Notes under the pieces: model-generated
Databases searched by the model: none
What the model saw: only the letters and a program-made list of their open reading frames with translations
Told to the model about the DNA's origin: nothing
Translations under genes and position numbers: made by a program
Shown: piece after piece, positions 1 through 64,000 of the stretch
Position numbering within the stretch: position 1 is the first letter of the stretch
How the letters are laid out: each line of letters starts with the position of its first letter
Source: a virus
Strand: one strand, 5' to 3'
Length of the DNA: 64,000 nucleotides
Virus record (IMG/VR): IMGVR_UViG_3300028920_000044
Span: 32,001 to 96,000 of that record

Positions 1-284
1 TTTATTTTACCTTCTTTATCTTTTGATATGAATGCTTTCGCTAACGGCATTAAATAGTCACATGGTATTAAATCAATAACACTCATTTTAGACTCAATGT
101 ATTCCTGAATTCTATTCTTTGGATCAACATCTCTAGAGAATGCAGAAGGTTTACCAATTTTATATAGTTCTAAATTTGCAGCACTAAGTGGAGTTACAGT
201 CCTCAATGTTGTATCAATAAGCTGCTTTACTCCTGATTTTTGTGCATTATCTTTTTTCTCATTAACAGTTTTACCATTACTCAT
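1..284 (-). CDS. Partial ORF running off the window edge (MSNGKTVNEKKD...), probable virion protein downstream of tape measure
   Basis: Manually translated: ATG at 284 preceded by AAGGAG, open to position 1. Confidence 0.7.
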   Translation of the reverse strand, partial: MSNGKTVNEKKDNAQKSGVKQLIDTTLRTVTPLSAANLELYKIGKPSAFSRDVDPKNRIQEYIESKMSVIDLIPCDYLMPLAKAFISKDKEGKI

Positions 285-303
285 ATCACGTTTCTCCTTA
301 ATA

Positions 304-326
304 GATGGGGGATTTTCTCCCCCATC
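304..326 (-). terminator. Intergenic hairpin (terminator or processing stem)
   Basis: GATGGGGGA-TTTTC-TCCCCCATC perfect 9-bp stem just after the tape measure stop; no clear U tract. Confidence 0.5.
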
Positions 327-331
327 ATTAA

Positions 332-3300
332 TTAACTAAACGCATGACCTACATTACTATTATATGCATAGTTTTTATATCTGTTATTAAATTCATAAGC
401 ACAATCAACAAACAGGTTTCGGATAAATGTATCTAATGTAGGATCTGTTACTTCTAAATCTTTCTCATCAGCAACTCGACCTTCAGATGTTCCTGGTCTA
501 GGCAAAGGAATAGTCAAAGGTGGCATTATTTGATTCTGAGAATTTGATCTCTCTTTTAATTTAGCCTCTGATTGAATTTCTGATACTTTGTCTGCTAACG
601 AATTGCGAAGAGTAGTAGGGTTATATCGTTCATTAAACGGTCCGGCAGCTTCTGCTCCTTCAATTCCAAGTTTACTTGCATCAATTTCTTGTCCACTAAG
701 TTTTGAACCTAACTGTCTCTCAGCTACAATATCACTAGCATATTCTGGAGTAAAAGAAGGATCAAGACTCTTAAATACTAATTCAGGATCATACCATTTG
801 CCCTTCTTCTTAACTCCGAAGTGAAGATGTTTCTTCATACCTGGAATAGGACCAACATTACCAGCTTGACCAATTACATCTCCTGGATTGACTTCATCGC
901 CAATTTTTACTTGCTTATTACCTAAATGCAAATAGTGTGTACTAAATCCCTTTTCAGCTGATGGACCATGGTGAAGCACTAACGATCCCCATCTATCTCC
1001 ACTTCCAATAACTTTACCTTTAAATGCAGCAACTACATCATCAGCTCTCATATCAGAACCTTTATGTAATTTGCTTGCACCTTTAAGTTTAGTTCTTCTT
1101 GGTCCAAATGGAGAAGTTATAAAATTTGCCCCTGGCCACATGAACCCACCTTTGCCCATTCTCTTACCAACCCTAAAGGGCTTGTATTTAAACTTCCTAT
1201 CACTGAATCCTAAAGCAGTTGTTAGCTTTCCCCACCAACTTGTTGGTTTGACTTCATCAACACCGAATGTTTTTTCTGTATCTAACATTCCTAAGTCATC
1301 ATACATATCCATAGCAGCAGCACTAGCTCCACTAGCTCCAGCCATACCACCCATACCAGCATATCTGCCTCCTGGTTGAACTACTTTTCCTGCAGCGGCA
1401 GTACTACCACCAGCTGCTAACATTCTACCAGCAGAACTACCCATCAATCCGGCATTTTTCTTTACTGCTTCTTGATCTTTCTTTTTAGCATCATCAACAA
1501 TTTTCTTTTTCTGATCAAGTCGTTTCGCTTCATTTTCAATAGAAGCTTTCGCAGCAGTTTCTATATCTTTAGCTTTCTTTTCAGAGTCTTTTAATTTATC
1601 AGCATCAGATTTGGTATATTTGCTTGCAGGTGATTTTGGAGCATCACCAGCTTTTGGTTTTAATCTCCCTTCTTGTTGTTGTAACATTTTAAGTTGAACA
1701 GAAGGAGGAAGATCAGACCATGCCGCCATTTGCCCGGCATAATGATCAATATATTCTTTATCATTTTGGTCTACAGCTTGTTCATATTTACGAATTGCTT
1801 CTTTATGTAAATTATTATCAATACGAGTAAATTTCTTTACATCTGTACCCGTCGTTTTCTTAATTTCTGTTTTTACCTGGTTCTCAGCATCTGCTTCGGC
1901 TACAGTAACCCAACCGTATCTATTACTAATAGAAGGCACTATCTTTTTATATCGTAACATCATAAAATTGGTGATAATACCTTCATCATCATAAACATAT
2001 AATTTTTTAGCTTCAGGACTTGAGTTACCTTCTAATCTCTCAGTCATCGTCCCTTTAATCTTTTTAGTCTGCGCTTTAGATTCCTGTACTTGCTTAATTA
2101 CTTTACTGGTGCCTGTCATTTTATCAACATCAATTGCACCTAATGTTGCCCATTTAAGACCAGTACCAGCACCGAGACCTAACTTTTGCCACGCAGATAA
2201 TTTCTCACCCAAAGGATCTCCATACTTTTCTTGAGCTCGATAAGCACCAGCTGCAGTACCTCCTATTCCAGCTAATGCTGTTAATCCAGCAGCACCTATA
2301 GTTCTAGCACCGGTGGCTAATCCTCTACCAAGACCCCCAAGAGCTCTACCAGCCATTGGTACACCTCTTTTAGCAATCCAACTAGCACCTTTTTTAACTC
2401 CTGTTTTAGCAAGACCAGCCGCCTTCTTTGAAGCAAAAAGACCAGCGCCAACACCAAGTCCACCACCAACAATAGCACCAGGAACACCACCAGGAATACC
2501 ACCAGCCACTCCTCCTAAAAGAGCAAGTATAGCAGGAACAGCAAGTGGTAAGAAAGACATTGCACTACTAATATCAAATCCACCTTTCTCTTTCTTCTTT
2601 TTGCTTTTCTTTCCTATACCTTTGTGATCTGTATCTTCAGTATTCTCATCGATCTCACCAAGCTTTTCAAGCACTGAATCCATCCACTTGACAGCTTTCA
2701 ATTGTGCCGTTTTTTCTTTGAGTTCATTTAACTCAGACTTGAGACCTCTACCATATGCTCCAGCAGCACCTTTAACATCATCACCACTACCAGTTAACAT
2801 CTTTAATATAAGTTGAGGTCCACCAATTATTTCACCTTTATGAACATATGCTAAACCAGTTTGACCTACAACTCCACCATCTGCTGCTGCAGCTTTTTTC
2901 TCTCCATACCAATTTTCTGGATCATAATCATCAGCAGCATTTCGTCCAAGACTTTGTAGATATTCAACGATACTGATAATTTTACTAACAGGACTGCGAT
3001 GTGGTAATACGTCGCCAATATCTGAACTATCATCAAACTCTTTTATTATTTTTTGTAGTTCCCGTTGTCTTGAACTAGCAGTTGATCTTTGAACTGTAGG
3101 GCTTTCATGTTCGGCCCATATCCTTTCTAATTCTGCCTGAGGATCACGATTTTGTTTCTCTATTAATGCTTGTCGTTCTTGAGGAGACATACCTCTCATC
3201 ATCTGAGCTTCTTTTCTTACACGAATCTTTTCTTCTTCTATCTTTTTCTCTTCTTCCTGTTTAGCTTTTATTTCTTCTTGTCTCTTTGTCCATTCTTGTG

Positions 3301-6217
3301 AAACTTCAAACAATCCTGGGAATTTAAGGATCATACCATCTGCTACATTCGCCAATGTTACAGGCAAAGGATCTGATGTTCCTCTATGAATGTCTAATAA
3401 TAAACCATACATTCCGCCAGGTTCAGCTAATGCTCTTTCTACTTCTTTATTACCACGGAACATTTGACCTTTTACTTCAGCACCCATTCCACCAATTGTC
3501 GATCCTTTATTCTGCAACGCCATCTGAATGAAACCGAGATTATTAATATTTGTAAAGAACTCGTCATCGTCAACACCAAGCCTACCATACGCATCAGAAG
3601 TTAATCTGCCCTTTAAATATTCTTTAATAAACTTCTTATCACCAGATTTAAACATATCAGGCATTTCAGCAAACCCGGCACTCATTCTTACAATATCTTC
3701 ACCACTAAGTCCTTCAAACGTTTTCTGAGTCTGCATAAACTCCAGTATATTCGGAGGAATAGCACCAGCAGCTCCACCTAACCCACCCATTAACAACAAT
3801 GGTAATAAAGCACCACCTGTTGCTAATGAAGCAGCTCCACCTAATATACCAGCACCAGCACCAGCAGCCACACCACCTATACCACCCATCATTTTACGTT
3901 GCATCTGAGGCCATATATCTTGCTCAAATGACATTTGCTTTCTAGCTTGTTCTGCCCCAAACCATCCTGGAACAACTCGAGCTCTACCTCTACCCTTTGC
4001 ACCACGCTGACGATACATCGCGGTTTCCATTACTTCTTCAGGGGTAAGAGTCATTTCTTGACCAATTTCAATAAGTGGAGCAGCAAGAGCCATTTGTAAT
4101 GCACCTACTAACCCTCCACGTTTTTGACCACCAGTCGCCATATCATAAGGCATAGCTTCAACACCACGAACCATTCCAGCTGCACCTGAAAGTCTTTCTT
4201 CTACTGTTCCTCCACCTGCTCCAGTTATTTTATTAACTAACCACCCTACTCGATCCATTCCTGTTCCCTTGAATGCACCTTCCAGAGCGATTTGCATTCT
4301 TTCTCTATCTTGCTTATGTTGATCTTCAAGACCTTTCTCATCTAAATATTTACCAGCAGTATAACTCCACACACCTTTTTGAACTTGCATACTATAAGTT
4401 CGTTCATCCCTCTTATGAGTTATACCCGTCATTTGTTGAGTTAAAAGAAACATCACACCATAAATATTGGCCAATTCTTGGACCTGTCTCCAACCAATAC
4501 TTCGCATCTCTTCCATTATATCAGGAAGACCACGACCCATAAATTCGTTAGCCATTTCTTGTGGTGATTTATAGATACCAGCTTTCTTTCTTAAAGTCTC
4601 TTCACTCTCTAACATCTCTTGTGTTTCTTCTCCACCTAACATAAAGCTTCGTGCACCACCCCATATACTTTTCGCTGCGCCACGAACTTTACCACCTATT
4701 GAGAATGGAAGTTTCAACATATTCCACAAAGCATTAACACCAGGAATATTAGTCAGCATTTCCGCCGGACTCTTTAGGACATCCCAGATCTTACCAATTG
4801 CAGATCTCTCATAATCATCACTCTTAATAGCAGTGTCTGGAATACCAAATCCAGTTCTACGAATAGCTAATAATTCACTTGCAGATAATCTCTGAATATC
4901 AAATGATGCTCCTAATATACTTAACATTTTAACTTCATGACTAGGAGCCATATCGATAATCTGTCGAGATGTCATTTCAAGTAAACGACTTTGTGCTACT
5001 CCTAAACCTCGTTCTTTAGCAGTCTTCTTCCAATCCTTTCTCTCACTGCTACTGGAATACGCTGCAGATAACTCTTCTTGAAAGTCTTTCGGTAATTTAC
5101 CTGTGCTAATGAAATTAAATAATTGACCAAATATATCATATTTAGCAACTGTTCTTGACATAAAGCCTTCAGCAGCACCTACAGCTTTACTAATAGTGCC
5201 ACCTTCAGTTAGGCCAGTAGTTGCTTTACTATAAGCTTCACCTGCACCAACTATACCCTTTTCTTTTTCTTCTCTTAGATATTTCTGATCAGCCCACATT
5301 TCAGGCAAAACGGATGTATGTGCTTCAATCCATTTCATTATCTGAATTTGTAACTGATCACCAGGCTGCAACTGTCCTTTAGACGCTAACATATTAATTT
5401 GAGCATCAAGGGATTGTGAGAAAGAGAACTTAGCTTCCTCTGCTCCACCAGAACTTCTTTGAGCTGTTATTTTCGCCATCTTACGAGCCTTCATCATACC
5501 AAGACCCATTTGAGCAGCAATCATTGGAGCCATCCCAGTCGCCATTCCAGCCATTGAACTAGGATCTGTCATTCCAGCAGGTAGAGTCATTCCCATCTTT
5601 TTAGCAGCAGCCCCGGCCATTGGTCTACCAGCATCATATAATCCCATTGACCCTTGCAGACTGGAAGGCATACCTCCACCATACACCATACTTGCAACTC
5701 GCGGTGCAGCTATTGCTCTATTAGCTAGACTTAACGTACTAAGTGCGCTACTGGCAGTACCTGTAGCGCCTAATTGTTTTCTATGTTGTTGTTCATAGGC
5801 CAATTGTTTTTGCCTTGGGACATTCATAATCCCAGAAGTACCTAAATAACCCAATCCGCCCATCTTAGTTATAGCATCAGTTAATGCGCCAGTGTCAACT
5901 CCACCAGCAGCTCCACCAGCAACACCTCTTACCTTAGATATTTTAGAAACAGCTTTACCAATAACTTCATCTAAATTATCCATTCTTGATACAGCGCTAA
6001 GAGCCATACCAGGCATAAGAGTAGCTTTTTGAATTGCTGTAGCTACTTTGCTACTACGTTGTGCCTCTAATTCTCCTCTTAGCATTTCACTCATATCTGT
6101 GTCGCCAGGTCGACCTCCACCACCTTTACCTTTATTTCTCGATGCTTCAATCATACCCGCAAGTTGAGCAATTTGTTGATTCGACGTACCATACTGCGGT
6201 TTATTTGGTTGTGGCAT
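332..6217 (-). CDS. Tail tape measure protein with C-terminal M23 (lysostaphin-type) peptidase
   Basis: 1961 aa, Gly/Ala/Met-rich helical with glycine-zipper TM segments; GGVVGQTGLAYVHKGE motif; M23 motifs ITSPFGPR, HKGSD, YLHL, HLHF. Confidence 0.85.
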   Translation of the reverse strand: MPQPNKPQYGTSNQQIAQLAGMIEASRNKGKGGGGRPGDTDMSEMLRGELEAQRSSKVATAIQKATLMPGMALSAVSRMDNLDEVIGKAVSKISKVRGVAGGAAGGVDTGALTDAITKMGGLGYLGTSGIMNVPRQKQLAYEQQHRKQLGATGTASSALSTLSLANRAIAAPRVASMVYGGGMPSSLQGSMGLYDAGRPMAGAAAKKMGMTLPAGMTDPSSMAGMATGMAPMIAAQMGLGMMKARKMAKITAQRSSGGAEEAKFSFSQSLDAQINMLASKGQLQPGDQLQIQIMKWIEAHTSVLPEMWADQKYLREEKEKGIVGAGEAYSKATTGLTEGGTISKAVGAAEGFMSRTVAKYDIFGQLFNFISTGKLPKDFQEELSAAYSSSSERKDWKKTAKERGLGVAQSRLLEMTSRQIIDMAPSHEVKMLSILGASFDIQRLSASELLAIRRTGFGIPDTAIKSDDYERSAIGKIWDVLKSPAEMLTNIPGVNALWNMLKLPFSIGGKVRGAAKSIWGGARSFMLGGEETQEMLESEETLRKKAGIYKSPQEMANEFMGRGLPDIMEEMRSIGWRQVQELANIYGVMFLLTQQMTGITHKRDERTYSMQVQKGVWSYTAGKYLDEKGLEDQHKQDRERMQIALEGAFKGTGMDRVGWLVNKITGAGGGTVEERLSGAAGMVRGVEAMPYDMATGGQKRGGLVGALQMALAAPLIEIGQEMTLTPEEVMETAMYRQRGAKGRGRARVVPGWFGAEQARKQMSFEQDIWPQMQRKMMGGIGGVAAGAGAGILGGAASLATGGALLPLLLMGGLGGAAGAIPPNILEFMQTQKTFEGLSGEDIVRMSAGFAEMPDMFKSGDKKFIKEYLKGRLTSDAYGRLGVDDDEFFTNINNLGFIQMALQNKGSTIGGMGAEVKGQMFRGNKEVERALAEPGGMYGLLLDIHRGTSDPLPVTLANVADGMILKFPGLFEVSQEWTKRQEEIKAKQEEEKKIEEEKIRVRKEAQMMRGMSPQERQALIEKQNRDPQAELERIWAEHESPTVQRSTASSRQRELQKIIKEFDDSSDIGDVLPHRSPVSKIISIVEYLQSLGRNAADDYDPENWYGEKKAAAADGGVVGQTGLAYVHKGEIIGGPQLILKMLTGSGDDVKGAAGAYGRGLKSELNELKEKTAQLKAVKWMDSVLEKLGEIDENTEDTDHKGIGKKSKKKKEKGGFDISSAMSFLPLAVPAILALLGGVAGGIPGGVPGAIVGGGLGVGAGLFASKKAAGLAKTGVKKGASWIAKRGVPMAGRALGGLGRGLATGARTIGAAGLTALAGIGGTAAGAYRAQEKYGDPLGEKLSAWQKLGLGAGTGLKWATLGAIDVDKMTGTSKVIKQVQESKAQTKKIKGTMTERLEGNSSPEAKKLYVYDDEGIITNFMMLRYKKIVPSISNRYGWVTVAEADAENQVKTEIKKTTGTDVKKFTRIDNNLHKEAIRKYEQAVDQNDKEYIDHYAGQMAAWSDLPPSVQLKMLQQQEGRLKPKAGDAPKSPASKYTKSDADKLKDSEKKAKDIETAAKASIENEAKRLDQKKKIVDDAKKKDQEAVKKNAGLMGSSAGRMLAAGGSTAAAGKVVQPGGRYAGMGGMAGASGASAAAMDMYDDLGMLDTEKTFGVDEVKPTSWWGKLTTALGFSDRKFKYKPFRVGKRMGKGGFMWPGANFITSPFGPRRTKLKGASKLHKGSDMRADDVVAAFKGKVIGSGDRWGSLVLHHGPSAEKGFSTHYLHLGNKQVKIGDEVNPGDVIGQAGNVGPIPGMKKHLHFGVKKKGKWYDPELVFKSLDPSFTPEYASDIVAERQLGSKLSGQEIDASKLGIEGAEAAGPFNERYNPTTLRNSLADKVSEIQSEAKLKERSNSQNQIMPPLTIPLPRPGTSEGRVADEKDLEVTDPTLDTFIRNLFVDCAYEFNNRYKNYAYNSNVGHAFS

Positions 6218-6230
6218 TTTATTTCCTCAA

Positions 6231-8084
6231 TTACATAGTGAAAAATGGCATAAAGGAACTTTCTAATGCATCATCTTCAGGTACAACAGTTTCAAATGAA
6301 TAGTCATCATCTGCCCCAAGAATCACACCAGATTCAAATTTTTGTTTAAATGCAATATAATCTTTTGGACTCGCTACACTCGCAGCAGTCTTAATTGTCT
6401 CTAATAATCGGTTCTGTATTTCCATATTAGTGAATTGAACCATGGGCATAATCTCCATAGCTCTTCTGTGTCTAGTAAATGCACAGAAAGAAGAACCCAT
6501 AAACAAATCAGTATGTGATTTAGATCTAATCGACCCTGAATTTGTTTTCTCAATAGCACCAAATTGATTAATTAAATTTTGCGATTTAAATCCTGTTATG
6601 TTTTCATTAATACATTCGATTAAACAACCCACCATTAAGGGTTTAGTTAGACCTGTTGTTTTAACACCTAGTTCGTCTTTTAAATCACCAGTCTTATCTA
6701 TATCTCTCTCAAGGAATGGGAGGTAATTGAACGTTGTTATATGTCTCGTCAGGTATTCTATAGGTGCCTGACCTATCGTATTATTCTCAATCGTTAAAAT
6801 AATACGTTCTCCGACCTGTGCGAATAACCACTGAAAAACAAAATGTATAACTTCCCCAAAATTTGTGTAGGATCCGAATTTGTTATTCATTTCAGCGATT
6901 TGATTAAACTTTCGAAATCCATAAATTTCTATAGCACAATACGCCCCTGTTAATGATTGAGCTGTGTCACATCCTATAATATAGTAATCTGATTTATCGA
7001 GTACATTAGTGTAAATATCCAATCTTGAATGATGTGGACACGGCAAAGTCATTACAGGTTTACTTGAAGTAAAGGCAGCAAGAGTTTCATCGTCAAAAAT
7101 ACATTGAGTAGTACCAACGAATAAAAGATCCAATTCCTGATTAACCTTACGTTGATCACTAAGTTCCTGACATTGTTCTTGATACCATTCCTCAGTTTTA
7201 GTTGGGTCTTCACTCCAATGATATCTAACTCTAACAAAAGTATTCTTAGATGGATCTCTAACAGCATCATCTATAACAACATCTGGATTCCAATTTTCCA
7301 ATCCAGTTTCAGAGTTTTCAACAAATAAATCATCTGATTCAACTCCATTTGTCCATCTATTGTAAAACCATTCACCGTCCCCTTGGGTACCGTTCGGAGT
7401 ACTGGTGATTAGCATGAAGTATGGATAATTATATCTCTGCGCTTGCTCCCTTGCCTTAGATAGAGTTTGTTGAGCAGAACCGTAGATTTCATCCATGTAT
7501 CTAATAAATGCAGCTTCGTCAATATATAAAATACCAACAGTTAATGATCGAGCAAGAGTGCTAGGATCATGAGTAGTTGCAGGATAGAATACGTCTACTC
7601 TAGAATCATTAAACAATTCTAAATATGTAACAATATCACTCTTATTTTTAAAGGGTTTATTTGTTACCATCCATTCCGGCAAATTACTGATTATAAACTT
7701 GACTGTTCTTAAGTTTCGTTTACCAGCATCTTGTTTCATATTCAAAATAACTGCTTTATTCCTAGGAAAGAAAACCATAGCCCATACAACTAAGCAAGCT
7801 GCAATGGTTGATTTCCCTAACTGACGAGAAGCCATTAATATGCATTTTTTAAATCTATAAATCGAGCGAACTACTCGACGCATTTTATTATGCATTAAAT
7901 CTCTTTCATAAAGCGTTTGTCCACCACCTTCGTCTAAGAAGCAATAGTTATGTATAAAATAAAGTGGATTACATCTACACTTCCAGACTTCCATCGCTCT
8001 ATGTTTCTTTTCTTCTTCGGATATTTGCCCTAATGCTCTAGATCGAACCATCGTTCGAAGATTTGTGTTTCTAGCATACCGCAT
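6231..8084 (-). CDS. terL: Terminase large subunit
   Basis: PLYFIHNYC N-terminus, Walker A ASRQLGKS, Walker B YIDEAAF, coupling motif ITSTPNG, QELDLLF, nuclease YIIGCD and late HTDL. Confidence 0.93.
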   Translation of the reverse strand: MRYARNTNLRTMVRSRALGQISEEEKKHRAMEVWKCRCNPLYFIHNYCFLDEGGGQTLYERDLMHNKMRRVVRSIYRFKKCILMASRQLGKSTIAACLVVWAMVFFPRNKAVILNMKQDAGKRNLRTVKFIISNLPEWMVTNKPFKNKSDIVTYLELFNDSRVDVFYPATTHDPSTLARSLTVGILYIDEAAFIRYMDEIYGSAQQTLSKAREQAQRYNYPYFMLITSTPNGTQGDGEWFYNRWTNGVESDDLFVENSETGLENWNPDVVIDDAVRDPSKNTFVRVRYHWSEDPTKTEEWYQEQCQELSDQRKVNQELDLLFVGTTQCIFDDETLAAFTSSKPVMTLPCPHHSRLDIYTNVLDKSDYYIIGCDTAQSLTGAYCAIEIYGFRKFNQIAEMNNKFGSYTNFGEVIHFVFQWLFAQVGERIILTIENNTIGQAPIEYLTRHITTFNYLPFLERDIDKTGDLKDELGVKTTGLTKPLMVGCLIECINENITGFKSQNLINQFGAIEKTNSGSIRSKSHTDLFMGSSFCAFTRHRRAMEIMPMVQFTNMEIQNRLLETIKTAASVASPKDYIAFKQKFESGVILGADDDYSFETVVPEDDALESSFMPFFTM

Positions 8085-8106
8085 GATCGCCTCCGTTCAT
8101 CCGGCA

Positions 8107-8535
8107 TTAGATATAAGCAGAAAGGCCTTCACCAACTGGCTGACCTTGACTGTTACCTTCTGGCGGAGTTGCTATTGATGCAACTTGTTCTTCTTTGTCT
8201 TTTAAAACTCTAGGAGGAACAATACCTTGCTCCATTGATTTTGTATCCTCAGTAGCTTGTGCATTAAGCGCACTTTCAGCAGCCTTAAGTTGCTTTAATT
8301 CTGGATCTCTATTTCTTTCTTCTGCTTGCCTTGCACTCACCTTAGCAGCCCTCTTTTCTTGGTCCATTTTATCAGCAACTTCAGCTTCAATCCCTTCTTC
8401 CTCAGTTTGTTCTGGAGTTACTACTCGACCCATTGCCCTCGCATATATACGATCGCTTATATCTCCTGGAGGAACTTGTTCTTCTGGTGACATCTCTTGT
8501 GCTTGTTGTTCTAATATATATAATATTGAAATCAT
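8107..8535 (-). CDS. Hypothetical acidic protein with N-terminal tag (MISILYILE)
   Basis: ORF track; RBS GGAG; tag variant. Confidence 0.75.
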   Translation of the reverse strand: MISILYILEQQAQEMSPEEQVPPGDISDRIYARAMGRVVTPEQTEEEGIEAEVADKMDQEKRAAKVSARQAEERNRDPELKQLKAAESALNAQATEDTKSMEQGIVPPRVLKDKEEQVASIATPPEGNSQGQPVGEGLSAYI

Positions 8536-9179
8536 ATGTATTCTCCTAAATTCTCTAAGTTATCCAAATATCGTACTGATTGTTCTTTACTTGCTGTGAG
8601 TACGCCTTTCTTTACACCATACAATGATCTAGTTAGTGCGCTGGGATATGGGGATAACATAGTTCCTAATTTTTTAGCTGTCCCTAATTTATAATTCATA
8701 TACTTTCTTGTCCCCGACCCTACTACTGTTCCTGTTTTAGTTAAAAACTGTCTTCGACTCATCTTTGCATTATCTGCAATTTTATCGGCAGTCTTAATAG
8801 CAGGATCTAACTTCTTCTCAATATTGGCCGCTCTATCTCTTATACTCTGTAATCCACTAGATCTATTAACAAATTTTTGTCCTATCTTACTATCTAACGC
8901 CTTCTTAACACCACCAGCCATTTCATGAGAATGTTTAAAAGCGGCACCTTTCTCTCCAGCAGCCATAACGTTCTTAATAGCACCAGAACCTGTTATTTTA
9001 TCGGGTTTTCGGCCTTTAGCTCTTTCTTTTTGTAATGCTGATCCAACAGCGGCAGCCATTAATCCTTTACCTGCTGCTTTCCCAAAGTTTCTTCTACTAG
9101 GATCAAATGGTGGTGCTTTAAATGATGGCATTAATCCTTTAAGTTTGGATAATTTAATAGCTTCATCAATACTGAGCAT
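8532..9179 (-). CDS. Basic protein with two twin-arginine-like motifs, putative internal virion protein
   Basis: SRRNFGK and SRRQFLTK motifs; Lys-rich. Confidence 0.7.
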   Translation of the reverse strand: MLSIDEAIKLSKLKGLMPSFKAPPFDPSRRNFGKAAGKGLMAAAVGSALQKERAKGRKPDKITGSGAIKNVMAAGEKGAAFKHSHEMAGGVKKALDSKIGQKFVNRSSGLQSIRDRAANIEKKLDPAIKTADKIADNAKMSRRQFLTKTGTVVGSGTRKYMNYKLGTAKKLGTMLSPYPSALTRSLYGVKKGVLTASKEQSVRYLDNLENLGEYI

Positions 9180-9188
9180 AATAATCTC

Positions 9189-9395
9189 CTAATACCAACT
9201 AATCTTTTTGACAATCTTGCCAAACCCTGACATAATGTTCTGTTGACCTACATCTAAATCAAAACATTTAACATAAAAAAAGCCATCTCCCATTTCGACT
9301 TCATATTTGATATCGTATTCCTTCATCTTTTTTAGTATTGATACTATTGCTTCACTATTATTAATACTATACCGTTGGTTTATCTTTAGGTTCAT
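9189..9395 (-). CDS. Hypothetical protein
   Basis: ORF track; in operon. Confidence 0.6.
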   Translation of the reverse strand: MNLKINQRYSINNSEAIVSILKKMKEYDIKYEVEMGDGFFYVKCFDLDVGQQNIMSGFGKIVKKISWY

Positions 9396-9672
9396 TCCTT
9401 CTCTTTCTTTTGATAACAGTAACTCCTAAATCTAATAATTTAGTTATAATCCAACCAAGTACTCCACCTATTGAACCATTAACAATTACATCACTTTTAG
9501 GTACTAATTTTAATTCTATACCTTTATCAATTATTATCTCTTCAATAGTTTTGTTTTTATTATCTTCTATAGGCGACACTGTTTTAAACTTTGGAGTGTA
9601 TGTTGTAGTCAATGTACCTATCATAATACCTACTAATATTACTGGCAAATAAATCCGAATAAATCGTTTCAT
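9367..9672 (-). CDS. Small membrane protein with two hydrophobic segments
   Basis: N-terminal TM and GGVLGWIITKLL segment. Confidence 0.6.
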   Translation of the reverse strand: MKRFIRIYLPVILVGIMIGTLTTTYTPKFKTVSPIEDNKNKTIEEIIIDKGIELKLVPKSDVIVNGSIGGVLGWIITKLLDLGVTVIKRKRRNEPKDKPTV

Positions 9673-9860
9673 TCGTTTATTTCCTCAATCCATTCTATAT
9701 TCTCAAGTATAGATATTTCGCGCTTTAGTATATTCGTTACTGTAAAATATACAATACATTCATCATATTCAGTAATACAATATCCAATATTGTGTTTCTT
9801 AAGTTCCCTCAATATGTGAACTGCATTGCATCCTGTCTTAATTTTATAATATTTGTCCAT
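9669..9860 (-). CDS. Hypothetical protein, weakly similar to 9189..9395
   Basis: ILRELKKHNIGY versus ILKKMKEYDIKY. Confidence 0.55.
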   Translation of the reverse strand: MDKYYKIKTGCNAVHILRELKKHNIGYCITEYDECIVYFTVTNILKREISILENIEWIEEINE

Positions 9861-9872
9861 AAATATTCTCTT

Positions 9873-10448
9873 TTAATATAATATTCTCTCATTCATCTGT
9901 TTTCTAGCAATCATAAGATTCATAAATTCTTTAACCTTTTTAATTGACGTATGCGCAGTTTTATGAAGTATCCCCATTCCGCCCGCTTGAATAAAATCAT
10001 CAATGTTTTGTTTCTCATCATCAATGAGTACAGCGTTAGATCTAGCGAATTTTGCTTTTAATCTTTTATCAGGAACAACGGACATATTAACTAAATATTG
10101 CGCTCCTAATTCTCGTTCAACCCACATCTCTTTACCTAATTTTCTTTTTCTTCCTGGTCCATGACTTACATTTCGACCAGCAGAGGTAAGAATGTAAGGA
10201 TCTTTATCTTTAATAAATGCCCATAATTCTTTTCCACCCTTTATCCAGGGCATATTGCTCCAAAATATAGAACCACCATGAGAGTCTATTAACTTCCACA
10301 TTTTATTTATTTCGCTATGTTTAAAATCTAGAGATCCTGTCCAACCAATATCTTGCATTGCTTTAACGAAATCTGTAAGTACTCCATCCATGTCACAATA
10401 GATACGGAGTCGTTCTTCTTCATCTATTAAGTACTGTAACGGAATCAT
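9873..10448 (-). CDS. HAD-family 5'(3')-deoxyribonucleotidase
   Basis: IYCDMDGVLTDF, ILTS, LIDD...NI motifs; start moved to ATG 10448 (GGAG RBS, tag MIPLQYLIDE). Confidence 0.88.
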   Translation of the reverse strand: MIPLQYLIDEEERLRIYCDMDGVLTDFVKAMQDIGWTGSLDFKHSEINKMWKLIDSHGGSIFWSNMPWIKGGKELWAFIKDKDPYILTSAGRNVSHGPGRKRKLGKEMWVERELGAQYLVNMSVVPDKRLKAKFARSNAVLIDDEKQNIDDFIQAGGMGILHKTAHTSIKKVKEFMNLMIARKQMNERILY

Positions 10449-10449
10449 A

Positions 10450-11022
10450 TTATTTAATCTCCACAAATCGAACAGATCCTAAACTTGTTGTTGACGTATT
10501 CTTCTCCATCTTTATTAGTTCTTGCGAAGATCCCCTTCTAACAGGAACAATTATGTACCCATTCTTTGATAACTGTTTGAATAGAAGAGGTGGTACACTA
10601 TTTGTTAACGCAGAAACGATTATGACATCAAATGGAGCTTTCTCTTTCCATCCTTTTTTACCATCACCAAACTTACTCGATACATTCCTAATATTCGATT
10701 TATTAATCCGAACTTTCGCTTTAATAAGTAAATGTCTATTTATTTCAATAGTGTAAACATGTTTACATAGACTTGCTATAAGAGCAGTTTGCCATCCAGA
10801 CCCTGTGCCCACTTCTAATACTTTTTTATTCTTATCTAATTTCGCCGCTTTTAAGACTATTTTAATAAGAGAGGGTGCAGAAGTAGTTTGTTTATGCTGT
10901 ATCGGTAATGGATCATCTGTATTAGCTAAATGACGAATTTCTAAATCCAAGAAATTCTCTCTCGGAATTTTTCTCATAGCTGTTGTTATCTTATCCTCAA
11001 ATAATCTTAAAATAGGTATCAT
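10450..11022 (-). CDS. pcm: Protein-L-isoaspartate O-methyltransferase
   Basis: AMRKIPRENF, QTTSAP, VLEVGTGSGWQTA, GDGKKGW..APFDVI, VRFVEI; probable start MIPILRLFE. Confidence 0.9.
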   Translation of the reverse strand: MIPILRLFEDKITTAMRKIPRENFLDLEIRHLANTDDPLPIQHKQTTSAPSLIKIVLKAAKLDKNKKVLEVGTGSGWQTALIASLCKHVYTIEINRHLLIKAKVRINKSNIRNVSSKFGDGKKGWKEKAPFDVIIVSALTNSVPPLLFKQLSKNGYIIVPVRRGSSQELIKMEKNTSTTSLGSVRFVEIK

Positions 11023-11044
11023 TTTCATATCTCTCAAGATTTCT

Positions 11045-11075
11045 CCCTTCCAAGAGAAACATTCTCCTGGAAGGG
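11045..11075. terminator. Intergenic 14-bp hairpin
   Basis: CCCTTCCAAGAGAA / TTCTCCTGGAAGGG; G-U pair on minus strand, T-tract on plus side. Confidence 0.5.
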
Positions 11076-11087
11076 GCTTTTTCTTTT

Positions 11088-14006
11088 TTAAATAGTCATC
11101 TTAAAATCAATATCATCAACATCCCAAAACCAGAAGTGTGGAGTATATGTAACAATGCCCAATTTATCATCAGCTATATTTCTCAATCCTTCTTCATCAG
11201 GAATTGTTTCTAATCCACTTGGTATTTCTGTACCCATCGAATCAGTTAATATAACCGATACACTTTTAATCCATTCCTGATCTGTATGAATTAAATCAAC
11301 AACTTGACTATTATAGAATACGATTTCCGTTCCTGTATGCACTGTTTGTAGCCAATCCGCAATCATTAATATAAATAAATCTTTCTTCTCAGAAACGTTG
11401 ATTCTTTTATTAACAATCATTTCAGAATCGACAATGACAGTGATCTGAAGTTTAAGTGGGAGAACAATGTCAAATGTGCTATATTCTTGAACTGTGAAAT
11501 TCTCAAGAAAGTAAGAGTCTGCAGTTAGACTATCAAGAAACCTAAACTGTAGATTATCTGATATCATTCTTTTACCTTCAACATTATTATCAACCACAAA
11601 TTGTTTAATCTTATCTAAATAATATTTTGGATCATCCATATAGGTATCATATCCTATAAGAGGAATATTAATTATATAACGATCCGTGTAGTCTAAAACA
11701 ATTCCATCATACACATTATGATCATACAACAAAACATTAAGTTGGTCTTTGATATTATACATTTGATTAATACTATAAGTAGAACTTTCAAATGAATGAT
11801 CGGTACCTTTTCTTCCAAATAATTCAATATGAAATTCAGCCCAAAAAATTCCATCTTCATCTGTATAATCATACACAAATTCAGTGTTATTCAAATTAAC
11901 TAATGATTCTCTATATATACTTCTTTCGCTTATTGTTATTTCAAAATTATATTCAGAAATATCTTGGTGAGATTTCAATCTAATATAGCTTGTTCTATTT
12001 GAATAATCATATTCGATTAGAAAATATAAAACTGGTATATCGTAATACGCTAATCCGGTGTTTTTAGCCTCAGAAAAATACACAGAAAATGAATCATAAA
12101 AAAGATATCCATCATACCACCCCATAAAAGAATTATAATAATAAAAAAATGGACTTACCATTACTTCCCCACCGATCGTAAATTTTGGGAAGAATGACAT
12201 ATTATAATTAATTGGATAATTACAAAAAACGAATGCAGTTCCATCATCAATAATAGAGTTAGTATTTACTCGTGTAAAAGAATAATTTATTCCATTATAT
12301 TTATATATTATGTATTCGTTTGCATTATCAACGGCGTCCCATGTAATAGAAACTGAAGTAGGATCATATACTTGAATTGTACCTATGTAGTTATCTCCAG
12401 AATATGATCCTGATAAAGTTAGAGTATAAATACCTCCTGCTATATCTTCACTTAATATTTCTAAAGCATCAGCATAATTGCCACCAGTGGGGTAAATAAA
12501 ATCTCCAGGAGACACCGCATCCCAGGCAACTGAATCAGTGCAAGTAACTATATTAGAATCTGTTTCAAATGTATACTCTTCTGTTATTAAAACATCTATT
12601 CCTGTCAAATTAACAGCTATATCAACTTCTTCACCAACAGTAAATTGATCTGTTGGTACTATTTTATAACTTAAATTTTCTGCTTTGACAAATCCTCCAG
12701 TTATAGTAGATAATGCTATATTCTGAACTTCTGATAAATAATCAATTTTCATGAGAGAATGATTAGTTGTTGGAGAAACAAGCTGGTATTTATCTCGAAA
12801 CGATCGACACAAATAAAATGTATTACTTGACACAACGGACTTCTTAAATAAAAATCTAAAGTCATTTAAATACTTTTCAGCAATATTATAAAAATCTCTC
12901 TCACTAACTAACATATCATAACTCTGAATATGAGCAACAACATCATTTCTTAATAAATCACCACTTAAAGGATCTAACCCATCTTTTGAATATTGAAAAT
13001 TAATCTTCACAAACTTCTCAGCATTTTGAGCAGGAAGAGATTCTATTTTATTTGCTTGACTTGCATCATAATAATTAGTTATAACTAAGTAATTCTTTGG
13101 ACCTACAAATACTTCTTTTGCAAGATTACCACTACCTCCCATTGTCACATCTACTCTAACAGTTATTTCAGCTGATGGAATGTATGCTCCTCGTATACCT
13201 GATCCAAATTCAATAACAAACTTTCGAGAAGTCAATTTTCTTAAAAACACAGTCTTAGAAAAACTTTCTTCAAAATATTTCACATAATTAACATTATATT
13301 CTTCAAGAAGATTACTAGAATCATCCTTTCGTTTAACCCAAACACGAATATCACTAATGTGCCCTTCATCAATTTCAATTACATAAGGATAATATGTACC
13401 AAAACTATAATTAGGTAATGTCAGAAAAAATTCTTGAACCTTGAATTGTTGTACATCTTTAAATGGTGCAATAACTTCAGCAGTAGCAGATGGTAATTGT
13501 TGTACATTACCTTCATTCGAAGTTATAATTGTGCTATATCCACTTAACGATTGCACAAATTTATATTTAGCATTTGTTATAAAATTGTATCCTTCATTCT
13601 CAAAAACGATCGAAGAATCATCTCCTATAACTGCTTCTCTTCGTATAACACCATTAGGTAGCTTTGGTAATAATGCAAAATCAAATATTACACTACCAAA
13701 CGCGTTAGAAGGAGTACCAAATGTTGGTAAATATCCATATGTAGCAGAGTGAAAATATAGATTCTCTGTTTCTTGTGCTGTGGCTACAAATGCTTCTTTA
13801 AATAGAGAATCATAATATTGCTTTGCATCAAAATTTGTATGTCCAAGAAGATTTAATAAGAATCCAACAAAACCCAATTTATTAATCTGTAAATCATAGA
13901 CTTGTAATTCACTCTTTAGTAACGTTGAATAATATTCTATGAATTCTTGTGGGCTTTTAAAATTTGTTACAGATATATCCGCCATTTCAACACCCCGTTC
14001 AATCAA
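11088..14006 (-). CDS. Baseplate wedge protein (T4 gp6-like)
   Basis: KEAFVATAQ..NLYFHSATYGY, FVIEFGSG, TMGGSGN, G.DPLS, LVSERDF resemble gp6-family segments. Confidence 0.75.
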   Translation of the reverse strand: MIERGVEMADISVTNFKSPQEFIEYYSTLLKSELQVYDLQINKLGFVGFLLNLLGHTNFDAKQYYDSLFKEAFVATAQETENLYFHSATYGYLPTFGTPSNAFGSVIFDFALLPKLPNGVIRREAVIGDDSSIVFENEGYNFITNAKYKFVQSLSGYSTIITSNEGNVQQLPSATAEVIAPFKDVQQFKVQEFFLTLPNYSFGTYYPYVIEIDEGHISDIRVWVKRKDDSSNLLEEYNVNYVKYFEESFSKTVFLRKLTSRKFVIEFGSGIRGAYIPSAEITVRVDVTMGGSGNLAKEVFVGPKNYLVITNYYDASQANKIESLPAQNAEKFVKINFQYSKDGLDPLSGDLLRNDVVAHIQSYDMLVSERDFYNIAEKYLNDFRFLFKKSVVSSNTFYLCRSFRDKYQLVSPTTNHSLMKIDYLSEVQNIALSTITGGFVKAENLSYKIVPTDQFTVGEEVDIAVNLTGIDVLITEEYTFETDSNIVTCTDSVAWDAVSPGDFIYPTGGNYADALEILSEDIAGGIYTLTLSGSYSGDNYIGTIQVYDPTSVSITWDAVDNANEYIIYKYNGINYSFTRVNTNSIIDDGTAFVFCNYPINYNMSFFPKFTIGGEVMVSPFFYYYNSFMGWYDGYLFYDSFSVYFSEAKNTGLAYYDIPVLYFLIEYDYSNRTSYIRLKSHQDISEYNFEITISERSIYRESLVNLNNTEFVYDYTDEDGIFWAEFHIELFGRKGTDHSFESSTYSINQMYNIKDQLNVLLYDHNVYDGIVLDYTDRYIINIPLIGYDTYMDDPKYYLDKIKQFVVDNNVEGKRMISDNLQFRFLDSLTADSYFLENFTVQEYSTFDIVLPLKLQITVIVDSEMIVNKRINVSEKKDLFILMIADWLQTVHTGTEIVFYNSQVVDLIHTDQEWIKSVSVILTDSMGTEIPSGLETIPDEEGLRNIADDKLGIVTYTPHFWFWDVDDIDFKMTI

Positions 14007-14009
14007 GGT

Positions 14010-14879
14010 TTAAATTTTATTAAATTTAGGGAATACTAAAGTATTAAGTTCATCTAATACCCAACTCTTTGTACCCTCTGAAACTACATATCCACGATAT
14101 GCTGCACAAAAATAACTAAAAGGTAATGTAGTTAATTCGTTGCCTGTGCGTTGTCCTATCAACTCTTTTGATGGTAAAGCTTGAGGAAATAGACCAATAC
14201 ATTTACCTACATATGTTATGTCTTTTAAATTTGGTTTATATTTGACTATATATATAGAAGCTGCATAATCTATTCCACCATATATTCCTCCGCTATCTTG
14301 ATGAAATTTGGTAATGTCTTGATTTAAATAATGAGGATGTGGTCTTATTTTACCTTCAATTATATCCCAAATATAATGAATCCATGCTTGATGGAATTTA
14401 TATATTGATAGTTCAGAATCATCTATATATGTGACAGACACTTGCTCCGAGGTACTGAATTCAGTTGCAAAAGGAATTGCCCCACTTCGACTAGATACTC
14501 GCTCTGAATTGACCTGTTCTTGAGGTGGTGTAAAATCAACAGCAGCAAACGTAACAAATTTTGTAATTCTATTTAATTCTTCACCTATTGAACTGTTCCC
14601 TTTGTATGTATGTTCACCGTGTTCACCAAACACTCTTTTATTACTAAAATCTTGATCTCTAGTAAGCCCACTTAAAGGAGGAGGGATCATGAACATAAAC
14701 GTGTAACCGTTTATATCAGGATTGTATCTATGAAGCATTGTATCATAAAAAAATCGCATCAAGTCGCTATCTTCTTTAGATTCCCCAAATATAATATCTA
14801 TAACATTGACATTTGCTAATTGAGAATTACTATCTTTCGGTGGAACAACTGTTAGCGCCATAATATTCTCCATGACCAA
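14010..14879 (-). CDS. Tail tube-like / baseplate-tube junction protein
   Basis: GYTFMFMIPPP, IYKFHQAWIHYIWD, DYAASIYIV, GLFP pattern of jumbo-phage tube-fold proteins; location. Confidence 0.55.
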   Translation of the reverse strand: MVMENIMALTVVPPKDSNSQLANVNVIDIIFGESKEDSDLMRFFYDTMLHRYNPDINGYTFMFMIPPPLSGLTRDQDFSNKRVFGEHGEHTYKGNSSIGEELNRITKFVTFAAVDFTPPQEQVNSERVSSRSGAIPFATEFSTSEQVSVTYIDDSELSIYKFHQAWIHYIWDIIEGKIRPHPHYLNQDITKFHQDSGGIYGGIDYAASIYIVKYKPNLKDITYVGKCIGLFPQALPSKELIGQRTGNELTTLPFSYFCAAYRGYVVSEGTKSWVLDELNTLVFPKFNKI

Positions 14880-14912
14880 TAGGGCCTAATGCGATTACAC
14901 ATTAGGCCCTAT
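14879..14912 (-). other. Intergenic hairpin
   Basis: ATAGGGCCTAATG / CATTAGGCCCTAT perfect 13-bp stem. Confidence 0.6.
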
Positions 14913-14920
14913 CAATTCTA

Positions 14921-16183
14921 TTAACTCCCGTATTGTCCACGGCATACAGTTTTGCTCATATTATAAATTAGACCATAAATCAATACATTTCGAATTTGAA
15001 TTCTTGTTACCTCACTATATCGATCATATACTTTAGTCAGGGCTTTCCCATCTGTATCTCTAAGATCATCATCAAAAATTTGTTTCAATAACATATTGCT
15101 AAGTTTCTGTATCTTTCGAGTATCCGGATTATTTTTACTCGAAATAATAACTTTCTTAACAATCGTTCTATAATTCGCTTTACAGATATCAATTTTATCA
15201 ACAACATTGGTCCGCGAAAGAATTACACTAATTAAATCATATAAGATATCATGATATTTATGATTATGAATAGATTGAAGTATTGCTTTAATAGTAACCT
15301 CTTTAACTTTAAATGACTGATTAAAACTTTTAATTAACGTACTAGGATAAGAGGGATTTGGATTCATTGTGATGTAATCGGTTACGTCATTTGTTATTTC
15401 ATCACGAATATGAACAGTAGAATATTGATCAAACCCTGGTTCATCATCACCCATACCAACGCTTGGGCTAGAAATAGACATGCCCATTTTATGTGCTTTC
15501 ATATAAAGAGGCAATAATCCACCTTGTGCTTCGTTTTTACCCGTTGTTATATTTCTTCTCGGGTTAAACATAAAGATCTGATTAATGCGACTATACATTT
15601 GTTCGAATAATCGTTTTAATTTAAAAGAATTTCTTTTAATCTCTGGTCCATATTTGAATATAAGTTTAGGAACATGATAATCATGAAGTAAGCTGATAGG
15701 ACTGTCATATTTAGATACACTATGCTTCTTAGTGATCATATGAGTTACAACATACTTCATGATTTTCTTGTCACAATATTTAATGTACCGTACCTTACGA
15801 CCATTCCAAACTTTCATCAAGCAGCACATCATTGCGTTTTTGTATATGTGTTCTTTCTTTCCCATCAAACCATAATATGTAAGTAATAATAAAATCTGAT
15901 AATATGGGTCACTATGCATAGCATTCTTCATAGCGCCCATACCCCAATCTTTTTTATATGCATTGTAAACATCAATTTGATCAATACCAATTATTTTGTA
16001 TAATTTTAATACGCCTGCCATTGGAAGCGTAAACTTGAAACAATACCCTTCATCAGATGACATAGATTGGGAGAATGCGGTACTCACAAACCTCGAAATC
16101 TCTTGATACACCTGGCGTTCTATTCGCGGATCAGCATGAAATATTTGCTGTAGTTCCTTATGAAGTTTCGTTATTTCTGACAC
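14921..16183 (-). CDS. Hypothetical protein
   Basis: 420-aa ORF with RBS AGGAG, GTG start. Confidence 0.75.
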   Translation of the reverse strand: MSEITKLHKELQQIFHADPRIERQVYQEISRFVSTAFSQSMSSDEGYCFKFTLPMAGVLKLYKIIGIDQIDVYNAYKKDWGMGAMKNAMHSDPYYQILLLLTYYGLMGKKEHIYKNAMMCCLMKVWNGRKVRYIKYCDKKIMKYVVTHMITKKHSVSKYDSPISLLHDYHVPKLIFKYGPEIKRNSFKLKRLFEQMYSRINQIFMFNPRRNITTGKNEAQGGLLPLYMKAHKMGMSISSPSVGMGDDEPGFDQYSTVHIRDEITNDVTDYITMNPNPSYPSTLIKSFNQSFKVKEVTIKAILQSIHNHKYHDILYDLISVILSRTNVVDKIDICKANYRTIVKKVIISSKNNPDTRKIQKLSNMLLKQIFDDDLRDTDGKALTKVYDRYSEVTRIQIRNVLIYGLIYNMSKTVCRGQYGS

Positions 16184-16212
16184 TTTTCATGCTCCTATTA
16201 TGATGATAAAGA

Positions 16213-16935
16213 TTAAACACATGTAGCAATAATCTTTGCGAGATTATGCATCTTCTTCTCGAAAGATTCAACAAGATCAACTAATTTATCTTGGTCAAAC
16301 ACTCTCCCATAATCGACATTGTCAGTAAGATATTGAATCCGAGCCCAAGAACCAAAAGGAAAAGAAACATTTCTAAGAAGGTTCTCAATAACAGCAACTT
16401 TAATACCAAATTTGATAGCTTCATCTGTATCGGTACCGTCTGTAATTAATGCAGCGATTGTATCTTTCGACGTATCGTAATACCGTTCTTTTCTTTGTTC
16501 GTCGTTAAGTTTGTAAAAGTTACGATCCAAGTTCTCGTAAATAGCTTTTGACAAACGTCTTTGAGCTTTTTCAAGAGAGTCATCTATAATTGATTCATTA
16601 ATCCCTTTCCCATAAAACTCAGGAACGATATTAACAAACTCATAAATTTTTCTTACATTTGTAAACAAAGCACTCATAACGCCTTCGATTTGAGGATGCA
16701 CACTCTCATCAAGCTTCTGAAATAGTTGATCATAGTACATCATATCAACTCTAATTTTTGATTCGAATGCAATTTGATCATAAGGTTTATAAAACCCTTT
16801 ACCCATATCCTTCTGCTTTGCAATTCGTTGTGCTTCTTCAAGAACTGTAACCCTTATACCTTTGCTCTCTGTAATCTTACTCAAAGCATCCCGAGATTCT
16901 CGCATAATATCCATCTGGGTATCTTCGGTAAACAT
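16213..16935 (-). CDS. Hypothetical, probable virion protein
   Basis: 240 aa, GGAGG RBS; N-terminal IxE/LxE repeats. Confidence 0.7.
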   Translation of the reverse strand: MFTEDTQMDIMRESRDALSKITESKGIRVTVLEEAQRIAKQKDMGKGFYKPYDQIAFESKIRVDMMYYDQLFQKLDESVHPQIEGVMSALFTNVRKIYEFVNIVPEFYGKGINESIIDDSLEKAQRRLSKAIYENLDRNFYKLNDEQRKERYYDTSKDTIAALITDGTDTDEAIKFGIKVAVIENLLRNVSFPFGSWARIQYLTDNVDYGRVFDQDKLVDLVESFEKKMHNLAKIIATCV

Positions 16936-16960
16936 AATATTTCCTCCATAAATGAAAATG

Positions 16961-19225
16961 TTAAATTCTGCCTTCTAACTCATTTCTCGTCATATTCTCG
17001 ACATAGGTCTCAAATGTACGAATGTTAGATTTATTGATTTGTGTCATATACTGAAGTTTATAGTATACTTGCCCACGCTTAGAATCTATGACAATTAAAT
17101 TTGGCACATCTAATCTTTGGTTAATAAATTTGACTATTCCCTTGACATAATTGTCTGTAACATTTAGCCCCTCCTCTACACCTTTAGATAACAAATGGCG
17201 CCAAGACTTTGAAACAACTGCTGCATGTAACATCACAATCGTCTCAAGTGGTACTACTAATGTATAGTTTGGTAAATCCAAAGCATCATTAGCAACAGTT
17301 TCAATTTCTATATCAATGTAATCGACATACTGACACACAGACCCCATCACAGCTACATAATATAATGTTCTAATAAAACTTTTAATATAACCCTTTGTCT
17401 GATTAATAAATTCTTCAACTGCTTCTATTAATTTATCTGGATCATCATGGTCTAATATATTTCGTCTTAATATTGCAATATTATCAGGTACACCTTGGGG
17501 GTTATATCTAAATTCTTGATGATATGTAATAACTATATTTTCAACAGCTTGATCAATTACTCTTTCAACTTTATCAAATATTGGTTTAGGGTTATTAATA
17601 ATTTTTCCTAATTGATATGCTAAACTTTGATGCATACTATCAAATTCTTCTCCAATATCGGTAGAAACTCGAGTAAACATGCCAAAACTTTCTTTAGTAA
17701 TCATTGGATCACTAAGCATCACATTTTTTAAATCCTCTGTTCTTGATTCTACTTTTTGGATTGCTTTACCTAAAGTCTTTGTACATATTGACTTCATAAG
17801 TTTAGCTTTGTTTTCATCAACCCCGGCACCTCTAAAAGAGTTTTCAACAGCAGAGAATACTTCTCCAGTTATTTTCGCTATTTCCCCCATTAAGAACTTA
17901 TCAAGCGTTTCTTCTTTTAACTTTTGATAATCAATAATAGATTCATGAGGATGTATTGTCATCAATAATGATTTCGTATACATATTGATATTGTAACCTA
18001 AATACGCCAAAAAATTATGAAGAACTAGATCGCTTAGTTCTCCCGCTTTTGGAGATAATGTTTTAACTGTTGATTCTATTTGTCCTGGGTTACGAGTCAA
18101 TCCAAATTGTGATCGTAAAAGATTATCATTAAGCATAAACTTAAAGAAAAGCTCTGCCTCTTTTAGATTCCCTTGTACGACATTTAATATATCAAATTCC
18201 TTCACAGGTTTGAATGTATCTCGTGGCATATTAGTTGGTACAACTGTAGGTACACCCTCTTTTCCAGGCGAATAGAGTTCTTTTGAAGCTATTTGGTCTT
18301 GTCTAGATAATGGTAATCTTGATGGTATCCTAGGATCAATCCACGTTTTTCTCCACCGTTTTACGGTTTCATATGGTTTCCCTATGGCTTTCTCAAAACG
18401 ATTTGATATTCTTCTACCAAAAGATTCTAATCCTTGTGCTATTTTAGGATGATCTGGAGCCAACCAAGAAATTAATCTGTCATGAAGTGTGTTTCTATCT
18501 TGTTCAGCATCAAACTTCGACATATTCGCTAAAAGATTCCAAGCTTCTTTCTCATCAAGACGTTTAATAACATTAAATATGTACTTAATATTTGTTTCAC
18601 CTTGCGGCCCACCAATTGGTTTCTTTAAAGCAATCGCTGTGGTTAAGACGTATGCAAGAGTTAAAGAATCAATAGAGTATGCTTTAGTACCAACAATTAC
18701 AGGGACATCAATTAAATTTTCTAGCGTTATTAACTCAACAAAAGGATTCAATTTCTTTACCCTTGGTTCAGTTGCTAGATATCTTTTGATAATAGCTGTT
18801 TTCTCTCTAATCTTTTCCTGGAGTTTATATTCATCCATTCTTGGTATAGCAGAAGGTTCTTGCATCTGATAAGATTGATAACTTCCAGATCCGCCTTGTC
18901 CTAATGAAGATTGAGAGATTAAAGTTTGCACATCTGATGAATTTCCGTTTTCATCAGTTAAAGAAAAACTTTTCGAAGCACTCGCTACTATATTCAATGC
19001 ATTGCTTACGAATATCTCCTTCAACATAGAAACAGCCATAAAGTTTCTCATCGTCTGTTCAAACTTCTGTAATCGCTTATCAAATAACATTGGGTATATA
19101 AATGTTAACTTAAATTGTTGGTCTATATCCTCTACACTGATGTTCTTAGCTCCTACATCAAAGGTCTTTACCTTTCTCAGGTTACGAGTTGCGCTTGAAT
19201 AAAGCTGTCTTCCTGTTAAATTCAT
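16961..19225 (-). CDS. Large hypothetical protein, probable virion structural protein
   Basis: 754-aa ORF in structural cluster. Confidence 0.7.
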   Translation of the reverse strand: MNLTGRQLYSSATRNLRKVKTFDVGAKNISVEDIDQQFKLTFIYPMLFDKRLQKFEQTMRNFMAVSMLKEIFVSNALNIVASASKSFSLTDENGNSSDVQTLISQSSLGQGGSGSYQSYQMQEPSAIPRMDEYKLQEKIREKTAIIKRYLATEPRVKKLNPFVELITLENLIDVPVIVGTKAYSIDSLTLAYVLTTAIALKKPIGGPQGETNIKYIFNVIKRLDEKEAWNLLANMSKFDAEQDRNTLHDRLISWLAPDHPKIAQGLESFGRRISNRFEKAIGKPYETVKRWRKTWIDPRIPSRLPLSRQDQIASKELYSPGKEGVPTVVPTNMPRDTFKPVKEFDILNVVQGNLKEAELFFKFMLNDNLLRSQFGLTRNPGQIESTVKTLSPKAGELSDLVLHNFLAYLGYNINMYTKSLLMTIHPHESIIDYQKLKEETLDKFLMGEIAKITGEVFSAVENSFRGAGVDENKAKLMKSICTKTLGKAIQKVESRTEDLKNVMLSDPMITKESFGMFTRVSTDIGEEFDSMHQSLAYQLGKIINNPKPIFDKVERVIDQAVENIVITYHQEFRYNPQGVPDNIAILRRNILDHDDPDKLIEAVEEFINQTKGYIKSFIRTLYYVAVMGSVCQYVDYIDIEIETVANDALDLPNYTLVVPLETIVMLHAAVVSKSWRHLLSKGVEEGLNVTDNYVKGIVKFINQRLDVPNLIVIDSKRGQVYYKLQYMTQINKSNIRTFETYVENMTRNELEGRI

Positions 19226-19241
19226 ACTTTACCTCTCGTAG

Positions 19242-20141
19242 TTAACATCTGATATCGGCATATATTGTTGTTATCTCTTTCGAAAACTTAGGATAAGTTT
19301 TCTTATAGTCTAATCGCATTTTATCTATTATATCACACATACGCTTTGAATCTTTCGGATAGCTTGACAGCGAAAAGAATGATTTAATACTATCCCAAGT
19401 TTTTTGTATCCAAGTGTGTGGTCTTGCTTTTCCACCAGTTAATTTATTAAACTTAAAGAACACCTTCGCTAAATCATCACCATATCCATATTTGACTGCA
19501 TATTCATCAGCATTCAATTCCCCCATATGATCAGCAAATGTTAAACTTCTAGAGAGAGCAAAAAGAGACAGAACAACAGGCAATAATATTAATGATACTG
19601 CGGGAAAAACAATAACTCTTAAAAGGGTAAGAGCTCCAATCAATAGCCCCCCCTTCGCAACCTGGTTTACTAGAGTCGGAAGTAACATAGAAAAATTAGC
19701 AGTGTGCTGATATATATGACCAATCTCATGCAATAATATCGCTGTAAGTTCTCTAGGTGTAAACATGTCTAATGTCTTCGTTCCAAATATAACATATATT
19801 CCCTTAATATATCTTGGAGATTCTTCAGCCTTAAACTTCTCTGTTTTTAGCTTATTCTCTCCATCTTTCTTAAAAACCTTCGGTAATGTTTGATTGTATT
19901 TTATAAATATACAAGCGTCATGCACATTTTCTTTGACTACAAAGTATACTGATTTTACTCCTGTAAAACTCTTTATATTTCTAACAAGGTCTACTATTTG
20001 TTGTTTATCCTTAGTATTTTTTCTAATACTATCAAAGTTCTTATCGATATTCTTTAACACAGGGGATCTTACTTTAGCAGCTTCAAACATTATATATTCA
20101 AAATTTCTATTGATATCTTCAATGATCAAATCAACATTCAT
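19242..20141 (-). CDS. Membrane-associated zincin metalloprotease (M48-like)
   Basis: ELTAILLHEIGH, hydrophobic hairpin, ELNADEYAVKYGYG. Confidence 0.8.
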   Translation of the reverse strand: MNVDLIIEDINRNFEYIMFEAAKVRSPVLKNIDKNFDSIRKNTKDKQQIVDLVRNIKSFTGVKSVYFVVKENVHDACIFIKYNQTLPKVFKKDGENKLKTEKFKAEESPRYIKGIYVIFGTKTLDMFTPRELTAILLHEIGHIYQHTANFSMLLPTLVNQVAKGGLLIGALTLLRVIVFPAVSLILLPVVLSLFALSRSLTFADHMGELNADEYAVKYGYGDDLAKVFFKFNKLTGGKARPHTWIQKTWDSIKSFFSLSSYPKDSKRMCDIIDKMRLDYKKTYPKFSKEITTIYADIRC

Positions 20142-20161
20142 TGATATCTCCTATATTCGAT

Positions 20162-20280
20162 CCTGGCCCCATACCGGGTGGAGAGGTCGGATAAACCCTG
20201 ACGCCCAAGATGGCAAAACACAAAACCCGCAAATTAAAAAGGGTAATGTTAAGAAAGCGTCATACCGATACGAGACCAGG
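20162..20280 (-). ncRNA. Candidate structured RNA, unassigned family
   Basis: 16-bp closing stem with 4 G-U pairs valid only on the minus strand plus inner stem UGACGCUU/GGGCGUCA; GC-rich intergenic island. Confidence 0.6.
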
Positions 20281-20283
20281 GAA

Positions 20284-21249
20284 CTATTTAATGTCACATA
20301 TCTTATAATAGTGACAAAAAAAGCATTTCTTTCGATTCACAAACTCATTATCACCAGGTGGTAAAGTATTGCTATCTAGAAACCCATTTATTTCTTTTAT
20401 TTTACGCCGAATAAAATCGTAATAAGGTTCGGCATCAAAAGTATTCGTATCTAACACCATTGAAGTTATGAAATAAAATGGATTTCTTTTTGAATTTAAT
20501 TGTTTCTTAATAGAATCTACAATTTTAAGTGCCATAGAGAAATCATCAATATCACTTGCAGTGATATCATGTGCGAGATAAATAAACTGTAACGTATCTA
20601 TATTATAATAGTCTAATGCTGGTTTATTTGATCTCGTTTTAATACTTTCATCTTTTGCTTCTGTAAGAAAATTCTCTAATACATACTTATAAGTCATTAC
20701 TTGATAAAAGTCTGCAATTCTAGGTTTTTGATCTCTGATAATCTTTTGATAATCTTTATATGTACAACTTTTAATCTCTGCTAGGACATTAAATCCCTTC
20801 AAATTATCTAATCTTCCACTAAATCGGATCGAAGGTATTTTTACAGATACTTCTGTTTCTGTAAATTGATCAGTTACTCCTTGAATGAAATCATGACATG
20901 CACTTCCAAGTGTCGCTCGAAAAGATAGGGGTAACCACTTGTCCCCAAATGATTTAATAGGTGTTTTAGAAAGTTTATAAATAATTTGTCTGATACAATT
21001 ATCTGCTACATCATATGCATTAATATTCGCGGCAACTTCGGCATAAACTCGATTCTTATTTTCTGCCTTTTCAGCTACTTCCCTTGAAAACACAGATACA
21101 TCAAATGGTTTAGCTCGTTCACTAACTACAGGAACAGATTCTTCCTGTATAGAATCCTGTGTTTTAGATGCCTGAGATGCCGTGATTTTTCTTTCGCCTT
21201 CCTTGCCATTAATTAAATTTACTACGCTATTAAATTCACTCAATTGCAC
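20284..21249 (-). CDS. Cas4-like PD-(D/E)xK exonuclease with Fe-S cysteines
   Basis: NCIRQ, GSACH, GRLD, AEIKS, YQVMTY, CFFCHYYKIC. Confidence 0.8.
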   Translation of the reverse strand: MQLSEFNSVVNLINGKEGERKITASQASKTQDSIQEESVPVVSERAKPFDVSVFSREVAEKAENKNRVYAEVAANINAYDVADNCIRQIIYKLSKTPIKSFGDKWLPLSFRATLGSACHDFIQGVTDQFTETEVSVKIPSIRFSGRLDNLKGFNVLAEIKSCTYKDYQKIIRDQKPRIADFYQVMTYKYVLENFLTEAKDESIKTRSNKPALDYYNIDTLQFIYLAHDITASDIDDFSMALKIVDSIKKQLNSKRNPFYFITSMVLDTNTFDAEPYYDFIRRKIKEINGFLDSNTLPPGDNEFVNRKKCFFCHYYKICDIK

Positions 21250-21299
21250 GCCTCCAATGTTATATCTTCGTCGTTAGTATTAATATTACTTTTAATACT

Positions 21300-21310
21300 A
21301 TTTCTATATA
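21300..21310 (-). promoter_or_regulatory. Candidate phage promoter motif TATATAGAAAT
   Basis: Identical 11-mer also at 27702 and 45906, all intergenic. Confidence 0.45.
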
Positions 21311-21324
21311 AAACTAGAAGACAT

Positions 21325-21362
21325 AAATTTTCAGGGAGGTGACGAACCCTCCCCAAAAATTT
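21325..21362 (-). terminator. Hairpin after the 21385 gene
   Basis: Minus strand AAATTTTTGGGGAGGG-TTCGTCA-CCTCCCTGAAAATTT. Confidence 0.5.
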
Positions 21363-21384
21363 AGAGTGCTACCTTCACACAGTC

Positions 21385-22056
21385 TTACTCTTCTTTCTTT
21401 TTCTTTCTACCGCGAAGTAACTTAGCAGCACCTATTGCTCCAGCGCCTAGACCTGCAGCGATAGCAACTTTACCACCATGCTCAGATCCAAATTTCTTAA
21501 TGGCACTACCGGCATCATCAAGGGCTTCTTTAGTTTTATGAATACCTACTGCTGTTCGTGCTCCTGTTTTCATGCTCGTTGCTGGATTAAATCCTACAGC
21601 ATTCATACCTCTGGCAACTTTTACACCAGGTTCAATACTACCCAAATTACTAAGATCTCTCTTTGCAACCCTACCAATCAGAGGCACATTCTTTAATTTT
21701 TTAGCAACGGATTGATATGTATCAATACTATCATCCGTACTTTTGAGGCTTTTACCCAATTCTTCTCTAGACGTGTTCTTAAACTTTTTATCAATCTTAG
21801 CATACAGCTCTTTTCTCTTCTCAGCATCAGGAAAATCACTTTTTTCCTGAAGAGCAATGATCACACCTTCAGAATATTCTTTCGCTATACCAGAAATCTC
21901 TAAGACGAGATCTGTTGTTTTGTGTTCTTTAGCTTCATCGATCCAATTCGCTTTTTGTTCTGGAGAAGCGAGGATCCAAGCTAGAACATCTTCTCGTATT
22001 TCAAGACCCTTTAATGGATCTTTTTGGTTTGATGCAACAAATTGTTGATAGCCCAT
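21385..22056 (-). CDS. Putative internal virion protein with C-terminal glycine zipper and basic tail
   Basis: MGYQQFV start; LVLEIS shared with 22088 gene; IAAGLGAGAIGAAKLLRGRK. Confidence 0.7.
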   Translation of the reverse strand: MGYQQFVASNQKDPLKGLEIREDVLAWILASPEQKANWIDEAKEHKTTDLVLEISGIAKEYSEGVIIALQEKSDFPDAEKRKELYAKIDKKFKNTSREELGKSLKSTDDSIDTYQSVAKKLKNVPLIGRVAKRDLSNLGSIEPGVKVARGMNAVGFNPATSMKTGARTAVGIHKTKEALDDAGSAIKKFGSEHGGKVAIAAGLGAGAIGAAKLLRGRKKKKEE

Positions 22057-22087
22057 AATTTTAATCTCCTCATATAATTTAATTTAA

Positions 22088-22516
22088 TTATTCAGCAGCG
22101 CCAGAAGGAGAACTAGCCGGAACACCAGCAACCTGTTCTCTTCGTAATTTTTTAGCCAGATTCAATGCACCCAATCCTTGTGCAATTCCGGCGGCGGCGG
22201 CAATTTTGCCTTTGTCAGACATCTGAGGATCATCATCACTCATATTGGTGGCAGCTTTAGGTTCACCAGCTGTGGTAGTAGGATCAATTTCTTTACCTGC
22301 TTCATCACCAGATCCACCAGCTTCGGTATTCGGAACATTTGCAGATTCAGAGATTTCAAGAACGTATTTACTTGCCTCATCATCTCCCTTTACTTCTTGA
22401 ATAACAGCTGCTTTCTCTTTTGGAGACATATTCTTCCAGGCTTCAACATCTTCTTCAAACGTCTTGACAGTCTGTCCCTTGCCTTCTAAATTGTCTATAA
22501 AATCTTGATAAGACAT
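22088..22516 (-). CDS. Paralog of the 21385 gene, putative internal virion protein
   Basis: MSYQDFI start; EDV.AW...SP..KA, VLEIS; GIAQGLGALNLAKKLRR. Confidence 0.7.
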   Translation of the reverse strand: MSYQDFIDNLEGKGQTVKTFEEDVEAWKNMSPKEKAAVIQEVKGDDEASKYVLEISESANVPNTEAGGSGDEAGKEIDPTTTAGEPKAATNMSDDDPQMSDKGKIAAAAGIAQGLGALNLAKKLRREQVAGVPASSPSGAAE

Positions 22517-22550
22517 ACTTTTTCTCCTTTGATATTCGTTGAATTTAGGT

Positions 22551-22883
22551 TTATGATTTCATTGCGGCCTTACGAGCGGCCTGTTTTCCTCTCATACCAT
22601 ATTTGCGCATAACCTTCGTCTTAAACTTCTTCCATAATTTCTTGTACTTAATCATCTTTTTATAGTCGGTGTCATTCTTATCTTTGGCTAATCTTGCCGC
22701 CATTGATCCGCCTAATCTAGATAATTTCTCTTGTCTACCAACTCTTAGCATAGACATTTTTAATACTTCATTAATTGTATCATCATCCATAAAATCAATA
22801 CATTCAATTAACATATTTTTCAATTCTTCATCCGGTATATCTAATTCTAACAATTCTTGTTCGGACAATTCTGAATAATCCAT
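22551..22883 (-). CDS. Acidic-N/basic-C small protein
   Basis: Sharp charge switch after INE. Confidence 0.7.
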   Translation of the reverse strand: MDYSELSEQELLELDIPDEELKNMLIECIDFMDDDTINEVLKMSMLRVGRQEKLSRLGGSMAARLAKDKNDTDYKKMIKYKKLWKKFKTKVMRKYGMRGKQAARKAAMKS

Positions 22884-22896
22884 TTAACTCATCCTC

Positions 22897-23775
22897 CTAC
22901 TTATATTGTCTCATATTCCTTGACTTAGTGATTTCATTTCGGGATTCAATCATTTTACTCTTTAACTCCTGTAATGCGTTTCTTTTCTTTACCTCATCTT
23001 TTGCAAAGACATAATCTAATAAATCATTAAACGAATCAAATCCAGCTTTTAGTTCTTTAAAATAATCATTACAAGCAGCAGATAATTGAAGTCCAGCGAC
23101 GCTCTTTAACATATCATCAGGCTTAAGATTTTGAATTTGATCGAATCCTCCCGTATTTTTAAGACAAACAAAATAACTTTTAGAGAGAAGAGCTAATGCC
23201 TCTATCATGTATTTAACATAACATTTTTTAAGGCAATCCCCTTGCTTAAATGATTCGGCACTAGATACAACAGGTCGTTTACCACCAGTTGAGAAATAAG
23301 ACCACATGCTTAAATCTTTTTCGTCAATATCACAAGCCTTATAACATTTTTTAGAGTTTTGTTGAATAATAGCATATCTGAATTTCCAATACCGCCCATG
23401 TTTAGAAAGAAACTTACCTATAGACTCTGAAACTTCACCTATCTTTTGACCCGCAGAGAAAATTGCTCTATTAATCCTATCACCGTATATAAAGAAAAAC
23501 AAAGCAGAGATTCCACCAATGGCCATAAGCGTCAAAGGATCTACTTCTTGCAACACCTCTTCATTATATTGAAAATCGAAGTATGTTTTAAATATCTGTT
23601 GCTGTTGAAGCAAGTTTGTATCGTATAGATGATCATAAAGATCTATATCAGTTTCCCTTAGTTCTTTAACTAATTCGTAGGTTTCATCAAAAAGTTGATC
23701 TTTTGTAATCTTGTCATGAAGGCGATTTTGGTCGATATATGCTTCGGCGATGGTTTTAAAAAATCGTACGTCCAT
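22897..23775 (-). CDS. Membrane-anchored protein with acidic N-terminus and twin CX3C motifs
   Basis: VLQE then TM LMAIGGISALFFFIYG; CYKAC and CLKKC. Confidence 0.7.
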   Translation of the reverse strand: MDVRFFKTIAEAYIDQNRLHDKITKDQLFDETYELVKELRETDIDLYDHLYDTNLLQQQQIFKTYFDFQYNEEVLQEVDPLTLMAIGGISALFFFIYGDRINRAIFSAGQKIGEVSESIGKFLSKHGRYWKFRYAIIQQNSKKCYKACDIDEKDLSMWSYFSTGGKRPVVSSAESFKQGDCLKKCYVKYMIEALALLSKSYFVCLKNTGGFDQIQNLKPDDMLKSVAGLQLSAACNDYFKELKAGFDSFNDLLDYVFAKDEVKKRNALQELKSKMIESRNEITKSRNMRQYK

Positions 23776-23806
23776 TTATAAGTTCTCCCTTTTAATTAAC
23801 TAAAAA

Positions 23807-23867
23807 GAGGGCGGGGTAATACGGAGGGTCAGATTCTACGTTTGGTTAAAACAACTACCCCACCCTC
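23807..23867 (-). terminator. 14-bp stem with 33-nt loop and U tract after recA
   Basis: GAGGGUGGGGUAGU / AUUACCCCGCCCUC followed by UUUUU; G-U pairs minus-strand specific. Confidence 0.6.
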
Positions 23868-23872
23868 AATAC

Positions 23873-25327
23873 TTATGTAGTCTGTTGTTCATCAAAAACA
23901 GGCTTATATCCCTCTTCAGTTGGTTGATTCTGATTTAGGAAAAAATCCTCACTAACTTGAGGAACTTCTTCTCCTTGTATCGCTGGAGCAGTAGGTTCTT
24001 CTGGGTTAAAATTTTGTAACGGATTTTCATTTAAAGTGTCAGTAACTACATTATGAATAGTTTCATCAATTACACATTGTTCCTTTGCATCATCATACTC
24101 GCCCACTTCGCATCTAAAAATACCTTGAGTTATACGAGTATATACACTTACTTGTACTGCGAAATCAAACCACTGTTTAAATTCTGGATCTGTATCATAC
24201 TTCTCTTTTGCATTCTTTCTGTAAAATGAATTACTTTTCCATTTTTCAACTCCATTTTCATCAGATACTACAAGTTTTACTCTAGGTCCATCTTTCTTTA
24301 TCATAAATAAAGAAGCAGGAGGAGCATTCTTATAAATCTTCTTTTCACTAGGGATTATCTCCATAAGAAAATAGAATTCAGACCAGAACTTACTTATGCC
24401 TGTCTTTTTATCGAACACACAGGTAACGGCATGTTGACTTGGTGCTAACTTATTTTTCTCAGTATACACATCCATAAACCAACCATCAATACCTATTCCG
24501 TCAGCAGGTGTAATTAACTTCTTTTTACTAAGAAAAAGCCATTGTTGAGTCTTGTGTTGCAAAGCATAGATATTAGTAGCGGACTTGAAATCTTTAAATA
24601 CACCAACAGACTTCTCAGATTGAGCATATGGCCCTTCAATCTTAAGATTCGCACGAATTTGATCAATACAAACAAATGTTACTCGATTGAATTTAATTTG
24701 GGGTCCATACTTATCTAAAAGAAAACTGACCTGTCGTGCTTTATTACCTATGATTGAATTAGGACTTTCTGCTTCTAACGCTTTGGGACCAGGTGTTGAT
24801 GCAATACTATCCCAAATAAATGCAACATAAAACTCTTTCTCAAGCTTCTCTTCAAACACTTTCTTAATTGCAATTAATCGATCAATTAATTCAAATATCC
24901 CATCAACATTTACAATGATAGGTTCATATTTAAATCGATTTTCATCTAATCCAAATATTTCAATTCTACTTTGTCTGAACTCGCTATTTTTATTATTTCC
25001 TGATCCTTCTACATCTAGATAAACAACAACTGAGTTCGGATAAATCTTCTGGAATACAGAACTGAATTGAAACGCTAAAGTAGACTTCCCTGTCTCAGGT
25101 GTACTACTAAAGAGAATTGGATCTGATGAAACAATACCTCCACCTAATAAGGCATCAAGATGTTGAATACCAAAGGGAGTAACTATTGGATCTGGCGCCA
25201 TTAAATGACCATATTCACTTAATATAATCTTATCAAATGCCTCTCCTAACTTTTCAGTTAGTCCTTCTTCCGCATTCTCTAAACTATCCAGATCCACTTT
25301 TTCTACTGATGTTTTTTTCCTCGCCAT
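23873..25327 (-). CDS. RecA/UvsX-like recombinase
   Basis: HLDALLGGG, Walker A STPETGKST, YLDVE, FIWDSIAS, IGNKAR, IDQIR, EKNK; acidic tail. Confidence 0.88.
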   Translation of the reverse strand: MARKKTSVEKVDLDSLENAEEGLTEKLGEAFDKIILSEYGHLMAPDPIVTPFGIQHLDALLGGGIVSSDPILFSSTPETGKSTLAFQFSSVFQKIYPNSVVVYLDVEGSGNNKNSEFRQSRIEIFGLDENRFKYEPIIVNVDGIFELIDRLIAIKKVFEEKLEKEFYVAFIWDSIASTPGPKALEAESPNSIIGNKARQVSFLLDKYGPQIKFNRVTFVCIDQIRANLKIEGPYAQSEKSVGVFKDFKSATNIYALQHKTQQWLFLSKKKLITPADGIGIDGWFMDVYTEKNKLAPSQHAVTCVFDKKTGISKFWSEFYFLMEIIPSEKKIYKNAPPASLFMIKKDGPRVKLVVSDENGVEKWKSNSFYRKNAKEKYDTDPEFKQWFDFAVQVSVYTRITQGIFRCEVGEYDDAKEQCVIDETIHNVVTDTLNENPLQNFNPEEPTAPAIQGEEVPQVSEDFFLNQNQPTEEGYKPVFDEQQTT

Positions 25328-25348
25328 ATAGTTTCGCCTCCAGACTAA

Positions 25349-25579
25349 TTACTTCTTTATTTTTTTTCTAATGACAACAGGTTCTTCTTCGATATCTATA
25401 GTCTTGTTATTTTTAGAATCTTTTAATTTCTCTTTTTTAATAATAATTTCTTTCTCCGGTGTAGTTTTCTTTGCAACAGTTATATCAAGATCATTTAATT
25501 CGGGAGGATAAGATTTCTTCCTAACCCGTCTTATAACTATTGACTCTGACTCTTTTAGTATATTACTCAAAGGAATCAT
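25349..25579 (-). CDS. Small basic protein with tag variant (MIPLSNILKE)
   Basis: ORF track. Confidence 0.6.
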   Translation of the reverse strand: MIPLSNILKESESIVIRRVRKKSYPPELNDLDITVAKKTTPEKEIIIKKEKLKDSKNNKTIDIEEEPVVIRKKIKK

Positions 25580-25599
25580 CAATATATCCTCGTTTAAAA

Positions 25600-25851
25600 T
25601 TAGTATGCTCCCTGCGATCTTTCAACAGCAGTTGGGTTCTTTCTTCTTCTAAGGTCCCGGATTTGCATAATCTCTGCAGCTTTCTGTTTCTGTTCTGCAG
25701 CTTTCTGCGCTGCCAACATAACACCAGGTGGACCCATTCCTACTCTATACTGTCCTGTAGGATAACCCTTTCCTCCAATCTGTTTCGCTGTTCCCGTCAT
25801 AAACGGTTCATAATGGCTCTGTCTTTCAAATAAATGTGATATAGCAATCAT
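25600..25851 (-). CDS. Tagged small protein (MIAISHLFE)
   Basis: ORF track; N-terminal tag. Confidence 0.75.
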   Translation of the reverse strand: MIAISHLFERQSHYEPFMTGTAKQIGGKGYPTGQYRVGMGPPGVMLAAQKAAEQKQKAAEIMQIRDLRRRKNPTAVERSQGAY

Positions 25852-26372
25852 AGTTTGTATGCCTCATCTTCTTTTTCCATATCTCTCTGAACGTCTTCTG
25901 ACAAGGGAATCTTACCTTGATGTTGACTTCTTTCATGGGCTATAAGATCCATGACTTGTTTCATTACTCCTACGAAATCCCCGTCATCTATTTTTTCGAC
26001 TTTTTCATCAATCCTTCTTATATCAACCGAAACTAAATGATGCATCTTATAAATATTATCAGATATGTCTTTTAAATATTTAACTTTAACATCCTCATAC
26101 TCCCGATTTACGCTATATAATCTAGCAATAAGTTCAATATTTTTAGCAATCGCCCCACGAACAATTCTTTGTTTCTCATTATCTTGTTTAACAGTATTTA
26201 AATATTGTTGCAAGAATTGTATATTACTATCAATATCTGCAATATGTCTCTGAATCTCTTGTTGCTTTAATTCTACACCTGTAATATGTTTTTCTAATTT
26301 TCTTTTTTGATCCGTAAAATCTGTTTCTATGAAATCATAACTGTCGAGTTCCTCGCCTTGTTGATCAGTCAT
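25848..26372 (-). CDS. Coiled-coil hypothetical protein
   Basis: Heptad-rich 174 aa. Confidence 0.7.
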   Translation of the reverse strand: MTDQQGEELDSYDFIETDFTDQKRKLEKHITGVELKQQEIQRHIADIDSNIQFLQQYLNTVKQDNEKQRIVRGAIAKNIELIARLYSVNREYEDVKVKYLKDISDNIYKMHHLVSVDIRRIDEKVEKIDDGDFVGVMKQVMDLIAHERSQHQGKIPLSEDVQRDMEKEDEAYKL

Positions 26373-27652
26373 CAGTTATTATTCGCTCCTTCTGTTAAAC
26401 ATATTTCGATGAATTTTTTCATCTGTTGTATAAATGTTATTTGATCTATTTTAACATTTGATAGAGTAAACAGATTAATATATTCCCCTGATAAAATTGT
26501 CTTCGTAAAGTTCTCCGCCACTTTCTCTAATATCCCGTATATATAATAATCGTTAAACATATTCTTAAATGGCTGTACTAATTCTTCCATTACTGCTGTC
26601 TTAACCATCTTAGGTTTAATTAACATTTCGTTATACGGTTTCGAGTTTGGATTAATAATGTGAACACATTTAAGAAGTCTGTATATCGTCGGCAATTTCT
26701 TGATCTTTTCTAGCGTTCCATTTTCTTCTATGTCATCATCATAAAACTTCATTAACTTGTATTCACTATTATTCAATACGAAACTATCTCTATAACTACT
26801 AAAATATACGTCTTGAAATTGATTATCTATTATGACATTTTTAAATACTTTATAGTTATAACTTAATTGAGTCATAGTAGGTGATTTTTGATAAAATTTC
26901 TTTGTTTGAAGATCATATAATACATCACGATATATTCCAAGTCTTATTGGTATGCTTACCATATTATCTAAAGTTTGTTCAATCTCCCAGACAGAATCAT
27001 ATACCGTGTTGATCCTTTTCTCTTTCTTAAAATAGTAATTAAACACATATCTAAAACTACTCTTATAAAAAACTGTTATGTTATCTACATCGAGAGGGTT
27101 AAACTTCTTTAAACCATTACCTAAAAACTCATACAATACATCGGTCTTGATGACATCTTGATCTAAATAAAATGTGTTAATATGAGAATGTACAACACCG
27201 TAAGACTTTCTGCAGATTTCGCTATAAACACTTTTAATCGTATTTTGAAGAAATTTATGAGCACTTGAGAGAATTCTTATTAGAATATAAATAATATTAG
27301 GATATAATACTTTAGCACGATATTCAGGATATGAGAAATTTAGAAACTCATTGTTATATCGGTATAAACAATTAACAGTTTGATGTATTACAAACAAATC
27401 CTGAACAATTTTAGATCTACTAGCTAATATTTGGAAGTGTGTAGCCTTTAATTTCTCAACATACTTTTTTAAAGTTCTAGATTTCAAGCAGTTAATTGGC
27501 ATACCAGGTTCCATCGTTTTTAGTTTCTCTAATTCATTATGCAAACATGTGTATAATGTTTTGTAAGATATCTCTAGTGTAATATCATTAGAATAATTCG
27601 CTGGGTGCTCTTCGAAATCGGTAGATATTTGAGGTTGGGGCTCTGCTCCCAC
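26372..27652 (-). CDS. Hypothetical protein (426 aa)
   Basis: AAGGAG RBS, GTG start; follows AT-rich promoter-like gap. Confidence 0.75.
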   Translation of the reverse strand: MGAEPQPQISTDFEEHPANYSNDITLEISYKTLYTCLHNELEKLKTMEPGMPINCLKSRTLKKYVEKLKATHFQILASRSKIVQDLFVIHQTVNCLYRYNNEFLNFSYPEYRAKVLYPNIIYILIRILSSAHKFLQNTIKSVYSEICRKSYGVVHSHINTFYLDQDVIKTDVLYEFLGNGLKKFNPLDVDNITVFYKSSFRYVFNYYFKKEKRINTVYDSVWEIEQTLDNMVSIPIRLGIYRDVLYDLQTKKFYQKSPTMTQLSYNYKVFKNVIIDNQFQDVYFSSYRDSFVLNNSEYKLMKFYDDDIEENGTLEKIKKLPTIYRLLKCVHIINPNSKPYNEMLIKPKMVKTAVMEELVQPFKNMFNDYYIYGILEKVAENFTKTILSGEYINLFTLSNVKIDQITFIQQMKKFIEICLTEGANNN

Positions 27653-27701
27653 AGTTTTCTCCTTAAATTAGAAAATTTTATAATTAACAGTTAAGTATAA
27701 A

Positions 27702-27712
27702 ATTTCTATATA
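27702..27712 (-). promoter_or_regulatory. Candidate phage promoter motif TATATAGAAAT
   Basis: Same 11-mer, about 50 nt upstream of the start codon, as at 21300. Confidence 0.45.
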
Positions 27713-27769
27713 CAGTGTGAAATTTTTATAAAACAATTCTAGATCGGAAGTCTCACACAAACTTACTTA

Positions 27770-27910
27770 TTAGACAGTGGGAACCAAATATCTTACATTC
27801 TTTGCTGCTATTTTATCTAAAGGTTCTAACATTTTAGCTAACCCTTTCACAGCAAATTCGCGAAAGTTCTCTTCAATTAATTCAGCATCGTATAATGATG
27901 TTGATAACAT
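27770..27910 (-). CDS. 46-aa ORF absent from the track (MLSTSLYDAELIEENF...)
   Basis: Manually translated; GAGG RBS; starts 2 nt after previous stop. Confidence 0.55.
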   Translation of the reverse strand: MLSTSLYDAELIEENFREFAVKGLAKMLEPLDKIAAKNVRYLVPTV

Positions 27911-27912
27911 GA

Positions 27913-28536
27913 TTACCTCTTTATAAACTTAGTTAAATAATCCAAGTTAAATCTTTTCCCTATATTAAGTGGGAAAGTTCGTTGAAATAGTCCCTGAGGT
28001 AATTTGAAGTAGCGTATGATTGGAACAATACACATACGACCAATCGTCTCATATGTTTTCTTAGTGTAGATATCTAAATTCGTATCACCAATAATACAAA
28101 TATGAATTGCTTCACTAGGATCAAATATTCTTTCTCTTAAAAATAACTTTGTTATATCATCCCATCCTGTGTCATCAAGCTTATTTACCTGACGTCTTGT
28201 CAACGGGTATTTAATATCAATAGGTCTAGTATTAAATATATAATAACGATTACCAATAAACTCACAAATGTAATGCCATGGTAAAAAGATAGTTGAGAAT
28301 TTACCATAATTTTCTCTTACTCTTTTATACACTTCAATAAGATCCATTTTTGATGTGTCAACTCTAGGTCTAGGTCTTATAGGAAGAAATGGATTATTAT
28401 ATGTGTCTTGTATTAAAAATCCCTGAGGTTTTGTTGTGAACTTATTCGCTACACTTGCGACATCTTTAGATATGTCTAATCTCTCAGGGACTGCTTCATG
28501 TAAAATCTTATACGTTTTATCAGAATCTACAAGCAT
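27913..28536 (-). CDS. Degenerate amidase_2 / T7-lysozyme-fold protein
   Basis: FLIQDT, LPWHYI, AIHICIIGD echo IVIHHT, GYHF, SIGICLIG; start at MLVDSDK with AAGGA RBS. Confidence 0.5.
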   Translation of the reverse strand: MLVDSDKTYKILHEAVPERLDISKDVASVANKFTTKPQGFLIQDTYNNPFLPIRPRPRVDTSKMDLIEVYKRVRENYGKFSTIFLPWHYICEFIGNRYYIFNTRPIDIKYPLTRRQVNKLDDTGWDDITKLFLRERIFDPSEAIHICIIGDTNLDIYTKKTYETIGRMCIVPIIRYFKLPQGLFQRTFPLNIGKRFNLDYLTKFIKR

Positions 28537-28583
28537 AGTCGTTCCTTTATTTGATTGGGGAGAGTCACCCCTCCCCAATGGTA

Positions 28584-31500
28584 TTATCCTCCAGCACCAA
28601 GATCTACAAAAGTTCCAACACCATCTACCCAATCAACACCATCATACCATACAGGGATAGATATACCTGCTCTACTTGCTAGACTTCCAATAAACCACAT
28701 TTCACCAGTAACAGGTGAAGGAGGAAGCGAATCTGCGGTAGCTGCATAATTCCAACTCACACCACCAGAAGGTCTAGCAGCTAACTCATCCAACGCACTT
28801 AATACTTCTATTGGAGAACCAGTCCAATCCCCAGACGTTGTTGGTATATAATTAATCTTAGACGCTTCTGCTACTGTTTGATTCACAACTGTTCCCGTCG
28901 AAGATGGATCAACTAATACCCCAGTACCTAGTGAGAATGGAACTGTAACTATAAGCGATCCACCATTCATTACAATAGCATCATTCGTGCTCGCATTAAT
29001 TACTGGATGAACAGCAGTGCCTCCAGAAGTACCATTAAAGTCTATTTGACCAGTAAAGAAAGCCAAGAAACTATCTAATACTGCAGCATTGTTTAACTGT
29101 AATGATATCGCGTTGTTTTGAGAATTATTTTGAGTTTTCCACTGACTTAACGTACCATGATCAACAGTAGCCGACATTCCTGCTCCAGTGTTGTTGAAAT
29201 TTGTATCTTCTGCAATAACAATAGATCCTGCTCCAGTGTTGTTCATGTGCAAAGCAGGTTGCAATCCGGCAGAATTAACTTCACAGTTAATCAAATTAAA
29301 TCTTTGTGGATTTGTACCATAGAACTTAACAGTTGCATCAACAGATCCGCTACCAGAAATATCAATTCCACAAAATGATGCTACATTACCATCTGCTCCA
29401 CCTGATGTATTACTTGTGCTATAACCTACATCACCATTAATAGTACAAATAGAATTCTTTTCAGGTGAATCACAAACGAAATGCATTCCTGCTTCAATTA
29501 CTATATCCTCAGTATATGATCCTGGAGCAACAGATATTAATGTTTCTCCAGATACTGCTCCGATTGCAGCAGTGAGGGTTTTAAACGGTCTACCAAGCGA
29601 ACCATCAGCAGTATATGAATCTACTCTATTCCCATCTACTTTCAATGTAGTTGTTATTGGATGATCGATTACACTAGAAGGATGAGTAGTAGGATGCACA
29701 TACGCAATCGCGTTATCTTCTATACCATTCAATTTAGTGAGAAGAGTATCTGTTAACGCATTAGTCTCCGATTCAGATTCATATGCAATTTTAATTTCTG
29801 CACCAGTCATATCCGCGGTTGCACCATCTTCAATGCCTGATAATTTCGTTAAATTAGCATTAGTAAAAACATTCGTATCTGGATTTAATTCATATGCAGC
29901 TTTAATTTCGACAGAAGACATATCACCAGAAGCACCAGTCTCAACACCATCTAACTTTAATTTATCAGCAGCGGACATAAACCCACCAGTAACTGTTGTT
30001 GCGGCAGAATGCAGATTACCTCCACCTCTTGTTCCGTGTTGAGAATCACTGAAAGGCATTACTGCCCAATTAACACTTAATTCAGAACTACCATTAATCG
30101 ATAAGCCTGTTCCTACTTTAGATACACCAGGAGTTGCTGCACTTGCAATAGGTATAGATATTTCGCCAGTTCCATCATCTACATTAACATTAGCTCCTGC
30201 GATTACTACACCCAAAGCAGAACCTTGTGCATGAGGTACAGATACTATACCACTCGCAACATTAAGATTATCACCAACCTGTAAAACACCCCTTCTAGTA
30301 TCTGACCCTCTATATACATCTATTTCGGATATTTCAGGATCAACATCGATATTACCACCTGATTTAACAGATAGAACACCTTTATTACCATATCCACCTG
30401 TTTCTACAGCAATCTCATCTCCATCCATATAAGTGTTTCTTCCTGCTTTTACACCACCGAGAGTAACAGCAGTTGCCACTGGAAGAACGTAATTGTTAGA
30501 GTTGATTGCGATCGTATTTAATTTAGCTTTATCAGATACTGATATAAAACCTGCTTCAGATCCACTTACAAGATTATGTAAATTCCCACCACCTCTATCA
30601 CCATGTGCAATATCATCAAATGCATAATTAAGACTTAGGATTCCACCACCATCTACATCTAACCCTGTTCCAACTTTTACACCACCTAGAACAGAATCTG
30701 TAGCAATAGGTAATGAATAAGCATTCGCTCCAGATTCAACACCACCTAATTTAGTCTTCTCTGCATCACTAAACTCATTAGTATTCGCATTCGCTTCATA
30801 TGCAGTTTTAACTTGAAGATCTGTCATAGGTGACCAATCAACATCGGCAATCTTAGACCATTGAGATCCATTGTAAGCATACTGTGCCGATTTTCCATCT
30901 CCATCATCTTGGACTAATACACATTGTCCCGCCTGAGGTCCTGCAATAGCATCCCGAGCAGCTATATTAGCAACAGGGCTTAACCAATCCGCAGATCCAA
31001 AAGAAGGAACATTCTGAATATGAGTCCAATCAATTCTATCAGACGCCCCTCCAGTTGCTATCAATTCTGTTTTCGACCAATAATCTGCCGTTGCTGCTTT
31101 ACTATTCCAAGATGATTTTTCAGCATCACTTACAAATCTATGATCTAAATCTTGAACAATCATTACTGATGTATGAGTAGTTGGATGAACATACGCATTA
31201 GCATTTGTTTCGACTGTTCCCAACTTTGCTTTCTCGGCATCATTAAATTCATTCGTATCAGCATTATTCTCATACGCAGTCTTGATTTCTACATCAGTCA
31301 TATCATCTGTTGCACCATCTTCGAGACCACCTAACTTAACTTTCTCTAAATCAGTAAATACGTTCGTGTTGATATTTGATTCATATGAAGTTTTAATATC
31401 AACAGGAGTCATATCTCCAGCCGTTGCACCATCTTCAACACCATCAAGTTTAGTCCTATCAGCGTCAGTAAATGCGTTAGTATCCACATTAATTTCATAT

Positions 31501-32408
31501 GCGAGTTTTACTTCAGATGGCTCCATATCTGCTGATGCATTATCTTCAATAGCATTTAATTTATTTCTATAGTACTCGGTAAAATCATTCGTTGATTGAA
31601 GAGTAGCACTCAATAGTTGGGTAGTTGGATTCATATTTAAACGATCCCCAACTTTTATTCCTCCAATCTCAGTTGGTGAAGCAACAGGCAATGCAACGGA
31701 AGGTCCTTCATTTGTTAATTGTATAAAGACTGATCCATCGTTTGAGTATTCCCATACATTAAGCGCTTCATTATATCTGAATACTGCATTATTTTCTATT
31801 CCTCTTTCAACTTCAATCCCCACATGGGAGGAAGGAGTACCAACATAATCTTTATTTAAAACAAAGACATCATTTATTGTTCCATTTATATCTGCTTTAC
31901 TATCTAATAAATTATCTAATGCACCTTCACTAGCTCTACCATCTAATTCTTCTCTAAGCCCTTCAATGGCTTCAATAGGATGGGAGTCAGGATGATTTCT
32001 ATCTTCAATATCGACATGAGAATAGCTTGTTGACCCCCATAAATTCCTTAAATCAAACACTTTGTCGCCAGTTATCTTTGTATCACCCGCTTGTAAATAC
32101 ACGGCTGCGAGAGGAAATGCTTTCCTTTCTAGTACCGGTAATTCTGGATTGGTACTCGGTTCCCCCTCAATTAATAAAGCAGCACCGGTATAATGTAAAC
32201 ATACTATTGTCCATTTCGCTCCCATTGTAGGCGCTGTGAATCCAGGCGATCTACCACCAACGAATTCGACCCATTGTTTGTTACTGAGCCAAAATCCTCC
32301 TTCACTTATTTGAACAAACATATCCGGTTCAGATGAGGGCATAACCTTTAAAGAAGAAAAGAATGCACCTGTTCTTCTATATTTGTCACCATACGGAGGT
32401 AAATGCAT
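28584..32408 (-). CDS. Long tail fibre/spike with repeat modules and a C-terminal beta-helix-like domain
   Basis: Repeats EIKxAYExNxxTNxFxDxEKxKLxGxExxA and IAT..LGGVKVG; DGSLGRPFKTLTAAI..VAPGSYTE typical of beta-helix starts. Confidence 0.8.
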   Translation of the reverse strand: MHLPPYGDKYRRTGAFFSSLKVMPSSEPDMFVQISEGGFWLSNKQWVEFVGGRSPGFTAPTMGAKWTIVCLHYTGAALLIEGEPSTNPELPVLERKAFPLAAVYLQAGDTKITGDKVFDLRNLWGSTSYSHVDIEDRNHPDSHPIEAIEGLREELDGRASEGALDNLLDSKADINGTINDVFVLNKDYVGTPSSHVGIEVERGIENNAVFRYNEALNVWEYSNDGSVFIQLTNEGPSVALPVASPTEIGGIKVGDRLNMNPTTQLLSATLQSTNDFTEYYRNKLNAIEDNASADMEPSEVKLAYEINVDTNAFTDADRTKLDGVEDGATAGDMTPVDIKTSYESNINTNVFTDLEKVKLGGLEDGATDDMTDVEIKTAYENNADTNEFNDAEKAKLGTVETNANAYVHPTTHTSVMIVQDLDHRFVSDAEKSSWNSKAATADYWSKTELIATGGASDRIDWTHIQNVPSFGSADWLSPVANIAARDAIAGPQAGQCVLVQDDGDGKSAQYAYNGSQWSKIADVDWSPMTDLQVKTAYEANANTNEFSDAEKTKLGGVESGANAYSLPIATDSVLGGVKVGTGLDVDGGGILSLNYAFDDIAHGDRGGGNLHNLVSGSEAGFISVSDKAKLNTIAINSNNYVLPVATAVTLGGVKAGRNTYMDGDEIAVETGGYGNKGVLSVKSGGNIDVDPEISEIDVYRGSDTRRGVLQVGDNLNVASGIVSVPHAQGSALGVVIAGANVNVDDGTGEISIPIASAATPGVSKVGTGLSINGSSELSVNWAVMPFSDSQHGTRGGGNLHSAATTVTGGFMSAADKLKLDGVETGASGDMSSVEIKAAYELNPDTNVFTNANLTKLSGIEDGATADMTGAEIKIAYESESETNALTDTLLTKLNGIEDNAIAYVHPTTHPSSVIDHPITTTLKVDGNRVDSYTADGSLGRPFKTLTAAIGAVSGETLISVAPGSYTEDIVIEAGMHFVCDSPEKNSICTINGDVGYSTSNTSGGADGNVASFCGIDISGSGSVDATVKFYGTNPQRFNLINCEVNSAGLQPALHMNNTGAGSIVIAEDTNFNNTGAGMSATVDHGTLSQWKTQNNSQNNAISLQLNNAAVLDSFLAFFTGQIDFNGTSGGTAVHPVINASTNDAIVMNGGSLIVTVPFSLGTGVLVDPSSTGTVVNQTVAEASKINYIPTTSGDWTGSPIEVLSALDELAARPSGGVSWNYAATADSLPPSPVTGEMWFIGSLASRAGISIPVWYDGVDWVDGVGTFVDLGAGG

Positions 32409-32431
32409 ATTAATTCTCCTTAAATTCTGAT

Positions 32432-32617
32432 TTACGCTTTAAATTTTCTATTATCATCAGGGCTATCAGTATCAACAGGATTACTTTTAAACTTGTTAAC
32501 ACCACCCTTAATTAATTTTGCAAATCTGTCCCAAAGCGGTTGTGCCCATTTAGGTTGAGGAATGAAACACCATCCCAGCATGAGACCAACAAATAATACA
32601 AATGCTAATTCGATCAT
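32432..32617 (-). CDS. Small membrane protein
   Basis: N-terminal TM, GW..PQP.WA. Confidence 0.65.
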   Translation of the reverse strand: MIELAFVLFVGLMLGWCFIPQPKWAQPLWDRFAKLIKGGVNKFKSNPVDTDSPDDNRKFKA

Positions 32618-32626
32618 TATACTCTC

Positions 32627-33100
32627 CTACAATGCGTTCTTAATTATCTTCGGCAGATTTATCCACCAAGGTTTAAATCTTCTTGGATTATCATCATAAG
32701 AAAAATCTGATACTACTCCAATTCGATGCATACCTCTATTACCTATACCATATCCAGCATAATAACCTTTATTTCTATTTATGCTTGATACTACTTTCTT
32801 TATTTGCATCTCATCACTATCTGGCATACGAAAAATGAAATATGTAGGAACAGACTTTCCATCAGTGAATCCTTGGCAACTAGCCCTACCTTCAATTCCC
32901 TCTATATTGTCTAATTGATTCAATGCCGAAGTTGGAATAATTTTATCTACTTTAATTCCTTTCCAAACTGTTTTAGTATGTTCAGCACAATGTGGGAAAA
33001 TAAAAGGTGAATCACCTTTATGCAATATACTATATGCAAACATAGGCGCATTCGTTTTTTGATCATGTCTAAATTCAAATAAATAAGATATAGATATCAT
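32627..33100 (-). CDS. Tagged hypothetical protein (MISISYLFE)
   Basis: ORF track; N-terminal tag. Confidence 0.75.
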   Translation of the reverse strand: MISISYLFEFRHDQKTNAPMFAYSILHKGDSPFIFPHCAEHTKTVWKGIKVDKIIPTSALNQLDNIEGIEGRASCQGFTDGKSVPTYFIFRMPDSDEMQIKKVVSSINRNKGYYAGYGIGNRGMHRIGVVSDFSYDDNPRRFKPWWINLPKIIKNAL

Positions 33101-33112
33101 TATAACATCCTA

Positions 33113-33733
33113 TTAAGCACCATATTGATTTGGTACTTGTCGTCCCATTTGAGTCCTATTTTTTAGCCGATCTTCTTCTTGAGGTCCTCTTCTAAGCAAT
33201 CTATTGTCTTGATTCGTCACTCTAGGAACGTTTGCACTTCCAACACGAGGATCTGTTCCCATCGCTTTATACGCATCTGTTCGGCCAACACTTTCAGGTC
33301 TATTAGGTACAAATGGCACATTAGTTCTTGGAGCAACATTAGCCCCTGGTAAATTTTGGTTTCTTACTTCAGGAACATTAGATGGCGTACCAGATCCACT
33401 ATATCCTTGTCTATAACTACCTGCTGTTTCTTTAGCAGTGTCAACAACCTTTCTTGTACCTGCACCAACGGCAGTTGCTGTCTTTTGTAAAGCGGCATTC
33501 GGATCTTTAGCAGCATTTTTGATTGTTGTTATTGCTGGACTATCACCACGAATCATATTTCGGGCTTTCTCACCCAGTTTCTGACCCGTAGCCTCACCAG
33601 CAGCACCATATCCCATATCTTCACCACGTGAAGCAGCAAAGGCTAAAGCTCCACCACCTAAAGCAAGTTTACCCCAATTTCGTCTCAAAAACCCTTGCTC
33701 AGTTAACCTTATCATTTTATTCCTCTTTAACAT
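33113..33733 (-). CDS. Low-complexity protein with RR plus hydrophobic segment
   Basis: LRRNWGKLALGGGALAFAA; the true start may be MIRLTE. Confidence 0.7.
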   Translation of the reverse strand: MLKRNKMIRLTEQGFLRRNWGKLALGGGALAFAASRGEDMGYGAAGEATGQKLGEKARNMIRGDSPAITTIKNAAKDPNAALQKTATAVGAGTRKVVDTAKETAGSYRQGYSGSGTPSNVPEVRNQNLPGANVAPRTNVPFVPNRPESVGRTDAYKAMGTDPRVGSANVPRVTNQDNRLLRRGPQEEDRLKNRTQMGRQVPNQYGA

Positions 33734-33743
33734 ATAGTGTTAA

Positions 33744-33862
33744 TGAGCAATCAATAATCACAACCTGGAGAGGAGATTTGCACCTCCATGGGAGAGAATA
33801 TTTTTTTAACAATTCTTGAATAATCCAATCAAACAATTTACCCTAGGATTATTGATTGCTCA
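33744..33862. repeat. Perfect 16-bp inverted repeat enclosing 87 nt (structured RNA or MITE-like)
   Basis: TGAGCAATCAATAATC (33744-33759) / GATTATTGATTGCTCA (33847-33862). Confidence 0.75.
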
Positions 33863-33867
33863 AACCT

Positions 33868-34134
33868 TTAAATCCGAGTCTTTGTAATTCTGGATAAAGG
33901 AGTATTAACGTACTGATAAGCTACCTCAGGATTTGGAGGAGCAGCCTTAGGATCTATCTTTCCCTCTGTCTTTCCAGGTCCAGTTAACTTATTCTTCTTA
34001 ATCTCCTGGTCAATTTTATCTCCCATAGGAGAATCATCTTTATAAACCTTCATATCAGTTTGGACGCCTTGCTTCAGCATAACATCGCCAGTTTGTACAT
34101 CCTCCTCATATAAAGTACCGAGAATACTTAACAT
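33868..34134 (-). CDS. Small protein with tag variant (MLSILGTLYEE)
   Basis: ORF track; GAGGAGG RBS. Confidence 0.7.
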   Translation of the reverse strand: MLSILGTLYEEDVQTGDVMLKQGVQTDMKVYKDDSPMGDKIDQEIKKNKLTGPGKTEGKIDPKAAPPNPEVAYQYVNTPLSRITKTRI

Positions 34135-34136
34135 TG

Positions 34137-37100
34137 TTATTCCTCCTCATCTAATACTTTTCTAACTTGTTGAATTAATTCTCTCAATGTGTAAGGTTTA
34201 TTAATGAAGCTTTTTGCTCCAGAACCAATTGCGTCGTTAATAGGACCATTAGCAGAATATCCGCTAGCCACAATGATTTTAGCAGTAGGTTCTTCAATAA
34301 TAATTCTTTCTAATACTTCTGTTCCTCCTATATCAGGCATAATTAAATCTAGAATAACTAAATCAATTAATTCCTTATTATTATTATAAGTCTCCAACCC
34401 CGATATACCGTCACAAGCAGATAAGACTGTATAACCATACATTTCTAGAATCTTGGTCCCTACTTTCTTGATATCTTCTTCATCATCGATCATAAGGATA
34501 GTTTCTTTTCCACCTATAAGATCCTTAGTTAAATCTATGGATGTTTGTTTCATTTCTTCCCCATCACTAATAGGGATATACAATTTAAACTCTGTTCCTT
34601 CATTCAAATTACTATATACAGTTATATACCCACCATGACTTTGCATAATACCATACACAACGGCTAATCCTAAACCAGTTCCTTTACCTGGTTCTTTAGT
34701 AGTAAAGAAAGGTTCAAAAATTCGTTCTTGTACATCAAAACTCATTCCTTCACCAGAATCAACGATACATATTCTGATATAATTCCCTGGTGTAGCATCA
34801 GGATGTTTCTCACAGTAATATTCGTCTAATTCTACTACCTTCGTTGTGATCATTATATGGCCACCATGAGGCATAGCATCTTTGGCATTTATACATAGAT
34901 TCGTTATTACTTGATTTAATTGAGTAGGGTCTGCCAAACCAAGTGGTAAATCTTCTTGAAGTTTTAACTTAATTTTTATCATAACTGGACCAGTTGCTGC
35001 ACGATCGAGAAGCTTATGGGCTAATTTAATTTCTTCGTTAACATTAATAGATTGAAGTCTACTTTCTACTTGTCTACTAAATGTAAGCAATCGTTTAGCT
35101 AAATCTGCTCCTCGCATAGATGCAGTATACATCGCAGATAACTGGCTTTTGATATCTTCATGATCCTTCACCATAAGTAACTGTAAATTACCGCTTATGA
35201 TTTGAACAATGTTGTTAAAGTCATGAGCAACACCACCAGCTAATGTCCCAACGGCTTCCATTTTAGAAGCTCTGCGTAATTGTCTTTCTTTTTCTAATAA
35301 AGCTTCTTGGGCTTTCTTCATACCAGAAATATCTTTAATTATTGAAAGAATATGATCCTCGCCACCTATCTTAATTACACTTGAAGAAACTAAAGCAGAT
35401 TTTGAAACACCATCTTTTCCTCTCAACATGGCTTCCATACTATCAACATATCCTCGTTCTCCAAGACTTTCATAGAACTTATCTCTATCTTCTTGATCTG
35501 ACCACATCTCTAATTCGATTACATCTTTTCCTATAGCTTCTTCTCTAGTGTATCCTGATTCTTTTGTGAATCCTTGATTAACATCAACTATAATACCACT
35601 ATTAGCTTTAAGAAGGATTATTGGATCAGGACTTGTTGTAAATGCTAATCTAAATTTCTCTTCACTTTCTTCAAGAGATTTCGTCGCGTTATAGCTATAA
35701 GTAATATCTTCAAATGCAATAGCAATACGATCTCCAGGTAAACAAAATGCTTTTATTCTATAAACACCGTCAAGATGGTCAGAATGATATATATAACCTT
35801 CATTCTCATACGGACCATTCTTTAAAACGCAAGAATTATAAAGCGCATTCTTTAAATCTCCTCCACCTGGCCATATTTCGTCAAAAGATTTACCTTGATT
35901 ACTACCAATATCTATTCTTGTGATTAATTCAGCAGCAGGATTACCATCAATAAGTATCATTTCTAAGTTCTTGCATTCATAAATAAAAATACCCGATGGT
36001 ACCGTCTCAAATATTTGAGATGCTGTCTGTAATTCATATTCTGCTTTAACCCGTGAAGTAATATCTTGACCAAGTGAAATAACACCTACTAACTCACCTT
36101 TATCATTATGAAGAATTGTGTTATTCCATTCGCAAGTTATAACATCTCCGGATTTAGTAAGATTATCATTCACAATATGGATCGGTAATGTTTTATTTAA
36201 TAAACTTTCAACAACATCTAAAAGTTGTAAACGCTCATGCTTTGGAATTAAGAAATCAAAGATATTGTTCCCAATTACTTCTTCTTTCGACCATCCAAAG
36301 ATTTTTTCTGCATGATCATTCCATTCTTTTATGTGAGTGTGTTCATCCCAAAATATAATAGCGAGAGGAGCAGTCTCGAAAAGAGTTCTATATCGCTCTT
36401 CACTTTCTCGTATAAGATATTGTGATTGTTTACGACCTAACGCAATACCGATACTCGCTCCAAGTCCTTCAAAAAACTCAATCATATCCAGAGTAAACAT
36501 ATTCCTTCGACGATCATTTAATTGTAGTAACCCTATATTTATTCCTTCTGGAGAAACTAATGGAATAAGACCAACTGACATATATCCTTCTGCATTACAC
36601 CTGTTACGAGTTTTAAGTTTGACACCTGTCGGTACACCATCGTCTTTTAATAATTCAACTGTGTTATTTGTCCAGAAACTACCACCAATTGTAAAGTGGG
36701 GTAGGTTAGAATCTGTCTCTCCGCAAATAATCATACCACACATACAATCTAAACAAGCTGTACCGTCCGAATGCCTGATTACATTACCTACTTCGTCCCG
36801 TGAACATATATGGGTTTCTTTTTGAACAAAGTCTTCATCAAATCCTTCAGTTACATAATAAGGATATTCATCATTATCTTGTAATCTAATAGCAACAGCA
36901 TCTAACCTAGTAAACCTTTTAATAAGAGTTAAAATCTTCTTAATAGTTAATTCAGCTTCAAATTCAGAATTAAGAATATCTAAGACATTTGAAGATAACT
37001 CCTGTCTTTCCCGATAACGTACTACATCTGATATGTCAGAGACTATTCCCACAAATCCAATTACCTCATTGTTTTTATCTCGTTTATAATTCCAATCAAC

Positions 37101-39215
37101 TTGAACATCAAAAGTTCTTCCACCTTTAGTGATATTCTTACCTTGATAAGTCTTAGGATCTGGTTGATCTATTGGTAAACTTCTAAACATATCTTTAAGT
37201 TCGTCTTTATTTTTGTCGCCCACAAACTCCCATATGTAATGCCCTAATACTTCGTCTTTAGACATTCTCATCATTTTTATATAAGCGCTATTAACATAAA
37301 TAAGTTTACCATTAATATCTAATTCTTCAATACCGTATGGACTTGTTTCTACTAATACACGATATTTTTTCTCACTTTCAATCAAAGCTTTTTCCGCCAA
37401 CTTACGATCTGTTACATTAATAAGTATCCCATCTATAACATCGTGTTCTTCGTTATATCGGGCAGACACTTCAAGAGCAACATCCGATCCATCCTTTTTA
37501 GTTCCTTTAATAGGAAGATTATCGATTCTTTTTACTTCTCTTAAATGATCTATAACGTTATTAATCTGTGTTTGATCAGTATATTTCCCCCAACCGGTAA
37601 ATTTATCAAAGAGATCTGTAGAATCATCATATCCAAGCATTTTTATATGAGCAGGATTAGCTTCTATTGTTTTACCGGTGCTGATTTGTATTTGAAACAT
37701 ACCTACCATGGACGTTTCATATATAGTTCTGTATTTTCTTTCACTATCTTCAATAATTTTTCGTTGAGCTAATCTATTTGTTATATCTCTAGCAAATGCA
37801 ACTATATATTCAACTTTATCAAATACAACATAAGTAGCAGATATTTCGACAGGTATTTTACTACTATCTTCTCTTTTATGTGTATGTTCGAAAATCAACC
37901 AACCTTTAGTTCTCATTTGGATGAAATGTTCTTTCCATTCCTTCTTTCCAAAATCACTAAAATGAATATCCCATACATTCTTTTTCATCAATTGGTCTTT
38001 AGTATATCCTAATTGACTACATGCAGTTTGATTCACATATACAAATCTTCCATTTTTATTTAACCAAAAAGCAGCATCTTTCATAGCGTGTACAGCAAAT
38101 TTAGTGAATTTAAGAAGCTTCTCAACTTTTAATCGAGCAAGTCGTTGGGTAATAAAAGCAACAATAATAAAGAACTGTATTACTATTATTGTGATACTTG
38201 GCCAAAAATATTTCTTATATTTATCATAAAATGATATTGGAGCATTTATTATAACACTGTCAACTGGTAATCTTTGTAAGTCTATATTACGATTCATTAA
38301 AACATTATAATCAAACATTGGGGTGTTTGGACTTTTAATTACAACGGGAATTGAATTAATATCGATTCCTGATAACACTTTAACTGCCATGTTAGCAGCA
38401 ATCTCCCCCTGTTTAAATCCATTTATAACATATCCTCCAATTATCTCATTACTAACACCAACTTCAAAATCACAAACGGTATACATTGAAATATCAGGCC
38501 TTAATTTTTTAACCATGCTCGTTACTTGTCTTAATGATAATATCTTACCATCAATAGAATGACTAAATAGATATTTAATTATTGCAGATCTAACAGGCAA
38601 CGACAATATCCATTTTTTAATCCCATCAATTGTCCATGTATGGATCCATGAAACATAACCGTCGAGATCGGAATTATTATCAAATATATCCTTAATTACT
38701 GAGTTGTCCGGTAGTCGAGTATCAATAACTACACCAATATGAGTAACATCTGGTTGTAACTGGTTAATCACATATATAGTTTTTGTCAGATCAAATTCTT
38801 CCATAACTCCAGTTACGTCTTTTACTTCTACAATATTAAACAATGGATTAATACCACAAAAAATAATAGGAGTAGATATATCTACATATGCTTCCTCACG
38901 ATGATTTAATGCAAACTCTAATGCATTATTATCGGACACAATAATGAGATCAAATTTCTTGTTTTTATGTTTAATATCAACGACTTCATGAAGCAACGTT
39001 CTTATTTCATCATAATTATTTCTTTTTGTGTCTAAATATTCTATGTGTTCTATATGATGCTCATTGGCATCTAAAACACTATCAATACCCTCCTGAATCC
39101 TATCTGTCCAAGCAAATCCTTGATGGTAAGAGTGAATAATTAATATCTCACCAGCGTTTGCTGCCGAACATAAAAGGGCAAATGCGCACATTAGTAAGAT
39201 TGTTTTTAGCTTCAA
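34137..39215 (-). CDS. Hybrid sensor histidine kinase (periplasmic ABC-SBP-like domain, TM, 6 PAS, Cys-rich GAF, HisKA, HATPase, REC)
   Basis: Signal peptide; ILIIHSYHQGFAWT; H-box GVAHDFNN; NLCINAKDAM; DSGEGM; IFEPFFTTK; GKGTGLGL; REC IDDE/LDLIMP/ASG/KP. Confidence 0.95.
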   Translation of the reverse strand: MKLKTILLMCAFALLCSAANAGEILIIHSYHQGFAWTDRIQEGIDSVLDANEHHIEHIEYLDTKRNNYDEIRTLLHEVVDIKHKNKKFDLIIVSDNNALEFALNHREEAYVDISTPIIFCGINPLFNIVEVKDVTGVMEEFDLTKTIYVINQLQPDVTHIGVVIDTRLPDNSVIKDIFDNNSDLDGYVSWIHTWTIDGIKKWILSLPVRSAIIKYLFSHSIDGKILSLRQVTSMVKKLRPDISMYTVCDFEVGVSNEIIGGYVINGFKQGEIAANMAVKVLSGIDINSIPVVIKSPNTPMFDYNVLMNRNIDLQRLPVDSVIINAPISFYDKYKKYFWPSITIIVIQFFIIVAFITQRLARLKVEKLLKFTKFAVHAMKDAAFWLNKNGRFVYVNQTACSQLGYTKDQLMKKNVWDIHFSDFGKKEWKEHFIQMRTKGWLIFEHTHKREDSSKIPVEISATYVVFDKVEYIVAFARDITNRLAQRKIIEDSERKYRTIYETSMVGMFQIQISTGKTIEANPAHIKMLGYDDSTDLFDKFTGWGKYTDQTQINNVIDHLREVKRIDNLPIKGTKKDGSDVALEVSARYNEEHDVIDGILINVTDRKLAEKALIESEKKYRVLVETSPYGIEELDINGKLIYVNSAYIKMMRMSKDEVLGHYIWEFVGDKNKDELKDMFRSLPIDQPDPKTYQGKNITKGGRTFDVQVDWNYKRDKNNEVIGFVGIVSDISDVVRYRERQELSSNVLDILNSEFEAELTIKKILTLIKRFTRLDAVAIRLQDNDEYPYYVTEGFDEDFVQKETHICSRDEVGNVIRHSDGTACLDCMCGMIICGETDSNLPHFTIGGSFWTNNTVELLKDDGVPTGVKLKTRNRCNAEGYMSVGLIPLVSPEGINIGLLQLNDRRRNMFTLDMIEFFEGLGASIGIALGRKQSQYLIRESEERYRTLFETAPLAIIFWDEHTHIKEWNDHAEKIFGWSKEEVIGNNIFDFLIPKHERLQLLDVVESLLNKTLPIHIVNDNLTKSGDVITCEWNNTILHNDKGELVGVISLGQDITSRVKAEYELQTASQIFETVPSGIFIYECKNLEMILIDGNPAAELITRIDIGSNQGKSFDEIWPGGGDLKNALYNSCVLKNGPYENEGYIYHSDHLDGVYRIKAFCLPGDRIAIAFEDITYSYNATKSLEESEEKFRLAFTTSPDPIILLKANSGIIVDVNQGFTKESGYTREEAIGKDVIELEMWSDQEDRDKFYESLGERGYVDSMEAMLRGKDGVSKSALVSSSVIKIGGEDHILSIIKDISGMKKAQEALLEKERQLRRASKMEAVGTLAGGVAHDFNNIVQIISGNLQLLMVKDHEDIKSQLSAMYTASMRGADLAKRLLTFSRQVESRLQSINVNEEIKLAHKLLDRAATGPVMIKIKLKLQEDLPLGLADPTQLNQVITNLCINAKDAMPHGGHIMITTKVVELDEYYCEKHPDATPGNYIRICIVDSGEGMSFDVQERIFEPFFTTKEPGKGTGLGLAVVYGIMQSHGGYITVYSNLNEGTEFKLYIPISDGEEMKQTSIDLTKDLIGGKETILMIDDEEDIKKVGTKILEMYGYTVLSACDGISGLETYNNNKELIDLVILDLIMPDIGGTEVLERIIIEEPTAKIIVASGYSANGPINDAIGSGAKSFINKPYTLRELIQQVRKVLDEEE

Positions 39216-39228
39216 ATAACACCTCCGA

Positions 39229-39597
39229 TTATTCGTCGAGTACTTCTCTAACGACTGTTTCTAACTCTTTTATATCTACTGGTTTCTGAACTAATCTTTT
39301 TGCACCTAAACTCGAACCATCCTCATTAGATGAAGTAATATAACCACTTAAAACTATAACCTTCACTTCTGGATTTATCTGTGTTAGCAGCACAATAGCA
39401 TCTTCTCCTTCAATATCAGGTAAACGCAAATCCATAAGTATTAAATCGATGTTACTATAATTTTGTTCATAATATGATTTAGCAGATGTAAATTCATAAA
39501 AACAAACAGTTTTATAATTATACTTTCCTAACATCTGGGCCAATATATCACAAATAGGCTTTTCATCATCCAATATTAATATTGATTCTTTAGACAA
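39229..39597 (-). CDS. Single-domain response regulator (CheY/CpdR-like)
   Basis: LDDE, MDLRLP, LSG, QKP. Confidence 0.92.
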   Translation of the reverse strand: MSKESILILDDEKPICDILAQMLGKYNYKTVCFYEFTSAKSYYEQNYSNIDLILMDLRLPDIEGEDAIVLLTQINPEVKVIVLSGYITSSNEDGSSLGAKRLVQKPVDIKELETVVREVLDE

Positions 39598-39610
39598 ATC
39601 TAGATCCTCC

Positions 39611-40498
39611 TTAGAATAACGCTTCCAGTTTATCCTTTAATGTGAATCCTTTTAATGGATTTGGCGATCTAGGGATAGTTGGAATATCTGGTACTTTGGG
39701 TAATTTATCAAAGTTGGTAATCTCATCAGCAAGCTTATTTTCTAATTTTGTTTTTTCTTCTAACAGTGACCCCATGTTAGTCTTCATTTTAGGGGTAACT
39801 CCAGGTACACCAGCGAATGGACCTATCTCAAACTCAGGTTCGCCAGTGATTTTTAATCCAGCTTTCGCAAGTTCACCTTCTATATCTACTACTGTCGGTA
39901 ATTTACTTTGATCGACATTAGGACATCCTTGTAAACAATTAATCAGATTTAATATTTCATCAAGCAAATCTAAAGGAAGCATATCTTTTAACCAAGACAA
40001 AGCATCCATTAATGCTTTTTCGATAGGATCTAATATTGCATCAAGAGCTTTAGCAATCAATCCCAGAATAGCATCAAGTAATCTACTTGCTAAGTCTTTT
40101 ATACCAGATAGATCGATTCCGCCTTTTCCTGGAAACCCAAAGTCAAATCCGCCTCCCAAACAATCAGCAAGATTCTGTAATGTGACATCGGATCCTTCTA
40201 CTATTTCCCCATTTAATACCTTATCAATCATACCTTTAGCAGCATCTTTCATTCCATCCGATGCATTATTAGCACCATTTTTAGCATCATCAGGATCTGA
40301 CAAACCCAGATCACCTAATCCTGCAAGTTCAAGCAATTTTCTTTTAGCGTCTTCAAGAGCTCCACCTTTAGCTCTATCTAGAATGTTTTTTAACTGTCTT
40401 TGTTTTTGACCTAATATATCATTCGCAGTCCTACAAGCTCCTTCGCTTGTAAGTTGTGGAACACCACCTATTAATTCTAAGTCAGGCATAATATTCAC
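39611..40498 (-). CDS. Hypothetical protein near the gp5-like gene, probable baseplate component
   Basis: ORF track; context. Confidence 0.6.
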   Translation of the reverse strand: MNIMPDLELIGGVPQLTSEGACRTANDILGQKQRQLKNILDRAKGGALEDAKRKLLELAGLGDLGLSDPDDAKNGANNASDGMKDAAKGMIDKVLNGEIVEGSDVTLQNLADCLGGGFDFGFPGKGGIDLSGIKDLASRLLDAILGLIAKALDAILDPIEKALMDALSWLKDMLPLDLLDEILNLINCLQGCPNVDQSKLPTVVDIEGELAKAGLKITGEPEFEIGPFAGVPGVTPKMKTNMGSLLEEKTKLENKLADEITNFDKLPKVPDIPTIPRSPNPLKGFTLKDKLEALF

Positions 40499-40500
40499 CT

Positions 40501-40731
40501 TTAATCATCGTCATATCCCGGTTCACCAATGTTTTTGACTGTGTCTACATCATCCCCAAATTTAGCAATAGCGTCCATCTTTGCTTTTTTAGTTAGTTTC
40601 ATATGTATATCAATCATAGTTTTCAATGGGTCATCTGCTTTTTCAAGTACACTTGCTAAAGGAAGACGGTAAACTATCTTTTCAGGCTTTTTGCCTGAAT
40701 TAAATGTTATTTCGTAAACTATTTCATCCAT
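40501..40731 (-). CDS. Hypothetical protein
   Basis: ORF track; coupled to neighbours. Confidence 0.6.
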   Translation of the reverse strand: MDEIVYEITFNSGKKPEKIVYRLPLASVLEKADDPLKTMIDIHMKLTKKAKMDAIAKFGDDVDTVKNIGEPGYDDD

Positions 40732-41839
40732 TTACACTACCATAGCCCCCGTCAGGTTTTGTAACATCGTCACATTTCTTACCTACTGCGGTATCACTAT
40801 CATATTCTTCCGTTTCTTTTGGACCTAAATCAATTACTTCTGTTTTAGGTTGAGCATCTTCGGCAACTTTTGAGACCTTTGCTTGTTTCTTATTCGCTAA
40901 TCCACTTTGTATATTAACACCACCAGCACCATCTATATTCACAGAACTATCACTATAAATATTACATGTTCCTGTAACAGAAATATTACAATCTCCGTCA
41001 ACTTCAAGAGTCATATCGTCTACAACAGATATATCATAACTACCTTCTATATTATCAATTTTATCACCAACAGTTGTAAGATGATGCTCTCCATGAACAT
41101 TTTCTTTACGATCCTTATAAACGATTTTATCTTCATTTTGAACAACATTAACTGTTCTATTACCACCAACTGCTAGATCTTCATTTTCTGCAATATTAGC
41201 TTTTCTATTCTTCTTAACGAGAAGACTTTTATCTCCATCAATCTGTTTATTATCATCAAGTTTTATACGAACACGACGATTGTCCCTAGTCCAAATATGA
41301 ATGCCTGATTCATCTATTCGATAGACTGTTCTTCGTTCTGGACTCTCATCACGATTATATACTAAATAAATAGTGTTTGGCTCTTTTTCAGTCTCTTCAT
41401 TAACATAGAATATGTTAAATTTTTTTGGTGTCTTAAATATAATATATTGTTCGTCCCTATCTAGAACTGCAGGTTTAACTGTTCTTCCATCTTGAGCTTC
41501 ATTATCGGTATTATCATCAGCATCAGAAATTATACGATTAATGTACCCAGAACTATAATCATTACTATAAAATTTGACTATTACTTTGGTACCTGCATGT
41601 AAAGGATAATAGCTGCCATATTCCCCATTGTCTGATGGTGTGATCCTCCAAGCATGAACTTGGTTCTTACACCATATTCCTTTATCTTCAGTAAGATGTT
41701 GCATTATCTCAGGCAAGTGAACTTTATAACGACCCATTTGTCTAGGGTCTGGTTCGCCTAAAATAGTACCAATAAATTCTTTCTCAATGAGGGATTCTAA
41801 AATATCTAATTCGCTCATAGTATTATCCTTCGTATGCAC
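40724..41839 (-). CDS. Baseplate central spike (T4 gp5/VgrG-like, no lysozyme domain)
   Basis: DPRQMGRYKV..P and PLHAGTKVIVKF OB-fold; 8-residue V.G beta-helix repeats. Confidence 0.82.
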   Translation of the reverse strand: MHTKDNTMSELDILESLIEKEFIGTILGEPDPRQMGRYKVHLPEIMQHLTEDKGIWCKNQVHAWRITPSDNGEYGSYYPLHAGTKVIVKFYSNDYSSGYINRIISDADDNTDNEAQDGRTVKPAVLDRDEQYIIFKTPKKFNIFYVNEETEKEPNTIYLVYNRDESPERRTVYRIDESGIHIWTRDNRRVRIKLDDNKQIDGDKSLLVKKNRKANIAENEDLAVGGNRTVNVVQNEDKIVYKDRKENVHGEHHLTTVGDKIDNIEGSYDISVVDDMTLEVDGDCNISVTGTCNIYSDSSVNIDGAGGVNIQSGLANKKQAKVSKVAEDAQPKTEVIDLGPKETEEYDSDTAVGKKCDDVTKPDGGYGSVNG

Positions 41840-42161
41840 CTAATTCTTTTAATATCTCATTAACCTTTTCAGCGATAACATCTTCATACTGTATACCAAT
41901 CTGATAATCTCCTCCGGCACCACCTGCAGTTACAGGTACCTTCTGACACCACACTACTTTAGCTGCAAACAAGTGATGTGTGCCTTCAAGTGAAAACTGT
42001 ATCATATCATCCACTTGAAATAATTGATCGACCATCAATGACATACCTCCATGGCATATATTTGAACTTTTAGCCACTCTTATAGACGTGCCATCTCCAA
42101 AAACATATGTCACATCAATAGCATACTGATATCGATCAACTTCTCTTCTATCATCACTCAT
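41823..42161 (-). CDS. PilZ domain protein
   Basis: REVDR (RxxxR), NICHGG, AKVVWC, YQIGIQY; start MSDDRR with AGGAG RBS. Confidence 0.8.
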   Translation of the reverse strand: MSDDRREVDRYQYAIDVTYVFGDGTSIRVAKSSNICHGGMSLMVDQLFQVDDMIQFSLEGTHHLFAAKVVWCQKVPVTAGGAGGDYQIGIQYEDVIAEKVNEILKELGAYEG

Positions 42162-42287
42162 GAAATATTCTCCTAATATGATCAAAGAGTTCGATGTCAA
42201 TCCATCCAAAATCATTTGCCACAAGTAATAACATGATTACTATACTAATAATTAAAACACTTGATACTACTTGATAAGTGGTTTGCT

Positions 42288-42869
42288 TCATTGTACACCC
42301 TCTGCTCTCTCCATCTTTATCTTATCTATTTCTATTTGAACCATTTTGCTCAAGTATTTTTTTAAAGACTTCCAACATTCTCTATCATTATTCTCTGGAT
42401 CAATACCTTTTTTATGTTTATCACCATCATTAGCTTTCCATCCGTCATCTTTACTAGGTATCAATGAATAGTTACCTTCTGTCTTATTAGGGATAAATAC
42501 GAAACAACCATTATTCTCTCCACTAAATCGACTTAATTTTTTATATTGGCCTTTCACAATATGACCAGCATAACCACTTACTAATTGACACCGAAAGTAA
42601 AATACTGGGTTCTCCCAGTCACCACCAGCTTGATGTAACCTACAATTAAACTTGCATTCTGTATGATCCCATTGATTCTGTGGAATAATTATTATTTTTT
42701 CCTGTCTATGATAAGTATCATCATTTTCTTGATCGAACCATATTTTAAAATCTTTCTTAGCTTGGACAGTTATATCTCTCCACATTCTACTTGCTAATTG
42801 ATCATAATGAAAGAACTGTGGTTTAAGTTTCTTTATTGCTTCATATAAATAAATCATCAGAGACACCAT
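42288..42869 (-). CDS. Hypothetical protein with tag variant (MVSLMIYLYE)
   Basis: ORF track. Confidence 0.75.
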   Translation of the reverse strand: MVSLMIYLYEAIKKLKPQFFHYDQLASRMWRDITVQAKKDFKIWFDQENDDTYHRQEKIIIIPQNQWDHTECKFNCRLHQAGGDWENPVFYFRCQLVSGYAGHIVKGQYKKLSRFSGENNGCFVFIPNKTEGNYSLIPSKDDGWKANDGDKHKKGIDPENNDRECWKSLKKYLSKMVQIEIDKIKMERAEGVQ

Positions 42870-43073
42870 TCAGAAGTCTGTTAACTCTTGTAACTTCTTT
42901 CCTAATTCGCGTACACAGTTATTATCATATGGATACATAGTGATTTGTACTTCTCCAAGACTTAACACTAATACTTTTCTATGATCTACAGTCTCTCGTA
43001 TCCAAGCTGATAAATCATGGAAACCTATATTATTGTTTCTCTTACCAGATACTCTTATTTCCATAATGATCAC
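42870..43073 (-). CDS. Hypothetical protein
   Basis: ORF track. Confidence 0.55.
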   Translation of the reverse strand: MIIMEIRVSGKRNNNIGFHDLSAWIRETVDHRKVLVLSLGEVQITMYPYDNNCVRELGKKLQELTDF

Positions 43074-43561
43074 ATTTGGAAGATTGTCCCTCCAGCTAAA
43101 CCGCCTTTGGTAATTTCTTCTTCAGTCTTCCATCTCCTAAGTATTCCTTTAATTTTAGAAACAACATATCCAAGAGATATCCCACCAGCAATAGCACCTA
43201 ATAATGCTAACGCAATCGCAGGTCCTAAAGTTAACCCAGCCATCCCAGCCTTTGCAGTGGCAACTAGACCGCCAGAAACAGCACCAGCAGCACCTCCTTG
43301 AATCCAACCAATTCGTTGTCCTACTTTCTGAGATGCTAAAAGATATGCTCTAACTTTAGGGTCATCTAAAAGAGTTGTCATTTCTTGTCTTTCAAATGTT
43401 TTTATTTTACCCTTCTTTACAATCTTTTGGCTTAATGTTATAAACCTTTTAATTGTAGGGTCTTTAATCATTCGATTCATTTCTGGGACCTTAGGAACTT
43501 CAGATTCAGCAATAACCTCTTCGCATATTGCAAGTCCTAAGTAATAATGATTACTATCCAT
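43070..43561 (-). CDS. Glycine-zipper membrane protein
   Basis: GGAAGAVSGG and LLGAIAGGISLG segments. Confidence 0.7.
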   Translation of the reverse strand: MDSNHYYLGLAICEEVIAESEVPKVPEMNRMIKDPTIKRFITLSQKIVKKGKIKTFERQEMTTLLDDPKVRAYLLASQKVGQRIGWIQGGAAGAVSGGLVATAKAGMAGLTLGPAIALALLGAIAGGISLGYVVSKIKGILRRWKTEEEITKGGLAGGTIFQM

Positions 43562-43562
43562 T

Positions 43563-44066
43563 TTAATATCTCCTAGTATTCACTTTAGGTACATTCCTAT
43601 GTGTATTAGCGAAAGCCATTCCAGGAGGAACATTCTTATTCATTTGATTGAGGCCCGTTGCTGATGCTTTATCTCCAAATTGCCCTACACTTTTATTCTG
43701 TCTCATTTTGTCGATATTAAAACCAACATTCTGACTTTTATCAGGCATACTCATAAACGCCCCACGACCTCTCAAATCAGCCCTCCTTATATTTATTTTT
43801 TTTGCTAGAGGTATTTGAGTCTGGTTAATAGGAACTTGGAATTTAGCTCCGCCACCTTTTAATGCTTGAACATTAGATATTACTTCCGACATATTAATCA
43901 TTGTCTTCCTCTTATTTTTTAAAAGAGTAGTTGTACTATTACCGGATCTAAGATTCCTATCTATAATCTTTTGATAACCTGGGGAAACCACACCTACCGG
44001 TGGTTGGGCAGGTGTGGCGCTCCAAGTTTCTCTGAAATAACTAACTAGAGAAATCATTTGTATCAT
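43563..44066 (-). CDS. Basic hypothetical protein with tag variant (MISLVSYFRE)
   Basis: ORF track. Confidence 0.65.
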   Translation of the reverse strand: MIQMISLVSYFRETWSATPAQPPVGVVSPGYQKIIDRNLRSGNSTTTLLKNKRKTMINMSEVISNVQALKGGGAKFQVPINQTQIPLAKKINIRRADLRGRGAFMSMPDKSQNVGFNIDKMRQNKSVGQFGDKASATGLNQMNKNVPPGMAFANTHRNVPKVNTRRY

Positions 44067-44069
44067 CCA

Positions 44070-44681
44070 TTAGGCCTGTGCAGCCTCTTCAGCAGTTTTA
44101 GCTTCTTCTAATTTTTTCCTTGCAACTTCAACGGCAGATTTTAAAGGTGTTTCATCATCACCCTGTTGCATATCTGCTAACGCCTGTTCTGCTTCTTCTA
44201 AATTCATCTCAGCGACTTCACGATCAACTCTGAGTTCCGCTAACTCTTTAACTTTCTTTTTTGTAATTGGTACCTCTTCTGCTGGGGGTGGTTCCGGAAT
44301 CGGAGCAGGTTCTGGAGGAATTGGAGTCGTAGCAACAGCTTTCGCAACCTTTTTAATAGCTTCAACAGCTTTCTCAGCATAATCAGCAGGTCGTGATTTA
44401 ATTGCACCTTTTAAAGCATCAATACCAGCTCTTGAAATCATAATAGATTTCTTCGGAGCAAGTCTACCCCAAATCGCTACACACTCAGATTCTTCTCCAG
44501 TCATACCACATATAGCAGTTTGCCAATGAGCATCTGGGTTATCGAGAATATTGCTAAGTTCATCTACTCCTGCTTCCGACAACAAAACTTCCCGGTTGTT
44601 GAGTACAACTCCTGCGGCTAAAACTATGCAACCTTTTGATTGTTCATGAGTTAATGCACAAATACCATCTCTGTAATCCAT
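44070..44681 (-). CDS. Protein with duplicated Cys module, Pro linker and coiled coil
   Basis: CALTHEQSKGC..LSEAGVDEL and CGMTGEESEC..ISRAGIDAL. Confidence 0.75.
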   Translation of the reverse strand: MDYRDGICALTHEQSKGCIVLAAGVVLNNREVLLSEAGVDELSNILDNPDAHWQTAICGMTGEESECVAIWGRLAPKKSIMISRAGIDALKGAIKSRPADYAEKAVEAIKKVAKAVATTPIPPEPAPIPEPPPAEEVPITKKKVKELAELRVDREVAEMNLEEAEQALADMQQGDDETPLKSAVEVARKKLEEAKTAEEAAQA

Positions 44682-44705
44682 AATACTTCTCCTTAACGTT
44701 TAATT

Positions 44706-44876
44706 TCATTTGAGAAAGTCGATAATAAAATCAAATTCTCCATCATGGTACAAATCGCGACACATGTACCATATAGCTATCAACATAATAATTAATGCAA
44801 TAATGTCAGATATCCATTTCTTTTTACCAATTTTTTTATAAATCTTTTCTAACTCACGCTCTCGATCTTTGTTCAT
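44706..44876 (-). CDS. 56-aa single-TM protein absent from the track (MNKDRERELEK...)
   Basis: Manually translated; fills the gap; TM IIALIIMLIAIWYM. Confidence 0.6.
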   Translation of the reverse strand: MNKDRERELEKIYKKIGKKKWISDIIALIIMLIAIWYMCRDLYHDGEFDFIIDFLK

Positions 44877-44877
44877 T

Positions 44878-45867
44878 TTAATACATCTTTGGTATCGCCT
44901 TTGTATCGAAGTCTACCTTATTCAGATATTTAATCATTGCTGCTTCGACAGTTTTATGTAACTTGTCTGAAATCATAGCAGTCCTTGGAAACAACCCTGA
45001 AGGATATCTAGCTAGAACAATGAATCCAATAAAAAGATCTAATGAACCTATAAGACTGTAAAACCCTGATGTTGAAAGTATTTTTAAAAGATTCATAATA
45101 ATATTATTAGGGCTACCTGTATAAATCTTGAAATCAACTAATAGTTTTCCTACATCTTGTATTGTACTGTATTTAGATGTCGCCTCTAATTTAGGCACCA
45201 TTTCATTTAAAACTTCTTGATCGACAATTTTAGTGTAATTTCTTTTAAGGAAACTAATAGCAGATAGATGTCGCTGTTGTAGATAATGACGGTGAAATAT
45301 ATAGATACAAACTATCTTGATCACCTCTTTTTGCTTATCATTGTATACAGCGCCCTTTCCTAACGATCTTAGAAATATTTGATTTAAGTAAAGTACTAGA
45401 TTTCTATGGAGTTCTTTATCTTTCTGAATCTCATCTTTATGTGATAGAACTCCAGCTCGTATAAGGCTGTAGTATACAGCATAAATACAATCGTCAATTC
45501 TTTGGGTTTCCCCTGTATTTAAATCAATTTCTAGATCACTTGAATCTATAACAATCCCAGCAACTTTATCCGTCTTGTTTAATAAAAGTCTACTGAATAT
45601 AGCGGGTGTCTTTGATTTAGATATCCCTATAAATACTAACCCTTTATTAAACACAAAATCAACCATTCGTTTAACGTTATTACCGGATAGCTTTGACAAG
45701 AATAATTTAAAATCTTCATTGAATCTTACATAAATTTTTTTATTTTCTTCATCCTTATCAAACCAAACGATATTAAATTCTTCTCTTTTTAAAGCATTAT
45801 TGACCGGGGAAAAAGCGTAATGCTGAACCGGAAAGCTGTTAGTCAACTTCTTGGATGGTTTTATCAT
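44878..45867 (-). CDS. Hypothetical protein
   Basis: 329 aa with AAGGAG RBS. Confidence 0.75.
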   Translation of the reverse strand: MIKPSKKLTNSFPVQHYAFSPVNNALKREEFNIVWFDKDEENKKIYVRFNEDFKLFLSKLSGNNVKRMVDFVFNKGLVFIGISKSKTPAIFSRLLLNKTDKVAGIVIDSSDLEIDLNTGETQRIDDCIYAVYYSLIRAGVLSHKDEIQKDKELHRNLVLYLNQIFLRSLGKGAVYNDKQKEVIKIVCIYIFHRHYLQQRHLSAISFLKRNYTKIVDQEVLNEMVPKLEATSKYSTIQDVGKLLVDFKIYTGSPNNIIMNLLKILSTSGFYSLIGSLDLFIGFIVLARYPSGLFPRTAMISDKLHKTVEAAMIKYLNKVDFDTKAIPKMY

Positions 45868-45905
45868 CGAACAGACTCCTTTTAGTTTTTAATATTTACC
45901 AATAA

Positions 45906-45916
45906 TATATAGAAAT
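45906..45916 (+). promoter_or_regulatory. Candidate phage promoter motif TATATAGAAAT facing the plus-strand AAA/VWA operon
   Basis: Third copy of the 11-mer; orientation matches the only plus-strand genes. Confidence 0.4.
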
Positions 45917-45932
45917 ATTACTAATGAGTTAC

Positions 45933-46274
45933 CTAGTAACTTAATAGACTTTCTATTTGGTACCGATAAGGTGCTATTATAAGTCTGTCGACGAATCTTT
46001 CAGGAACAAACTCAAAAATAGACTTTACATTGTTTACTATAAGAATGACTTGATAAATGTATGGTTCACCATATTGATCATTACAAAACACCTCAGGCCG
46101 CATGAACCATTTCTCAATATTAAATATTATGTAGTCAGAATTGTCTTGAAGAATTTCAATGTTATTAAAAAATACATTCTGATGTATTGGCTTTTTGAAT
46201 TCATTAATCATCCTAGTTTTGATACTCGGGAAAGATCTAAAGTATTTGAGTAAATCAGTTTCTTGGTTTTCCAT
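45933..46274 (-). CDS. Baseplate wedge protein (gp53/LysM-like)
   Basis: RPEVFCNDQYGEPYIYQVILIVNNV..IFEF pattern. Confidence 0.7.
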   Translation of the reverse strand: MENQETDLLKYFRSFPSIKTRMINEFKKPIHQNVFFNNIEILQDNSDYIIFNIEKWFMRPEVFCNDQYGEPYIYQVILIVNNVKSIFEFVPERFVDRLIIAPYRYQIESLLSY

Positions 46275-46306
46275 TTTATTTTACCTTATTAACCAGAAAG
46301 GAGAGA

Positions 46307-47560
46307 GTGGCTATGGTAAGTGAAGAGTTAGCAAAAAACAGTATGCCGTTAAATGATGTTGTAAATGATCTAATGGTTTTCAATTGTGTGTTACAAACGG
46401 CAGGTGACCAGTTTGCTTTAAAGAGAGGTGGCGTCGCTATCCCTTATGTCATCAGCCAACCTGGTGCTGGTAAAACAGCATCATTTGTAGATCTTTGTAT
46501 GCGTCTGGGATGGGGATTAATCGTCGTACATCTTGCTATGAAACCTATAGAAGAACTCGGCGGTATTCCAGACTTTAGAGACATTGAAATCAATGGAGAG
46601 AAGTTTCCAGGTACGGTATGGTCTATTCCTGACCTAATCGGACAATTATACCAAATGGAAGCAAAGAACCTCCCCGGTGTGTTTTTATGTTTCGATGATA
46701 TCCACCTTTGTGGTTCAACATATCTAGGATTAATGCAAGAGTTCTTTACAGAAAGAACTATGCGTGGATACAAAGTCCCAGACAGTGTTGCAATTTGTCT
46801 GTTTGGTAACAGCACAAATAAAGCGGGTGCTAAAGTTCTTTCATCTGCAATAACAAATAGATGTTGTATGTTACCCATTGTAGCAGATTATGAATCATGG
46901 AGAAAGAATTTTGCACTTGGTAACTTAGCAGAAACCCCAAAGTTGGGATTTGACCCTGCGAAACTTAGATTGTTAGCCCAACAAATTACTCGAGTTCACC
47001 CTGCAGTTACTTCGTTCTTAGGAAGAGATAGCTATGCTAAATTCTTTCATGAAGAAGAACAAGTGGACTCTCCTTGGGCCAGTCCTCGATCTTGGACTAG
47101 ATTTTCTAATTGGCTTTTTGCCTATGAGCTTGTCCATGGAAGAATCATGGAGGATCATTACGCATTATATTTGGGAACTGGGCATGTTGGGAAAGAAGCA
47201 GCTAGCGAGTTTGTGAAATATTATAAGATCTTTTCGAAGTTTGATATTCCACATATACTCAATACTGTTGATGCTTACATACTTCCTACATCACCAGTTG
47301 ATCAATATGCGTTAGCATATGCGGTTACAAGTCACTACTGTAATGATAAGAACCGCAAGAATATTGTTGGAAGCTTCGCTAAATTTATTCTCAAATATTT
47401 TGATAACCTACCAGATTTAGCATTAATGGTCGTAAGAGAAATTCTTGATACTGAGAATATCGTCAACAAGAGAACTCTCTATATTGATCTCACAACAGAA
47501 TTAAACGCTCTACGTCCTGGCGTAACGTATAATCTTCTCAAAGATGTAAATGATGCGTAA
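46307..47560 (+). CDS. MoxR-like AAA+ ATPase
   Basis: SQPGAGKT, ELGGIP, LCFDDI, FGN, LSSAITNR, ASPRSW. Confidence 0.85.
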   Translation: MAMVSEELAKNSMPLNDVVNDLMVFNCVLQTAGDQFALKRGGVAIPYVISQPGAGKTASFVDLCMRLGWGLIVVHLAMKPIEELGGIPDFRDIEINGEKFPGTVWSIPDLIGQLYQMEAKNLPGVFLCFDDIHLCGSTYLGLMQEFFTERTMRGYKVPDSVAICLFGNSTNKAGAKVLSSAITNRCCMLPIVADYESWRKNFALGNLAETPKLGFDPAKLRLLAQQITRVHPAVTSFLGRDSYAKFFHEEEQVDSPWASPRSWTRFSNWLFAYELVHGRIMEDHYALYLGTGHVGKEAASEFVKYYKIFSKFDIPHILNTVDAYILPTSPVDQYALAYAVTSHYCNDKNRKNIVGSFAKFILKYFDNLPDLALMVVREILDTENIVNKRTLYIDLTTELNALRPGVTYNLLKDVNDA

Positions 47561-47569
47561 GGAGAATTT

Positions 47570-48919
47570 ATGAACCCACTTGTCGCTAAGAAAGTACAGA
47601 ACGCACGAATAAAGTTATTTAAAAAATCTGACGGTCTGAATTTCTTTGGTGCATGTTCTTATATGTTTGACTGGGACATTCATTCAATGCCCGGGAGAAA
47701 CGCAGAAGGATATGTACTATTCAACAAAGATACTTTTAAACATGAGGATGGAACTATCCATGTTAACCTAGATATGGTCATGCTAGACAATTATACTCAT
47801 ATAAATTTAGCATACATTGTGTGTCATGAATTACTCCACATACTTGGAAAACACGGTGTCAGAAAAGGTCAAAGAGACCATGACATCTGGTGTGTAGCTT
47901 GTGACCATACAGTTGAACGAGACCTGAAAGCATTAGCAACCTCTATCGTACCTTATGATAATTCATATCATATGTTCGATGAATTACATAGATTGAAAAA
48001 TAATTGCACAGTCGAATTTGCCTACGATTGGATCCAGAAACAAATCAAATTAGGAAACATTAAAGTAATCAGAATTCCAGGGGGAATGATTGGTGTCAGT
48101 GGATCCGGCGGTGACTTCTTTGTCAACCCTCAAGTCGGTGGAGTCGATCAAGATAAAATTAAAAGTAATGATCAAAAGATAATTTTAACAAATGAAAAGA
48201 TTGTTGCTGAAGCTCGAGCTTTACATCAAACGATGAAAGCGAAAGGTAATCAGAGTGGAAATCTGACTTCATATTTAGATAAACTACTCGCAGTGAAAAT
48301 CCCTTGGGATGTTTTATTAGAAAAAGCGATCAAAACAAATGTCATACTTAAACCTAATGAACGAACATGGAGAAATCCTAACAAGTACTTTCGAGCATTA
48401 GGTTATATTCTACCCGGTACATCTTCAACAGAAGACCGAGAAGGAGTAGGTGTGATCATCTATGCAACCGATAGTTCCGGTTCAATGTCAGATGAAGAAT
48501 TGAAGAAGTGCTCTAGTGTAACAGATCAAAGCTTTCAATTCTTTCGAGAGGTTTGGTTGTATGTGCATGACACGACAGTTAAACAGAGGAAGATATTTAC
48601 AAAAGATGATCGTTACATGTTCATGAAATTCCTAAAGAACGAAGGTTATAAAGGAAGAGGTGGAACAAGTCACGAGGATGTATTTGAAAAGATCCAAAAA
48701 CAAGCATGGGAGAACGATCAAGTTAAGAACGATTTATCTATGGTAATATGCCTAACTGATGGTTGTTCTGATATTGAAACAATGATTAAGAAAAAAGAAT
48801 ATCGATGGTTAAAGACAATACCAACCGTATTCGTTATATCAGGAGGGTATAACCTAAACATCGAGCAAGACAACATTAAAGTAATTTATATGGACGGTAG
48901 AGATCCAGGTGAGGATTGA
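47570..48919 (+). CDS. DUF2201-type metallopeptidase plus VWA domain protein
   Basis: HELLH..H..R, WCVACD, IPW..LL, TWRNPN, DSSGSM MIDAS, GRGGT, LTDG. Confidence 0.85.
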   Translation: MNPLVAKKVQNARIKLFKKSDGLNFFGACSYMFDWDIHSMPGRNAEGYVLFNKDTFKHEDGTIHVNLDMVMLDNYTHINLAYIVCHELLHILGKHGVRKGQRDHDIWCVACDHTVERDLKALATSIVPYDNSYHMFDELHRLKNNCTVEFAYDWIQKQIKLGNIKVIRIPGGMIGVSGSGGDFFVNPQVGGVDQDKIKSNDQKIILTNEKIVAEARALHQTMKAKGNQSGNLTSYLDKLLAVKIPWDVLLEKAIKTNVILKPNERTWRNPNKYFRALGYILPGTSSTEDREGVGVIIYATDSSGSMSDEELKKCSSVTDQSFQFFREVWLYVHDTTVKQRKIFTKDDRYMFMKFLKNEGYKGRGGTSHEDVFEKIQKQAWENDQVKNDLSMVICLTDGCSDIETMIKKKEYRWLKTIPTVFVISGGYNLNIEQDNIKVIYMDGRDPGED

Positions 48920-48941
48920 TATTGTCCGTGATAACAACGGT

Positions 48942-48990
48942 GGCCGAACACTGGTTAATTCCGGTGCTCGGCCTCCATTATTTTTTTTAT
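48942..48990. terminator. Terminator between convergent genes
   Basis: GGCCGAACACTGG / CCGGTGCTCGGCC followed by T tract. Confidence 0.7.
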
Positions 48991-49002
48991 GTATATATAG
49001 GT

Positions 49003-49227
49003 TTAACGTTTGCGCAAAGTATATCGCGGAACCTTATAACCCAACTTACCGCTAGGTAGTCTTTTAGGTTTATACCTATTATAAAGTCTACCTTGTTGTT
49101 CGACCTTCTTTTCAGACTCTTTAGGATTCAAAGGTTTAATCTTTGATCCTTTTTTTGCTATGTTTGTTGAAAGAGAAGGTATAGCTTTTGGATTTCCTCT
49201 TAGAGCAAATTCTAGTATTGATATCAT
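49003..49227 (-). CDS. Small basic protein with tag variant (MISILE)
   Basis: ORF track; GAGG RBS. Confidence 0.65.
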   Translation of the reverse strand: MISILEFALRGNPKAIPSLSTNIAKKGSKIKPLNPKESEKKVEQQGRLYNRYKPKRLPSGKLGYKVPRYTLRKR

Positions 49228-49239
49228 TGTGCCCTCACT

Positions 49240-49455
49240 TTAAAGTAAGGCATCTAGTACATTAAATGCGTTATCTGCACTACGAGCTTCATTAGGATAT
49301 TTGCTAGCTTCAGAAGAAGAGATATTGTGTTTCTTTAAAAACTTTTCATACGCGCGTCTTCCTTTTTTTCTAGCAATGAACATCTTTATCCTTCGTTTAA
49401 TATTCGTCAGAATTCCCACTCTGATCGCTTCACGTATTATCTCTTCATTTTTCAT
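49240..49455 (-). CDS. Small basic protein
   Basis: Probable start MKNEEIIREA. Confidence 0.6.
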   Translation of the reverse strand: MKNEEIIREAIRVGILTNIKRRIKMFIARKKGRRAYEKFLKKHNISSSEASKYPNEARSADNAFNVLDALL

Positions 49456-49472
49456 AATAACCCTAAGACACA

Positions 49473-49506
49473 ATGGGGCACATATATATAATCATATGTA
49501 CCCCAT
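49473..49506 (-). other. Intergenic hairpin
   Basis: AUGGGGUACAUAU / AUAUGUGCCCCAU; G-U pair on minus strand. Confidence 0.55.
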
Positions 49507-49513
49507 CATGTGT

Positions 49514-49840
49514 TTAAAGATAATCGTTAATTCCACCTTCTTGGAGAGCTTCTCCATCAGGAACCAACGCAGACTGGGCATGAACAGCTTCGTTGATGAA
49601 GGTCATTGTGGCAACCTCAGAGAATAAACGAATATTTTTGTAGGTCTCCGGCAGATTGGCGCCCACGAACTCATCAAAATGCTCAAGGACGAAAGCCTTC
49701 AGCGTTTTACCATAATCATAGGTAGCAGCAACAGCCTCTTCGATAAGGTCATTATTCTGCTCCACGAAAACCTGCATTTCTTCACTTTCCAGGATAGTTT
49801 CTACATAACTCTTTTGTTCTGACATTTGAAATTCCTCCAA
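49514..49840 (-). CDS. Acidic protein, possibly a prohead core/scaffold-type protein
   Basis: Very acidic, several I/LxE sites, C-ending codon bias suggesting high expression. Confidence 0.65.
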   Translation of the reverse strand: MEEFQMSEQKSYVETILESEEMQVFVEQNNDLIEEAVAATYDYGKTLKAFVLEHFDEFVGANLPETYKNIRLFSEVATMTFINEAVHAQSALVPDGEALQEGGINDYL

Positions 49841-49887
49841 TTTATTTATTTGGTTGGTTGTTTAAATTGTTCTAATTATAAATACGA

Positions 49888-50558
49888 TTAACCAGGGGCT
49901 TGCTGACGCTTTCTACGAAGTTTGCTAAGGGCCCATCCACCTAAGAGAGCTCCACCAGCGGCTGCGGCCATTCCTGCAGGATTATCGTCCATACCCTGAC
50001 GAAGACCTTTAGACATTGCTCCCGCTTTTTCTGAAGCATATTCACCAGCAGCACCAATTTTCTTACCTGCTGCGCTGAATCCTTTTTGGGCTGTACGTTC
50101 AAGAGATTTACCAAATCCTTCATCTCTAAATGCTTTCTCGGCACCTTCTCGACCACTTCTGGCACCCATCTTAACACCAGCAGCTCTAGCTTGAGTCATT
50201 TCTGCAGGACTATATCCACCACCAGCGCTAACCATTCCACGTTTAACTGAGTCTCTAGCGCCTCTATACCAATCGGCAGGATTATACCAAGCTTCGCGTA
50301 AGCCGTCACCAGCCCACCCAATTTGCCCCGACAAAAGGTGGGCTACTCTTTTTTTCCTTCAGGTTCTCCAACAGCTTCCATCAAGAACTTTCGAGAAGCA
50401 TCAAAATCCGCTTCACTGATAAGTCCTTCTACCTCTGTACCCGGTTCACCTGTCTTTGTCTCCACTCCTTCTTGAATAACATCAGCGCCATCCGGTTCTT
50501 CCATGATGTTAGCCACGGACTCTTCGATAATCTTATTGACATCGTAACTCATATTCAC
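49888..50558 (-). CDS. Two-ORF gene (50343..50558 plus 49888..50334) probably joined by a -1 ribosomal frameshift
   Basis: A_AAA_AAA just before the TAG stop, downstream hairpin, open -1 frame, no RBS for the second ORF. Confidence 0.7.
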
Positions 50559-50592
50559 TTCCTCCTAGTTTCATTTATATGAACCTTGGTTA

Positions 50593-51234
50593 TTAAGCAG
50601 CGGCAGTAGCAGCTTTTCCTCTTTGTTTAAATCTATTCATAGTTGCTTTAGCCTCTCGCTTCTGACCACGTTTAATAACATGATCTGTACCCATTTTAAC
50701 AGATTTATCCCATACACCTTTAACATTGGTCATGCCTGCAGCAATAGCGGACTTAATACGATTTACAGCATTTCCACCCATTTTCTTAGCACCGGCATAT
50801 CCTTTCGTCATCTTAGCACCCAGAGCTTTAGCTCCATATTTCGCTCTTGCTGACTTCAGAAATGCTCCAGCCTTCTTCTTACCACTCTTGAAAGATTTAC
50901 CAAGATCATCCATTCTATCCCTAAAAGATTTTTTACCACTGTATCCTCTTGGCACCTGATGTACTCCTTTAGCTTCAAGCATTAAATTCTCGTAAAAAGA
51001 AGCAGAGTAAGCCATGTAAGGAGCAAGTACTGTTGACAGATGTTCTTCAAACACTTCATCAACATTGTCAGATTCAAGCATTTCGATATATTTCTCGATT
51101 GCTTTTTCTACATATTCACCTTCATACATAGATGCATCAATTATAGCACCTTCGAGAACTTGATCTAACATAATTTCATCTTCGTTCTCAACAAACAAAA
51201 CCAATTCGGTATTATCTTTAAACATTTTAATCAT
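50593..51234 (-). CDS. Acidic-N/basic-C putative internal head protein
   Basis: Charge switch at LMLE/AKG. Confidence 0.75.
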   Translation of the reverse strand: MIKMFKDNTELVLFVENEDEIMLDQVLEGAIIDASMYEGEYVEKAIEKYIEMLESDNVDEVFEEHLSTVLAPYMAYSASFYENLMLEAKGVHQVPRGYSGKKSFRDRMDDLGKSFKSGKKKAGAFLKSARAKYGAKALGAKMTKGYAGAKKMGGNAVNRIKSAIAAGMTNVKGVWDKSVKMGTDHVIKRGQKREAKATMNRFKQRGKAATAAA

Positions 51235-51251
51235 CCTCCATTGAATTTAAG

Positions 51252-51971
51252 TTATCTTAATTTTTTTGCCGTGAACAATAACGCTTTACCTCTAGCACTT
51301 CGACGTATCCCTTTTCTTTTTAAAGCTCTTTTATTTTGTACAGCCTCTTTAAGTTTAGCTCTCTTATTCTTCATATCAGTACTGTTAACTAACTTCTCAT
51401 ATGCTTTCTCTGATTTTTTATGTTGTTTGTAAGCCGCCTTATGTGCTTTAACTGCAGCCTTTAATTTTACTCCAACATACTTTTTAAGCTTCTTTACTGG
51501 TTTACTTGATTTAATCTTTTTACCTATTGAATCTTTAATAGCCTTCTTTATATTAATAATACCAAGTTTTCTTTTAATAATATTAGACTTCGATAATTTC
51601 TTGATATCTTCTTTGGCTATTTTTTTCGCCTTTTGTCCATCAATCTTTGACTTCTTCTTCTTAATTTTAGGGACATTGGCTTTAGTATTTTTGTAATCAT
51701 CGGCTGATGCCGAATGCTTATTAACTATGCTAGCTACTTTCTTCGCCATTCCTTGATCATCAATCTCTTCATTCCAATTTTTCTCGAACAATATCGATTC
51801 AAAAAATAAAAGATTTTGAGACAGATATAAATCAAGTCTTTCAAACACAAACGATTCTAACTTAGTACCATCATCAGCACTATTAGCATATTTTTCAAGA
51901 GCTGTAATAACATCATCATTTTCGTAAAAAACAAGATCACTAAGAGACTGTTTTAATAGAAATTCTAACAT
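51252..51971 (-). CDS. Acidic-N/basic-C putative internal head protein with Lys-rich tail
   Basis: LVFYEND resembles LVLFVENED of the neighbour; ILFE then Lys-rich. Confidence 0.75.
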   Translation of the reverse strand: MLEFLLKQSLSDLVFYENDDVITALEKYANSADDGTKLESFVFERLDLYLSQNLLFFESILFEKNWNEEIDDQGMAKKVASIVNKHSASADDYKNTKANVPKIKKKKSKIDGQKAKKIAKEDIKKLSKSNIIKRKLGIINIKKAIKDSIGKKIKSSKPVKKLKKYVGVKLKAAVKAHKAAYKQHKKSEKAYEKLVNSTDMKNKRAKLKEAVQNKRALKRKGIRRSARGKALLFTAKKLR

Positions 51972-51985
51972 AGTAAGTTCCTTAA

Positions 51986-52666
51986 TTACACATACTTATA
52001 AGTTTGCCCAATTGCATGCTCGTCTTTTTCTCTCTGCTTTCGTGCTGCTCTAACTGCACCAGGCTTATCAAGAAATCTTTGTCCTGAAGACTTAAGGTAT
52101 TTCGACTGCAACTTTCTTCCACCACCAACAAGTCCTGCTCCTGCAGCTCCTGCAGCTTGAGCGCCACCTCTTAATAAACTTCCAGCAGCTTTCCCATAAA
52201 GACCAGTTTGAACATAAGCCTTAGCTCGTTTCAAACTTGTTCCTGTGTTTTTAAGTCTATCTTTCGCCCATCCTAGCTTTTGATCTGCATTTTTATTCAA
52301 CGTCTTACTTTGTGCTATTCTCTTTGTTCCAATTCGTTTTAACCTTCTAGCTCGCCACATACTTAACTCTATTATATTACCATATATAGCGGGATAGTTA
52401 GAGTATTTCTGTTCTTCTAAAACTTTAGTGATTGCATAATTAAGTAATGAACCCTCGGTAAATATGCTAGCAGGATCAGTATCATCATAGATAGAAGCAT
52501 TCTTTACTATATATCCACTGATTGCTTCAACAATAGCTTCTTTGTGTTTTGAGGTTAGTTTTCCTTCGATCATGGAAATGAACTCATCACCTAAGTATAC
52601 ACATCCATCCATAATCGACTCATACATAATTTGCTCATGTAATGGGTAATTGTTTTCCATAATCAT
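51986..52666 (-). CDS. Acidic-N/basic-C putative internal head protein
   Basis: Charge switch at IIE. Confidence 0.75.
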   Translation of the reverse strand: MIMENNYPLHEQIMYESIMDGCVYLGDEFISMIEGKLTSKHKEAIVEAISGYIVKNASIYDDTDPASIFTEGSLLNYAITKVLEEQKYSNYPAIYGNIIELSMWRARRLKRIGTKRIAQSKTLNKNADQKLGWAKDRLKNTGTSLKRAKAYVQTGLYGKAAGSLLRGGAQAAGAAGAGLVGGGRKLQSKYLKSSGQRFLDKPGAVRAARKQREKDEHAIGQTYKYV

Positions 52667-52669
52667 TCC

Positions 52670-52882
52670 TTATTTAGGTCTACCGTCTATCACTTCAGTC
52701 GGTACTATATCCTCAAAGTATTTATTTACTCGATCAACTTGTCGTTCCTCATCAGTTGCAAGCCAGTCTTTCTTTATAGGTTCCTTAACCCAACCTTCAT
52801 TAAGACGTCTTAATCGTTTAGCTACACCTAAAGCACCCAATCCTGCTGTTATACCAACTATCTCCATTTCGTTTAACGCCAT
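52670..52882 (-). CDS. GITAGLGAL-KRLRR family peptide
   Basis: AAGGAG RBS; motif. Confidence 0.75.
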   Translation of the reverse strand: MALNEMEIVGITAGLGALGVAKRLRRLNEGWVKEPIKKDWLATDEERQVDRVNKYFEDIVPTEVIDGRPK

Positions 52883-52896
52883 GTTTTGTCTCTCCT

Positions 52897-53166
52897 TTAT
52901 ATTACAGTGCCTATAGCTCCAGCAGCAGCTCCAGCAGCAGTAGATATCGCTAAATCTCTACGAGATTTCTTTTTCTCTTCTGGAGTTTTCTTATGTTTAG
53001 ATTGAGTTAATTTAGATGCTGCTGCACCACTAAGACCCCATACGGTTGCTTGTTTTAGAGCTGCTTTAGCACCACCACCTTTTACAGCAGCATGTAAAGC
53101 ATTCTTTAATTGTTTGACTGGTATGTCGTCTATATTAATTTCAAATAAATGTGCAACAGGTATCAT
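52897..53166 (-). CDS. Tagged protein (MIPVAHLFE) with Gly/Ala-rich segments
   Basis: Start moved to ATG 53166. Confidence 0.7.
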   Translation of the reverse strand: MIPVAHLFEINIDDIPVKQLKNALHAAVKGGGAKAALKQATVWGLSGAAASKLTQSKHKKTPEEKKKSRRDLAISTAAGAAAGAIGTVI

Positions 53167-53170
53167 TATA

Positions 53171-53317
53171 TCAGTCCTTGTCACTTGCCTGTTTACTTTC
53201 AACAATTTTTTCTTGATTAGAAGGGGTATCGCTCGTTTCTTGAACCCTTCGTAGTTTCTTAGCGAAATTCATCGCTCCTAATCCTGCTGTTATTCCGGTT
53301 AATTCTATGTTTGTCAT
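53171..53317 (-). CDS. 48-aa ORF absent from the track (MTNIELTGITAGLGAMNFAKKLRR...)
   Basis: Manually translated; GGAGGAGG RBS; paralog of 52670. Confidence 0.8.
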   Translation of the reverse strand: MTNIELTGITAGLGAMNFAKKLRRVQETSDTPSNQEKIVESKQASDKD

Positions 53318-53333
53318 ACCGCCTCCTCCATTA

Positions 53334-54062
53334 TTATTTCTTTGCTATTGTTGGTTTCCCAGCTTTAGCTTTCTTCCAATCGTCATATCTATTCTTTGCT
53401 CCAGCAGCTTTAAGACCTTTCGCTGCCGTGCGATTTACATGATATGCTCCCTTTGCACTATGCAATGTAGTTCTAATTCTATTCATTACTCCTGACTTAT
53501 CTATTGCATTTCCCATTTTCGCAGTAGCCCCAGATGCCGCTTTAGTACTCGATACCATAGCTTTACCAGCTTTCTTCATGGTCTTCTTTGCTTTATCCAT
53601 ACGCCAATCAGCAAATTGTTGTCCTCTTTTCTTGCCTAACCCTTTCATAATCCCTCTTCTAAGAGCACCACCAACTCGCATAGGAGCTCTTAACACAGCC
53701 CCAAGTTTACCACGTAACCGATTAGGATCTTGTAAACCTTTAGATAAATCCCTTCTTGCTTGATACAGAACTTGCCCCGCTTTTTTTGAATATTCTTTTC
53801 CAGCTTTACCATAATCAACAAGTTCATTAATAATAGATTGTCCTGTTTCTACAACAATATTAGCTTCATTTATATTCTCAATTATAGCATGACCAGTTAA
53901 ATAATCACTATAATCACAAAAAAATTCAATTAATTCATTGTCTTCACTAGATCCAATAAGATATCCAGCATCCTCATACATTGCTTCAGCAAATTCAATA
54001 TCTTCTTGAAGTATGACTCGATTCATTCCTAAAGAAATTGCAGCCGTTAGCTGTTGGCTCAT
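53334..54062 (-). CDS. Acidic-N/basic-C putative internal head protein
   Basis: IIENINE..IINE then Lys/Arg-rich. Confidence 0.75.
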   Translation of the reverse strand: MSQQLTAAISLGMNRVILQEDIEFAEAMYEDAGYLIGSSEDNELIEFFCDYSDYLTGHAIIENINEANIVVETGQSIINELVDYGKAGKEYSKKAGQVLYQARRDLSKGLQDPNRLRGKLGAVLRAPMRVGGALRRGIMKGLGKKRGQQFADWRMDKAKKTMKKAGKAMVSSTKAASGATAKMGNAIDKSGVMNRIRTTLHSAKGAYHVNRTAAKGLKAAGAKNRYDDWKKAKAGKPTIAKK

Positions 54063-55498
54063 AACATAGTCCCCTCATTTATTGCAATATTCAAAGCTGC
54101 ACAACTCTGCTTTGTAGGTTCCTCTTCGACAAATTGAATCATTAATGGATTGATTAATGATGGTTTAAAATCAGTAGTCCACTGTCCTGGTGTTACTTCG
54201 AAACAAACCTTATTTGCTTCTTTATCATATGATAAATAAGGATAGTTTGAAACCAAGTTACCTTTTGTTGTTATGAAGTTATACTTATATCCTCGTTTAA
54301 GCTCAAAGTCTCTTATATCAAATGAAACACAAAATACAACTCGATCTTGAGTTATTTGAGGAGATATGTCATCAGGATCATACACTATAAATGTTCGTTT
54401 AATGAATGTCTTTGGTTTATCAAATAAATAGGTTTTTTGATTGCTCTTTAAATAAATGGGGCCAACTACTGATCCTCTACGAATATTCTCATATTCAGCA
54501 TCTACATAATATTTAATACCATTTGAGAGTCTAACCCATACAGGAATACCATTCTCGACAATCCAATCACCATCAATTGGACCATCAGCCACTACATAGT
54601 TAAACCCAGAAAATTTATCAATCCATACTAAACGCCCTTGGTCATCAACTATCCATCTTCCCTGAGAAGTTGGATTCTTAGGAATAGGCGACCCTAAGTC
54701 TCCTTCTAAATTCGTTTCTCTGAAAGCGTTAAACAGCTTTTGCATAGGATAGTCAACGATTGGTTCATGACCAAATCGACTATAATGTAAATTTATTGTC
54801 TCCGTTATTTCTGGATCAATATCATTAAAAAGATACATAGGCATCTGAGTTAAAAAATTAACCTCCATATTAACCGGAAACGACCTAGTACTGGCGTCAG
54901 TAATCGAAGTACTAATACTCTCAAGACGTATGTGTGGCTTGTAACTCATGGAGTAACAATACTCAACTTGGCCCTTATTTTCGTTTAGTTTCGTAAATAA
55001 GTTAATGATCTTATGCCCATTATTTTTTATCCCAAGGGTTTCAAGATATTGGTATGGTATCTCTAAGAAGGAAGTGTACTCAAGAAATTGAATATACTTA
55101 TTGACTGGAAGATACCGTTTAATCATAAACTCGATATCCTTTGCCTGTAATTGCGACTCACAATTAATTATTATAGTTATAGAACTTTGAACATGTTCTT
55201 CTTGCAGCTTTACCATTCGTCTGTTTTCAGTATTATATAGCGCTACGTGTTGCATTTTATTTTCTGGACCAAATTGTTGAATTACATTTGGTCTTTCAGC
55301 GAATATATAATGATCATCATTAAGCGTTACGATGCATGCAGGAAATTCAAAATTCGGCTTGTAATCTTTATCTACGGCAAAGGATCGATTAGCAATATTG
55401 AAGTCATACGATTTAATTGTATTATTACCGAATATGTGCTTATCAAACATCGTACGAACAGATAATAGCAAATCTGAATAATAATTGTGTATTTTCAT
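54059..55498 (-). CDS. Hypothetical virion protein, possibly tail completion/neck fold
   Basis: 479 aa; FPACIV and ESQLQAKDI echo tail-terminator folds. Confidence 0.5.
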   Translation of the reverse strand: MKIHNYYSDLLLSVRTMFDKHIFGNNTIKSYDFNIANRSFAVDKDYKPNFEFPACIVTLNDDHYIFAERPNVIQQFGPENKMQHVALYNTENRRMVKLQEEHVQSSITIIINCESQLQAKDIEFMIKRYLPVNKYIQFLEYTSFLEIPYQYLETLGIKNNGHKIINLFTKLNENKGQVEYCYSMSYKPHIRLESISTSITDASTRSFPVNMEVNFLTQMPMYLFNDIDPEITETINLHYSRFGHEPIVDYPMQKLFNAFRETNLEGDLGSPIPKNPTSQGRWIVDDQGRLVWIDKFSGFNYVVADGPIDGDWIVENGIPVWVRLSNGIKYYVDAEYENIRRGSVVGPIYLKSNQKTYLFDKPKTFIKRTFIVYDPDDISPQITQDRVVFCVSFDIRDFELKRGYKYNFITTKGNLVSNYPYLSYDKEANKVCFEVTPGQWTTDFKPSLINPLMIQFVEEEPTKQSCAALNIAINEGTML

Positions 55499-55510
55499 AT
55501 ATACTCTCTT

Positions 55511-55915
55511 TTATGCTGCCCGTCTTTGAGGGAATACAGAAGCCATAATTCCAGATTTTGTAGTCCTAGGTTTTCTACCTTTAATAACCGTAAAATCTTT
55601 TCTTCGAGTATCAGGAACATTTGTTTGCCGTACAGATTTTTCAATCTGTTTTTGAGCTGCAGCTGTACTATCAATAGTATGTTGCCTAGATAATCTATCA
55701 CCAACAGCGGCTTTCATATTAGTAAGATTCGATGATGCTTCCATACTTCTAAGTTTATGCTTCAAGTTCTTTTGCATACCTGGTAAATATTTCTTGACTC
55801 CACCACCGAAACTTGAATCTAAATCCTTAGCTAATCCAACATTAAGGCGAGCTTTATTTTTACCATACTTTTCGACTTCTGATGAAAACCTTTCTATTAA
55901 AGGTGTATTGTACAT
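55511..55915 (-). CDS. Basic hypothetical protein
   Basis: AGGAG RBS. Confidence 0.65.
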   Translation of the reverse strand: MYNTPLIERFSSEVEKYGKNKARLNVGLAKDLDSSFGGGVKKYLPGMQKNLKHKLRSMEASSNLTNMKAAVGDRLSRQHTIDSTAAAQKQIEKSVRQTNVPDTRRKDFTVIKGRKPRTTKSGIMASVFPQRRAA

Positions 55916-55923
55916 ATATTCTC

Positions 55924-56148
55924 CTAACGCAGCTTATTATTCATAACTGCGGCAGCTCTCAAGAGGGCTGGATTTCTCGAAGGTAATGTTGTAGGCATTA
56001 CTTCTTTCCTTCGAAAAGGTCTCTTCAGCAGTTGGGCTCCAGTGTGCGCAACATCTCTGAAACTAGGAACACTCATCTCATCAACATTATAGTCTTCATT
56101 TTTAGAAAAATTTAACGGGTCGTTAAACAAATACGATACAGGTATCAT
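55924..56148 (-). CDS. Tagged small protein (MIPVSYLFN)
   Basis: N-terminal tag. Confidence 0.7.
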   Translation of the reverse strand: MIPVSYLFNDPLNFSKNEDYNVDEMSVPSFRDVAHTGAQLLKRPFRRKEVMPTTLPSRNPALLRAAAVMNNKLR

Positions 56149-56882
56149 TTTAAGTCTTCCTCCATTAATTCAGATAATAATTTAATTTTTTCAAATATTT
56201 CATTCTGATATTCAGTACGGTACCTTACTCTAAACTCAAAATAAGTTTTTTGTATATCAGGCCAATGTCCATAATCAAATGACAATGATACTTCATATAC
56301 CATCTTTTCAAAATCGTACTCCTTATAAAGTATTTCTAAATTCTTATCAAATGATTTACTTAAAGAATGCAAACAATCTAGATTATCTGCTGTAAATAAA
56401 ACATAAAGAGTACCACTATTTTGATGTCCATGCCCTTCACACGATGAAAATGTTGTTATTCCAGGAAACATATTAATAGTAGCACATAAAGGAGCAACCT
56501 CTAGATCAATTCCTATAGAATCTTCAAGACCTCCACCACATTGATCACCCTTTCTTGTACTTACATGTGGTAAAAGATTCTTCAATACTATCAATCCTTC
56601 TTCTGGGCAACCTAAATCTCTTAGATCCTTATATTCTAATTCATAGCATTCTAAATATGCAACTACAAAATTAAAGAGAGTTTCACCATTTAGACTTCCA
56701 TAAGGACCAATCATCATAAAATTTTTATTCTTCCTAACTCTATCAGTCTTTACATTTAAACTATTTAATTCTTTAATGTCAATAAGATAATAATTTATTA
56801 CTTTTGATAAATGTTCAATATCAATCAGATATTCGTCCTGTTTGAGAACTATATTGTAGCTGTACTTGTATATCTCTATCAT
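56145..56882 (-). CDS. Hypothetical protein with TFSSCEGH motif (TYW3-like)
   Basis: INMFPGITTFSSCEGH resembles the TYW3 TTSSCSG motif. Confidence 0.6.
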   Translation of the reverse strand: MIEIYKYSYNIVLKQDEYLIDIEHLSKVINYYLIDIKELNSLNVKTDRVRKNKNFMMIGPYGSLNGETLFNFVVAYLECYELEYKDLRDLGCPEEGLIVLKNLLPHVSTRKGDQCGGGLEDSIGIDLEVAPLCATINMFPGITTFSSCEGHGHQNSGTLYVLFTADNLDCLHSLSKSFDKNLEILYKEYDFEKMVYEVSLSFDYGHWPDIQKTYFEFRVRYRTEYQNEIFEKIKLLSELMEEDLK

Positions 56883-57036
56883 TTAAAATCCTTATATTAG
56901 ATAGTATTTCGTTACGTCTATCGCATCCTGAGCGTCGCTCTTTGCCTCCACGAACAAAATAAGTGAGATCCAAAAATTTTCTTCTATTCTCTTGCCTCCG
57001 TCTCTCCGATATTCCCTTCCGTTTTTGGGTCTTCAT
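56821..57036 (-). CDS. Arg-rich RRxxxxRR repeat peptide
   Basis: ERRRQENRR...YFVRGGKERRSGCDRR; overlaps the PilZ gene end. Confidence 0.6.
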   Translation of the reverse strand: MKTQKRKGISERRRQENRRKFLDLTYFVRGGKERRSGCDRRNEILSNIRILNDRDIQVQLQYSSQTGRISD

Positions 57037-57346
57037 CTGGTAACCTTACGCCTAAGAACACAGCTAACCTTCTTCTAATTTCGTTATCAATTGTCGTTGA
57101 ATTAAAGTAAATACCAATATCAAATACCCCATTCGCTATTTCTTGACATCTAAGTGCAGTTGATTTAAAATTTGCATCTCCATCAGGTAATTGTAGCGTC
57201 GTGTCTAATTCAGTTAACCGAGGGATATCTCGACTTGATGTACAACTTAATCCACCCATACTTATGTTCTTGGTCTGACAGTATACACCATCAAGAATCA
57301 CTGTTAATACTTCATTCTTCCTCACAGCCGTTCTATTATCAGACAT
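56984..57346 (-). CDS. PilZ domain protein
   Basis: RTAVR (RxxxR), NISMGG, ALRC, IGIYF. Confidence 0.85.
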   Translation of the reverse strand: MSDNRTAVRKNEVLTVILDGVYCQTKNISMGGLSCTSSRDIPRLTELDTTLQLPDGDANFKSTALRCQEIANGVFDIGIYFNSTTIDNEIRRRLAVFLGVRLPDEDPKTEGNIGETEARE

Positions 57347-57350
57347 GTTA

Positions 57351-57533
57351 TCACCTAAGGCTAGAGTATCTACTCAATACTTTATTTTGATATATTGTAA
57401 ATAATCCTTTTTTCTTCTCTCTCTTTACTGGATCAGGTTCCTTTTTAATGGCATCAGCCATTGCAGGAATTACTTTTGTAGGCTTACTTAAATTAGCTGC
57501 TTTACCATCAAATATATGACTAATTGAAATCAT
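57351..57533 (-). CDS. Tagged small protein (MISISHIFD)
   Basis: N-terminal tag. Confidence 0.7.
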   Translation of the reverse strand: MISISHIFDGKAANLSKPTKVIPAMADAIKKEPDPVKREKKKGLFTIYQNKVLSRYSSLR

Positions 57534-57997
57534 TATGACACACTCCTCGCAAATGTTTTAGCGACATCTCTCGCTTTCTCATCTGTTTTAATAATAAACG
57601 GTTTGCTTATTCTATCGAATCCACTTGTTTTATTAGTAATCTTATCACCTATACCAAAAGAAGCAATAGCTCGATGACTCCATCCAAACCATTTACCACT
57701 CGCCGCTTTACCGAATGAATCTACTGAACTGTTCATAGTTTGTCTTTCTCCTCTAATTCCTAACCACTGAGGATAAGTCGACAATGGATGCCCTTTAGAG
57801 TCTTTTGGTACATTCTTAACAGTTCGATCTTCTGGTGCAATTTTAGTAACAAAATATTGATTGCGTTTAAACTTCTTCATCCTATTTGTTTTAGGATTAA
57901 AGTCTTTAACCTTCTTTTTCTTTCTTTTAACAACAGCATATTCACCAGATTTAAGATCTGGCTTTTTATCTTCAAATAACCAAGATATAGTAATCAT
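57533..57997 (-). CDS. Tagged protein (MITISWLFE) with KWFGWSHRA motif
   Basis: N-terminal tag. Confidence 0.75.
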   Translation of the reverse strand: MITISWLFEDKKPDLKSGEYAVVKRKKKKVKDFNPKTNRMKKFKRNQYFVTKIAPEDRTVKNVPKDSKGHPLSTYPQWLGIRGERQTMNSSVDSFGKAASGKWFGWSHRAIASFGIGDKITNKTSGFDRISKPFIIKTDEKARDVAKTFARSVS

Positions 57998-58006
57998 CGT
58001 TTATCC

Positions 58007-58345
58007 TTATGCCGCGCTTTTAGTAATTCTAGGCATGTTAGTTTTACGCCTTTCAATACCTTTATATGGTTTAACTTTAAGGGTCTTAGGCTCCAATTCT
58101 TTCCTTGCCCTTCGTATCATATTTGTAGCTCCGCCAATAGCAGCATTACCGAATCTCATCATTTGTGTTCTATGTTTAGTTGGAACCATACTAGGATCTG
58201 CACCAGCTGCAAATCCAGACACTCTCCTACCTTCCTTAGACATAACATTAGAGATCCCTAAGTAATCATTTCTCTTTTTAAAAGTTTTAATCTGTGCTTT
58301 GGCGCTAGGACTATATTTCTCAAATAACCATCCTACTGTTATCAT
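58007..58345 (-). CDS. Tagged basic protein (MITVGWLFE)
   Basis: N-terminal tag. Confidence 0.75.
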   Translation of the reverse strand: MITVGWLFEKYSPSAKAQIKTFKKRNDYLGISNVMSKEGRRVSGFAAGADPSMVPTKHRTQMMRFGNAAIGGATNMIRRARKELEPKTLKVKPYKGIERRKTNMPRITKSAA

Positions 58346-58446
58346 AATATATCCTTATAATTAATTACAAACTTATACCTTTTAAGATCAACTAAATTTA
58401 ATCCTATAGTGGGAATTGCTTCAAATAACCAAGATATTGATATCAT
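58342..58446 (-). CDS. 34-aa tagged ORF absent from the track (MISISWLFEAIPTIGLNLVDLKRYKFVINYKDIL)
   Basis: Manually translated; AAGGA RBS; ATGA overlap with the next gene. Confidence 0.7.
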   Translation of the reverse strand: MISISWLFEAIPTIGLNLVDLKRYKFVINYKDIL

Positions 58447-58449
58447 TGT

Positions 58450-59001
58450 TTATCCTTTAGCATGATCAAACTTAACAAGTTTGAAGAACTCTTGACCTGT
58501 CATACGTGGTTTAAGTTTTCTTGGATCAATTTCAACAGAGTTATATCCTTTGCCACCCTTTTGTACCTTCTCCATAAAAGAATATACTAATCGAATTATT
58601 TGATCTATATTATTAAATGGCCCACGTATACCTCTAAATTTAGCAAATGAATGTTCGAAATACATCCACTTATCAATTTGCTTATACGCTACAAATGAAT
58701 GACAACTGGTATAATATTGCTGTATGTGAATTAATTTATGTTCACGATTCCATTTCTTAAAGAAGTAATGTTCAAACCATGTCTGCTCGTAACATGTACC
58801 TATCTTATATTTATACACTTCTTCAGGAGTAGCTATAACACATTTATTCCACCAAAGATCAGGATCGTCAAAATCAGTATACTTTTTATGGTTCTTATCC
58901 ATCCAACCATATTTGATACGATCCATCCATTTTAATAATTCTTCTGGAGTCTTGATATCTAGCATATTCAGCATCTCAAATAAACATTGGATAGGTATCA
59001 T
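58450..59001 (-). CDS. Tagged transglutaminase-like / papain-fold protein (MIPIQCLFE)
   Basis: TPEEV...GTCYEQ, CHSFVAY, WMYFE: Cys-His-Glu triad pattern. Confidence 0.7.
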   Translation of the reverse strand: MIPIQCLFEMLNMLDIKTPEELLKWMDRIKYGWMDKNHKKYTDFDDPDLWWNKCVIATPEEVYKYKIGTCYEQTWFEHYFFKKWNREHKLIHIQQYYTSCHSFVAYKQIDKWMYFEHSFAKFRGIRGPFNNIDQIIRLVYSFMEKVQKGGKGYNSVEIDPRKLKPRMTGQEFFKLVKFDHAKG

Positions 59002-59399
59002 TGTTTGTCCTTCGCTTCTCTTGCTCTATTTATAAGTCGTTCAGCATCTTCTATATCACCTATTGCTCGTCTAAATACATCTAGAAATATTGAATTAACA
59101 TGCTGATCAATCTTATAGCTTTTCTTACCAACATTATTCTCTATTAAAGAAGAAACAATTCCCTTTTTATAAAAAGCAATAAATGAAGCTCTTATACAAT
59201 TCACTGCAACATATTGTGCCATTGTTGGCATACAGGAGTTTGATAATTGCTTTTCTTTATTCGCACACTTATCAATATACTTATCAATATATTTCGAGTA
59301 GAACTGTTCTAATTTCTGAGTTTCACTGTTCGCTGGAATAGCTAAAGACATAAGAGAAATGAATATAAAAAACACTGATATATCTATTAACTTTAACAT
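58998..59399 (-). CDS. Secreted/periplasmic hypothetical protein
   Basis: Signal peptide ending PANS. Confidence 0.65.
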   Translation of the reverse strand: MLKLIDISVFFIFISLMSLAIPANSETQKLEQFYSKYIDKYIDKCANKEKQLSNSCMPTMAQYVAVNCIRASFIAFYKKGIVSSLIENNVGKKSYKIDQHVNSIFLDVFRRAIGDIEDAERLINRAREAKDKQ

Positions 59400-59424
59400 T
59401 TCTCAATCCCTCCAGTCAGTTGAT

Positions 59425-59748
59425 TTAGGCCCCTGCAACATTTGTTTTCTCGTCGTAATTTGCATTCCCCACAAATTTATCTGCGTCTTTATCGACATCA
59501 GACTCTCCAGATAATTCTGGATCTACTTTAGCATTATCAGCGGTAATACTACCACCTTGAAAATGTTGCGCAATTCTTTTCTTTGCTACACTTGATAAAT
59601 TGATAGGAATATTCACAGCAGGATATTTAGAAGTATATCCCCTTTTAGTGAATTGAAATACGTCATTTTCTCCTATCCTCCGAAGTCCTTTCACTAGGAT
59701 TAAAGCACCTAACCCTGATGAAATTCCCAAAGCTTCTAATTTCGTCAT
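59425..59748 (-). CDS. GISSGLGAL-KGLRR family protein
   Basis: AAGGAG RBS; motif. Confidence 0.75.
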   Translation of the reverse strand: MTKLEALGISSGLGALILVKGLRRIGENDVFQFTKRGYTSKYPAVNIPINLSSVAKKRIAQHFQGGSITADNAKVDPELSGESDVDKDADKFVGNANYDEKTNVAGA

Positions 59749-59752
59749 AAGC

Positions 59753-60805
59753 CTACTCCTTTAAAGATTCAAGAAAATCATTAAAATCATTAAAACCATA
59801 CAATACATCAAATGCAGCATCCGCACATTCTTCATCATACAGTATACCTCTGTTTTTATTTATTTCATCTAACGCTACCGCAACTCCAAGAGCAGGCCTA
59901 TATGGTCTATGTGTTGACATCGATTCGATTACATCACTAACAGCAATAATCTTGGATGAAAACAAAATGTCATCACCTTTTAATCCTTGTGGGTAACCAG
60001 ACCCATTTATTCTCTCGTGATGTTGATGTACTATTTCAGAAACATCACAAGGTAACAGATCTTTAAATGGAATGTTTTTAATTATATCGTATCCTACATC
60101 TGAATGGTCTTTAATCAAAGCAAACTCATTCTTACTCAATTTTGATGGTTTAGTCAAAATATCAGAAGGTATAGATATCTTACCAATATCATGCATTAAG
60201 CCAGCAATACGAACACAATCAACTCTATCTTCTTTTAATCCAAGAATCTTAGCCATTTCAACAGATAATTGTGTAACCCTTTCTTGATGTCCCGCAGTAT
60301 AAGGATCTCTAGCTTCCGTTACTTTGGAGAGAGTTCTAATTGTTTGATCTAATACATTAATTACTTCTTGAGTTTTTTCTTTCACTTCTCTCTCTAAATT
60401 TATCTTATAATTCTCTTGGTGTACTAAGAGTTGATATTTTTCAATACAATTATTGACGGTGTGCAGTAACAAATCAAAATTAACCGGTTTCATTAAATAA
60501 TCACAGGCACCATGTCTAAGAGAATCTACTATATCCTGCATTGAACCAGCACCAGAGAACATAACAACTTGGTGTTTTGGATAATCACTTTTAATAAGTG
60601 CCAAAAGTTGAACACCAGTCAATCTTGGCATATCAATATCAGTAAGCGTTACAATTGGCGTATATTGATTAAATAATCTTAAACCTTCCTCCCCATCGTT
60701 TGCTGTAATGACTTCGAACCCATTCCCCTCCAAGAAATGTTTTATTGGTTCTACTACCAACGGTTCATCATCAATCAAAAGAATCTTAAAGGGTTCATTC
60801 ATCAC
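59753..60805 (-). CDS. Response regulator with HD-GYP cyclic-dinucleotide phosphodiesterase (RpfG-like)
   Basis: REC IDDE/TDIDMP/KP; RDPYTAGHQERV, HDIGK, HHERINGSGYP, RPYR. Confidence 0.95.
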   Translation of the reverse strand: MMNEPFKILLIDDEPLVVEPIKHFLEGNGFEVITANDGEEGLRLFNQYTPIVTLTDIDMPRLTGVQLLALIKSDYPKHQVVMFSGAGSMQDIVDSLRHGACDYLMKPVNFDLLLHTVNNCIEKYQLLVHQENYKINLEREVKEKTQEVINVLDQTIRTLSKVTEARDPYTAGHQERVTQLSVEMAKILGLKEDRVDCVRIAGLMHDIGKISIPSDILTKPSKLSKNEFALIKDHSDVGYDIIKNIPFKDLLPCDVSEIVHQHHERINGSGYPQGLKGDDILFSSKIIAVSDVIESMSTHRPYRPALGVAVALDEINKNRGILYDEECADAAFDVLYGFNDFNDFLESLKE

Positions 60806-61179
60806 ATTAATACTCCATCTAATATTTTGTCTATTTGATCAAATTCCCAATGGGGGATTCGCAATAATCCCATACCCTTTTCTTCAATATAGGAGTTCTT
60901 AATTTGATCATTAATTTTAGTTCGTTCGTGAACATATTTAGCTTTATATCCTTTATTTACTGGATCGTAATGGTGCTCACCATCGAATTCAATTAATATA
61001 TTATGGTCTGGTAAATAAAAGTCAAATCTTAATGGCTTTCTTCCTGTTCTTCCAAGACAATCTTTAAATGTCTTTTCCATCTCAAATGTCACTCGACGTT
61101 GTTCAAGTGATTGTGCAATCTTTAGTTCTCCTTTTGAGACTTTCTTGCCCTTATAATATCTTCTCTTTTTAGGCATCAT
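60802..61179 (-). CDS. PD-(D/E)xK endonuclease (DUF559/DUF2726/Vsr-like)
   Basis: SKGE, LRFDFYLP, LIEFDGEHH, LLRIPHW. Confidence 0.8.
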   Translation of the reverse strand: MMPKKRRYYKGKKVSKGELKIAQSLEQRRVTFEMEKTFKDCLGRTGRKPLRFDFYLPDHNILIEFDGEHHYDPVNKGYKAKYVHERTKINDQIKNSYIEEKGMGLLRIPHWEFDQIDKILDGVLM

Positions 61180-61185
61180 ATACCT

Positions 61186-61491
61186 CTAAATATTCAAACA
61201 TGTTTCTAAATCCATTCTAACACTCGATGTCGGAGAAAGAGGATCAAACTTAATTGCAGTCGAATACTCCCTTTTATCCAGTTTAACACACCGATTACAA
61301 AGCCCCGTAAGGTTAATATCACCCGAAGGTAAACTTAAAATGATAGTTAATAATGATCCTTTTTCGATAAATTTATTAGTTCGACACATTACTCCACTCA
61401 AACTAATATCTTTTGTTTTGCCAAGAATTTGGTCATTTATTTTTATATTTAATTCTTGACATGCTCGGTTAAAGAATCTTTGATCATTCAT
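61186..61491 (-). CDS. PilZ domain protein
   Basis: RFFNR (RxxxR), DISLSG, TAIKF; start MNDQR with GAGG RBS. Confidence 0.85.
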   Translation of the reverse strand: MNDQRFFNRACQELNIKINDQILGKTKDISLSGVMCRTNKFIEKGSLLTIILSLPSGDINLTGLCNRCVKLDKREYSTAIKFDPLSPTSSVRMDLETCLNI

Positions 61492-61516
61492 TTTTCCTCT
61501 TTTGCACCTTAAAGAT

Positions 61517-61843
61517 TTAAGACTTGACAGCGTGTCCTTCTTCGACAAGAAGTTCATTAATGTTGGTTTCATCGACCACTAATATACCCAACACCCTACC
61601 GTATTTACCTCTTTTATCTAACTTGGTTTGAATTGTGAATTTCTCCGGTAACAATTCTTTAAGACGATGTTTAGCGGCAAGCCCTTTCATCTTCTGAACA
61701 TCATCCCTTGTTCTTACTTCAGGAGCATTAATTCCGAATAAACGAATTCGACTCTTATAATGCATATCAAAACCTAAATCAATAATAACATCAACGGTAT
61801 CACCGTCAATTATTCTATCTAATTTACAACTATACTCATACAT
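61517..61843 (-). CDS. Thermonuclease (SNase-like)
   Basis: IDGDT, RIRLFGINAPE, GKYGRVLG, INELLVEEGHA. Confidence 0.9.
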   Translation of the reverse strand: MYEYSCKLDRIIDGDTVDVIIDLGFDMHYKSRIRLFGINAPEVRTRDDVQKMKGLAAKHRLKELLPEKFTIQTKLDKRGKYGRVLGILVVDETNINELLVEEGHAVKS

Positions 61844-61852
61844 CCTTTCACC

Positions 61853-62566
61853 TTATACGTGCGCAAATTTAAGTTTACTAGATTGTTTAGCAGCCTTTTT
61901 GGCAGCTTGTTTCTTTTCAACCATTCTGGCATTGCGTTGTAATTGAAGTGCGGCTCTATCCATTTTTCTTGATTTAGCCGCTTCACTTCCAGCTTTTTTA
62001 GCTACAGAATAGCTTTTTGTACTTACTTTTGAATTAGAACTCCCATCTCTTTGTAACTTCTTATTTAGAAATGCGAGTCGAGTGGCAGCCTTCCCATGTC
62101 TTATAGCTTTATTTGCATGAATTCCCGCCTGGTCTTTAATCTTTTCTGCATGCTTCCTAACTATCTTTCTTCCAAGTTTTGTGCCATATGCAATTCTTCT
62201 TACACCTTTAACAATAGCTCTACCTACTTTATTTTTACTCATACGATGTGTTAACTTTCGAATTTCACTATGCCGTTTTCCGCCCCAACGTCTTTCTTGA
62301 TCTGTGCCCATATCTGCTGCATCTTTAAGATCTTTTTCGATTTGTACTTGTTCACTTCCTGAAAATTTATCAGATTTAGAAATACCTTCCCATACAATAG
62401 AAAACTCTCTATCAAAATAATTATCTATTTCAGTGATATTATCAGTATCGAGAAAACGCAATACATCTTCAAGGAATGATTCACCATATTTATTTATACA
62501 ACACACTGTAATATCTTCAATGATTTGTTCATCAGTGTCAACAAACAAATTTGATATTGTAATCAT
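61853..62566 (-). CDS. Tagged acidic-N/basic-C protein, paralog of 62580
   Basis: MITISNLFVD; VKGVRRIAYGTKLGRK. Confidence 0.8.
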   Translation of the reverse strand: MITISNLFVDTDEQIIEDITVCCINKYGESFLEDVLRFLDTDNITEIDNYFDREFSIVWEGISKSDKFSGSEQVQIEKDLKDAADMGTDQERRWGGKRHSEIRKLTHRMSKNKVGRAIVKGVRRIAYGTKLGRKIVRKHAEKIKDQAGIHANKAIRHGKAATRLAFLNKKLQRDGSSNSKVSTKSYSVAKKAGSEAAKSRKMDRAALQLQRNARMVEKKQAAKKAAKQSSKLKFAHV

Positions 62567-62579
62567 ATCAATCTCCTAA

Positions 62580-63323
62580 TTATTTCATTGCAAGCAAGGG
62601 GACATTGCGTTTAGCTTGAGGTTTCATTCTTTTTGTGTTCCCTTGTTTAGCTTTTTGCTTTTTCTCAATAAAGTCAGCGTTTCTTCTTAACTGATGTGCT
62701 TGTCTTAATTTCTTCGATGCTTGATGAGCATATACTCCAGCGTTACGGCCATGTGCATCAGATGCCATATTATAGGACATAGCAGCACCAAGATTCCCAA
62801 GATTCCCAAGGGTTGTGTTCTTTGAAATACCTTTTGCTCTTAATGCAGCTCTTAATGACTCTTTCCCATGCTGACCAGCTTTAGTCATTTCTGGTGATGC
62901 CATCTTATCAACAACATCTGCATATTTCCTAACAACTTTTCTTCCTAATTTAGTTCCATATGCTACACGCCGTACTCCTTTAACAACCGCTCTACCAATT
63001 TTACTTTTACTCAATTGATTCGTAATCTTTCTAATACCTCTTCTTTTACCAGTTAAAGACTCACTAGCTTTTCGTCCAGATTTAATTGAGTCTTTAACAT
63101 TCTTTCTTACTTCCCTTTTATCCTCATCATCAAATTCTTCTACTTCAAATAAAGCATTATACTCTTTATCAAAATATTCTTCCATTTCTGTCATAATACC
63201 AGATTCGAAGAAAGGAATAATGCTTTCGAGAAAACAATCGCCGTATTTATAAAAACAATGTATAGTAAGATCCTCTATTAATTGTTCATCAGGATCTATA
63301 AATAACTCTGATATTGGAATCAT
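62580..63323 (-). CDS. Tagged acidic-N/basic-C protein, paralog of 61853
   Basis: MIPISELFID; VKGVRRVAYGTKLGRK. Confidence 0.8.
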   Translation of the reverse strand: MIPISELFIDPDEQLIEDLTIHCFYKYGDCFLESIIPFFESGIMTEMEEYFDKEYNALFEVEEFDDEDKREVRKNVKDSIKSGRKASESLTGKRRGIRKITNQLSKSKIGRAVVKGVRRVAYGTKLGRKVVRKYADVVDKMASPEMTKAGQHGKESLRAALRAKGISKNTTLGNLGNLGAAMSYNMASDAHGRNAGVYAHQASKKLRQAHQLRRNADFIEKKQKAKQGNTKRMKPQAKRNVPLLAMK

Positions 63324-63333
63324 AATAATATCC

Positions 63334-63672
63334 TTACTTTTTCTTCCTTGGAGTAACTACAAATATAGTTTTACCTTTATTATCTTTAAGCTTTTGTCTA
63401 ATATCAGCAGCAGTATCTTTGTAAGATTTAGCTTTTATACCTAGGTTGTTAGAATATTTTATTGCTCTTTTTCCACCACCTTGGAATTTCCCAATTTTCT
63501 TTGCACCATAGGAAAGTCTTTCAGCCCCCTTACCCATCTTTTCTCGAACTTTAGCCCAATCTTTCATTACACTCCGACCTAATTTAGAACGATAAGGCAC
63601 CATACTTAATCCTCTAGTAATTGAAGTTCCAATTTTGAACTTTGATTCGAATAAGTAAGATATTGCAATCAT
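63334..63672 (-). CDS. Tagged basic protein (MIAISYLFE)
   Basis: N-terminal tag; YRSKLGR resembles YGTKLGR of neighbours. Confidence 0.75.
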   Translation of the reverse strand: MIAISYLFESKFKIGTSITRGLSMVPYRSKLGRSVMKDWAKVREKMGKGAERLSYGAKKIGKFQGGGKRAIKYSNNLGIKAKSYKDTAADIRQKLKDNKGKTIFVVTPRKKK

Positions 63673-64000
63673 GATTTAATGCCCTGTTTAATATGTTTTG
63701 ACTTTAAAAAATCAGAAAATGACTCTAACTCCATTATAGGTAATATTTTCTCCATATCATCGTGCCATTGATAAATGTAACCATTATCAGTATCTAACAA
63801 TATTTCATCACTACCAACAGAGTGTATTGCTATATAACTCTCTGGTAATTCAATGCTGTCTCGTAATATCTTTGTATAACCTATTACGGAAGGAATGTCT
63901 TTGCCTTGGTCACCTTTCCATGATCCGTAGATAGAAAGATTCTCTTCATCAATAGCACCATGCCACTTAATAAATTTTTTATAGTCCCCAGGGAGTCTAA
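63669..64000 (-). CDS. SMI1/KNR4 (SUKH) family protein, 5' truncated
   Basis: Manually translated RLPGDYKKFIKWHG..IYG..LPESYIAI..LLDTDNGYIYQW..SFSDFL. Confidence 0.75.
   Translation of the reverse strand, partial: RLPGDYKKFIKWHGAIDEENLSIYGSWKGDQGKDIPSVIGYTKILRDSIELPESYIAIHSVGSDEILLDTDNGYIYQWHDDMEKILPIMELESFSDFLKSKHIKQGIKS

What the first reader, a model, noticed from the sequence alone, without database searches (positions are those of the whole stretch)
8107..63672. Shared N-terminal tag M-I-x-I-x-x-L-F-E on about 20 unrelated proteins: candidate capsid-targeting / cargo-loading system
Seen: 13 close matches, given by start coordinate: 11022 MIPILRLFE, 25851 MIAISHLFE, 33100 MISISYLFE, 53166 MIPVAHLFE, 56148 MIPVSYLFN, 57533 MISISHIFD, 57997 MITISWLFE, 58345 MITVGWLFE, 58446 MISISWLFE, 59001 MIPIQCLFE, 62566 MITISNLFV, 63323 MIPISELFI, 63672 MIAISYLFE. 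Eight variants: 8535, 9179, 10448, 25579, 34134, 42869, 44057, 49227. After residue 9 the proteins are mostly unrelated and often basic, and the tag codons vary synonymously. Tail, replication and signalling genes lack it. Known: T4 internal proteins carry a 10-aa capsid targeting sequence removed by the gp21 protease after I/L-x-E. Inference: this is a distinct, modular address label ending in an L-x-E cleavage site that loads a large payload into the head for injection.
Basis: partly seen in the sequence, partly recalled or inferred. Interest (0 to 1): 0.92.

Follow-up and report, generated by a model that had tools for sequence, protein, structure and literature searches.

The report
Capsid-loading tag on giant-phage proteins
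About twenty unrelated small proteins of an uncultured marine-sediment giant phage start with the same nine-residue tag, which ends in the cutting motif of the phage's own T4-type head protease, so they are most likely loaded into the capsid, clipped and injected with the DNA: a much expanded variant of a mechanism known from phage T4, not yet shown by experiment.

Summary
On the minus strand, 13 ORFs in the window (plus 2 just past its end) begin M-I-[SPTA]-[IV]-S-x-L-F-E, and 8 more carry variants. A DNA pattern for the tag matches 10 times against 0.01 expected. Selection acts on the protein. Conservation is 3-periodic, synonymous codon use equals the genome's, and Ser is coded by both TCN and AGY. 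The window is part of a 109-kb fragment of a ~300-kb phage. Relatives (TerL 48-76% identical) each carry 10-23 tagged ORFs. Tagged proteins are unrelated beyond the tag, small, mostly basic, rarely membrane proteins, and never core genes. They include a PCMT methyltransferase, a nucleotidase, a Tad6-like anti-Thoeris protein and a SUKH protein. Cellular PCMT homologues lack the tag. The phage encodes a T4 gp21-type prohead protease (known cut rule L/I-x-E). Its capsid protein, core protein and protease also start with short leaders ending hydrophobic-x-Glu, as in T4. The best reading is a T4-like capsid targeting and clip-off leader, with a different sequence and far more client proteins. Packaging, cleavage and injection are inferred, not shown. 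This scan has noted similar tags in other uncultured T4-type giant phages. I rate it a new variant of a known kind, of moderate interest.

The parts
10450..11022 (-). Tagged ORF, 190 aa, MIPILRLFE + protein-L-isoaspartate O-methyltransferase (PCMT) domain
   Evidence: Pfam PCMT E 1.8e-47, domain starts at residue 9. Phage-type homologues keep the tag, and more than 90 cellular homologues lack it.
25600..25851 (-). Tagged ORF, 83 aa, MIAISHLFE, pI 10.3, no family
   Evidence: The orthologue in relative G004 begins MISIRYLFE.
32627..33100 (-). Tagged ORF, 157 aa, MISISYLFE, basic, no family
   Evidence: Orthologues in G004 (MLSLLKLFE) and G002.
52897..53166 (-). Tagged ORF, 89 aa, MIPVAHLFE, pI 10.3
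55924..56148 (-). Tagged ORF, 74 aa, MIPVSYLFN (Asn in place of Glu)
57351..57533 (-). Tagged ORF, 60 aa, MISISHIFD (Asp in place of Glu; Ser5 coded by AGT)
57533..57997 (-). Tagged ORF, 154 aa, MITISWLFE + basic linker + Tad6-like (type I Thoeris inhibitor) C-terminal domain
   Evidence: Pfam PF25188 Tad6, 53 bits (cut-off 27), residues 74-154. The G004 orthologue has a 13-residue leader, MISVCNYITPIFE, directly before the same DKKPDLK.
58007..58345 (-). Tagged ORF, 112 aa, MITVGWLFE, pI 11.3
58342..58446 (-). Tag-only mini-ORF, 34 aa, MISISWLFE; possibly a remnant
58450..59001 (-). Tagged ORF, 183 aa, MIPIQCLFE
61853..62566 (-). Tagged ORF, 237 aa, MITISNLFV; I-I-E follows at residues 15-17; paralogue of the next two
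62580..63323 (-). Tagged ORF, 247 aa, MIPISELFI; L-I-E at residues 15-17; paralogue
63334..63672 (-). Tagged ORF, 112 aa, MIAISYLFE, pI 10.8
8107..8535 (-). Variant tag MISILYILE, 142 aa, acidic (pI 4.5), next to the large terminase gene; absent from G001 and G003
   Evidence: The G004 orthologue begins MIPISYLFE.
8532..9179 (-). Head-only variant MLSIDE..., 215 aa
9873..10448 (-). 10-residue variant MIPLQYLIDE, 191 aa, 5'-3' deoxyribonucleotidase
   Evidence: phrog_2643 E 7e-27. The G004 orthologue begins MISISQLLE.
25349..25579 (-). 10-residue variant MIPLSNILKE, 76 aa
33868..34134 (-). 10-residue variant MLSILGTLYE, 88 aa
   Evidence: The G004 orthologue begins MLSIHHLLE.
42288..42869 (-). 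10-residue variant MVSLMIYLYE, 193 aa
43563..44057 (-). 10-residue variant MISLVSYFRE, 164 aa
49003..49227 (-). Head-only variant MISILE..., 74 aa
6231..8084 (-). Large terminase, T4 type (untagged); context marker of the virion module
   Evidence: Pfam Terminase_6N; 48-76% identical in relatives

Best explanation
The 9-residue N-terminus M-I-[SPTA]-[IV]-S-x-L-F-E is a protein-level, portable leader of the same kind as the phage T4 capsid targeting sequence. It appears to have two parts. The hydrophobic/small alternating head (M-I-S-I/V) would dock the new protein to the assembling prohead core. The tail L-F-E is a cleavage site (P3 L/I, P1 Glu) for the phage's own T4 gp21-type prohead serine protease. 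After shell assembly the protease would clip the leader off. That would leave some twenty small, mostly basic proteins and a few enzymes inside the head, to be ejected with the DNA at the next infection. The enzymes and domains include PCMT, a deoxyribonucleotidase, a Tad6-like anti-Thoeris domain and a SUKH immunity-type domain. Shown here: the tag is real, is under amino-acid-level selection, is modular, sits only on accessory soluble proteins, and matches the cut rule of a protease family that the phage does encode. The head proteins carry the same kind of leader. Inferred: docking, cleavage, packaging and injection.
For: (1) Non-random and N-terminal only: 10 pattern matches against 0.01 expected. 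Matrix hits occur at 12-21 N-termini per genome and at 0 of ~6,300 internal-Met windows.
(2) Amino-acid-level selection: information content is 3-periodic, with low third positions. Synonymous codon use at tag positions equals genome use: Ser3 is TCN 26: AGY 11 against an expected 25:12, chi-square p 0.2-0.8 at most positions (p 0.04 at Pro3, n=8, and Leu7 is TTA-biased, p 0.008).
(3) Clade-wide: the tag occurs in relatives G001 (285 kb, 23 ORFs), G004, G005, G003, G002 and G008, with TerL 48-76% identical. A degenerate 10-mer form M[IL]S[IV][IL]xx[LI]xE occurs in the complete 315-kb G006.
(4) Modularity: phage PCMTs 51-100% identical to this one all carry the tag fused directly before the conserved helix, and more than 90 cellular PCMTs lack it. 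In the Tad6-like orthologue pair the leader is 9 or 13 residues, but both end in [LI]FE immediately before the same DKKPDLK.
(5) Protease: genome 23088-23870 (L049:3088-3870) matches Pfam Peptidase_S77 at 27.2 bits (cut-off 27). The clade profile against T4 gp21 scores 28 bits, with the catalytic His and Ser motifs aligned. H90 and S156 are invariant in 63 homologues. The model (pLDDT 85.5) best matches T4 gp21 structure 5JBL, E 2e-8. The T4 gp21 rule is cleavage after L/I-x-E (PMC9026906).
(6) The head proteins carry the same kind of leader. The MCP begins M + 2-8 variable residues + [LI]-[FY]-E in more than 100 homologues, and it has a nearly invariant L-x-E|A at residues 66-68 that resembles T4 gp23 LTE65|A. 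The core protein in the gp67/68 position begins MLLVEVLFE, MFLVEVLFE or MFLCEILTE. The protease begins ..FIFE..FMIE or ..LIFE, and that Glu is conserved in at least 90% of homologues. T4's own proteins read gp68 MLLIPE, gp67 MEGLIE, gp21 ..LLIE, gp24 ..LLRE.
(7) Cargo-like properties: median length ~105 aa, about 80% have pI > 8, and 2/75 have TM-like segments against 12.6% of other proteins (p 0.006).
(8) Accessory and fast-turnover: 0/93 tagged genes occur in >=5 of 8 genomes, against 270/1381 untagged (p 6e-9). They sit as inserts between conserved virion genes.
(9) In the 95%-complete G001, 18 of 21 tagged genes lie in the 132-gene virion-gene arm, against 3 of 303 genes elsewhere (p 1e-7).
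(10) Precedent: T-even internal proteins are a diverse set that shares only a CTS (PMC3012670, PMC9026906).
Against: There is no direct evidence of cleavage, virion location or injection, and no cultured relative with a virion proteome. The nearest cultured phages (Bacillus BpSp, Staphylococcus S6/Madawaska, MCP ~22% identical) lack the tag. The tag has no residue similarity to the T4 CTS beyond hydrophobic-x-E. Five of the 15 canonical tags in this genome have N, D, V, I or G in place of Glu at position 9; in T4, Asp at that place blocks processing (PMC9026906), so not all would be clipped there. Tags are no more identical between orthologues (46%) than the rest of the protein (41%), so the signal is a loose class pattern. 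In the MCP model the LFE lies in a predicted N-terminal helix and may be structural rather than a cut site. Two tagged ORFs in relatives look like membrane proteins. No gp22-type scaffold was identified. Timing of expression is unknown.
Confidence: 0.6

Rival explanations
1. The leader is only a processing signal. The prohead protease, or another Glu-specific peptidase, clips it to activate, inactivate or time these proteins in the infected cell, and they are not packaged.
For: The hydrophobic-x-E end and the gp21-type protease are the best-supported parts. Nothing here shows packaging. Enzymes such as PCMT and a nucleotidase have obvious uses inside the producing cell.
Against: In T4 the gp21 protease acts within the assembled prohead (PMC9026906), so its substrates have to be inside. 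The conserved head M-I-S-I/V would be unnecessary for a minimal L/I-x-E site. Tagged proteins are small and basic like T4 internal proteins.
Confidence: 0.12
2. The leader is a recognition peptide for some other partner: a modifying enzyme (RiPP-like or radical-SAM maturase, as an earlier finding of this scan read a tag in phage RB43), a chaperone, an export route or a degradation machine.
For: Shared N-terminal leaders on unrelated proteins are also the hallmark of maturase-recognised precursors (earlier finding e1-127136). The alternating hydrophobic/Ser pattern could form a beta-strand that docks to many kinds of partner.
Against: There is no linkage to radical-SAM genes: none in G000 or G005, one distant gene in G001, and eight in G006, the genome with the fewest canonical tags. 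There is no signal-peptide architecture (no basic n-region, no 10+ residue hydrophobic core, acidic end). The same motif type sits on the capsid protein, core protein and protease, which ties it to head assembly.
Confidence: 0.15
3. The conservation is at the DNA or RNA level: a translational operator or enhancer over the start codon, a promoter element, or a recombination site for shuffling gene heads.
For: The motif always includes the ATG. Leu7 is somewhat TTA-biased (p 0.008). A 34-aa tag-only ORF (58342-58446) could be a recombination scar.
Against: Third codon positions are free. Ser is coded by TCN and AGY in genome proportions. I, V, F and E codons follow genome usage. The peptide is kept across genomes of 28-35% GC with different nucleotides. 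Leader length varies while the peptide ends are kept.
Confidence: 0.03
4. The shared N-termini are only inherited from a common ancestor gene (a paralogue family) and have no function of their own.
For: 62566, 63323 and 63672 are paralogues.
Against: All other pairs show no similarity beyond residue 9. Tagged proteins belong to at least four unrelated Pfam/PHROG families. Cellular PCMTs lack the tag. The tag persists in lineages with TerL only 48% identical.
Confidence: 0.03

Closest known systems
Phage T4 capsid targeting sequence (CTS) of internal proteins IPI, IPII, IPIII and Alt, removed by the gp21 prohead protease (Mullaney & Black 1996; reviews PMC9026906, PMC3012670)
   Same: A short (~10 aa) N-terminal leader is the only shared part of otherwise unrelated, small, often basic, fast-evolving proteins. 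It ends in L/I-x-E. The phage has a gp21-family protease. MCP, core proteins and the protease itself carry short hydrophobic-x-E leaders. Some client proteins look like counter-defence factors (T4 IPI*; here Tad6-like and SUKH domains).
   Different: The sequence is unrelated (MIS[IV]SxLFE against MKTYQEFIAE) and is 9 residues rather than 10. There are 20 or more clients per genome (5-15% of genes), against a handful in T4. The host phage is a ~300-kb uncultured marine-sediment lineage whose MCP is closer in fold to jumbo phages S6 and phiKZ than to T4. Clients include housekeeping-type enzymes. No experimental proof exists.
[quoted passage not shown]
   Same: The cargo genes are hypervariable and the leader is conserved, which has been read as an arms race with host defences.
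   Different: Here the cargo genes are spread over many islands between conserved virion genes and in a ~15-kb block, not confined to one or two loci.
Head/ejection-protein propeptides of giant phages phiKZ, 201phi2-1 and SPN3US, cut by gp175/gp245-type proteases (PMC5694885, PMC10052503)
   Same: Giant phages load many proteins into the head and process them after Glu with a gp21-related protease.
   Different: Those propeptides are mostly over 100 residues long and are not a shared short tag. Their cut motif is A/S/G-x-E rather than L/I-x-E.
Encapsulin cargo-loading peptides
   Same: A short portable peptide addresses diverse cargo to the interior of an HK97-fold shell.
   Different: They are usually C-terminal, are not removed by a protease, have a different consensus, and involve no DNA packaging or injection.

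Membership tests
T4-type capsid targeting sequence / prohead-protease propeptide system | A short N-terminal leader is the only shared part of otherwise unrelated proteins | tested here: met
   All-against-all BLAST without the first 10 residues found only one paralogue trio. The proteins belong to four unrelated domain families.
T4-type capsid targeting sequence / prohead-protease propeptide system | The leader ends in the gp21 cut motif L/I-x-E | tested here: met
   Across 75 tagged ORFs, position 7 is L/I in 71, position 8 is F in 68, and position 9 is E in 64. Variants have hydrophobic-x-E at residues 8-10 or 4-6.
T4-type capsid targeting sequence / prohead-protease propeptide system | The phage encodes a gp21-family (Peptidase S77) serine protease with catalytic His and Ser | tested here: met
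   Pfam S77 27.2 bits (cut-off 27). Clade HMM against T4 gp21 28 bits, with the His and Ser motifs aligned. H90 and S156 are invariant. Foldseek best hit 5JBL, E 2e-8.
T4-type capsid targeting sequence / prohead-protease propeptide system | A T4-like head gene module (portal, small core protein, protease, MCP; gp17-type terminase) | tested here: met
   Portal_T4 26.4 bits (cut-off 22.9) and the gene order portal / 112-aa acidic ORF / protease / MCP. Terminase_6N. The MCP model matches jumbo-phage S6 and phiKZ and T4 gp23/gp24 shells. By sequence the MCP link to gp23 is weak: 2 of 29 members hit Pfam Gp23, and there is no HMM match. No gp22 scaffold was found.
T4-type capsid targeting sequence / prohead-protease propeptide system | The structural head proteins themselves carry hydrophobic-x-E propeptide sites | tested here: met
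   MCP [LI][FY]E at residues 4-8 and L-x-E|A at 66-68. Core protein MLLVEVLFE. Protease ..FIFE or ..FMIE. The T4 equivalents were read from NC_000866. These are sequence motifs only; cleavage was not observed.
T4-type capsid targeting sequence / prohead-protease propeptide system | Sequence similarity of the leader to the T4 CTS MKTYQEFIAE | tested here: not met
   Only the hydrophobic-x-E end is shared by inspection. It works like a CTS but is not the same peptide.
T4-type capsid targeting sequence / prohead-protease propeptide system | The leader is removed, and the mature protein is present in virions and ejected | not testable with these tools
   There is no isolate or virion proteome. The sequence is known only from marine-sediment metagenomes.
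T4-type capsid targeting sequence / prohead-protease propeptide system | The leader alone suffices to package a foreign protein | not testable with these tools
   This needs a fusion experiment. The nearest natural evidence is the tag fused to a host-type PCMT.
Maturase-recognised leader peptides (RiPP-like / radical-SAM-linked phage tags) | Tagged genes co-occur with a radical-SAM or other maturase gene | tested here: not met
   PF04055: none in G000 or G005, one distant gene in G001, and eight in tag-poor G006.
Sec/Tat/lipoprotein signal peptides | A basic n-region, a hydrophobic h-region of 10 or more residues, and a signal-peptidase site | tested here: not met
   The tag has nine residues, no basic residue at the fixed positions and an acidic end. 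Tagged proteins are depleted in TM-like segments.

The most novel reading that the evidence does not exclude
The 9-mer is a bipartite, portable capsid address: a docking head M-I-S-I/V plus a clip site L-F-E. It defines an injected 'effectorome' of 20 or more rapidly exchanged proteins per genome across a whole uncultured clade of ~300-kb marine phages. The clients include counter-defence factors (Tad6-like, SUKH) and enzymes captured from hosts (PCMT, nucleotidase). If so, injected phage proteins could be read directly from sequence, and the protease itself may be the docking receptor.
Probability: 0.4. Interest if true: 0.7.

Novelty: new variant of a known kind. Interest (0 to 1): 0.55.

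Why it matters
If the tag does what the T4 CTS does, it marks from sequence alone which proteins a large uncultured phage lineage carries in its head and fires into the host with its DNA. That set is the first wave of host take-over and counter-defence, and normally it can be found only by virion proteomics of a cultured phage. The set is large (5-15% of genes), turns over quickly between relatives, and already contains a Tad6-like anti-Thoeris domain and a SUKH immunity-type domain. It is therefore a ready list of candidate anti-defence proteins. The tag is also a candidate 9-residue handle for loading foreign proteins into capsids. The principle itself is known from T4, and this scan has noted similar tags in other T4-type giant phages. 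The advance is therefore in extent and generality, not in kind.

Tried and rejected
- Megablast of 12 kb against cultured phages gave no match.
- The genome search with PF03420, PF04586 and PF07068 found nothing because its first look gave no candidates. hmmscan on the called protein later did find S77.
- phmmer of the protease against PDB sequences gave no hit; the fold search was needed.
- An HMM of the clade MCP against T4 gp23/gp24 gave no sequence-level match.
- Complex prediction of the protease (residues 20-260) with residues 1-30 of the 63672 protein returned 'no answer' (ipSAE 0.00, controls not run). This is no evidence either way.
- No RNA holder was listed for the stretch, so nothing can be said on expression.
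- PADLOC gave no useful hit on ten tagged proteins.
- PHROGs gave no function for most small tagged proteins.
- Bacillus phage BpSp and Staphylococcus phage Madawaska, the nearest cultured MCP relatives, show tag-pattern matches only at control level.
- A promoter search found a TATATAGAAAT motif that marks mostly non-structural genes. This gives location evidence only and no timing for the tagged genes.
- Literature searches for a description of this tag or clade found none.
- The idea that the tagged 142-aa ORF next to TerL is the small terminase was dropped, because it has no homologue in G001 or G003, where a conserved ~1,100-aa gene abuts TerL.

Full report
WHAT IS THERE. The window is bases 32001-96000 of a 109,194-bp viral contig. 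CheckV rates the contig 41% complete. An identical PCMT protein is on record on a 306-kb contig, and the sequence is held by marine-sediment metagenomes. The window is therefore part of a ~300-kb giant phage. Nearly all genes run on the minus strand. Every coordinate in the finding is the A of a minus-strand ATG that heads a real ORF with a Shine-Dalgarno-like motif upstream. Thirteen ORFs in the window, and two more just beyond its end, begin M-I-[SPTA]-[IV]-S-x-L-F-E. A degenerate DNA pattern for the tag matches 10 times against 0.01 expected from shuffles. A position matrix finds the tag at 12-21 N-termini per genome and at none of about 6,300 internal-Met windows.

PROTEIN LEVEL, NOT DNA LEVEL.
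- Information content across the first nine codons is 3-periodic: first and second positions are conserved and third positions are free.
- Over 51 strict tags from five genomes, synonymous codon use at each conserved residue equals genome-wide use. Ser3 is TCN 26: AGY 11, with 25:12 expected. Chi-square p is 0.2-0.8 for Ile, Val, Ser, Phe and Glu. The exceptions are Leu7, which is TTA-biased (p 0.008), and Pro3 (n=8, p 0.04).
- Relatives write the same peptide with other codons, for example ATGATTAGTATAAGT for M-I-S-I-S.

The DNA/RNA rival is rejected.

UNRELATED, MODULAR, ACCESSORY.
- With the first ten residues removed, only 62566, 63323 and 63672 are related to one another.
- Domain hits all start after the tag: PCMT methyltransferase (11022), 5'-3' deoxyribonucleotidase (10448), a Tad6-type Thoeris-inhibitor domain (57997), and a SUKH/SMI1-KNR4 domain (64079).
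- PCMT gives a natural experiment. The ten phage-type homologues 51-100% identical to this one all carry the tag fused directly before the conserved helix. More than 90 cellular PCMTs have an ordinary N-terminal helix instead. Three phage versions keep only MIP[LV].
- In the Tad6-like orthologue pair the leader is MITISWLFE in this phage and MISVCNYITPIFE in its relative. Both abut the same DKKPDLK. This points to a two-part tag: a head M-I-S-I/V and a tail [LI]-F-E.
- Tagged proteins are small (median ~105 aa) and about 80% have pI > 8, against ~40% of the others. Only 2 of 75 have TM-like segments, against 12.6% (p 0.006).
- None of 93 tagged genes is found in five or more of eight related genomes, against 270 of 1,381 untagged genes (p 6e-9). 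They sit as inserts between conserved virion genes. One example is a 3-kb island of tagged genes between the 972-aa protein and the terminase, which G001 and G003 lack.

A WHOLE CLADE HAS IT. A pattern scan of IMG/VR and follow-up searches found the tag in contigs that share a syntenic virion module with this phage (TerL 48-76% identical):
- G001: 285 kb, 95% complete, 23 tagged ORFs, consensus MIS[IV]SxLFE.
- G004, G005, G003, G002 and G008.
- G006: a complete 315-kb relative that carries only a degenerate 10-residue form, M[IL]S[IV][IL]xx[LI]xE. There, head plus tail occurs at 9 of 515 N-termini against 1 of 1,941 internal windows.

The MCP has 128 clusters of homologues in metagenomes. The nearest cultured phages (Bacillus BpSp and the Staphylococcus S6 group, ~22% identity) lack the tag.

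THE LINK TO HEAD ASSEMBLY. Upstream of the window the genome encodes, in order, a portal, a 112-aa acidic ORF, a 260-aa protease and a 517-aa MCP. This is the T4 order 20-67/68-21-23 without gene 22.
- Portal: Pfam Portal_T4 26.4 bits, cut-off 22.9.
- Protease: it reaches Pfam Peptidase_S77, the gp21 family, at 27.2 bits (cut-off 27). A clade profile matches T4 gp21 at 28 bits with the catalytic His (DHP) and Ser (GFSLR) motifs aligned. H90 and S156 are invariant in 63 homologues. The AlphaFold model (pLDDT 85.5) best matches the T4 gp21 crystal structure 5JBL (E 2e-8), and herpesvirus assemblins come next.
- MCP: the model matches jumbo-phage S6, phiKZ, P1 and T4 gp23/gp24 shells.

T4 gp21 cuts after L/I-x-E. 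The T4 CTS is a 10-residue leader whose residues 4 and 7 target and whose residues 8 and 10 direct processing (PMC9026906).

The tag's L7-F8-E9 fits that rule. The head proteins of this clade carry the same kind of leader:
- The MCP begins M + 2-8 variable residues + [LI]-[FY]-E in over 100 homologues. It also has a nearly invariant L-[TQS]-E|A at residues 66-68, followed by a low-confidence linker. This resembles the T4 gp23 site LTE65|A.
- The core protein begins MLLVEVLFE, MFLVEVLFE, MFLCEILTE or MLTIYNNSLLFE.
- The protease begins ..YNFIFE..YHFMIE..NLIFE or ..FIYE, and that Glu is conserved in at least 90% of homologues.

Read from the T4 record itself, gp68 begins MLLIPE, gp67 MEGLIE, gp21 MNEPQLLIE and gp24 MAKINELLRE.

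In the near-complete G001, 18 of 21 tagged genes lie in the 132-gene arm that holds the virion genes, and 3 lie among the 303 other genes (p 1e-7). A promoter-like motif, ATATAGAAAT, is distributed the other way round: 7 copies in that arm against 58 elsewhere.

MOST LIKELY MECHANISM. The leader works like the T4 CTS. Its head docks the protein to the prohead core, perhaps to the protease zymogen itself as an extended P9-P1 strand. The shell then closes, the protease cuts after L-F-E, and the mature proteins stay in the head and leave with the DNA. Shown: the tag, its protein-level selection, its modularity, its restriction to accessory soluble proteins, the protease family, and matching motifs on the head proteins. 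Inferred: docking, cleavage, packaging and injection. Five of the 15 canonical tags here have N, D, V, I or G at position 9. By the T4 precedent (Asp blocks processing but not targeting) these would be packaged uncut, or cut further downstream: 62566 and 63323 have I-I-E and L-I-E at residues 15-17. I put 0.6 on the whole chain and about 0.95 on 'a functional protein-level N-terminal signal'.

RIVALS.
- Processing without packaging (0.12). This cannot be excluded by sequence.
- A leader for some other partner (0.15). I tested this because an earlier finding of this scan read a phage tag as a radical-SAM recognition site. Radical-SAM genes do not track the tag here: none in G000 or G005, one distant gene in G001, and eight in tag-poor G006.
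- A DNA/RNA element (0.03) and plain paralogy (0.03). reject both.

COMPARISON AND NOVELTY. [quoted passage not shown] The known giant phages phiKZ and SPN3US instead use long propeptides (over 100 residues) and A/S/G-x-E sites (PMC5694885).

What differs here:
- the peptide, which is unrelated to MKTYQEFIAE and is 9 residues long;
- the number of clients, 20 or more per genome;
- their spread through the virion module;
- the lineage, which is uncultured.

I found no published description of this tag. This scan has logged similar CTS-like tags in several other uncultured T4-type giant phages, which I did not re-test. I rate it a new variant of a known kind, with interest 0.55. It would surprise a T4 specialist in extent rather than in principle, but it offers a sequence-only way to list probable injected proteins.

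LIMITS. There is no experiment and no isolate. Gene calls in the relatives come from my own simple ORF caller.

Noticed in passing
window 58342-58446 (minus strand): A 34-aa ORF consists of a perfect tag (MISISWLFE) plus 25 residues and sits directly upstream of another tagged gene. It may be a remnant of gene-head exchange between tagged genes.
   Followed up: no
window 8107-11037 (minus strand): A ~3-kb island of mostly tagged genes (PCMT, nucleotidase, a 215-aa ORF and a 142-aa ORF) lies between the conserved 972-aa virion protein and the large terminase. Relative G004 has it. G001 and G003 lack it; there the two conserved genes abut.
   Followed up: partly
L052 (G005) 1248-8911: The portal and major capsid genes of relative G005 are each split by inserts that encode HNH-type endonuclease-like ORFs, which look like intron or intein-style homing elements. 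The MCP of G008 is also in two pieces.
   Followed up: no
G001 108-264 kb; window 21309, 27711 (genome 53309, 59711): A promoter-like motif T(C/T)ATATAGAAAT(A/T)AT precedes dozens of non-structural genes in G001 (58 copies outside the virion arm, 7 inside). A few genes in this genome also carry it (Cas4-like nuclease, DnaB-like helicase, the 426-aa gene).
   Followed up: partly
G006 216-225 kb: The complete 315-kb relative G006 has a cluster of radical-SAM genes (six of its eight), and it has only degenerate tags.
   Followed up: no
G006 58985-60619: G006 has a second, diverged MCP paralogue (32% identity, begins MRLQDRIFANY). It may be a gp24-like vertex protein. A variant-tagged 105-aa ORF (MISILNVLTE) lies next to it.
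   Followed up: no
proteins P0131-P0133: Three phage PCMT homologues, one on a 171-kb contig that also carries a 78%-identical MCP, keep only MIP[LV] and lack the LFE part. This could be a tag that is decaying or is not cleavable.
   Followed up: no
L049:4171-6201 (portal) and G001/G005/G008 portals: Portal N-termini (MPTFFSHVFRD, MSFFGELFKD, MSLFGQFFKD) resemble the tag in spacing (hydrophobic pair, small residue, x, L/V-F) but have K/R-D where the tag has E. They may bind the same partner without being cut.
   Followed up: no
window 34137-39597 and 59753-60805: A 1,692-aa sensor-kinase-like protein, a lone receiver domain and a receiver-containing protein lie among the virion genes and the tagged genes. 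None carries the tag.
   Followed up: no

Follow-up and report, generated by a model that had tools for sequence, protein, structure and literature searches.

We propose, with somewhat better than even confidence, that an uncultured large phage from sediment carries a vertically inherited host-takeover module, which would degrade and read cyclic dinucleotides under the control of a sensor in a manner resembling RpfC/RpfG. The proposal is based on domains, motifs, synteny, conservation and phage-specific clades, together with the absence of a cyclase from the visible DNA.

The analyzed window comprises 64,000 nt (positions 32,001–96,000 of the IMG/VR record IMGVR_UViG_3300028920_000044), and all coordinates are given as positions in this window. 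The 109-kb record holding the window (G000) contained genes for tail sheath, major head protein, terminase (TerL), DNA polymerase and DnaB (PHROG), as well as tail-fibre and gp5-like spike genes (PHROG, Pfam); that is, G000 is real phage DNA and represents a tailed jumbo phage (myovirus). Its completeness was estimated with CheckV at approximately 41% for 109 kb. An integrase was not found in the visible DNA of G000, no tRNAs were found in the flanks, and the visible DNA gave no Rfam match to a c-di-GMP riboswitch, a cGAMP riboswitch or any other RNA family. Copies of two of the signalling genes, those for the receiver-HD-GYP protein (REC-HD-GYP) and PilZ4, were 100% identical on a 306-kb contig from a separate collection; besides these copies, relatives were found at 52–85% identity. 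The closest cellular homologues, at no more than 47% identity, weakly suggest a host among the Desulfobacterota.

Coordinates of the signalling genes and selected neighbours in the 64,000-nt window
Feature	Position	Strand	Basis
Hybrid sensor histidine kinase, 1692 aa	34137..39215	-	Pfam, motifs, G001 orthologue
Single-domain receiver (CheY-like)	39229..39597	-	Pfam Response_reg only, 64 bits
gp5-like baseplate spike	40724..41839	-	Pfam Gp5_trimer_C and Gp5_C; PHROG 430 (baseplate hub)
PilZ1, single-domain	41823..42161	-	Pfam PilZ, 31.9 bits
PilZ2, single-domain	56984..57346	-	Pfam PilZ, 19.6 bits (cut-off 22.5); G001 orthologue 28.1 bits
Tad6-like protein	57533..57997	-	Pfam PF25188 Tad6, 53 bits (cut-off 27 bits)
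RpfG-type response regulator, receiver and HD-GYP (REC-HD-GYP)	59753..60802	-	Pfam, motifs, G001 orthologue
Conserved 125-aa protein, no assigned family	60802..61179	-	No Pfam match; 65% identity to G001 counterpart
PilZ3, single-domain	61186..61491	-	Pfam PilZ, 32.7 bits

A first-pass annotation of the window had described an intact sensor kinase, a lone receiver, a REC-HD-GYP with intact catalytic motifs and three PilZ genes; the Pfam and motif searches supported each of these genes, and all were intact. An ABC_sub_bind-like N-terminal domain, four to five PAS domains, a Cys-rich GAF domain, HisKA, HATPase_c (77 bits) and a C-terminal Response_reg (72 bits) were recognized in the kinase. Its N-terminus consists of a signal/TM1 segment, a PF04392-type solute-binding-like domain (residues ~23–334) and TM2 (~335–358); the PF04392-type domain would be periplasmic in the predicted membrane-inserted form. 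The kinase contains AHDFNN (H-box), NLCINAKDAM, DSGEGM, FEPFFTTK and GTGLGL, followed by LDLIMPD in the receiver; that is, the His of the H-box is present, as are boxes N, G1, F and G2 and the Asp of the receiver that are expected of a hybrid histidine kinase. Translation starts at TTG, with the Shine–Dalgarno (SD) sequence GGAGGTG ahead of it.

We compared the kinase with its orthologue in G001, a diverged relative represented by a fragment from a different metagenome and sample. The two proteins were 38% identical across 1105 alignable residues, with similarity starting at residue 613, and the kinase core and receiver were 58% identical with every box invariant. The sensor modules differ, being PF04392-type in G000 and SBP_bac_3 in G001. 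The periplasmic module therefore appears to have been swapped between the two kinases, and we read it as an adaptive input. Metagenomic kinase orthologues (P0145–P0148) also retained the H-box, the other kinase boxes and the receiver. When deposited phage genomes were searched with the kinase, the matches were mostly mislabelled host contigs, except for two 735-kb huge-phage records. The lone receiver shares an operon with the kinase, which follows it after a gap of 13 nt, and carries DD11-12, D56, S84 and K105; G001 has a syntenic 123-aa receiver directly ahead of its kinase. A solute-binding hybrid kinase is also paired with a REC-HD-GYP in a separate jumbo-phage lineage (G006 and G007). The kinase contains no Hpt domain (PF01627), and none was found in G000, G001, G006 or G007 at E ≤ 1.

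The REC-HD-GYP matched Response_reg with 87 bits and HD_5 with 122 bits. Its receiver carries DD12-13, D56, S84 and K106, and its catalytic motifs are HD204-205, HHE262-264 and GYP270-272; the ATG at 60802 is the more likely start than 60805. The G000 and G001 proteins were 47% identical with all catalytic residues retained, and the receiver and HD-GYP catalytic residues were invariant across 18 members of the lineage. In the phylogeny, the phage proteins formed a clade of their own among Desulfobacterota-type sequences (support 99). Among the matches listed from a motif scan of metagenomes there were only cellular-type HD-GYP loci, with at most 56% identity over the HD domain and without phage neighbours. 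The nearest solved structures were V-cGAP3 (5Z7C), PmGH (4MCW) and PA4781 (4R8Z). V-cGAP3 was the closest (E 1e-33, compared with E 2e-29 for PmGH), and both of these best solved relatives differ from the phage protein in their N-terminal domains. V-cGAP3 of Vibrio cholerae is a 3'3'-cGAMP-specific phosphodiesterase, and the substrate of PmGH is c-di-GMP. Because these two enzymes differ in substrate, that of the phage HD-GYP is not assignable by homology; we predict that it is c-di-GMP or 3'3'-cGAMP.

All three PilZ proteins of the first-pass annotation are real, but three was an undercount. G000 encodes five (three in the window and two just beyond its end) and G001 encodes seven. PilZ1 more likely starts at the ATG at 42161, after an SD sequence, than at 42224; it contains RxxxR and NICHGG, in which Cys replaces Ser, and its G001 orthologue has the canonical DVSPGG. 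PilZ2 contains RTAVR and NISMGG and could be aligned with every other phage PilZ. PilZ3, for which a start at 61491 is more likely than one at 61572, contains RFFNR and DISLSG (RFYSR and NISLGG in G001). PilZ4 scored 50.5 bits in Pfam. It had only 12 homologues, which were 60–100% identical and all from the phage lineage; no close cellular homologue was detectable, and tblastn against deposited phage genomes gave no match. PilZ5 had no Pfam match in G000, where Gly replaces the motif Ser, and its G001 orthologue is canonical and scored 29.9 bits. An AlphaFold2 model of PilZ5 (pLDDT 87) showed the PilZ fold, and 37 of the 40 matched chains listed belonged to the PilZ family. The top 10 matches had E ≤ 0.001 and were led by MotI, PA PilZ, BcsA, YcgR and Alg44, whereas the three non-PilZ chains among the matches listed were weak (E ≥ 0.075).

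Every G000 and G001 PilZ protein retained RxxxR and the motif Gly, and these residues, with the Gly being that of D/NxSxxG, were invariant in the 12 phage PilZ proteins and in 12 PilZ4 orthologues. We therefore predict that the phage PilZ proteins are c-di-GMP receptors. They share RxxxR and D/NxSxxG with MotI/DgrA (YpfA, 5VX6), YcgR, MapZ (PA4608), Alg44 and the PilZ domain of BcsA, and have the six-strand barrel and C-terminal helix in common with known PilZ receptors; MotI ranked first in the sequence-profile comparison (E 2e-5) and again in the fold comparison (TM 0.73). Unlike the known receptors, they are phage-encoded and form five to seven stand-alone paralogous families of 100–125 aa.

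We next considered whether these genes belong to the phage. G000 and G001 were collinear over 61 kb, with terminases 76% identical. The same gene set, which the first-pass annotation had suggested seeking in related phages, was found whole in G001: the kinase, lone receiver, REC-HD-GYP and all PilZ genes occupied the same positions and retained their catalytic and ligand-binding motifs, with the orthologues being 34–58% identical. When IMG/VR was searched with the terminase, with a core protein of 420 aa and with an alignment of the REC-HD-GYP, G001 was the sole relative of the lineage returned. As the first-pass annotation had noted of their composition, the signalling genes resemble the rest of the phage: they matched its core genes in G+C and GC3, and they are preceded by strong SD sites. 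The view that they are not one captured host block was likewise upheld. The view that they are scattered among virion genes was only partly correct: the kinase, lone receiver and PilZ1 lie between tail-fibre and spike genes, but the genes for the REC-HD-GYP and for PilZ2 and PilZ3 belong to an accessory region in which the genes are small. The synteny with G001 and the metagenomic orthologues make function much more likely. These patterns point to purifying selection on the function of the signalling genes, which appear to be long resident and vertically inherited in the phage lineage. The first-pass annotation had also reported no cyclase in the window. We extended this result to the 109-kb record and three related records, in none of which was a cyclase found. 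GGDEF, EAL and Hpt were all absent from the 109 kb of G000, and GGDEF was absent from G001 and from G006, which is 89% complete.

We propose that, after infection, the phage hybrid kinase would enter the inner membrane of the host, where its periplasmic solute-binding-type domain and cytoplasmic PAS/GAF domains would combine cues from outside and inside the cell. The kinase would set the phosphorylation of the adjacent lone receiver and, most likely, of the REC-HD-GYP. The activated HD-GYP would then hydrolyse c-di-GMP, possibly 3'3'-cGAMP too. Because no phage cyclase was found, the net effect would be to pull the host to a low-messenger state, i.e., motile, non-matrix-forming and metabolically active. 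The five to seven PilZ proteins would bind c-di-GMP and read the messenger level for the phage; because the orthologous families have remained distinct, each PilZ protein probably has a docking target of its own, from the host or from the phage. What we infer in this scheme is that the kinase enters the membrane, which proteins exchange phosphate, what the HD-GYP hydrolyses, in which direction the effect runs and what the PilZ proteins act on.

Several observations count against this scheme. The hybrid kinase would require a phosphorelay route, and no Hpt was found in G000, G001 or G006; however, with approximately 41% of the genome visible, an Hpt or a cyclase could sit elsewhere, and a host Hpt is also possible. 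The kinase and REC-HD-GYP genes are 20 kb apart and tied by co-occurrence alone, the nearest solved HD-GYP is cGAMP-specific, and the kinase operon lies among late structural genes, which is odd for early sensing. In addition, the surroundings of the REC-HD-GYP (Tad6-like, nuclease and SUKH genes) resemble a counter-defence island.

In Xanthomonas, the hybrid sensor kinase RpfC controls RpfG, a REC-HD-GYP c-di-GMP phosphodiesterase. The phage set is similar in that a membrane hybrid kinase is combined with an HD-GYP-output regulator with intact HD, HHE and GYP motifs, and an active sensor would be expected to lower c-di-GMP. However, the phage set is encoded by a virus, its kinase has no Hpt and none was found elsewhere, its input is a periplasmic solute-binding-type domain with PAS/GAF, and its kinase and REC-HD-GYP are separated and co-inherited with an extra lone receiver and five to seven PilZ proteins. 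Pfam scans of the neighbouring genes detected no synthase-like family of the RpfF type. Judged from its genes, the phage set would act in the manner of Rpf without belonging to the Rpf/DSF system.

Phages are known to interfere with host signalling by means of one small protein or one enzyme. The G000 lineage keeps more over deep divergence: a sensor with swapped input, two receivers, a regulated phosphodiesterase and a private PilZ family. HD-GYP phosphodiesterases of jumbo phages have been predicted to be enzymes that counter nucleotide-based defence (Iyer et al. 2021, PMC7824862). The G000 enzyme is likewise an HD-GYP protein of a large phage, but it is fused to a canonical receiver, and the sensor kinase, the single-domain receiver and multiple PilZ proteins are inherited along with it. 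That is, jumbo-phage HD-GYP genes have been known since 2021, whereas the full kit with several PilZ proteins appears to be undescribed. An active module would represent a rare case of a virus that perceives conditions outside the cell and reprograms a global bacterial lifestyle switch, in which case the cells affected would most likely be sulfate reducers of the sediment, and it would provide compact orthogonal PilZ receptors and a sensor–phosphodiesterase pair for direct bench testing.

The gene neighbourhood keeps alive an alternative that we consider unlikely, in which the HD-GYP destroys immune signals (CBASS-type 3'3'-cGAMP or c-di-GMP from CD-NTases), the PilZ proteins act as c-di-GMP sponges and the kinase and receivers merely tune the response. 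The accessory region also holds a nuclease gene and, between PilZ2 and the REC-HD-GYP, a Tad6-like gene 70% identical to its G001 orthologue; a SUKH protein is encoded near the REC-HD-GYP. Five other HD-GYP-bearing viral contigs in IMG/VR have neither a PilZ protein nor a kinase, which would suit an enzyme acting in defence, as would the cGAMP phosphodiesterase activity of V-cGAP3. Tad6 is a family of type I Thoeris inhibitors (PMC13728456), and the earlier prediction for jumbo-phage HD-GYP enzymes (PMC7824862) points in the same direction. However, the PilZ proteins form five separate orthologue families and not one abundant sponge, and their motifs are of the housekeeping c-di-GMP receptor type; for the HD-GYP and PilZ proteins, Pfam returned only HD_5, HD, Response_reg and PilZ, with no match to Acb1, Tad1, Tad2 or Acb2. 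Moreover, the anti-signal enzymes and sponges known to date are small proteins and constitutive, whereas here the phospho-acceptor receiver was intact in 18 of 18 relatives and a 1692-aa membrane sensor has been maintained.

The positions of the PilZ genes suggest another use of the same proteins. The 3' end of PilZ1 extends past the start codon of the gp5-like spike gene, indicating that the pair is translationally coupled in both phages; the place of PilZ1 ahead of the spike gene is kept in G001, and the spike gene (64% identical to its G001 orthologue) stands between PilZ1 and a unit of an unknown gene, the receiver and the kinase. PilZ4 adjoins a GH108 endolysin gene, lying directly downstream of it in both phages. 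It is conceivable, although improbable, that the phage runs a viral network of its own, in which the sensor sets c-di-GMP via the phosphodiesterase and the phage PilZ proteins couple its level to developmental steps such as spike/baseplate assembly and endolysin-driven lysis; if so, the messenger pool of the infected cell would be a viral decision variable. We are more doubtful still of a strictly internal decision circuit, in which the PilZ proteins would steer lysis timing, baseplate/virion assembly or delay according to a c-di-GMP level set by the sensor-controlled phosphodiesterase. The embedding of the kinase operon among late genes and the lineage-specific PilZ paralogues fit such a circuit. 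However, where phage genes are packed this densely, adjacency is weak evidence; none of the PilZ proteins is fused to a domain with a phage function, and the searched literature offered no precedent. Finally, the record is a fragment assembled from a metagenome, and cellular homologues are abundant for every domain, as would be the case for misassembled host DNA or for recent captures decaying without function. This explanation is very improbable: the independent assembly of G001, from another sample, has the same genes in the same order with motifs kept, which rules out chimeric assembly, a possibility that the first-pass annotation had raised, and recent host capture. The identical copies on the 306-kb contig, the invariant motifs, the core-like composition and the low cellular identity also argue against it.

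Small genes adjoin the signalling genes at both sites. The gene for the 125-aa protein sits between PilZ3 and the REC-HD-GYP in a tight unit and overlaps the REC-HD-GYP start; it has the same place in G001. An 88-aa gene adjoining the kinase was considered as a hidden Hpt and rejected, as its product is without any His and carries an N-terminal tag found elsewhere. This tag, MIxISxLFE, is shared by the 88-aa protein and the Tad6-like protein.

All six signalling genes proposed in the first-pass annotation were real and uninterrupted and encoded the claimed domains in Pfam; PilZ2, the only one scoring under the Pfam cut-off, was backed by its own motifs and its orthologue. The kinase runs from a signal/transmembrane segment through a periplasmic PF04392-type solute-binding-like domain, a second transmembrane helix, several PAS domains and a GAF domain to HisKA, HATPase_c and a receiver. 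In the translations, the kinase catalytic boxes, the receiver aspartates, the HD/HHE/GYP motifs of REC-HD-GYP and the PilZ motifs RxxxR and D/NxSxxG were readable. Each gene has a Shine-Dalgarno ribosome-binding site, and their G+C and GC3 match those of phage core genes. The kinase GAF domain holds a Cys-rich stretch, LDCMCGMIICGE, kept in the kinase of the relative G001 as LDCLCGCVIEYD; this stretch could bind a metal or a redox cofactor. The three PilZ genes reported were confirmed in the window; as a lineage total this count is too low, with PilZ4 and PilZ5 lying just past the window end. The PilZ5 AlphaFold2 model (pLDDT 87) matched almost solely PilZ structures, with MotI/DgrA on top.

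Features of the record (G000), with loci of two jumbo phages of a separate lineage (G006, G007)
Feature	Location	Strand	Remark
M23 peptidase-domain protein	window 332-6217	-	1961 aa
Large terminase	window 6231-8084		T4-type
Long tail fibre	window 28584-32408	-	1274 aa
Kinase	window 34137-39215	-	
Kinase GAF, Cys-rich stretch	window 37400-37900	-	residues about 790-830
Lone REC	window 39229-39597	-	
Baseplate spike	window 40724-41839		gp5-like
PilZ1	window 41823-42161	-	
PilZ2	window 56984-57346	-	
Tad6-like protein	window 57533-57997	-	154 aa
REC-HD-GYP	window 59753-60802	-	
PilZ3	window 61186-61491	-	
SUKH/SMI1-KNR4 family protein	L009:669-1079 = G000 95669-96079	-	
PilZ5	L009:1311-1661 = G000 96311-96661	-	no Pfam match; AlphaFold2 model
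PilZ4	L009:2511-2885 = G000 97511-97885	-	50.5 bits; most canonical PilZ
Tagged genes	window 25600-25851, 32627-33100, 33868-34134, 57351-57533	-	
Tagged genes (continued)	window 57533-57997, 61853-62566, 62580-63323, 63334-63672	-	
G006 loci (L113-L124, L247)	19683-23306, 189629-191570		
G007 locus (L125)	4923-6864		

The same set was present in a related phage. G001, a 61,481-bp IMG/VR fragment from a different metagenome with a terminase 76% identical to that of G000, is collinear with G000 along its entire length and has the kinase, lone REC, PilZ1, PilZ2, REC-HD-GYP, PilZ3, PilZ5 and PilZ4 at matching positions. It keeps the lone REC immediately before the kinase and PilZ1 immediately before the spike, and two additional PilZ genes bring its total to seven. 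Identity between G000 and G001 is mostly 55-75% for structural proteins with good matches and 34-58% for the signalling proteins, all functional residues of which are retained despite this divergence. In a large protein database, lineage members fell into tiers of 74-85% and then 52-56% identity for REC-HD-GYP and of 78-85% and then 60-65% for PilZ4, and kinases of the same architecture were 48-53% identical in the sensor domain; a PilZ4 orthologue and a kinase orthologue come from contigs of the same length, 65,241 bp, and so are probably both encoded on a single contig. PilZ4 had only 12 homologues among 5.8 billion proteins, none detectable outside this phage lineage in the large protein database. 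The signalling motifs were invariant throughout the metagenomic orthologue sets. An assembly artefact is contradicted by the same genes occupying the same places in a phage from another metagenome; the gene order kept in G001 and the motifs kept in G001 and the orthologues exclude a chimera and argue for selection on activity.

G000 (109,194-bp IMG/VR record; CheckV completeness approximately 41%), of which the window covers bases 32001-96000, is a piece of a large, probably virulent myovirus. The window encodes a UvsX-like recombinase, its left flank tail sheath, major head protein, DNA polymerase and DnaB-type helicase, and its right flank a GH108 endolysin and a C92 amidase; a search for a tyrosine integrase found none. 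In another collection, identical copies of two G000 proteins occur on one contig of 306,383 bp, a length consistent with a jumbo genome. The protein bearing an M23 peptidase domain at its C terminus probably serves as a tail-associated lysin or is tape-measure-like. The syntenic site in G001 is without a counterpart of the tail-fibre gene, suggesting that the two phages use different receptors.

Only 13 nt separate the lone REC from the kinase, and this compact unit is placed downstream of PilZ1, the spike and a protein of unknown function, with tail genes on both sides. In the packed run that holds REC-HD-GYP, a conserved protein of 125 aa separates it from PilZ3, and small genes of unknown function are also present; a staphylococcal-nuclease-like gene is close by. 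In both phages the endolysin gene has PilZ4 immediately downstream.

The lack of a cyclase noted for the window extended to the whole 109-kb record, in which GGDEF, EAL and Hpt were not found; this absence is provisional because only approximately 41% of the genome is visible. GGDEF and Hpt were also not found in G001, G006 (234 kb, 89% complete) or G007, and an Rfam scan matched no family, hence no c-di-GMP or cGAMP riboswitch. G006, of a different jumbo-phage lineage, encodes an SBP_bac_3-PAS-GAF hybrid kinase and REC-HD-GYP; G006 and G007 share the kinase and REC-HD-GYP, and PilZ was not found in them. In that lineage REC-HD-GYP is followed by a conserved protein of 283 aa that contains a partial receiver as well as a transmembrane segment. 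PilZ and kinase were both absent from five other HD-GYP-bearing viral contigs.

Functionally, the closest parallel is RpfC/RpfG, in which a hybrid kinase in the membrane controls an HD-GYP response regulator. We propose that the phage kinase would sense a periplasmic solute and cytoplasmic state and control the phage receivers, and through them c-di-GMP hydrolysis, and that the PilZ proteins would pass the messenger level on to separate targets. The retention of five distinct PilZ orthologue families, in place of one abundant copy, would favour separate targets over plain sequestration. As no Hpt was found, phosphate could pass directly from HisKA to REC or through a host Hpt, or the kinase's own receiver could act as a phosphate sink. 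The solved enzymes nearest to the phage HD-GYP comprise one cGAMP-specific and one c-di-GMP-specific HD-GYP, so that either dinucleotide may be its substrate.

A counter-defence role, predicted earlier for jumbo-phage HD-GYPs (PMC7824862) and in keeping with the Tad6-like neighbour of REC-HD-GYP (Tad6: PMC13728456), is not easily reconciled with a conserved receiver, so large a sensor and more than one PilZ family, and we consider it unlikely. A phage-internal decision circuit, to which only the conserved PilZ1-spike and endolysin-PilZ4 adjacencies point, seems somewhat less likely still. Phage manipulation of host nucleotide signalling is already known: phage peptides bind a host cyclase, phage proteins bind host PilZ, HD-GYP has been listed in jumbo phages (PMC7824862) and phage G carries the annotation 'probable diguanylate cyclase'. 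In the full-text literature searched, no phage was described that combines a sensor kinase, receivers and REC-HD-GYP with several PilZ receptors.

The closest cellular relatives of REC-HD-GYP and the kinase core were from Desulfobacterota (Desulfobulbaceae, Desulfobacterales, Candidatus Magnetomorum), all at 47% identity or less. In a maximum-likelihood tree, the REC-HD-GYPs of the lineage formed a 19-member clade (SH-aLRT 99), which together with those of G006 and G007 made a 25-member clade (support 97) placed among Magnetomorum/Desulfobulbaceae-type sequences; as this tree was quick and unrooted, with names missing on most rows, a Desulfobacterota-type donor is offered here only as a lead. 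The kinase input domain is PF04392-type in G000 and in the metagenomic orthologues P0145-P0148 and SBP_bac_3 in G001 and G006, and G000-G001 kinase homology starts only at G000 residue 613. The input domain has been exchanged between these relatives.

The Tad6-like protein matched the Pfam Tad6 Thoeris-inhibitor (type I) family at 53 bits, is 70% identical in G001 and begins with MITISWLFE; it may be injected to counter Thoeris. This N-terminal tag, M-I/L-x-I/V-S-x-L-F-E (MIxISxLFE), occurs on many unrelated small G000 proteins and on three G001 proteins, and on none of the signalling proteins. SUKH/SMI1-KNR4 proteins are often immunity proteins in conflict systems, and the G000 member lies between tagged small genes and PilZ5.

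Follow-up and report, generated by a model that had tools for sequence, protein, structure and literature searches.

Programmed −1 ribosomal frameshifting has been described in several bacterial and phage systems, and the sequence elements associated with it recur from one system to another. A-rich heptamers read by lysine tRNA are classic −1 sites, 3' structures act at a spacing of 5-9 nt, and internal Shine-Dalgarno sequences, which occur in dnaX and in about half of the insertion sequence (IS) elements and are not obligatory, act from 9-14 nt upstream (PMC5009743). In the dnaX gene of Escherichia coli (tau/gamma), the internal Shine-Dalgarno sequence lies ~10 nt upstream of an A-rich X_XXY_YYZ heptamer decoded by Lys tRNAs, with a stem-loop a few nucleotides downstream, while in the 'reversed' dnaX of some bacteria the shift makes the longer product and the zero-frame stop directly follows the site (PMC5009743). 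The OrfA/OrfAB pairs of the IS3 family, such as those of IS911, comprise a short ORF followed by a long −1-frame ORF; the two share a few codons around an A-rich heptamer that is accompanied by a Shine-Dalgarno sequence and by a structure on its 3' side, and the downstream ORF may also start alone at a weak codon (PMC5009743). Among double-stranded DNA phages, tail assembly chaperones such as gpG/gpGT of lambda are translated from a single start into an abundant short protein, and a −1 slip shortly before the short ORF ends adds a C-terminal extension to the rarer form (PMC5009743). Additionally, −1 shifts outside the chaperones are known from capsid decoration, including gene 10 of T3/T7, Lactobacillus phage A2, and Listeria phages A118/A500, in which a C-terminal extension is added to a fraction of the protein (PMC5009743). 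Nearly all annotated phage frameshifts lie in tail assembly chaperones; among the joined genes of the SEA-PHAGES collection, these account for 2397 of 2476 (PMC10885494).

In this article, a candidate −1 frameshift in a phage gene of another kind is analysed. The window, the whole stretch of 64,000 nt under study, covers positions 32001-96000 within an IMG/VR viral contig of 109 kb that has a CheckV completeness of 41%. A second, identical copy of the downstream ORF of the pair (ORF2) is carried on a 306-kb contig, and the source is therefore an uncultured jumbo phage of roughly 300 kb. Its DNA is present in marine-sediment metagenomes from 4 studies. The phage has a G+C content of ~35%, the minus strand carries almost all genes, and no tRNA genes were found in the 64-kb window.

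Layout of the locus and its candidate recoding signals

A scan of metagenomes for related DNA recovered three loci belonging to two lineages, namely L002 and the near-identical L003/L004, and the comparison at the DNA level accordingly comprises three independent lineages: the window, L002, and L003. The features of the locus are as follows, in the direction of transcription of the minus strand.

50343..50552, minus strand: ORF1, zero frame, 69 aa, acidic (pI ~4), with two predicted helices
50552, minus strand: ATG start of ORF1, with an AGGAGG Shine-Dalgarno sequence upstream
50366..50369, minus strand: GGAG, an internal Shine-Dalgarno-like element that precedes the heptamer by 10 nt and may stimulate the shift from its 5' side
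50359..50361, minus strand: TGA of the −1 frame, preceding the open −1 frame, which opens only from 50358
50349..50355, minus strand: slippery heptamer A_AAA_AAA, in frame as (GG)A AAA AAA, placing two Lys codons in the ribosomal P and A sites
50344..50348, minus strand: spacer GAGUA between heptamer and stem, 5 nt in all three lineages
50345..50343, minus strand: TAG stop of ORF1, whose end reads GGA AAA AAA GAG TAG
50312..50343, minus strand: stem-loop of 32 nt, with a G+C-rich outer stem of 7-8 bp and a variable inner stem; candidate 3' stimulator
49888..50358, minus strand: ORF2, −1 frame, 156 open codons, basic (pI ~10), Gly/Ala-rich, helical or disordered
5' of TTG 50334: segment encoding the peptide VAHLLSGQIGWAGDGLR
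49890..49888, minus strand: TAA stop of ORF2

The original prediction, made from the sequence of the window, had placed an in-frame A_AAA_AAA at 50349-50355 of the minus strand within GGA AAA AAA GAG TAG, and every letter of it was confirmed; translation likewise reproduced the −1 frame reading RKKRVAHLLSGQIGWAG into ORF 49888..50334. The TGA of the −1 frame and the TAG of the zero frame confine a productive shift to an interval of 16 nt, most of which is the A-run. After a −1 slip, the fusion counted from ATG 50552 is 221 aa long, in agreement with the length of about 220 aa first put forward. Across the 109-kb contig, 22 ORF pairs have a −1 open frame of at least 100 codons that overlaps the end of the upstream ORF, and the ORF1/ORF2 arrangement goes beyond chance: only 1 of these 22 overlaps, that of ORF1 and ORF2, holds an in-frame XXXYYYZ heptamer.

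The hairpin that had been proposed after the heptamer (50311-50344) is present, with the arms GCCCACC...GGTGGGC at 50343..50312 and the anticipated inner UUUG/CAAA stem; the additional A-U pair (50344/50311) exists in the window only. The calculated free energies are −16.9 kcal/mol in the window, −14.3 kcal/mol in L002, and −17.8 kcal/mol in L003, at equal length and position. Compared with shuffled sequence, the stability is modestly better (z of −1.4 to −2.4), which counts against the frameshift reading. The outer stem is invariant and shows no covariation, which counts against the frameshift reading; the GG of its 3' arm persists where the encoded amino acid changes between R and G. A constraint at the RNA level is suggested, and part of the conservation of the outer stem could be owed to the codons that it overlaps (A-H-L and R/G-W-A). 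Pairing of the hairpin loop with downstream sequence to form a pseudoknot was rejected, the complementarities found not being kept in L002.

The GGAG element located 10 nt upstream of the heptamer had been missed initially. It is invariant in the window, L002, and L003 while the amino acid that follows varies (E, E, and V), and this conservation strengthens the case for frameshifting. AGGAG-type Shine-Dalgarno sites are used by the phage genes. A second Shine-Dalgarno-like motif, AAGGA, directly adjoins the heptamer; motifs so spaced are not known to favour −1 shifts, and it is counted against the frameshift. The locus has an in-frame heptamer within the overlap, a 3' structure at 5 nt, and an upstream GGAG at 10 nt, and these spacings count in favour of the frameshift reading since they lie within the published bacterial −1 ranges (PMC5009743). 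The heptamer itself counts against it, as ribosomes of E. coli shift less readily on A_AAA_AAA than on A_AAA_AAG (PMC5009743).

Judged by these sequence elements and their conservation, the locus probably uses programmed −1 frameshifting by the ribosome, as known from dnaX and IS3 elements of bacteria, yielding products of 69 and 221 aa. Translation of the acidic ORF1 would begin at ATG 50552, and with the Lys tRNAs on AAA AAA (50354..50349), the 3' hairpin would sit at the mRNA entrance, 5 nt downstream. A fraction of the ribosomes would then slip one base back, re-pair with AAA AAA, and go on in the frame of ORF2. The shifted product of 221 aa would consist of 68 acidic N-terminal residues and a basic, Gly/Ala-rich body of 153 residues, ending with a glycine-zipper-like helix and then a KLRRKRQ tail, whereas unshifted ribosomes would read GAG and stop at UAG, giving the acidic protein of 69 aa. 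We infer the slip and how efficiently it occurs, as well as the parts played in it by the GGAG and the hairpin.

Conservation in relatives and alternative routes to ORF2

The three related loci (L002, L003, and L004) all keep the block TGAAGGAAAAAAAG, the zero-frame TAG one codon past the run, the −1-frame TGA before the run, the 5-nt spacer, the 32-nt hairpin with GCCCACC/GGTGGGC, and the GGAG 10 nt upstream. The block TGAAGGAAAAAAAG..TAGCCCACCT and the arm GGTGGGC do not differ between the window, L002, and L003, lineages whose synonymous sites have diverged almost to saturation (dS ~0.9-1.3). The dN/dS ratios of 0.15-0.34 for ORF1 and 0.13-0.20 for ORF2 point to purifying selection on both. 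Codon identity over conserved residues is 44% overall, and the cassette stands out only mildly by its stretch of identical codons; similar runs occur at the N-terminus, which is counted against the frameshift. Conservation in relatives had been named at the outset as a check on the prediction, and the layout proved to be kept in three diverged relatives, with a continuous ORF in none of them. The gene array around the locus is also syntenic in L002. Reassignment of TAG was rejected as an explanation, the zero frame past the TAG being not conserved and soon meeting another stop in L002.

At the protein level, a word-indexed search with ORF2 returned five relatives of 112-145 aa (68-76% identity) and no fused form, with lengths up to 259 aa covered. 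An HMM search through 1.8 billion representative proteins retrieved one protein of 2188 aa and 12 members of the family, 99-158 aa in length, and no fused form of ~220 aa. Longer proteins with the ORF1 domain were also searched for, and none was found. The eight homologues of ORF1 (seven from the databases and that of L002) are 67-75 aa long, and all eight end with (G/A)-K-K, one residue, and the stop, despite indels just upstream. Homologues of ORF1 and ORF2 apparently share contigs even where the identity of ORF2 is only ~31-35%, as judged from the equal longest contigs of P0013 with P0015 and of P0024 with P0016 (11661 and 65241). Scans of IMG/VR with single proteins and alignments as queries returned zero relatives, as did a scan of GTDB genomes, and GenBank phages gave neither a DNA match nor a protein match.

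Homopolymer length errors are common and the fusion matches its neighbours in size, features that would suit a miscalled A-run or a recently broken (pseudogenised) gene of 221 aa. The run, however, is 7 A with 0 differences and 0 gaps in contigs from 4 studies (the source run and three others, compared as contigs only), and a miscall is excluded for practical purposes because the contigs of these four studies show no differences or gaps. One of the sequencing runs retains a Nextera-type adapter end and is presumably Illumina data. The question of 7 versus 8 A, raised with the original prediction, is thus answered by 7 A in four independent assemblies and in three diverged relatives. Decay is opposed by the same split in relatives at ~70% protein identity and dS ~1, with purifying selection on both halves, and an intact single-ORF version is absent from the databases searched; the artefact reading is effectively refuted, and artefact and decay together are left with a negligible probability. 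The invariant homopolymer run exactly at the frame junction would also suit transcriptional slippage, in which RNA polymerase would add one A at A7/T7 in some transcripts. By frame arithmetic, one extra A restores a single ORF, and the A8 mRNAs would encode the same 221-aa fusion, with the same product and comparative signature expected as for a frameshift. Such slippage is nevertheless decidedly unlikely: efficient bacterial slippage has been described for ~9 A or T (PMC5009743), whereas all lineages have a run of 7; slippage leaves unexplained why a 3' hairpin is conserved at 5 nt and a GGAG at −10; and 33 other A/T runs of at least 7 in the genome give no sign of use.

The remaining alternative concerns the start of ORF2. 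Two genes might be linked by translational coupling, such that termination at the UAG melts the hairpin hiding the TTG 8 nt downstream and permits reinitiation, with ORF2 alone (148 aa) produced and no fusion. As had been stated for ORF 49888..50334, a TTG is its only start and it lacks a ribosome binding site; near the head of ORF2, no start-like codon other than TTG 50334 is present, and this TTG has no Shine-Dalgarno sequence and, beyond what had been noticed, is buried in the hairpin. Of the 45 genes in the window, 33 have a Shine-Dalgarno sequence, nearly all of them with ATG. A hairpin over a start without a Shine-Dalgarno sequence is a classic coupling arrangement, gene callers put the start of ORF2 at the TTG, and this codon occurs in the window, L003, and probably P0002/P0003; its presence in 4 of 6 close lineages is counted against the frameshift. 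The distant family members that stand alone as ORF2-like proteins of 99-158 aa likewise favour coupling and count against the frameshift reading. On the other side, the start-like codons of ORF2 are not positionally conserved between clades, and in P0015/P0016 an M start-like codon lies one codon later than the TTG of the window. In L002, the ORF2 frame contains no ATG, GTG, or TTG for 37 codons, from the slip site to ATG 4082, and its sole ATT, at 4040, is downstream of conserved residues. This start-less segment is open, aligns without gaps with the window and L003, differs from the window by 8 synonymous and 12 replacement codons, and has a dN/dS of 0.13-0.34 at dS ~1. Because this stretch of L002 is under protein selection and has no start codon, it must, on comparative grounds, be entered from ORF1. 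Coupling further leaves unexplained the K-K-x-stop ending of the 8 ORF1 homologues, the A7 run, and the conserved A-H-L codons 5' of the TTG, and as the account of this locus it is unlikely. Independent initiation at the TTG, the outcome that had been named as able to overturn the prediction, cannot be general, as L002 has no start there and yet conserves the protein sequence. In some lineages, reinitiation at the TTG may yield ORF2 alone as a further product; it cannot be the general route, and both routes could coexist, by analogy with OrfA, OrfAB, and OrfB of IS911. The programmed −1 frameshift, by comparison, is supported by the 7 A, by the lack of a continuous ORF in relatives, and by the lack of a start in L002.

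The two proteins and their neighbourhood

Searches of PHROGs and Pfam gave no match for ORF1, ORF2, or the neighbouring genes, and the ESM Atlas returned unnamed viral clusters only, below 0.9. The AlphaFold2 model of ORF1 (pLDDT 67) has helices at residues 5-17 and 47-60 with an acidic linker between them, while that of ORF2 (pLDDT 45) is helical at low confidence. The first 17 residues of ORF1, MSYDVNKIIEESVANIM (50501-50552, minus strand), are nearly invariant in eight lineages, one of which has T for S at residue 2, and the following ~30 residues vary freely, with indels. This pattern suggests that the N-terminus of ORF1 is a short recognition helix. A weak resemblance to it was observed in NNDLIEEAVAATYDY, residues 24-41 of the next gene (49514-49825). 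At the other end of the fusion, the last ~30 residues of ORF2 (DNPAGMAAAAGGALLGGWALSKLR.KRQ) are invariant in the close clade and recognisable throughout the family; they form a Gly-zipper-like helix followed by KLRRKRQ and are weakly hydrophobic, with a Kyte-Doolittle maximum of 1.08 over 19 residues.

The original prediction had likened this C-terminus to a glycine-zipper/LRR ending in the genes at 21385 and 22088. A Gly/Ala-rich helix followed by KLLR/KLRR does occur in both, whereas there is no 'LRR' and the motif is instead a basic KLRR cluster. When the fusion was compared with the neighbouring charge-bipartite genes and with 21385 and 22088, neither BLAST nor hhalign detected homology past the C-terminal motif of ~25 residues. 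A module of ~20-25 residues, comprising a Gly/Ala-rich helix (AAGLGAL-like) and then (A/S)K(K/R)LRR, was observed at the termini of otherwise unrelated small proteins:

21385-22056, minus strand: helix-plus-KLRR module at the C-terminus
22088-22516, minus strand: helix-plus-KLRR module near the C-terminus
52670-52882, minus strand: helix-plus-KLRR module at the N-terminus
59425-59748, minus strand: helix-plus-KLRR module at the N-terminus
L002 945-1145 and 1442-1654: helix-plus-KLRR module in two small ORFs of L002

This module might serve the proteins that carry it as a common tag for targeting, anchoring, or oligomerisation. Because both products of the locus would share the N-terminal helix, and one of them would tether it to a module that recurs in at least four other phage proteins, free and anchored forms of the N-terminal domain in a set ratio are suggested, in analogy with lambda gpG/gpGT. 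A more specific proposal, which we regard as speculative and rather unlikely, is that the frameshift sets the ratio of the free 69-aa acidic two-helix peptide to the form tethered to the module, which is counted here on at least five other proteins of the phage, and that the locus is a second, non-tail, G/GT-like stoichiometric device for assembly or targeting.

The neighbouring genes of 213, 239, 226, and 242 aa have an acidic head and a basic tail, like the fusion, and this likeness of the 221-aa fusion to its neighbours in architecture and size counts in favour of the frameshift. A tandem array at 50593-54062 on the minus strand (L002 121-3717) encodes proteins of 207-275 aa with acidic helical heads and Lys/Arg/Ala/Gly-rich tails, for which no family matches were found and no mutual homology was detected by BLAST or hhalign. 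Further A7 runs were noted at 51261-51267 and 51620-51626 on the minus strand, inside the Lys-rich gene 51252-51971; one of them lies three codons before the stop, no long −1 frame follows either, and both look like plain Lys-Lys codons. Downstream of ORF2, genes of 108, 77, and 74 aa precede a convergent ATPase/VWA pair. This pair occupies the sole plus-strand island near the site, 46307-48919 (L002 5399-8005), consisting of an ATPase (phrog_1297) and a 449-aa HExxH protein, and is conserved in L002. PHROGs names the 449-aa protein an HNH endonuclease (phrog_1314); it looks more like a metallopeptidase/VWA-type partner. At 332-6217 on the minus strand, a protein of 1961 aa was observed with a C-terminal M23-type metallo-endopeptidase/endolysin-like domain (residues ~1700-1850), and its gene adjoins that of the large terminase (6231-8084).

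Comparison with described systems

The phage locus shares with dnaX the order of its elements and differs from it in the site, which is A_AAA_AAA rather than A_AAA_AAG, in its minimal GGAG, and in the gene itself, which is unrelated and belongs to no known family. It resembles the 'reversed' dnaX in that the shift would make the longer product and a zero-frame stop comes right after the site, and the IS3-family pairs in that a short ORF and a long −1-frame ORF overlap at an A-rich heptamer. Unlike the IS3-family elements, it has no transposase homology and sits in a syntenic array of phage genes, and inverted repeats are not expected. The slippery site of lambda is G_GGA_AAG. In contrast to the tail chaperones, the locus does not lie beside a tape-measure gene, and PHROGs and Pfam gave no chaperone match; with the same synteny in L002, the earlier designation as a non-tail-chaperone gene holds by both position and family, and the locus is not a tail chaperone as far as synteny and family assignment indicate. 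It also differs from the capsid-decoration cases, whose short form is a complete structural protein that often receives an Ig-like extension, whereas here the short form is an acidic two-helix peptide of 69 aa and the extension, of low complexity, accounts for two thirds of the whole. Frameshifts at a slippery sequence in jumbo phages were also searched for in the literature, and no paper was found.

In a field where annotated phage frameshifts lie almost entirely in tail assembly chaperones, this is a non-chaperone case in which all three bacterial stimulatory elements are present and conserved at saturating synonymous divergence, in an unannotated gene family. For annotation, two 'hypothetical' genes would be corrected to one gene with two products, and the locus would provide a non-chaperone training case for frameshift predictors, as well as a possible route to the function of the proteins that share the Gly-zipper/KLRR module. 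The gene family is new. The mechanism is a textbook one, and the advance is for that reason an incremental one, unless an unusual function emerges. If the proposed ratio device were true, it would represent a protein-sorting tag system new in uncultured jumbo phages, with recoding as the control of the ratio.
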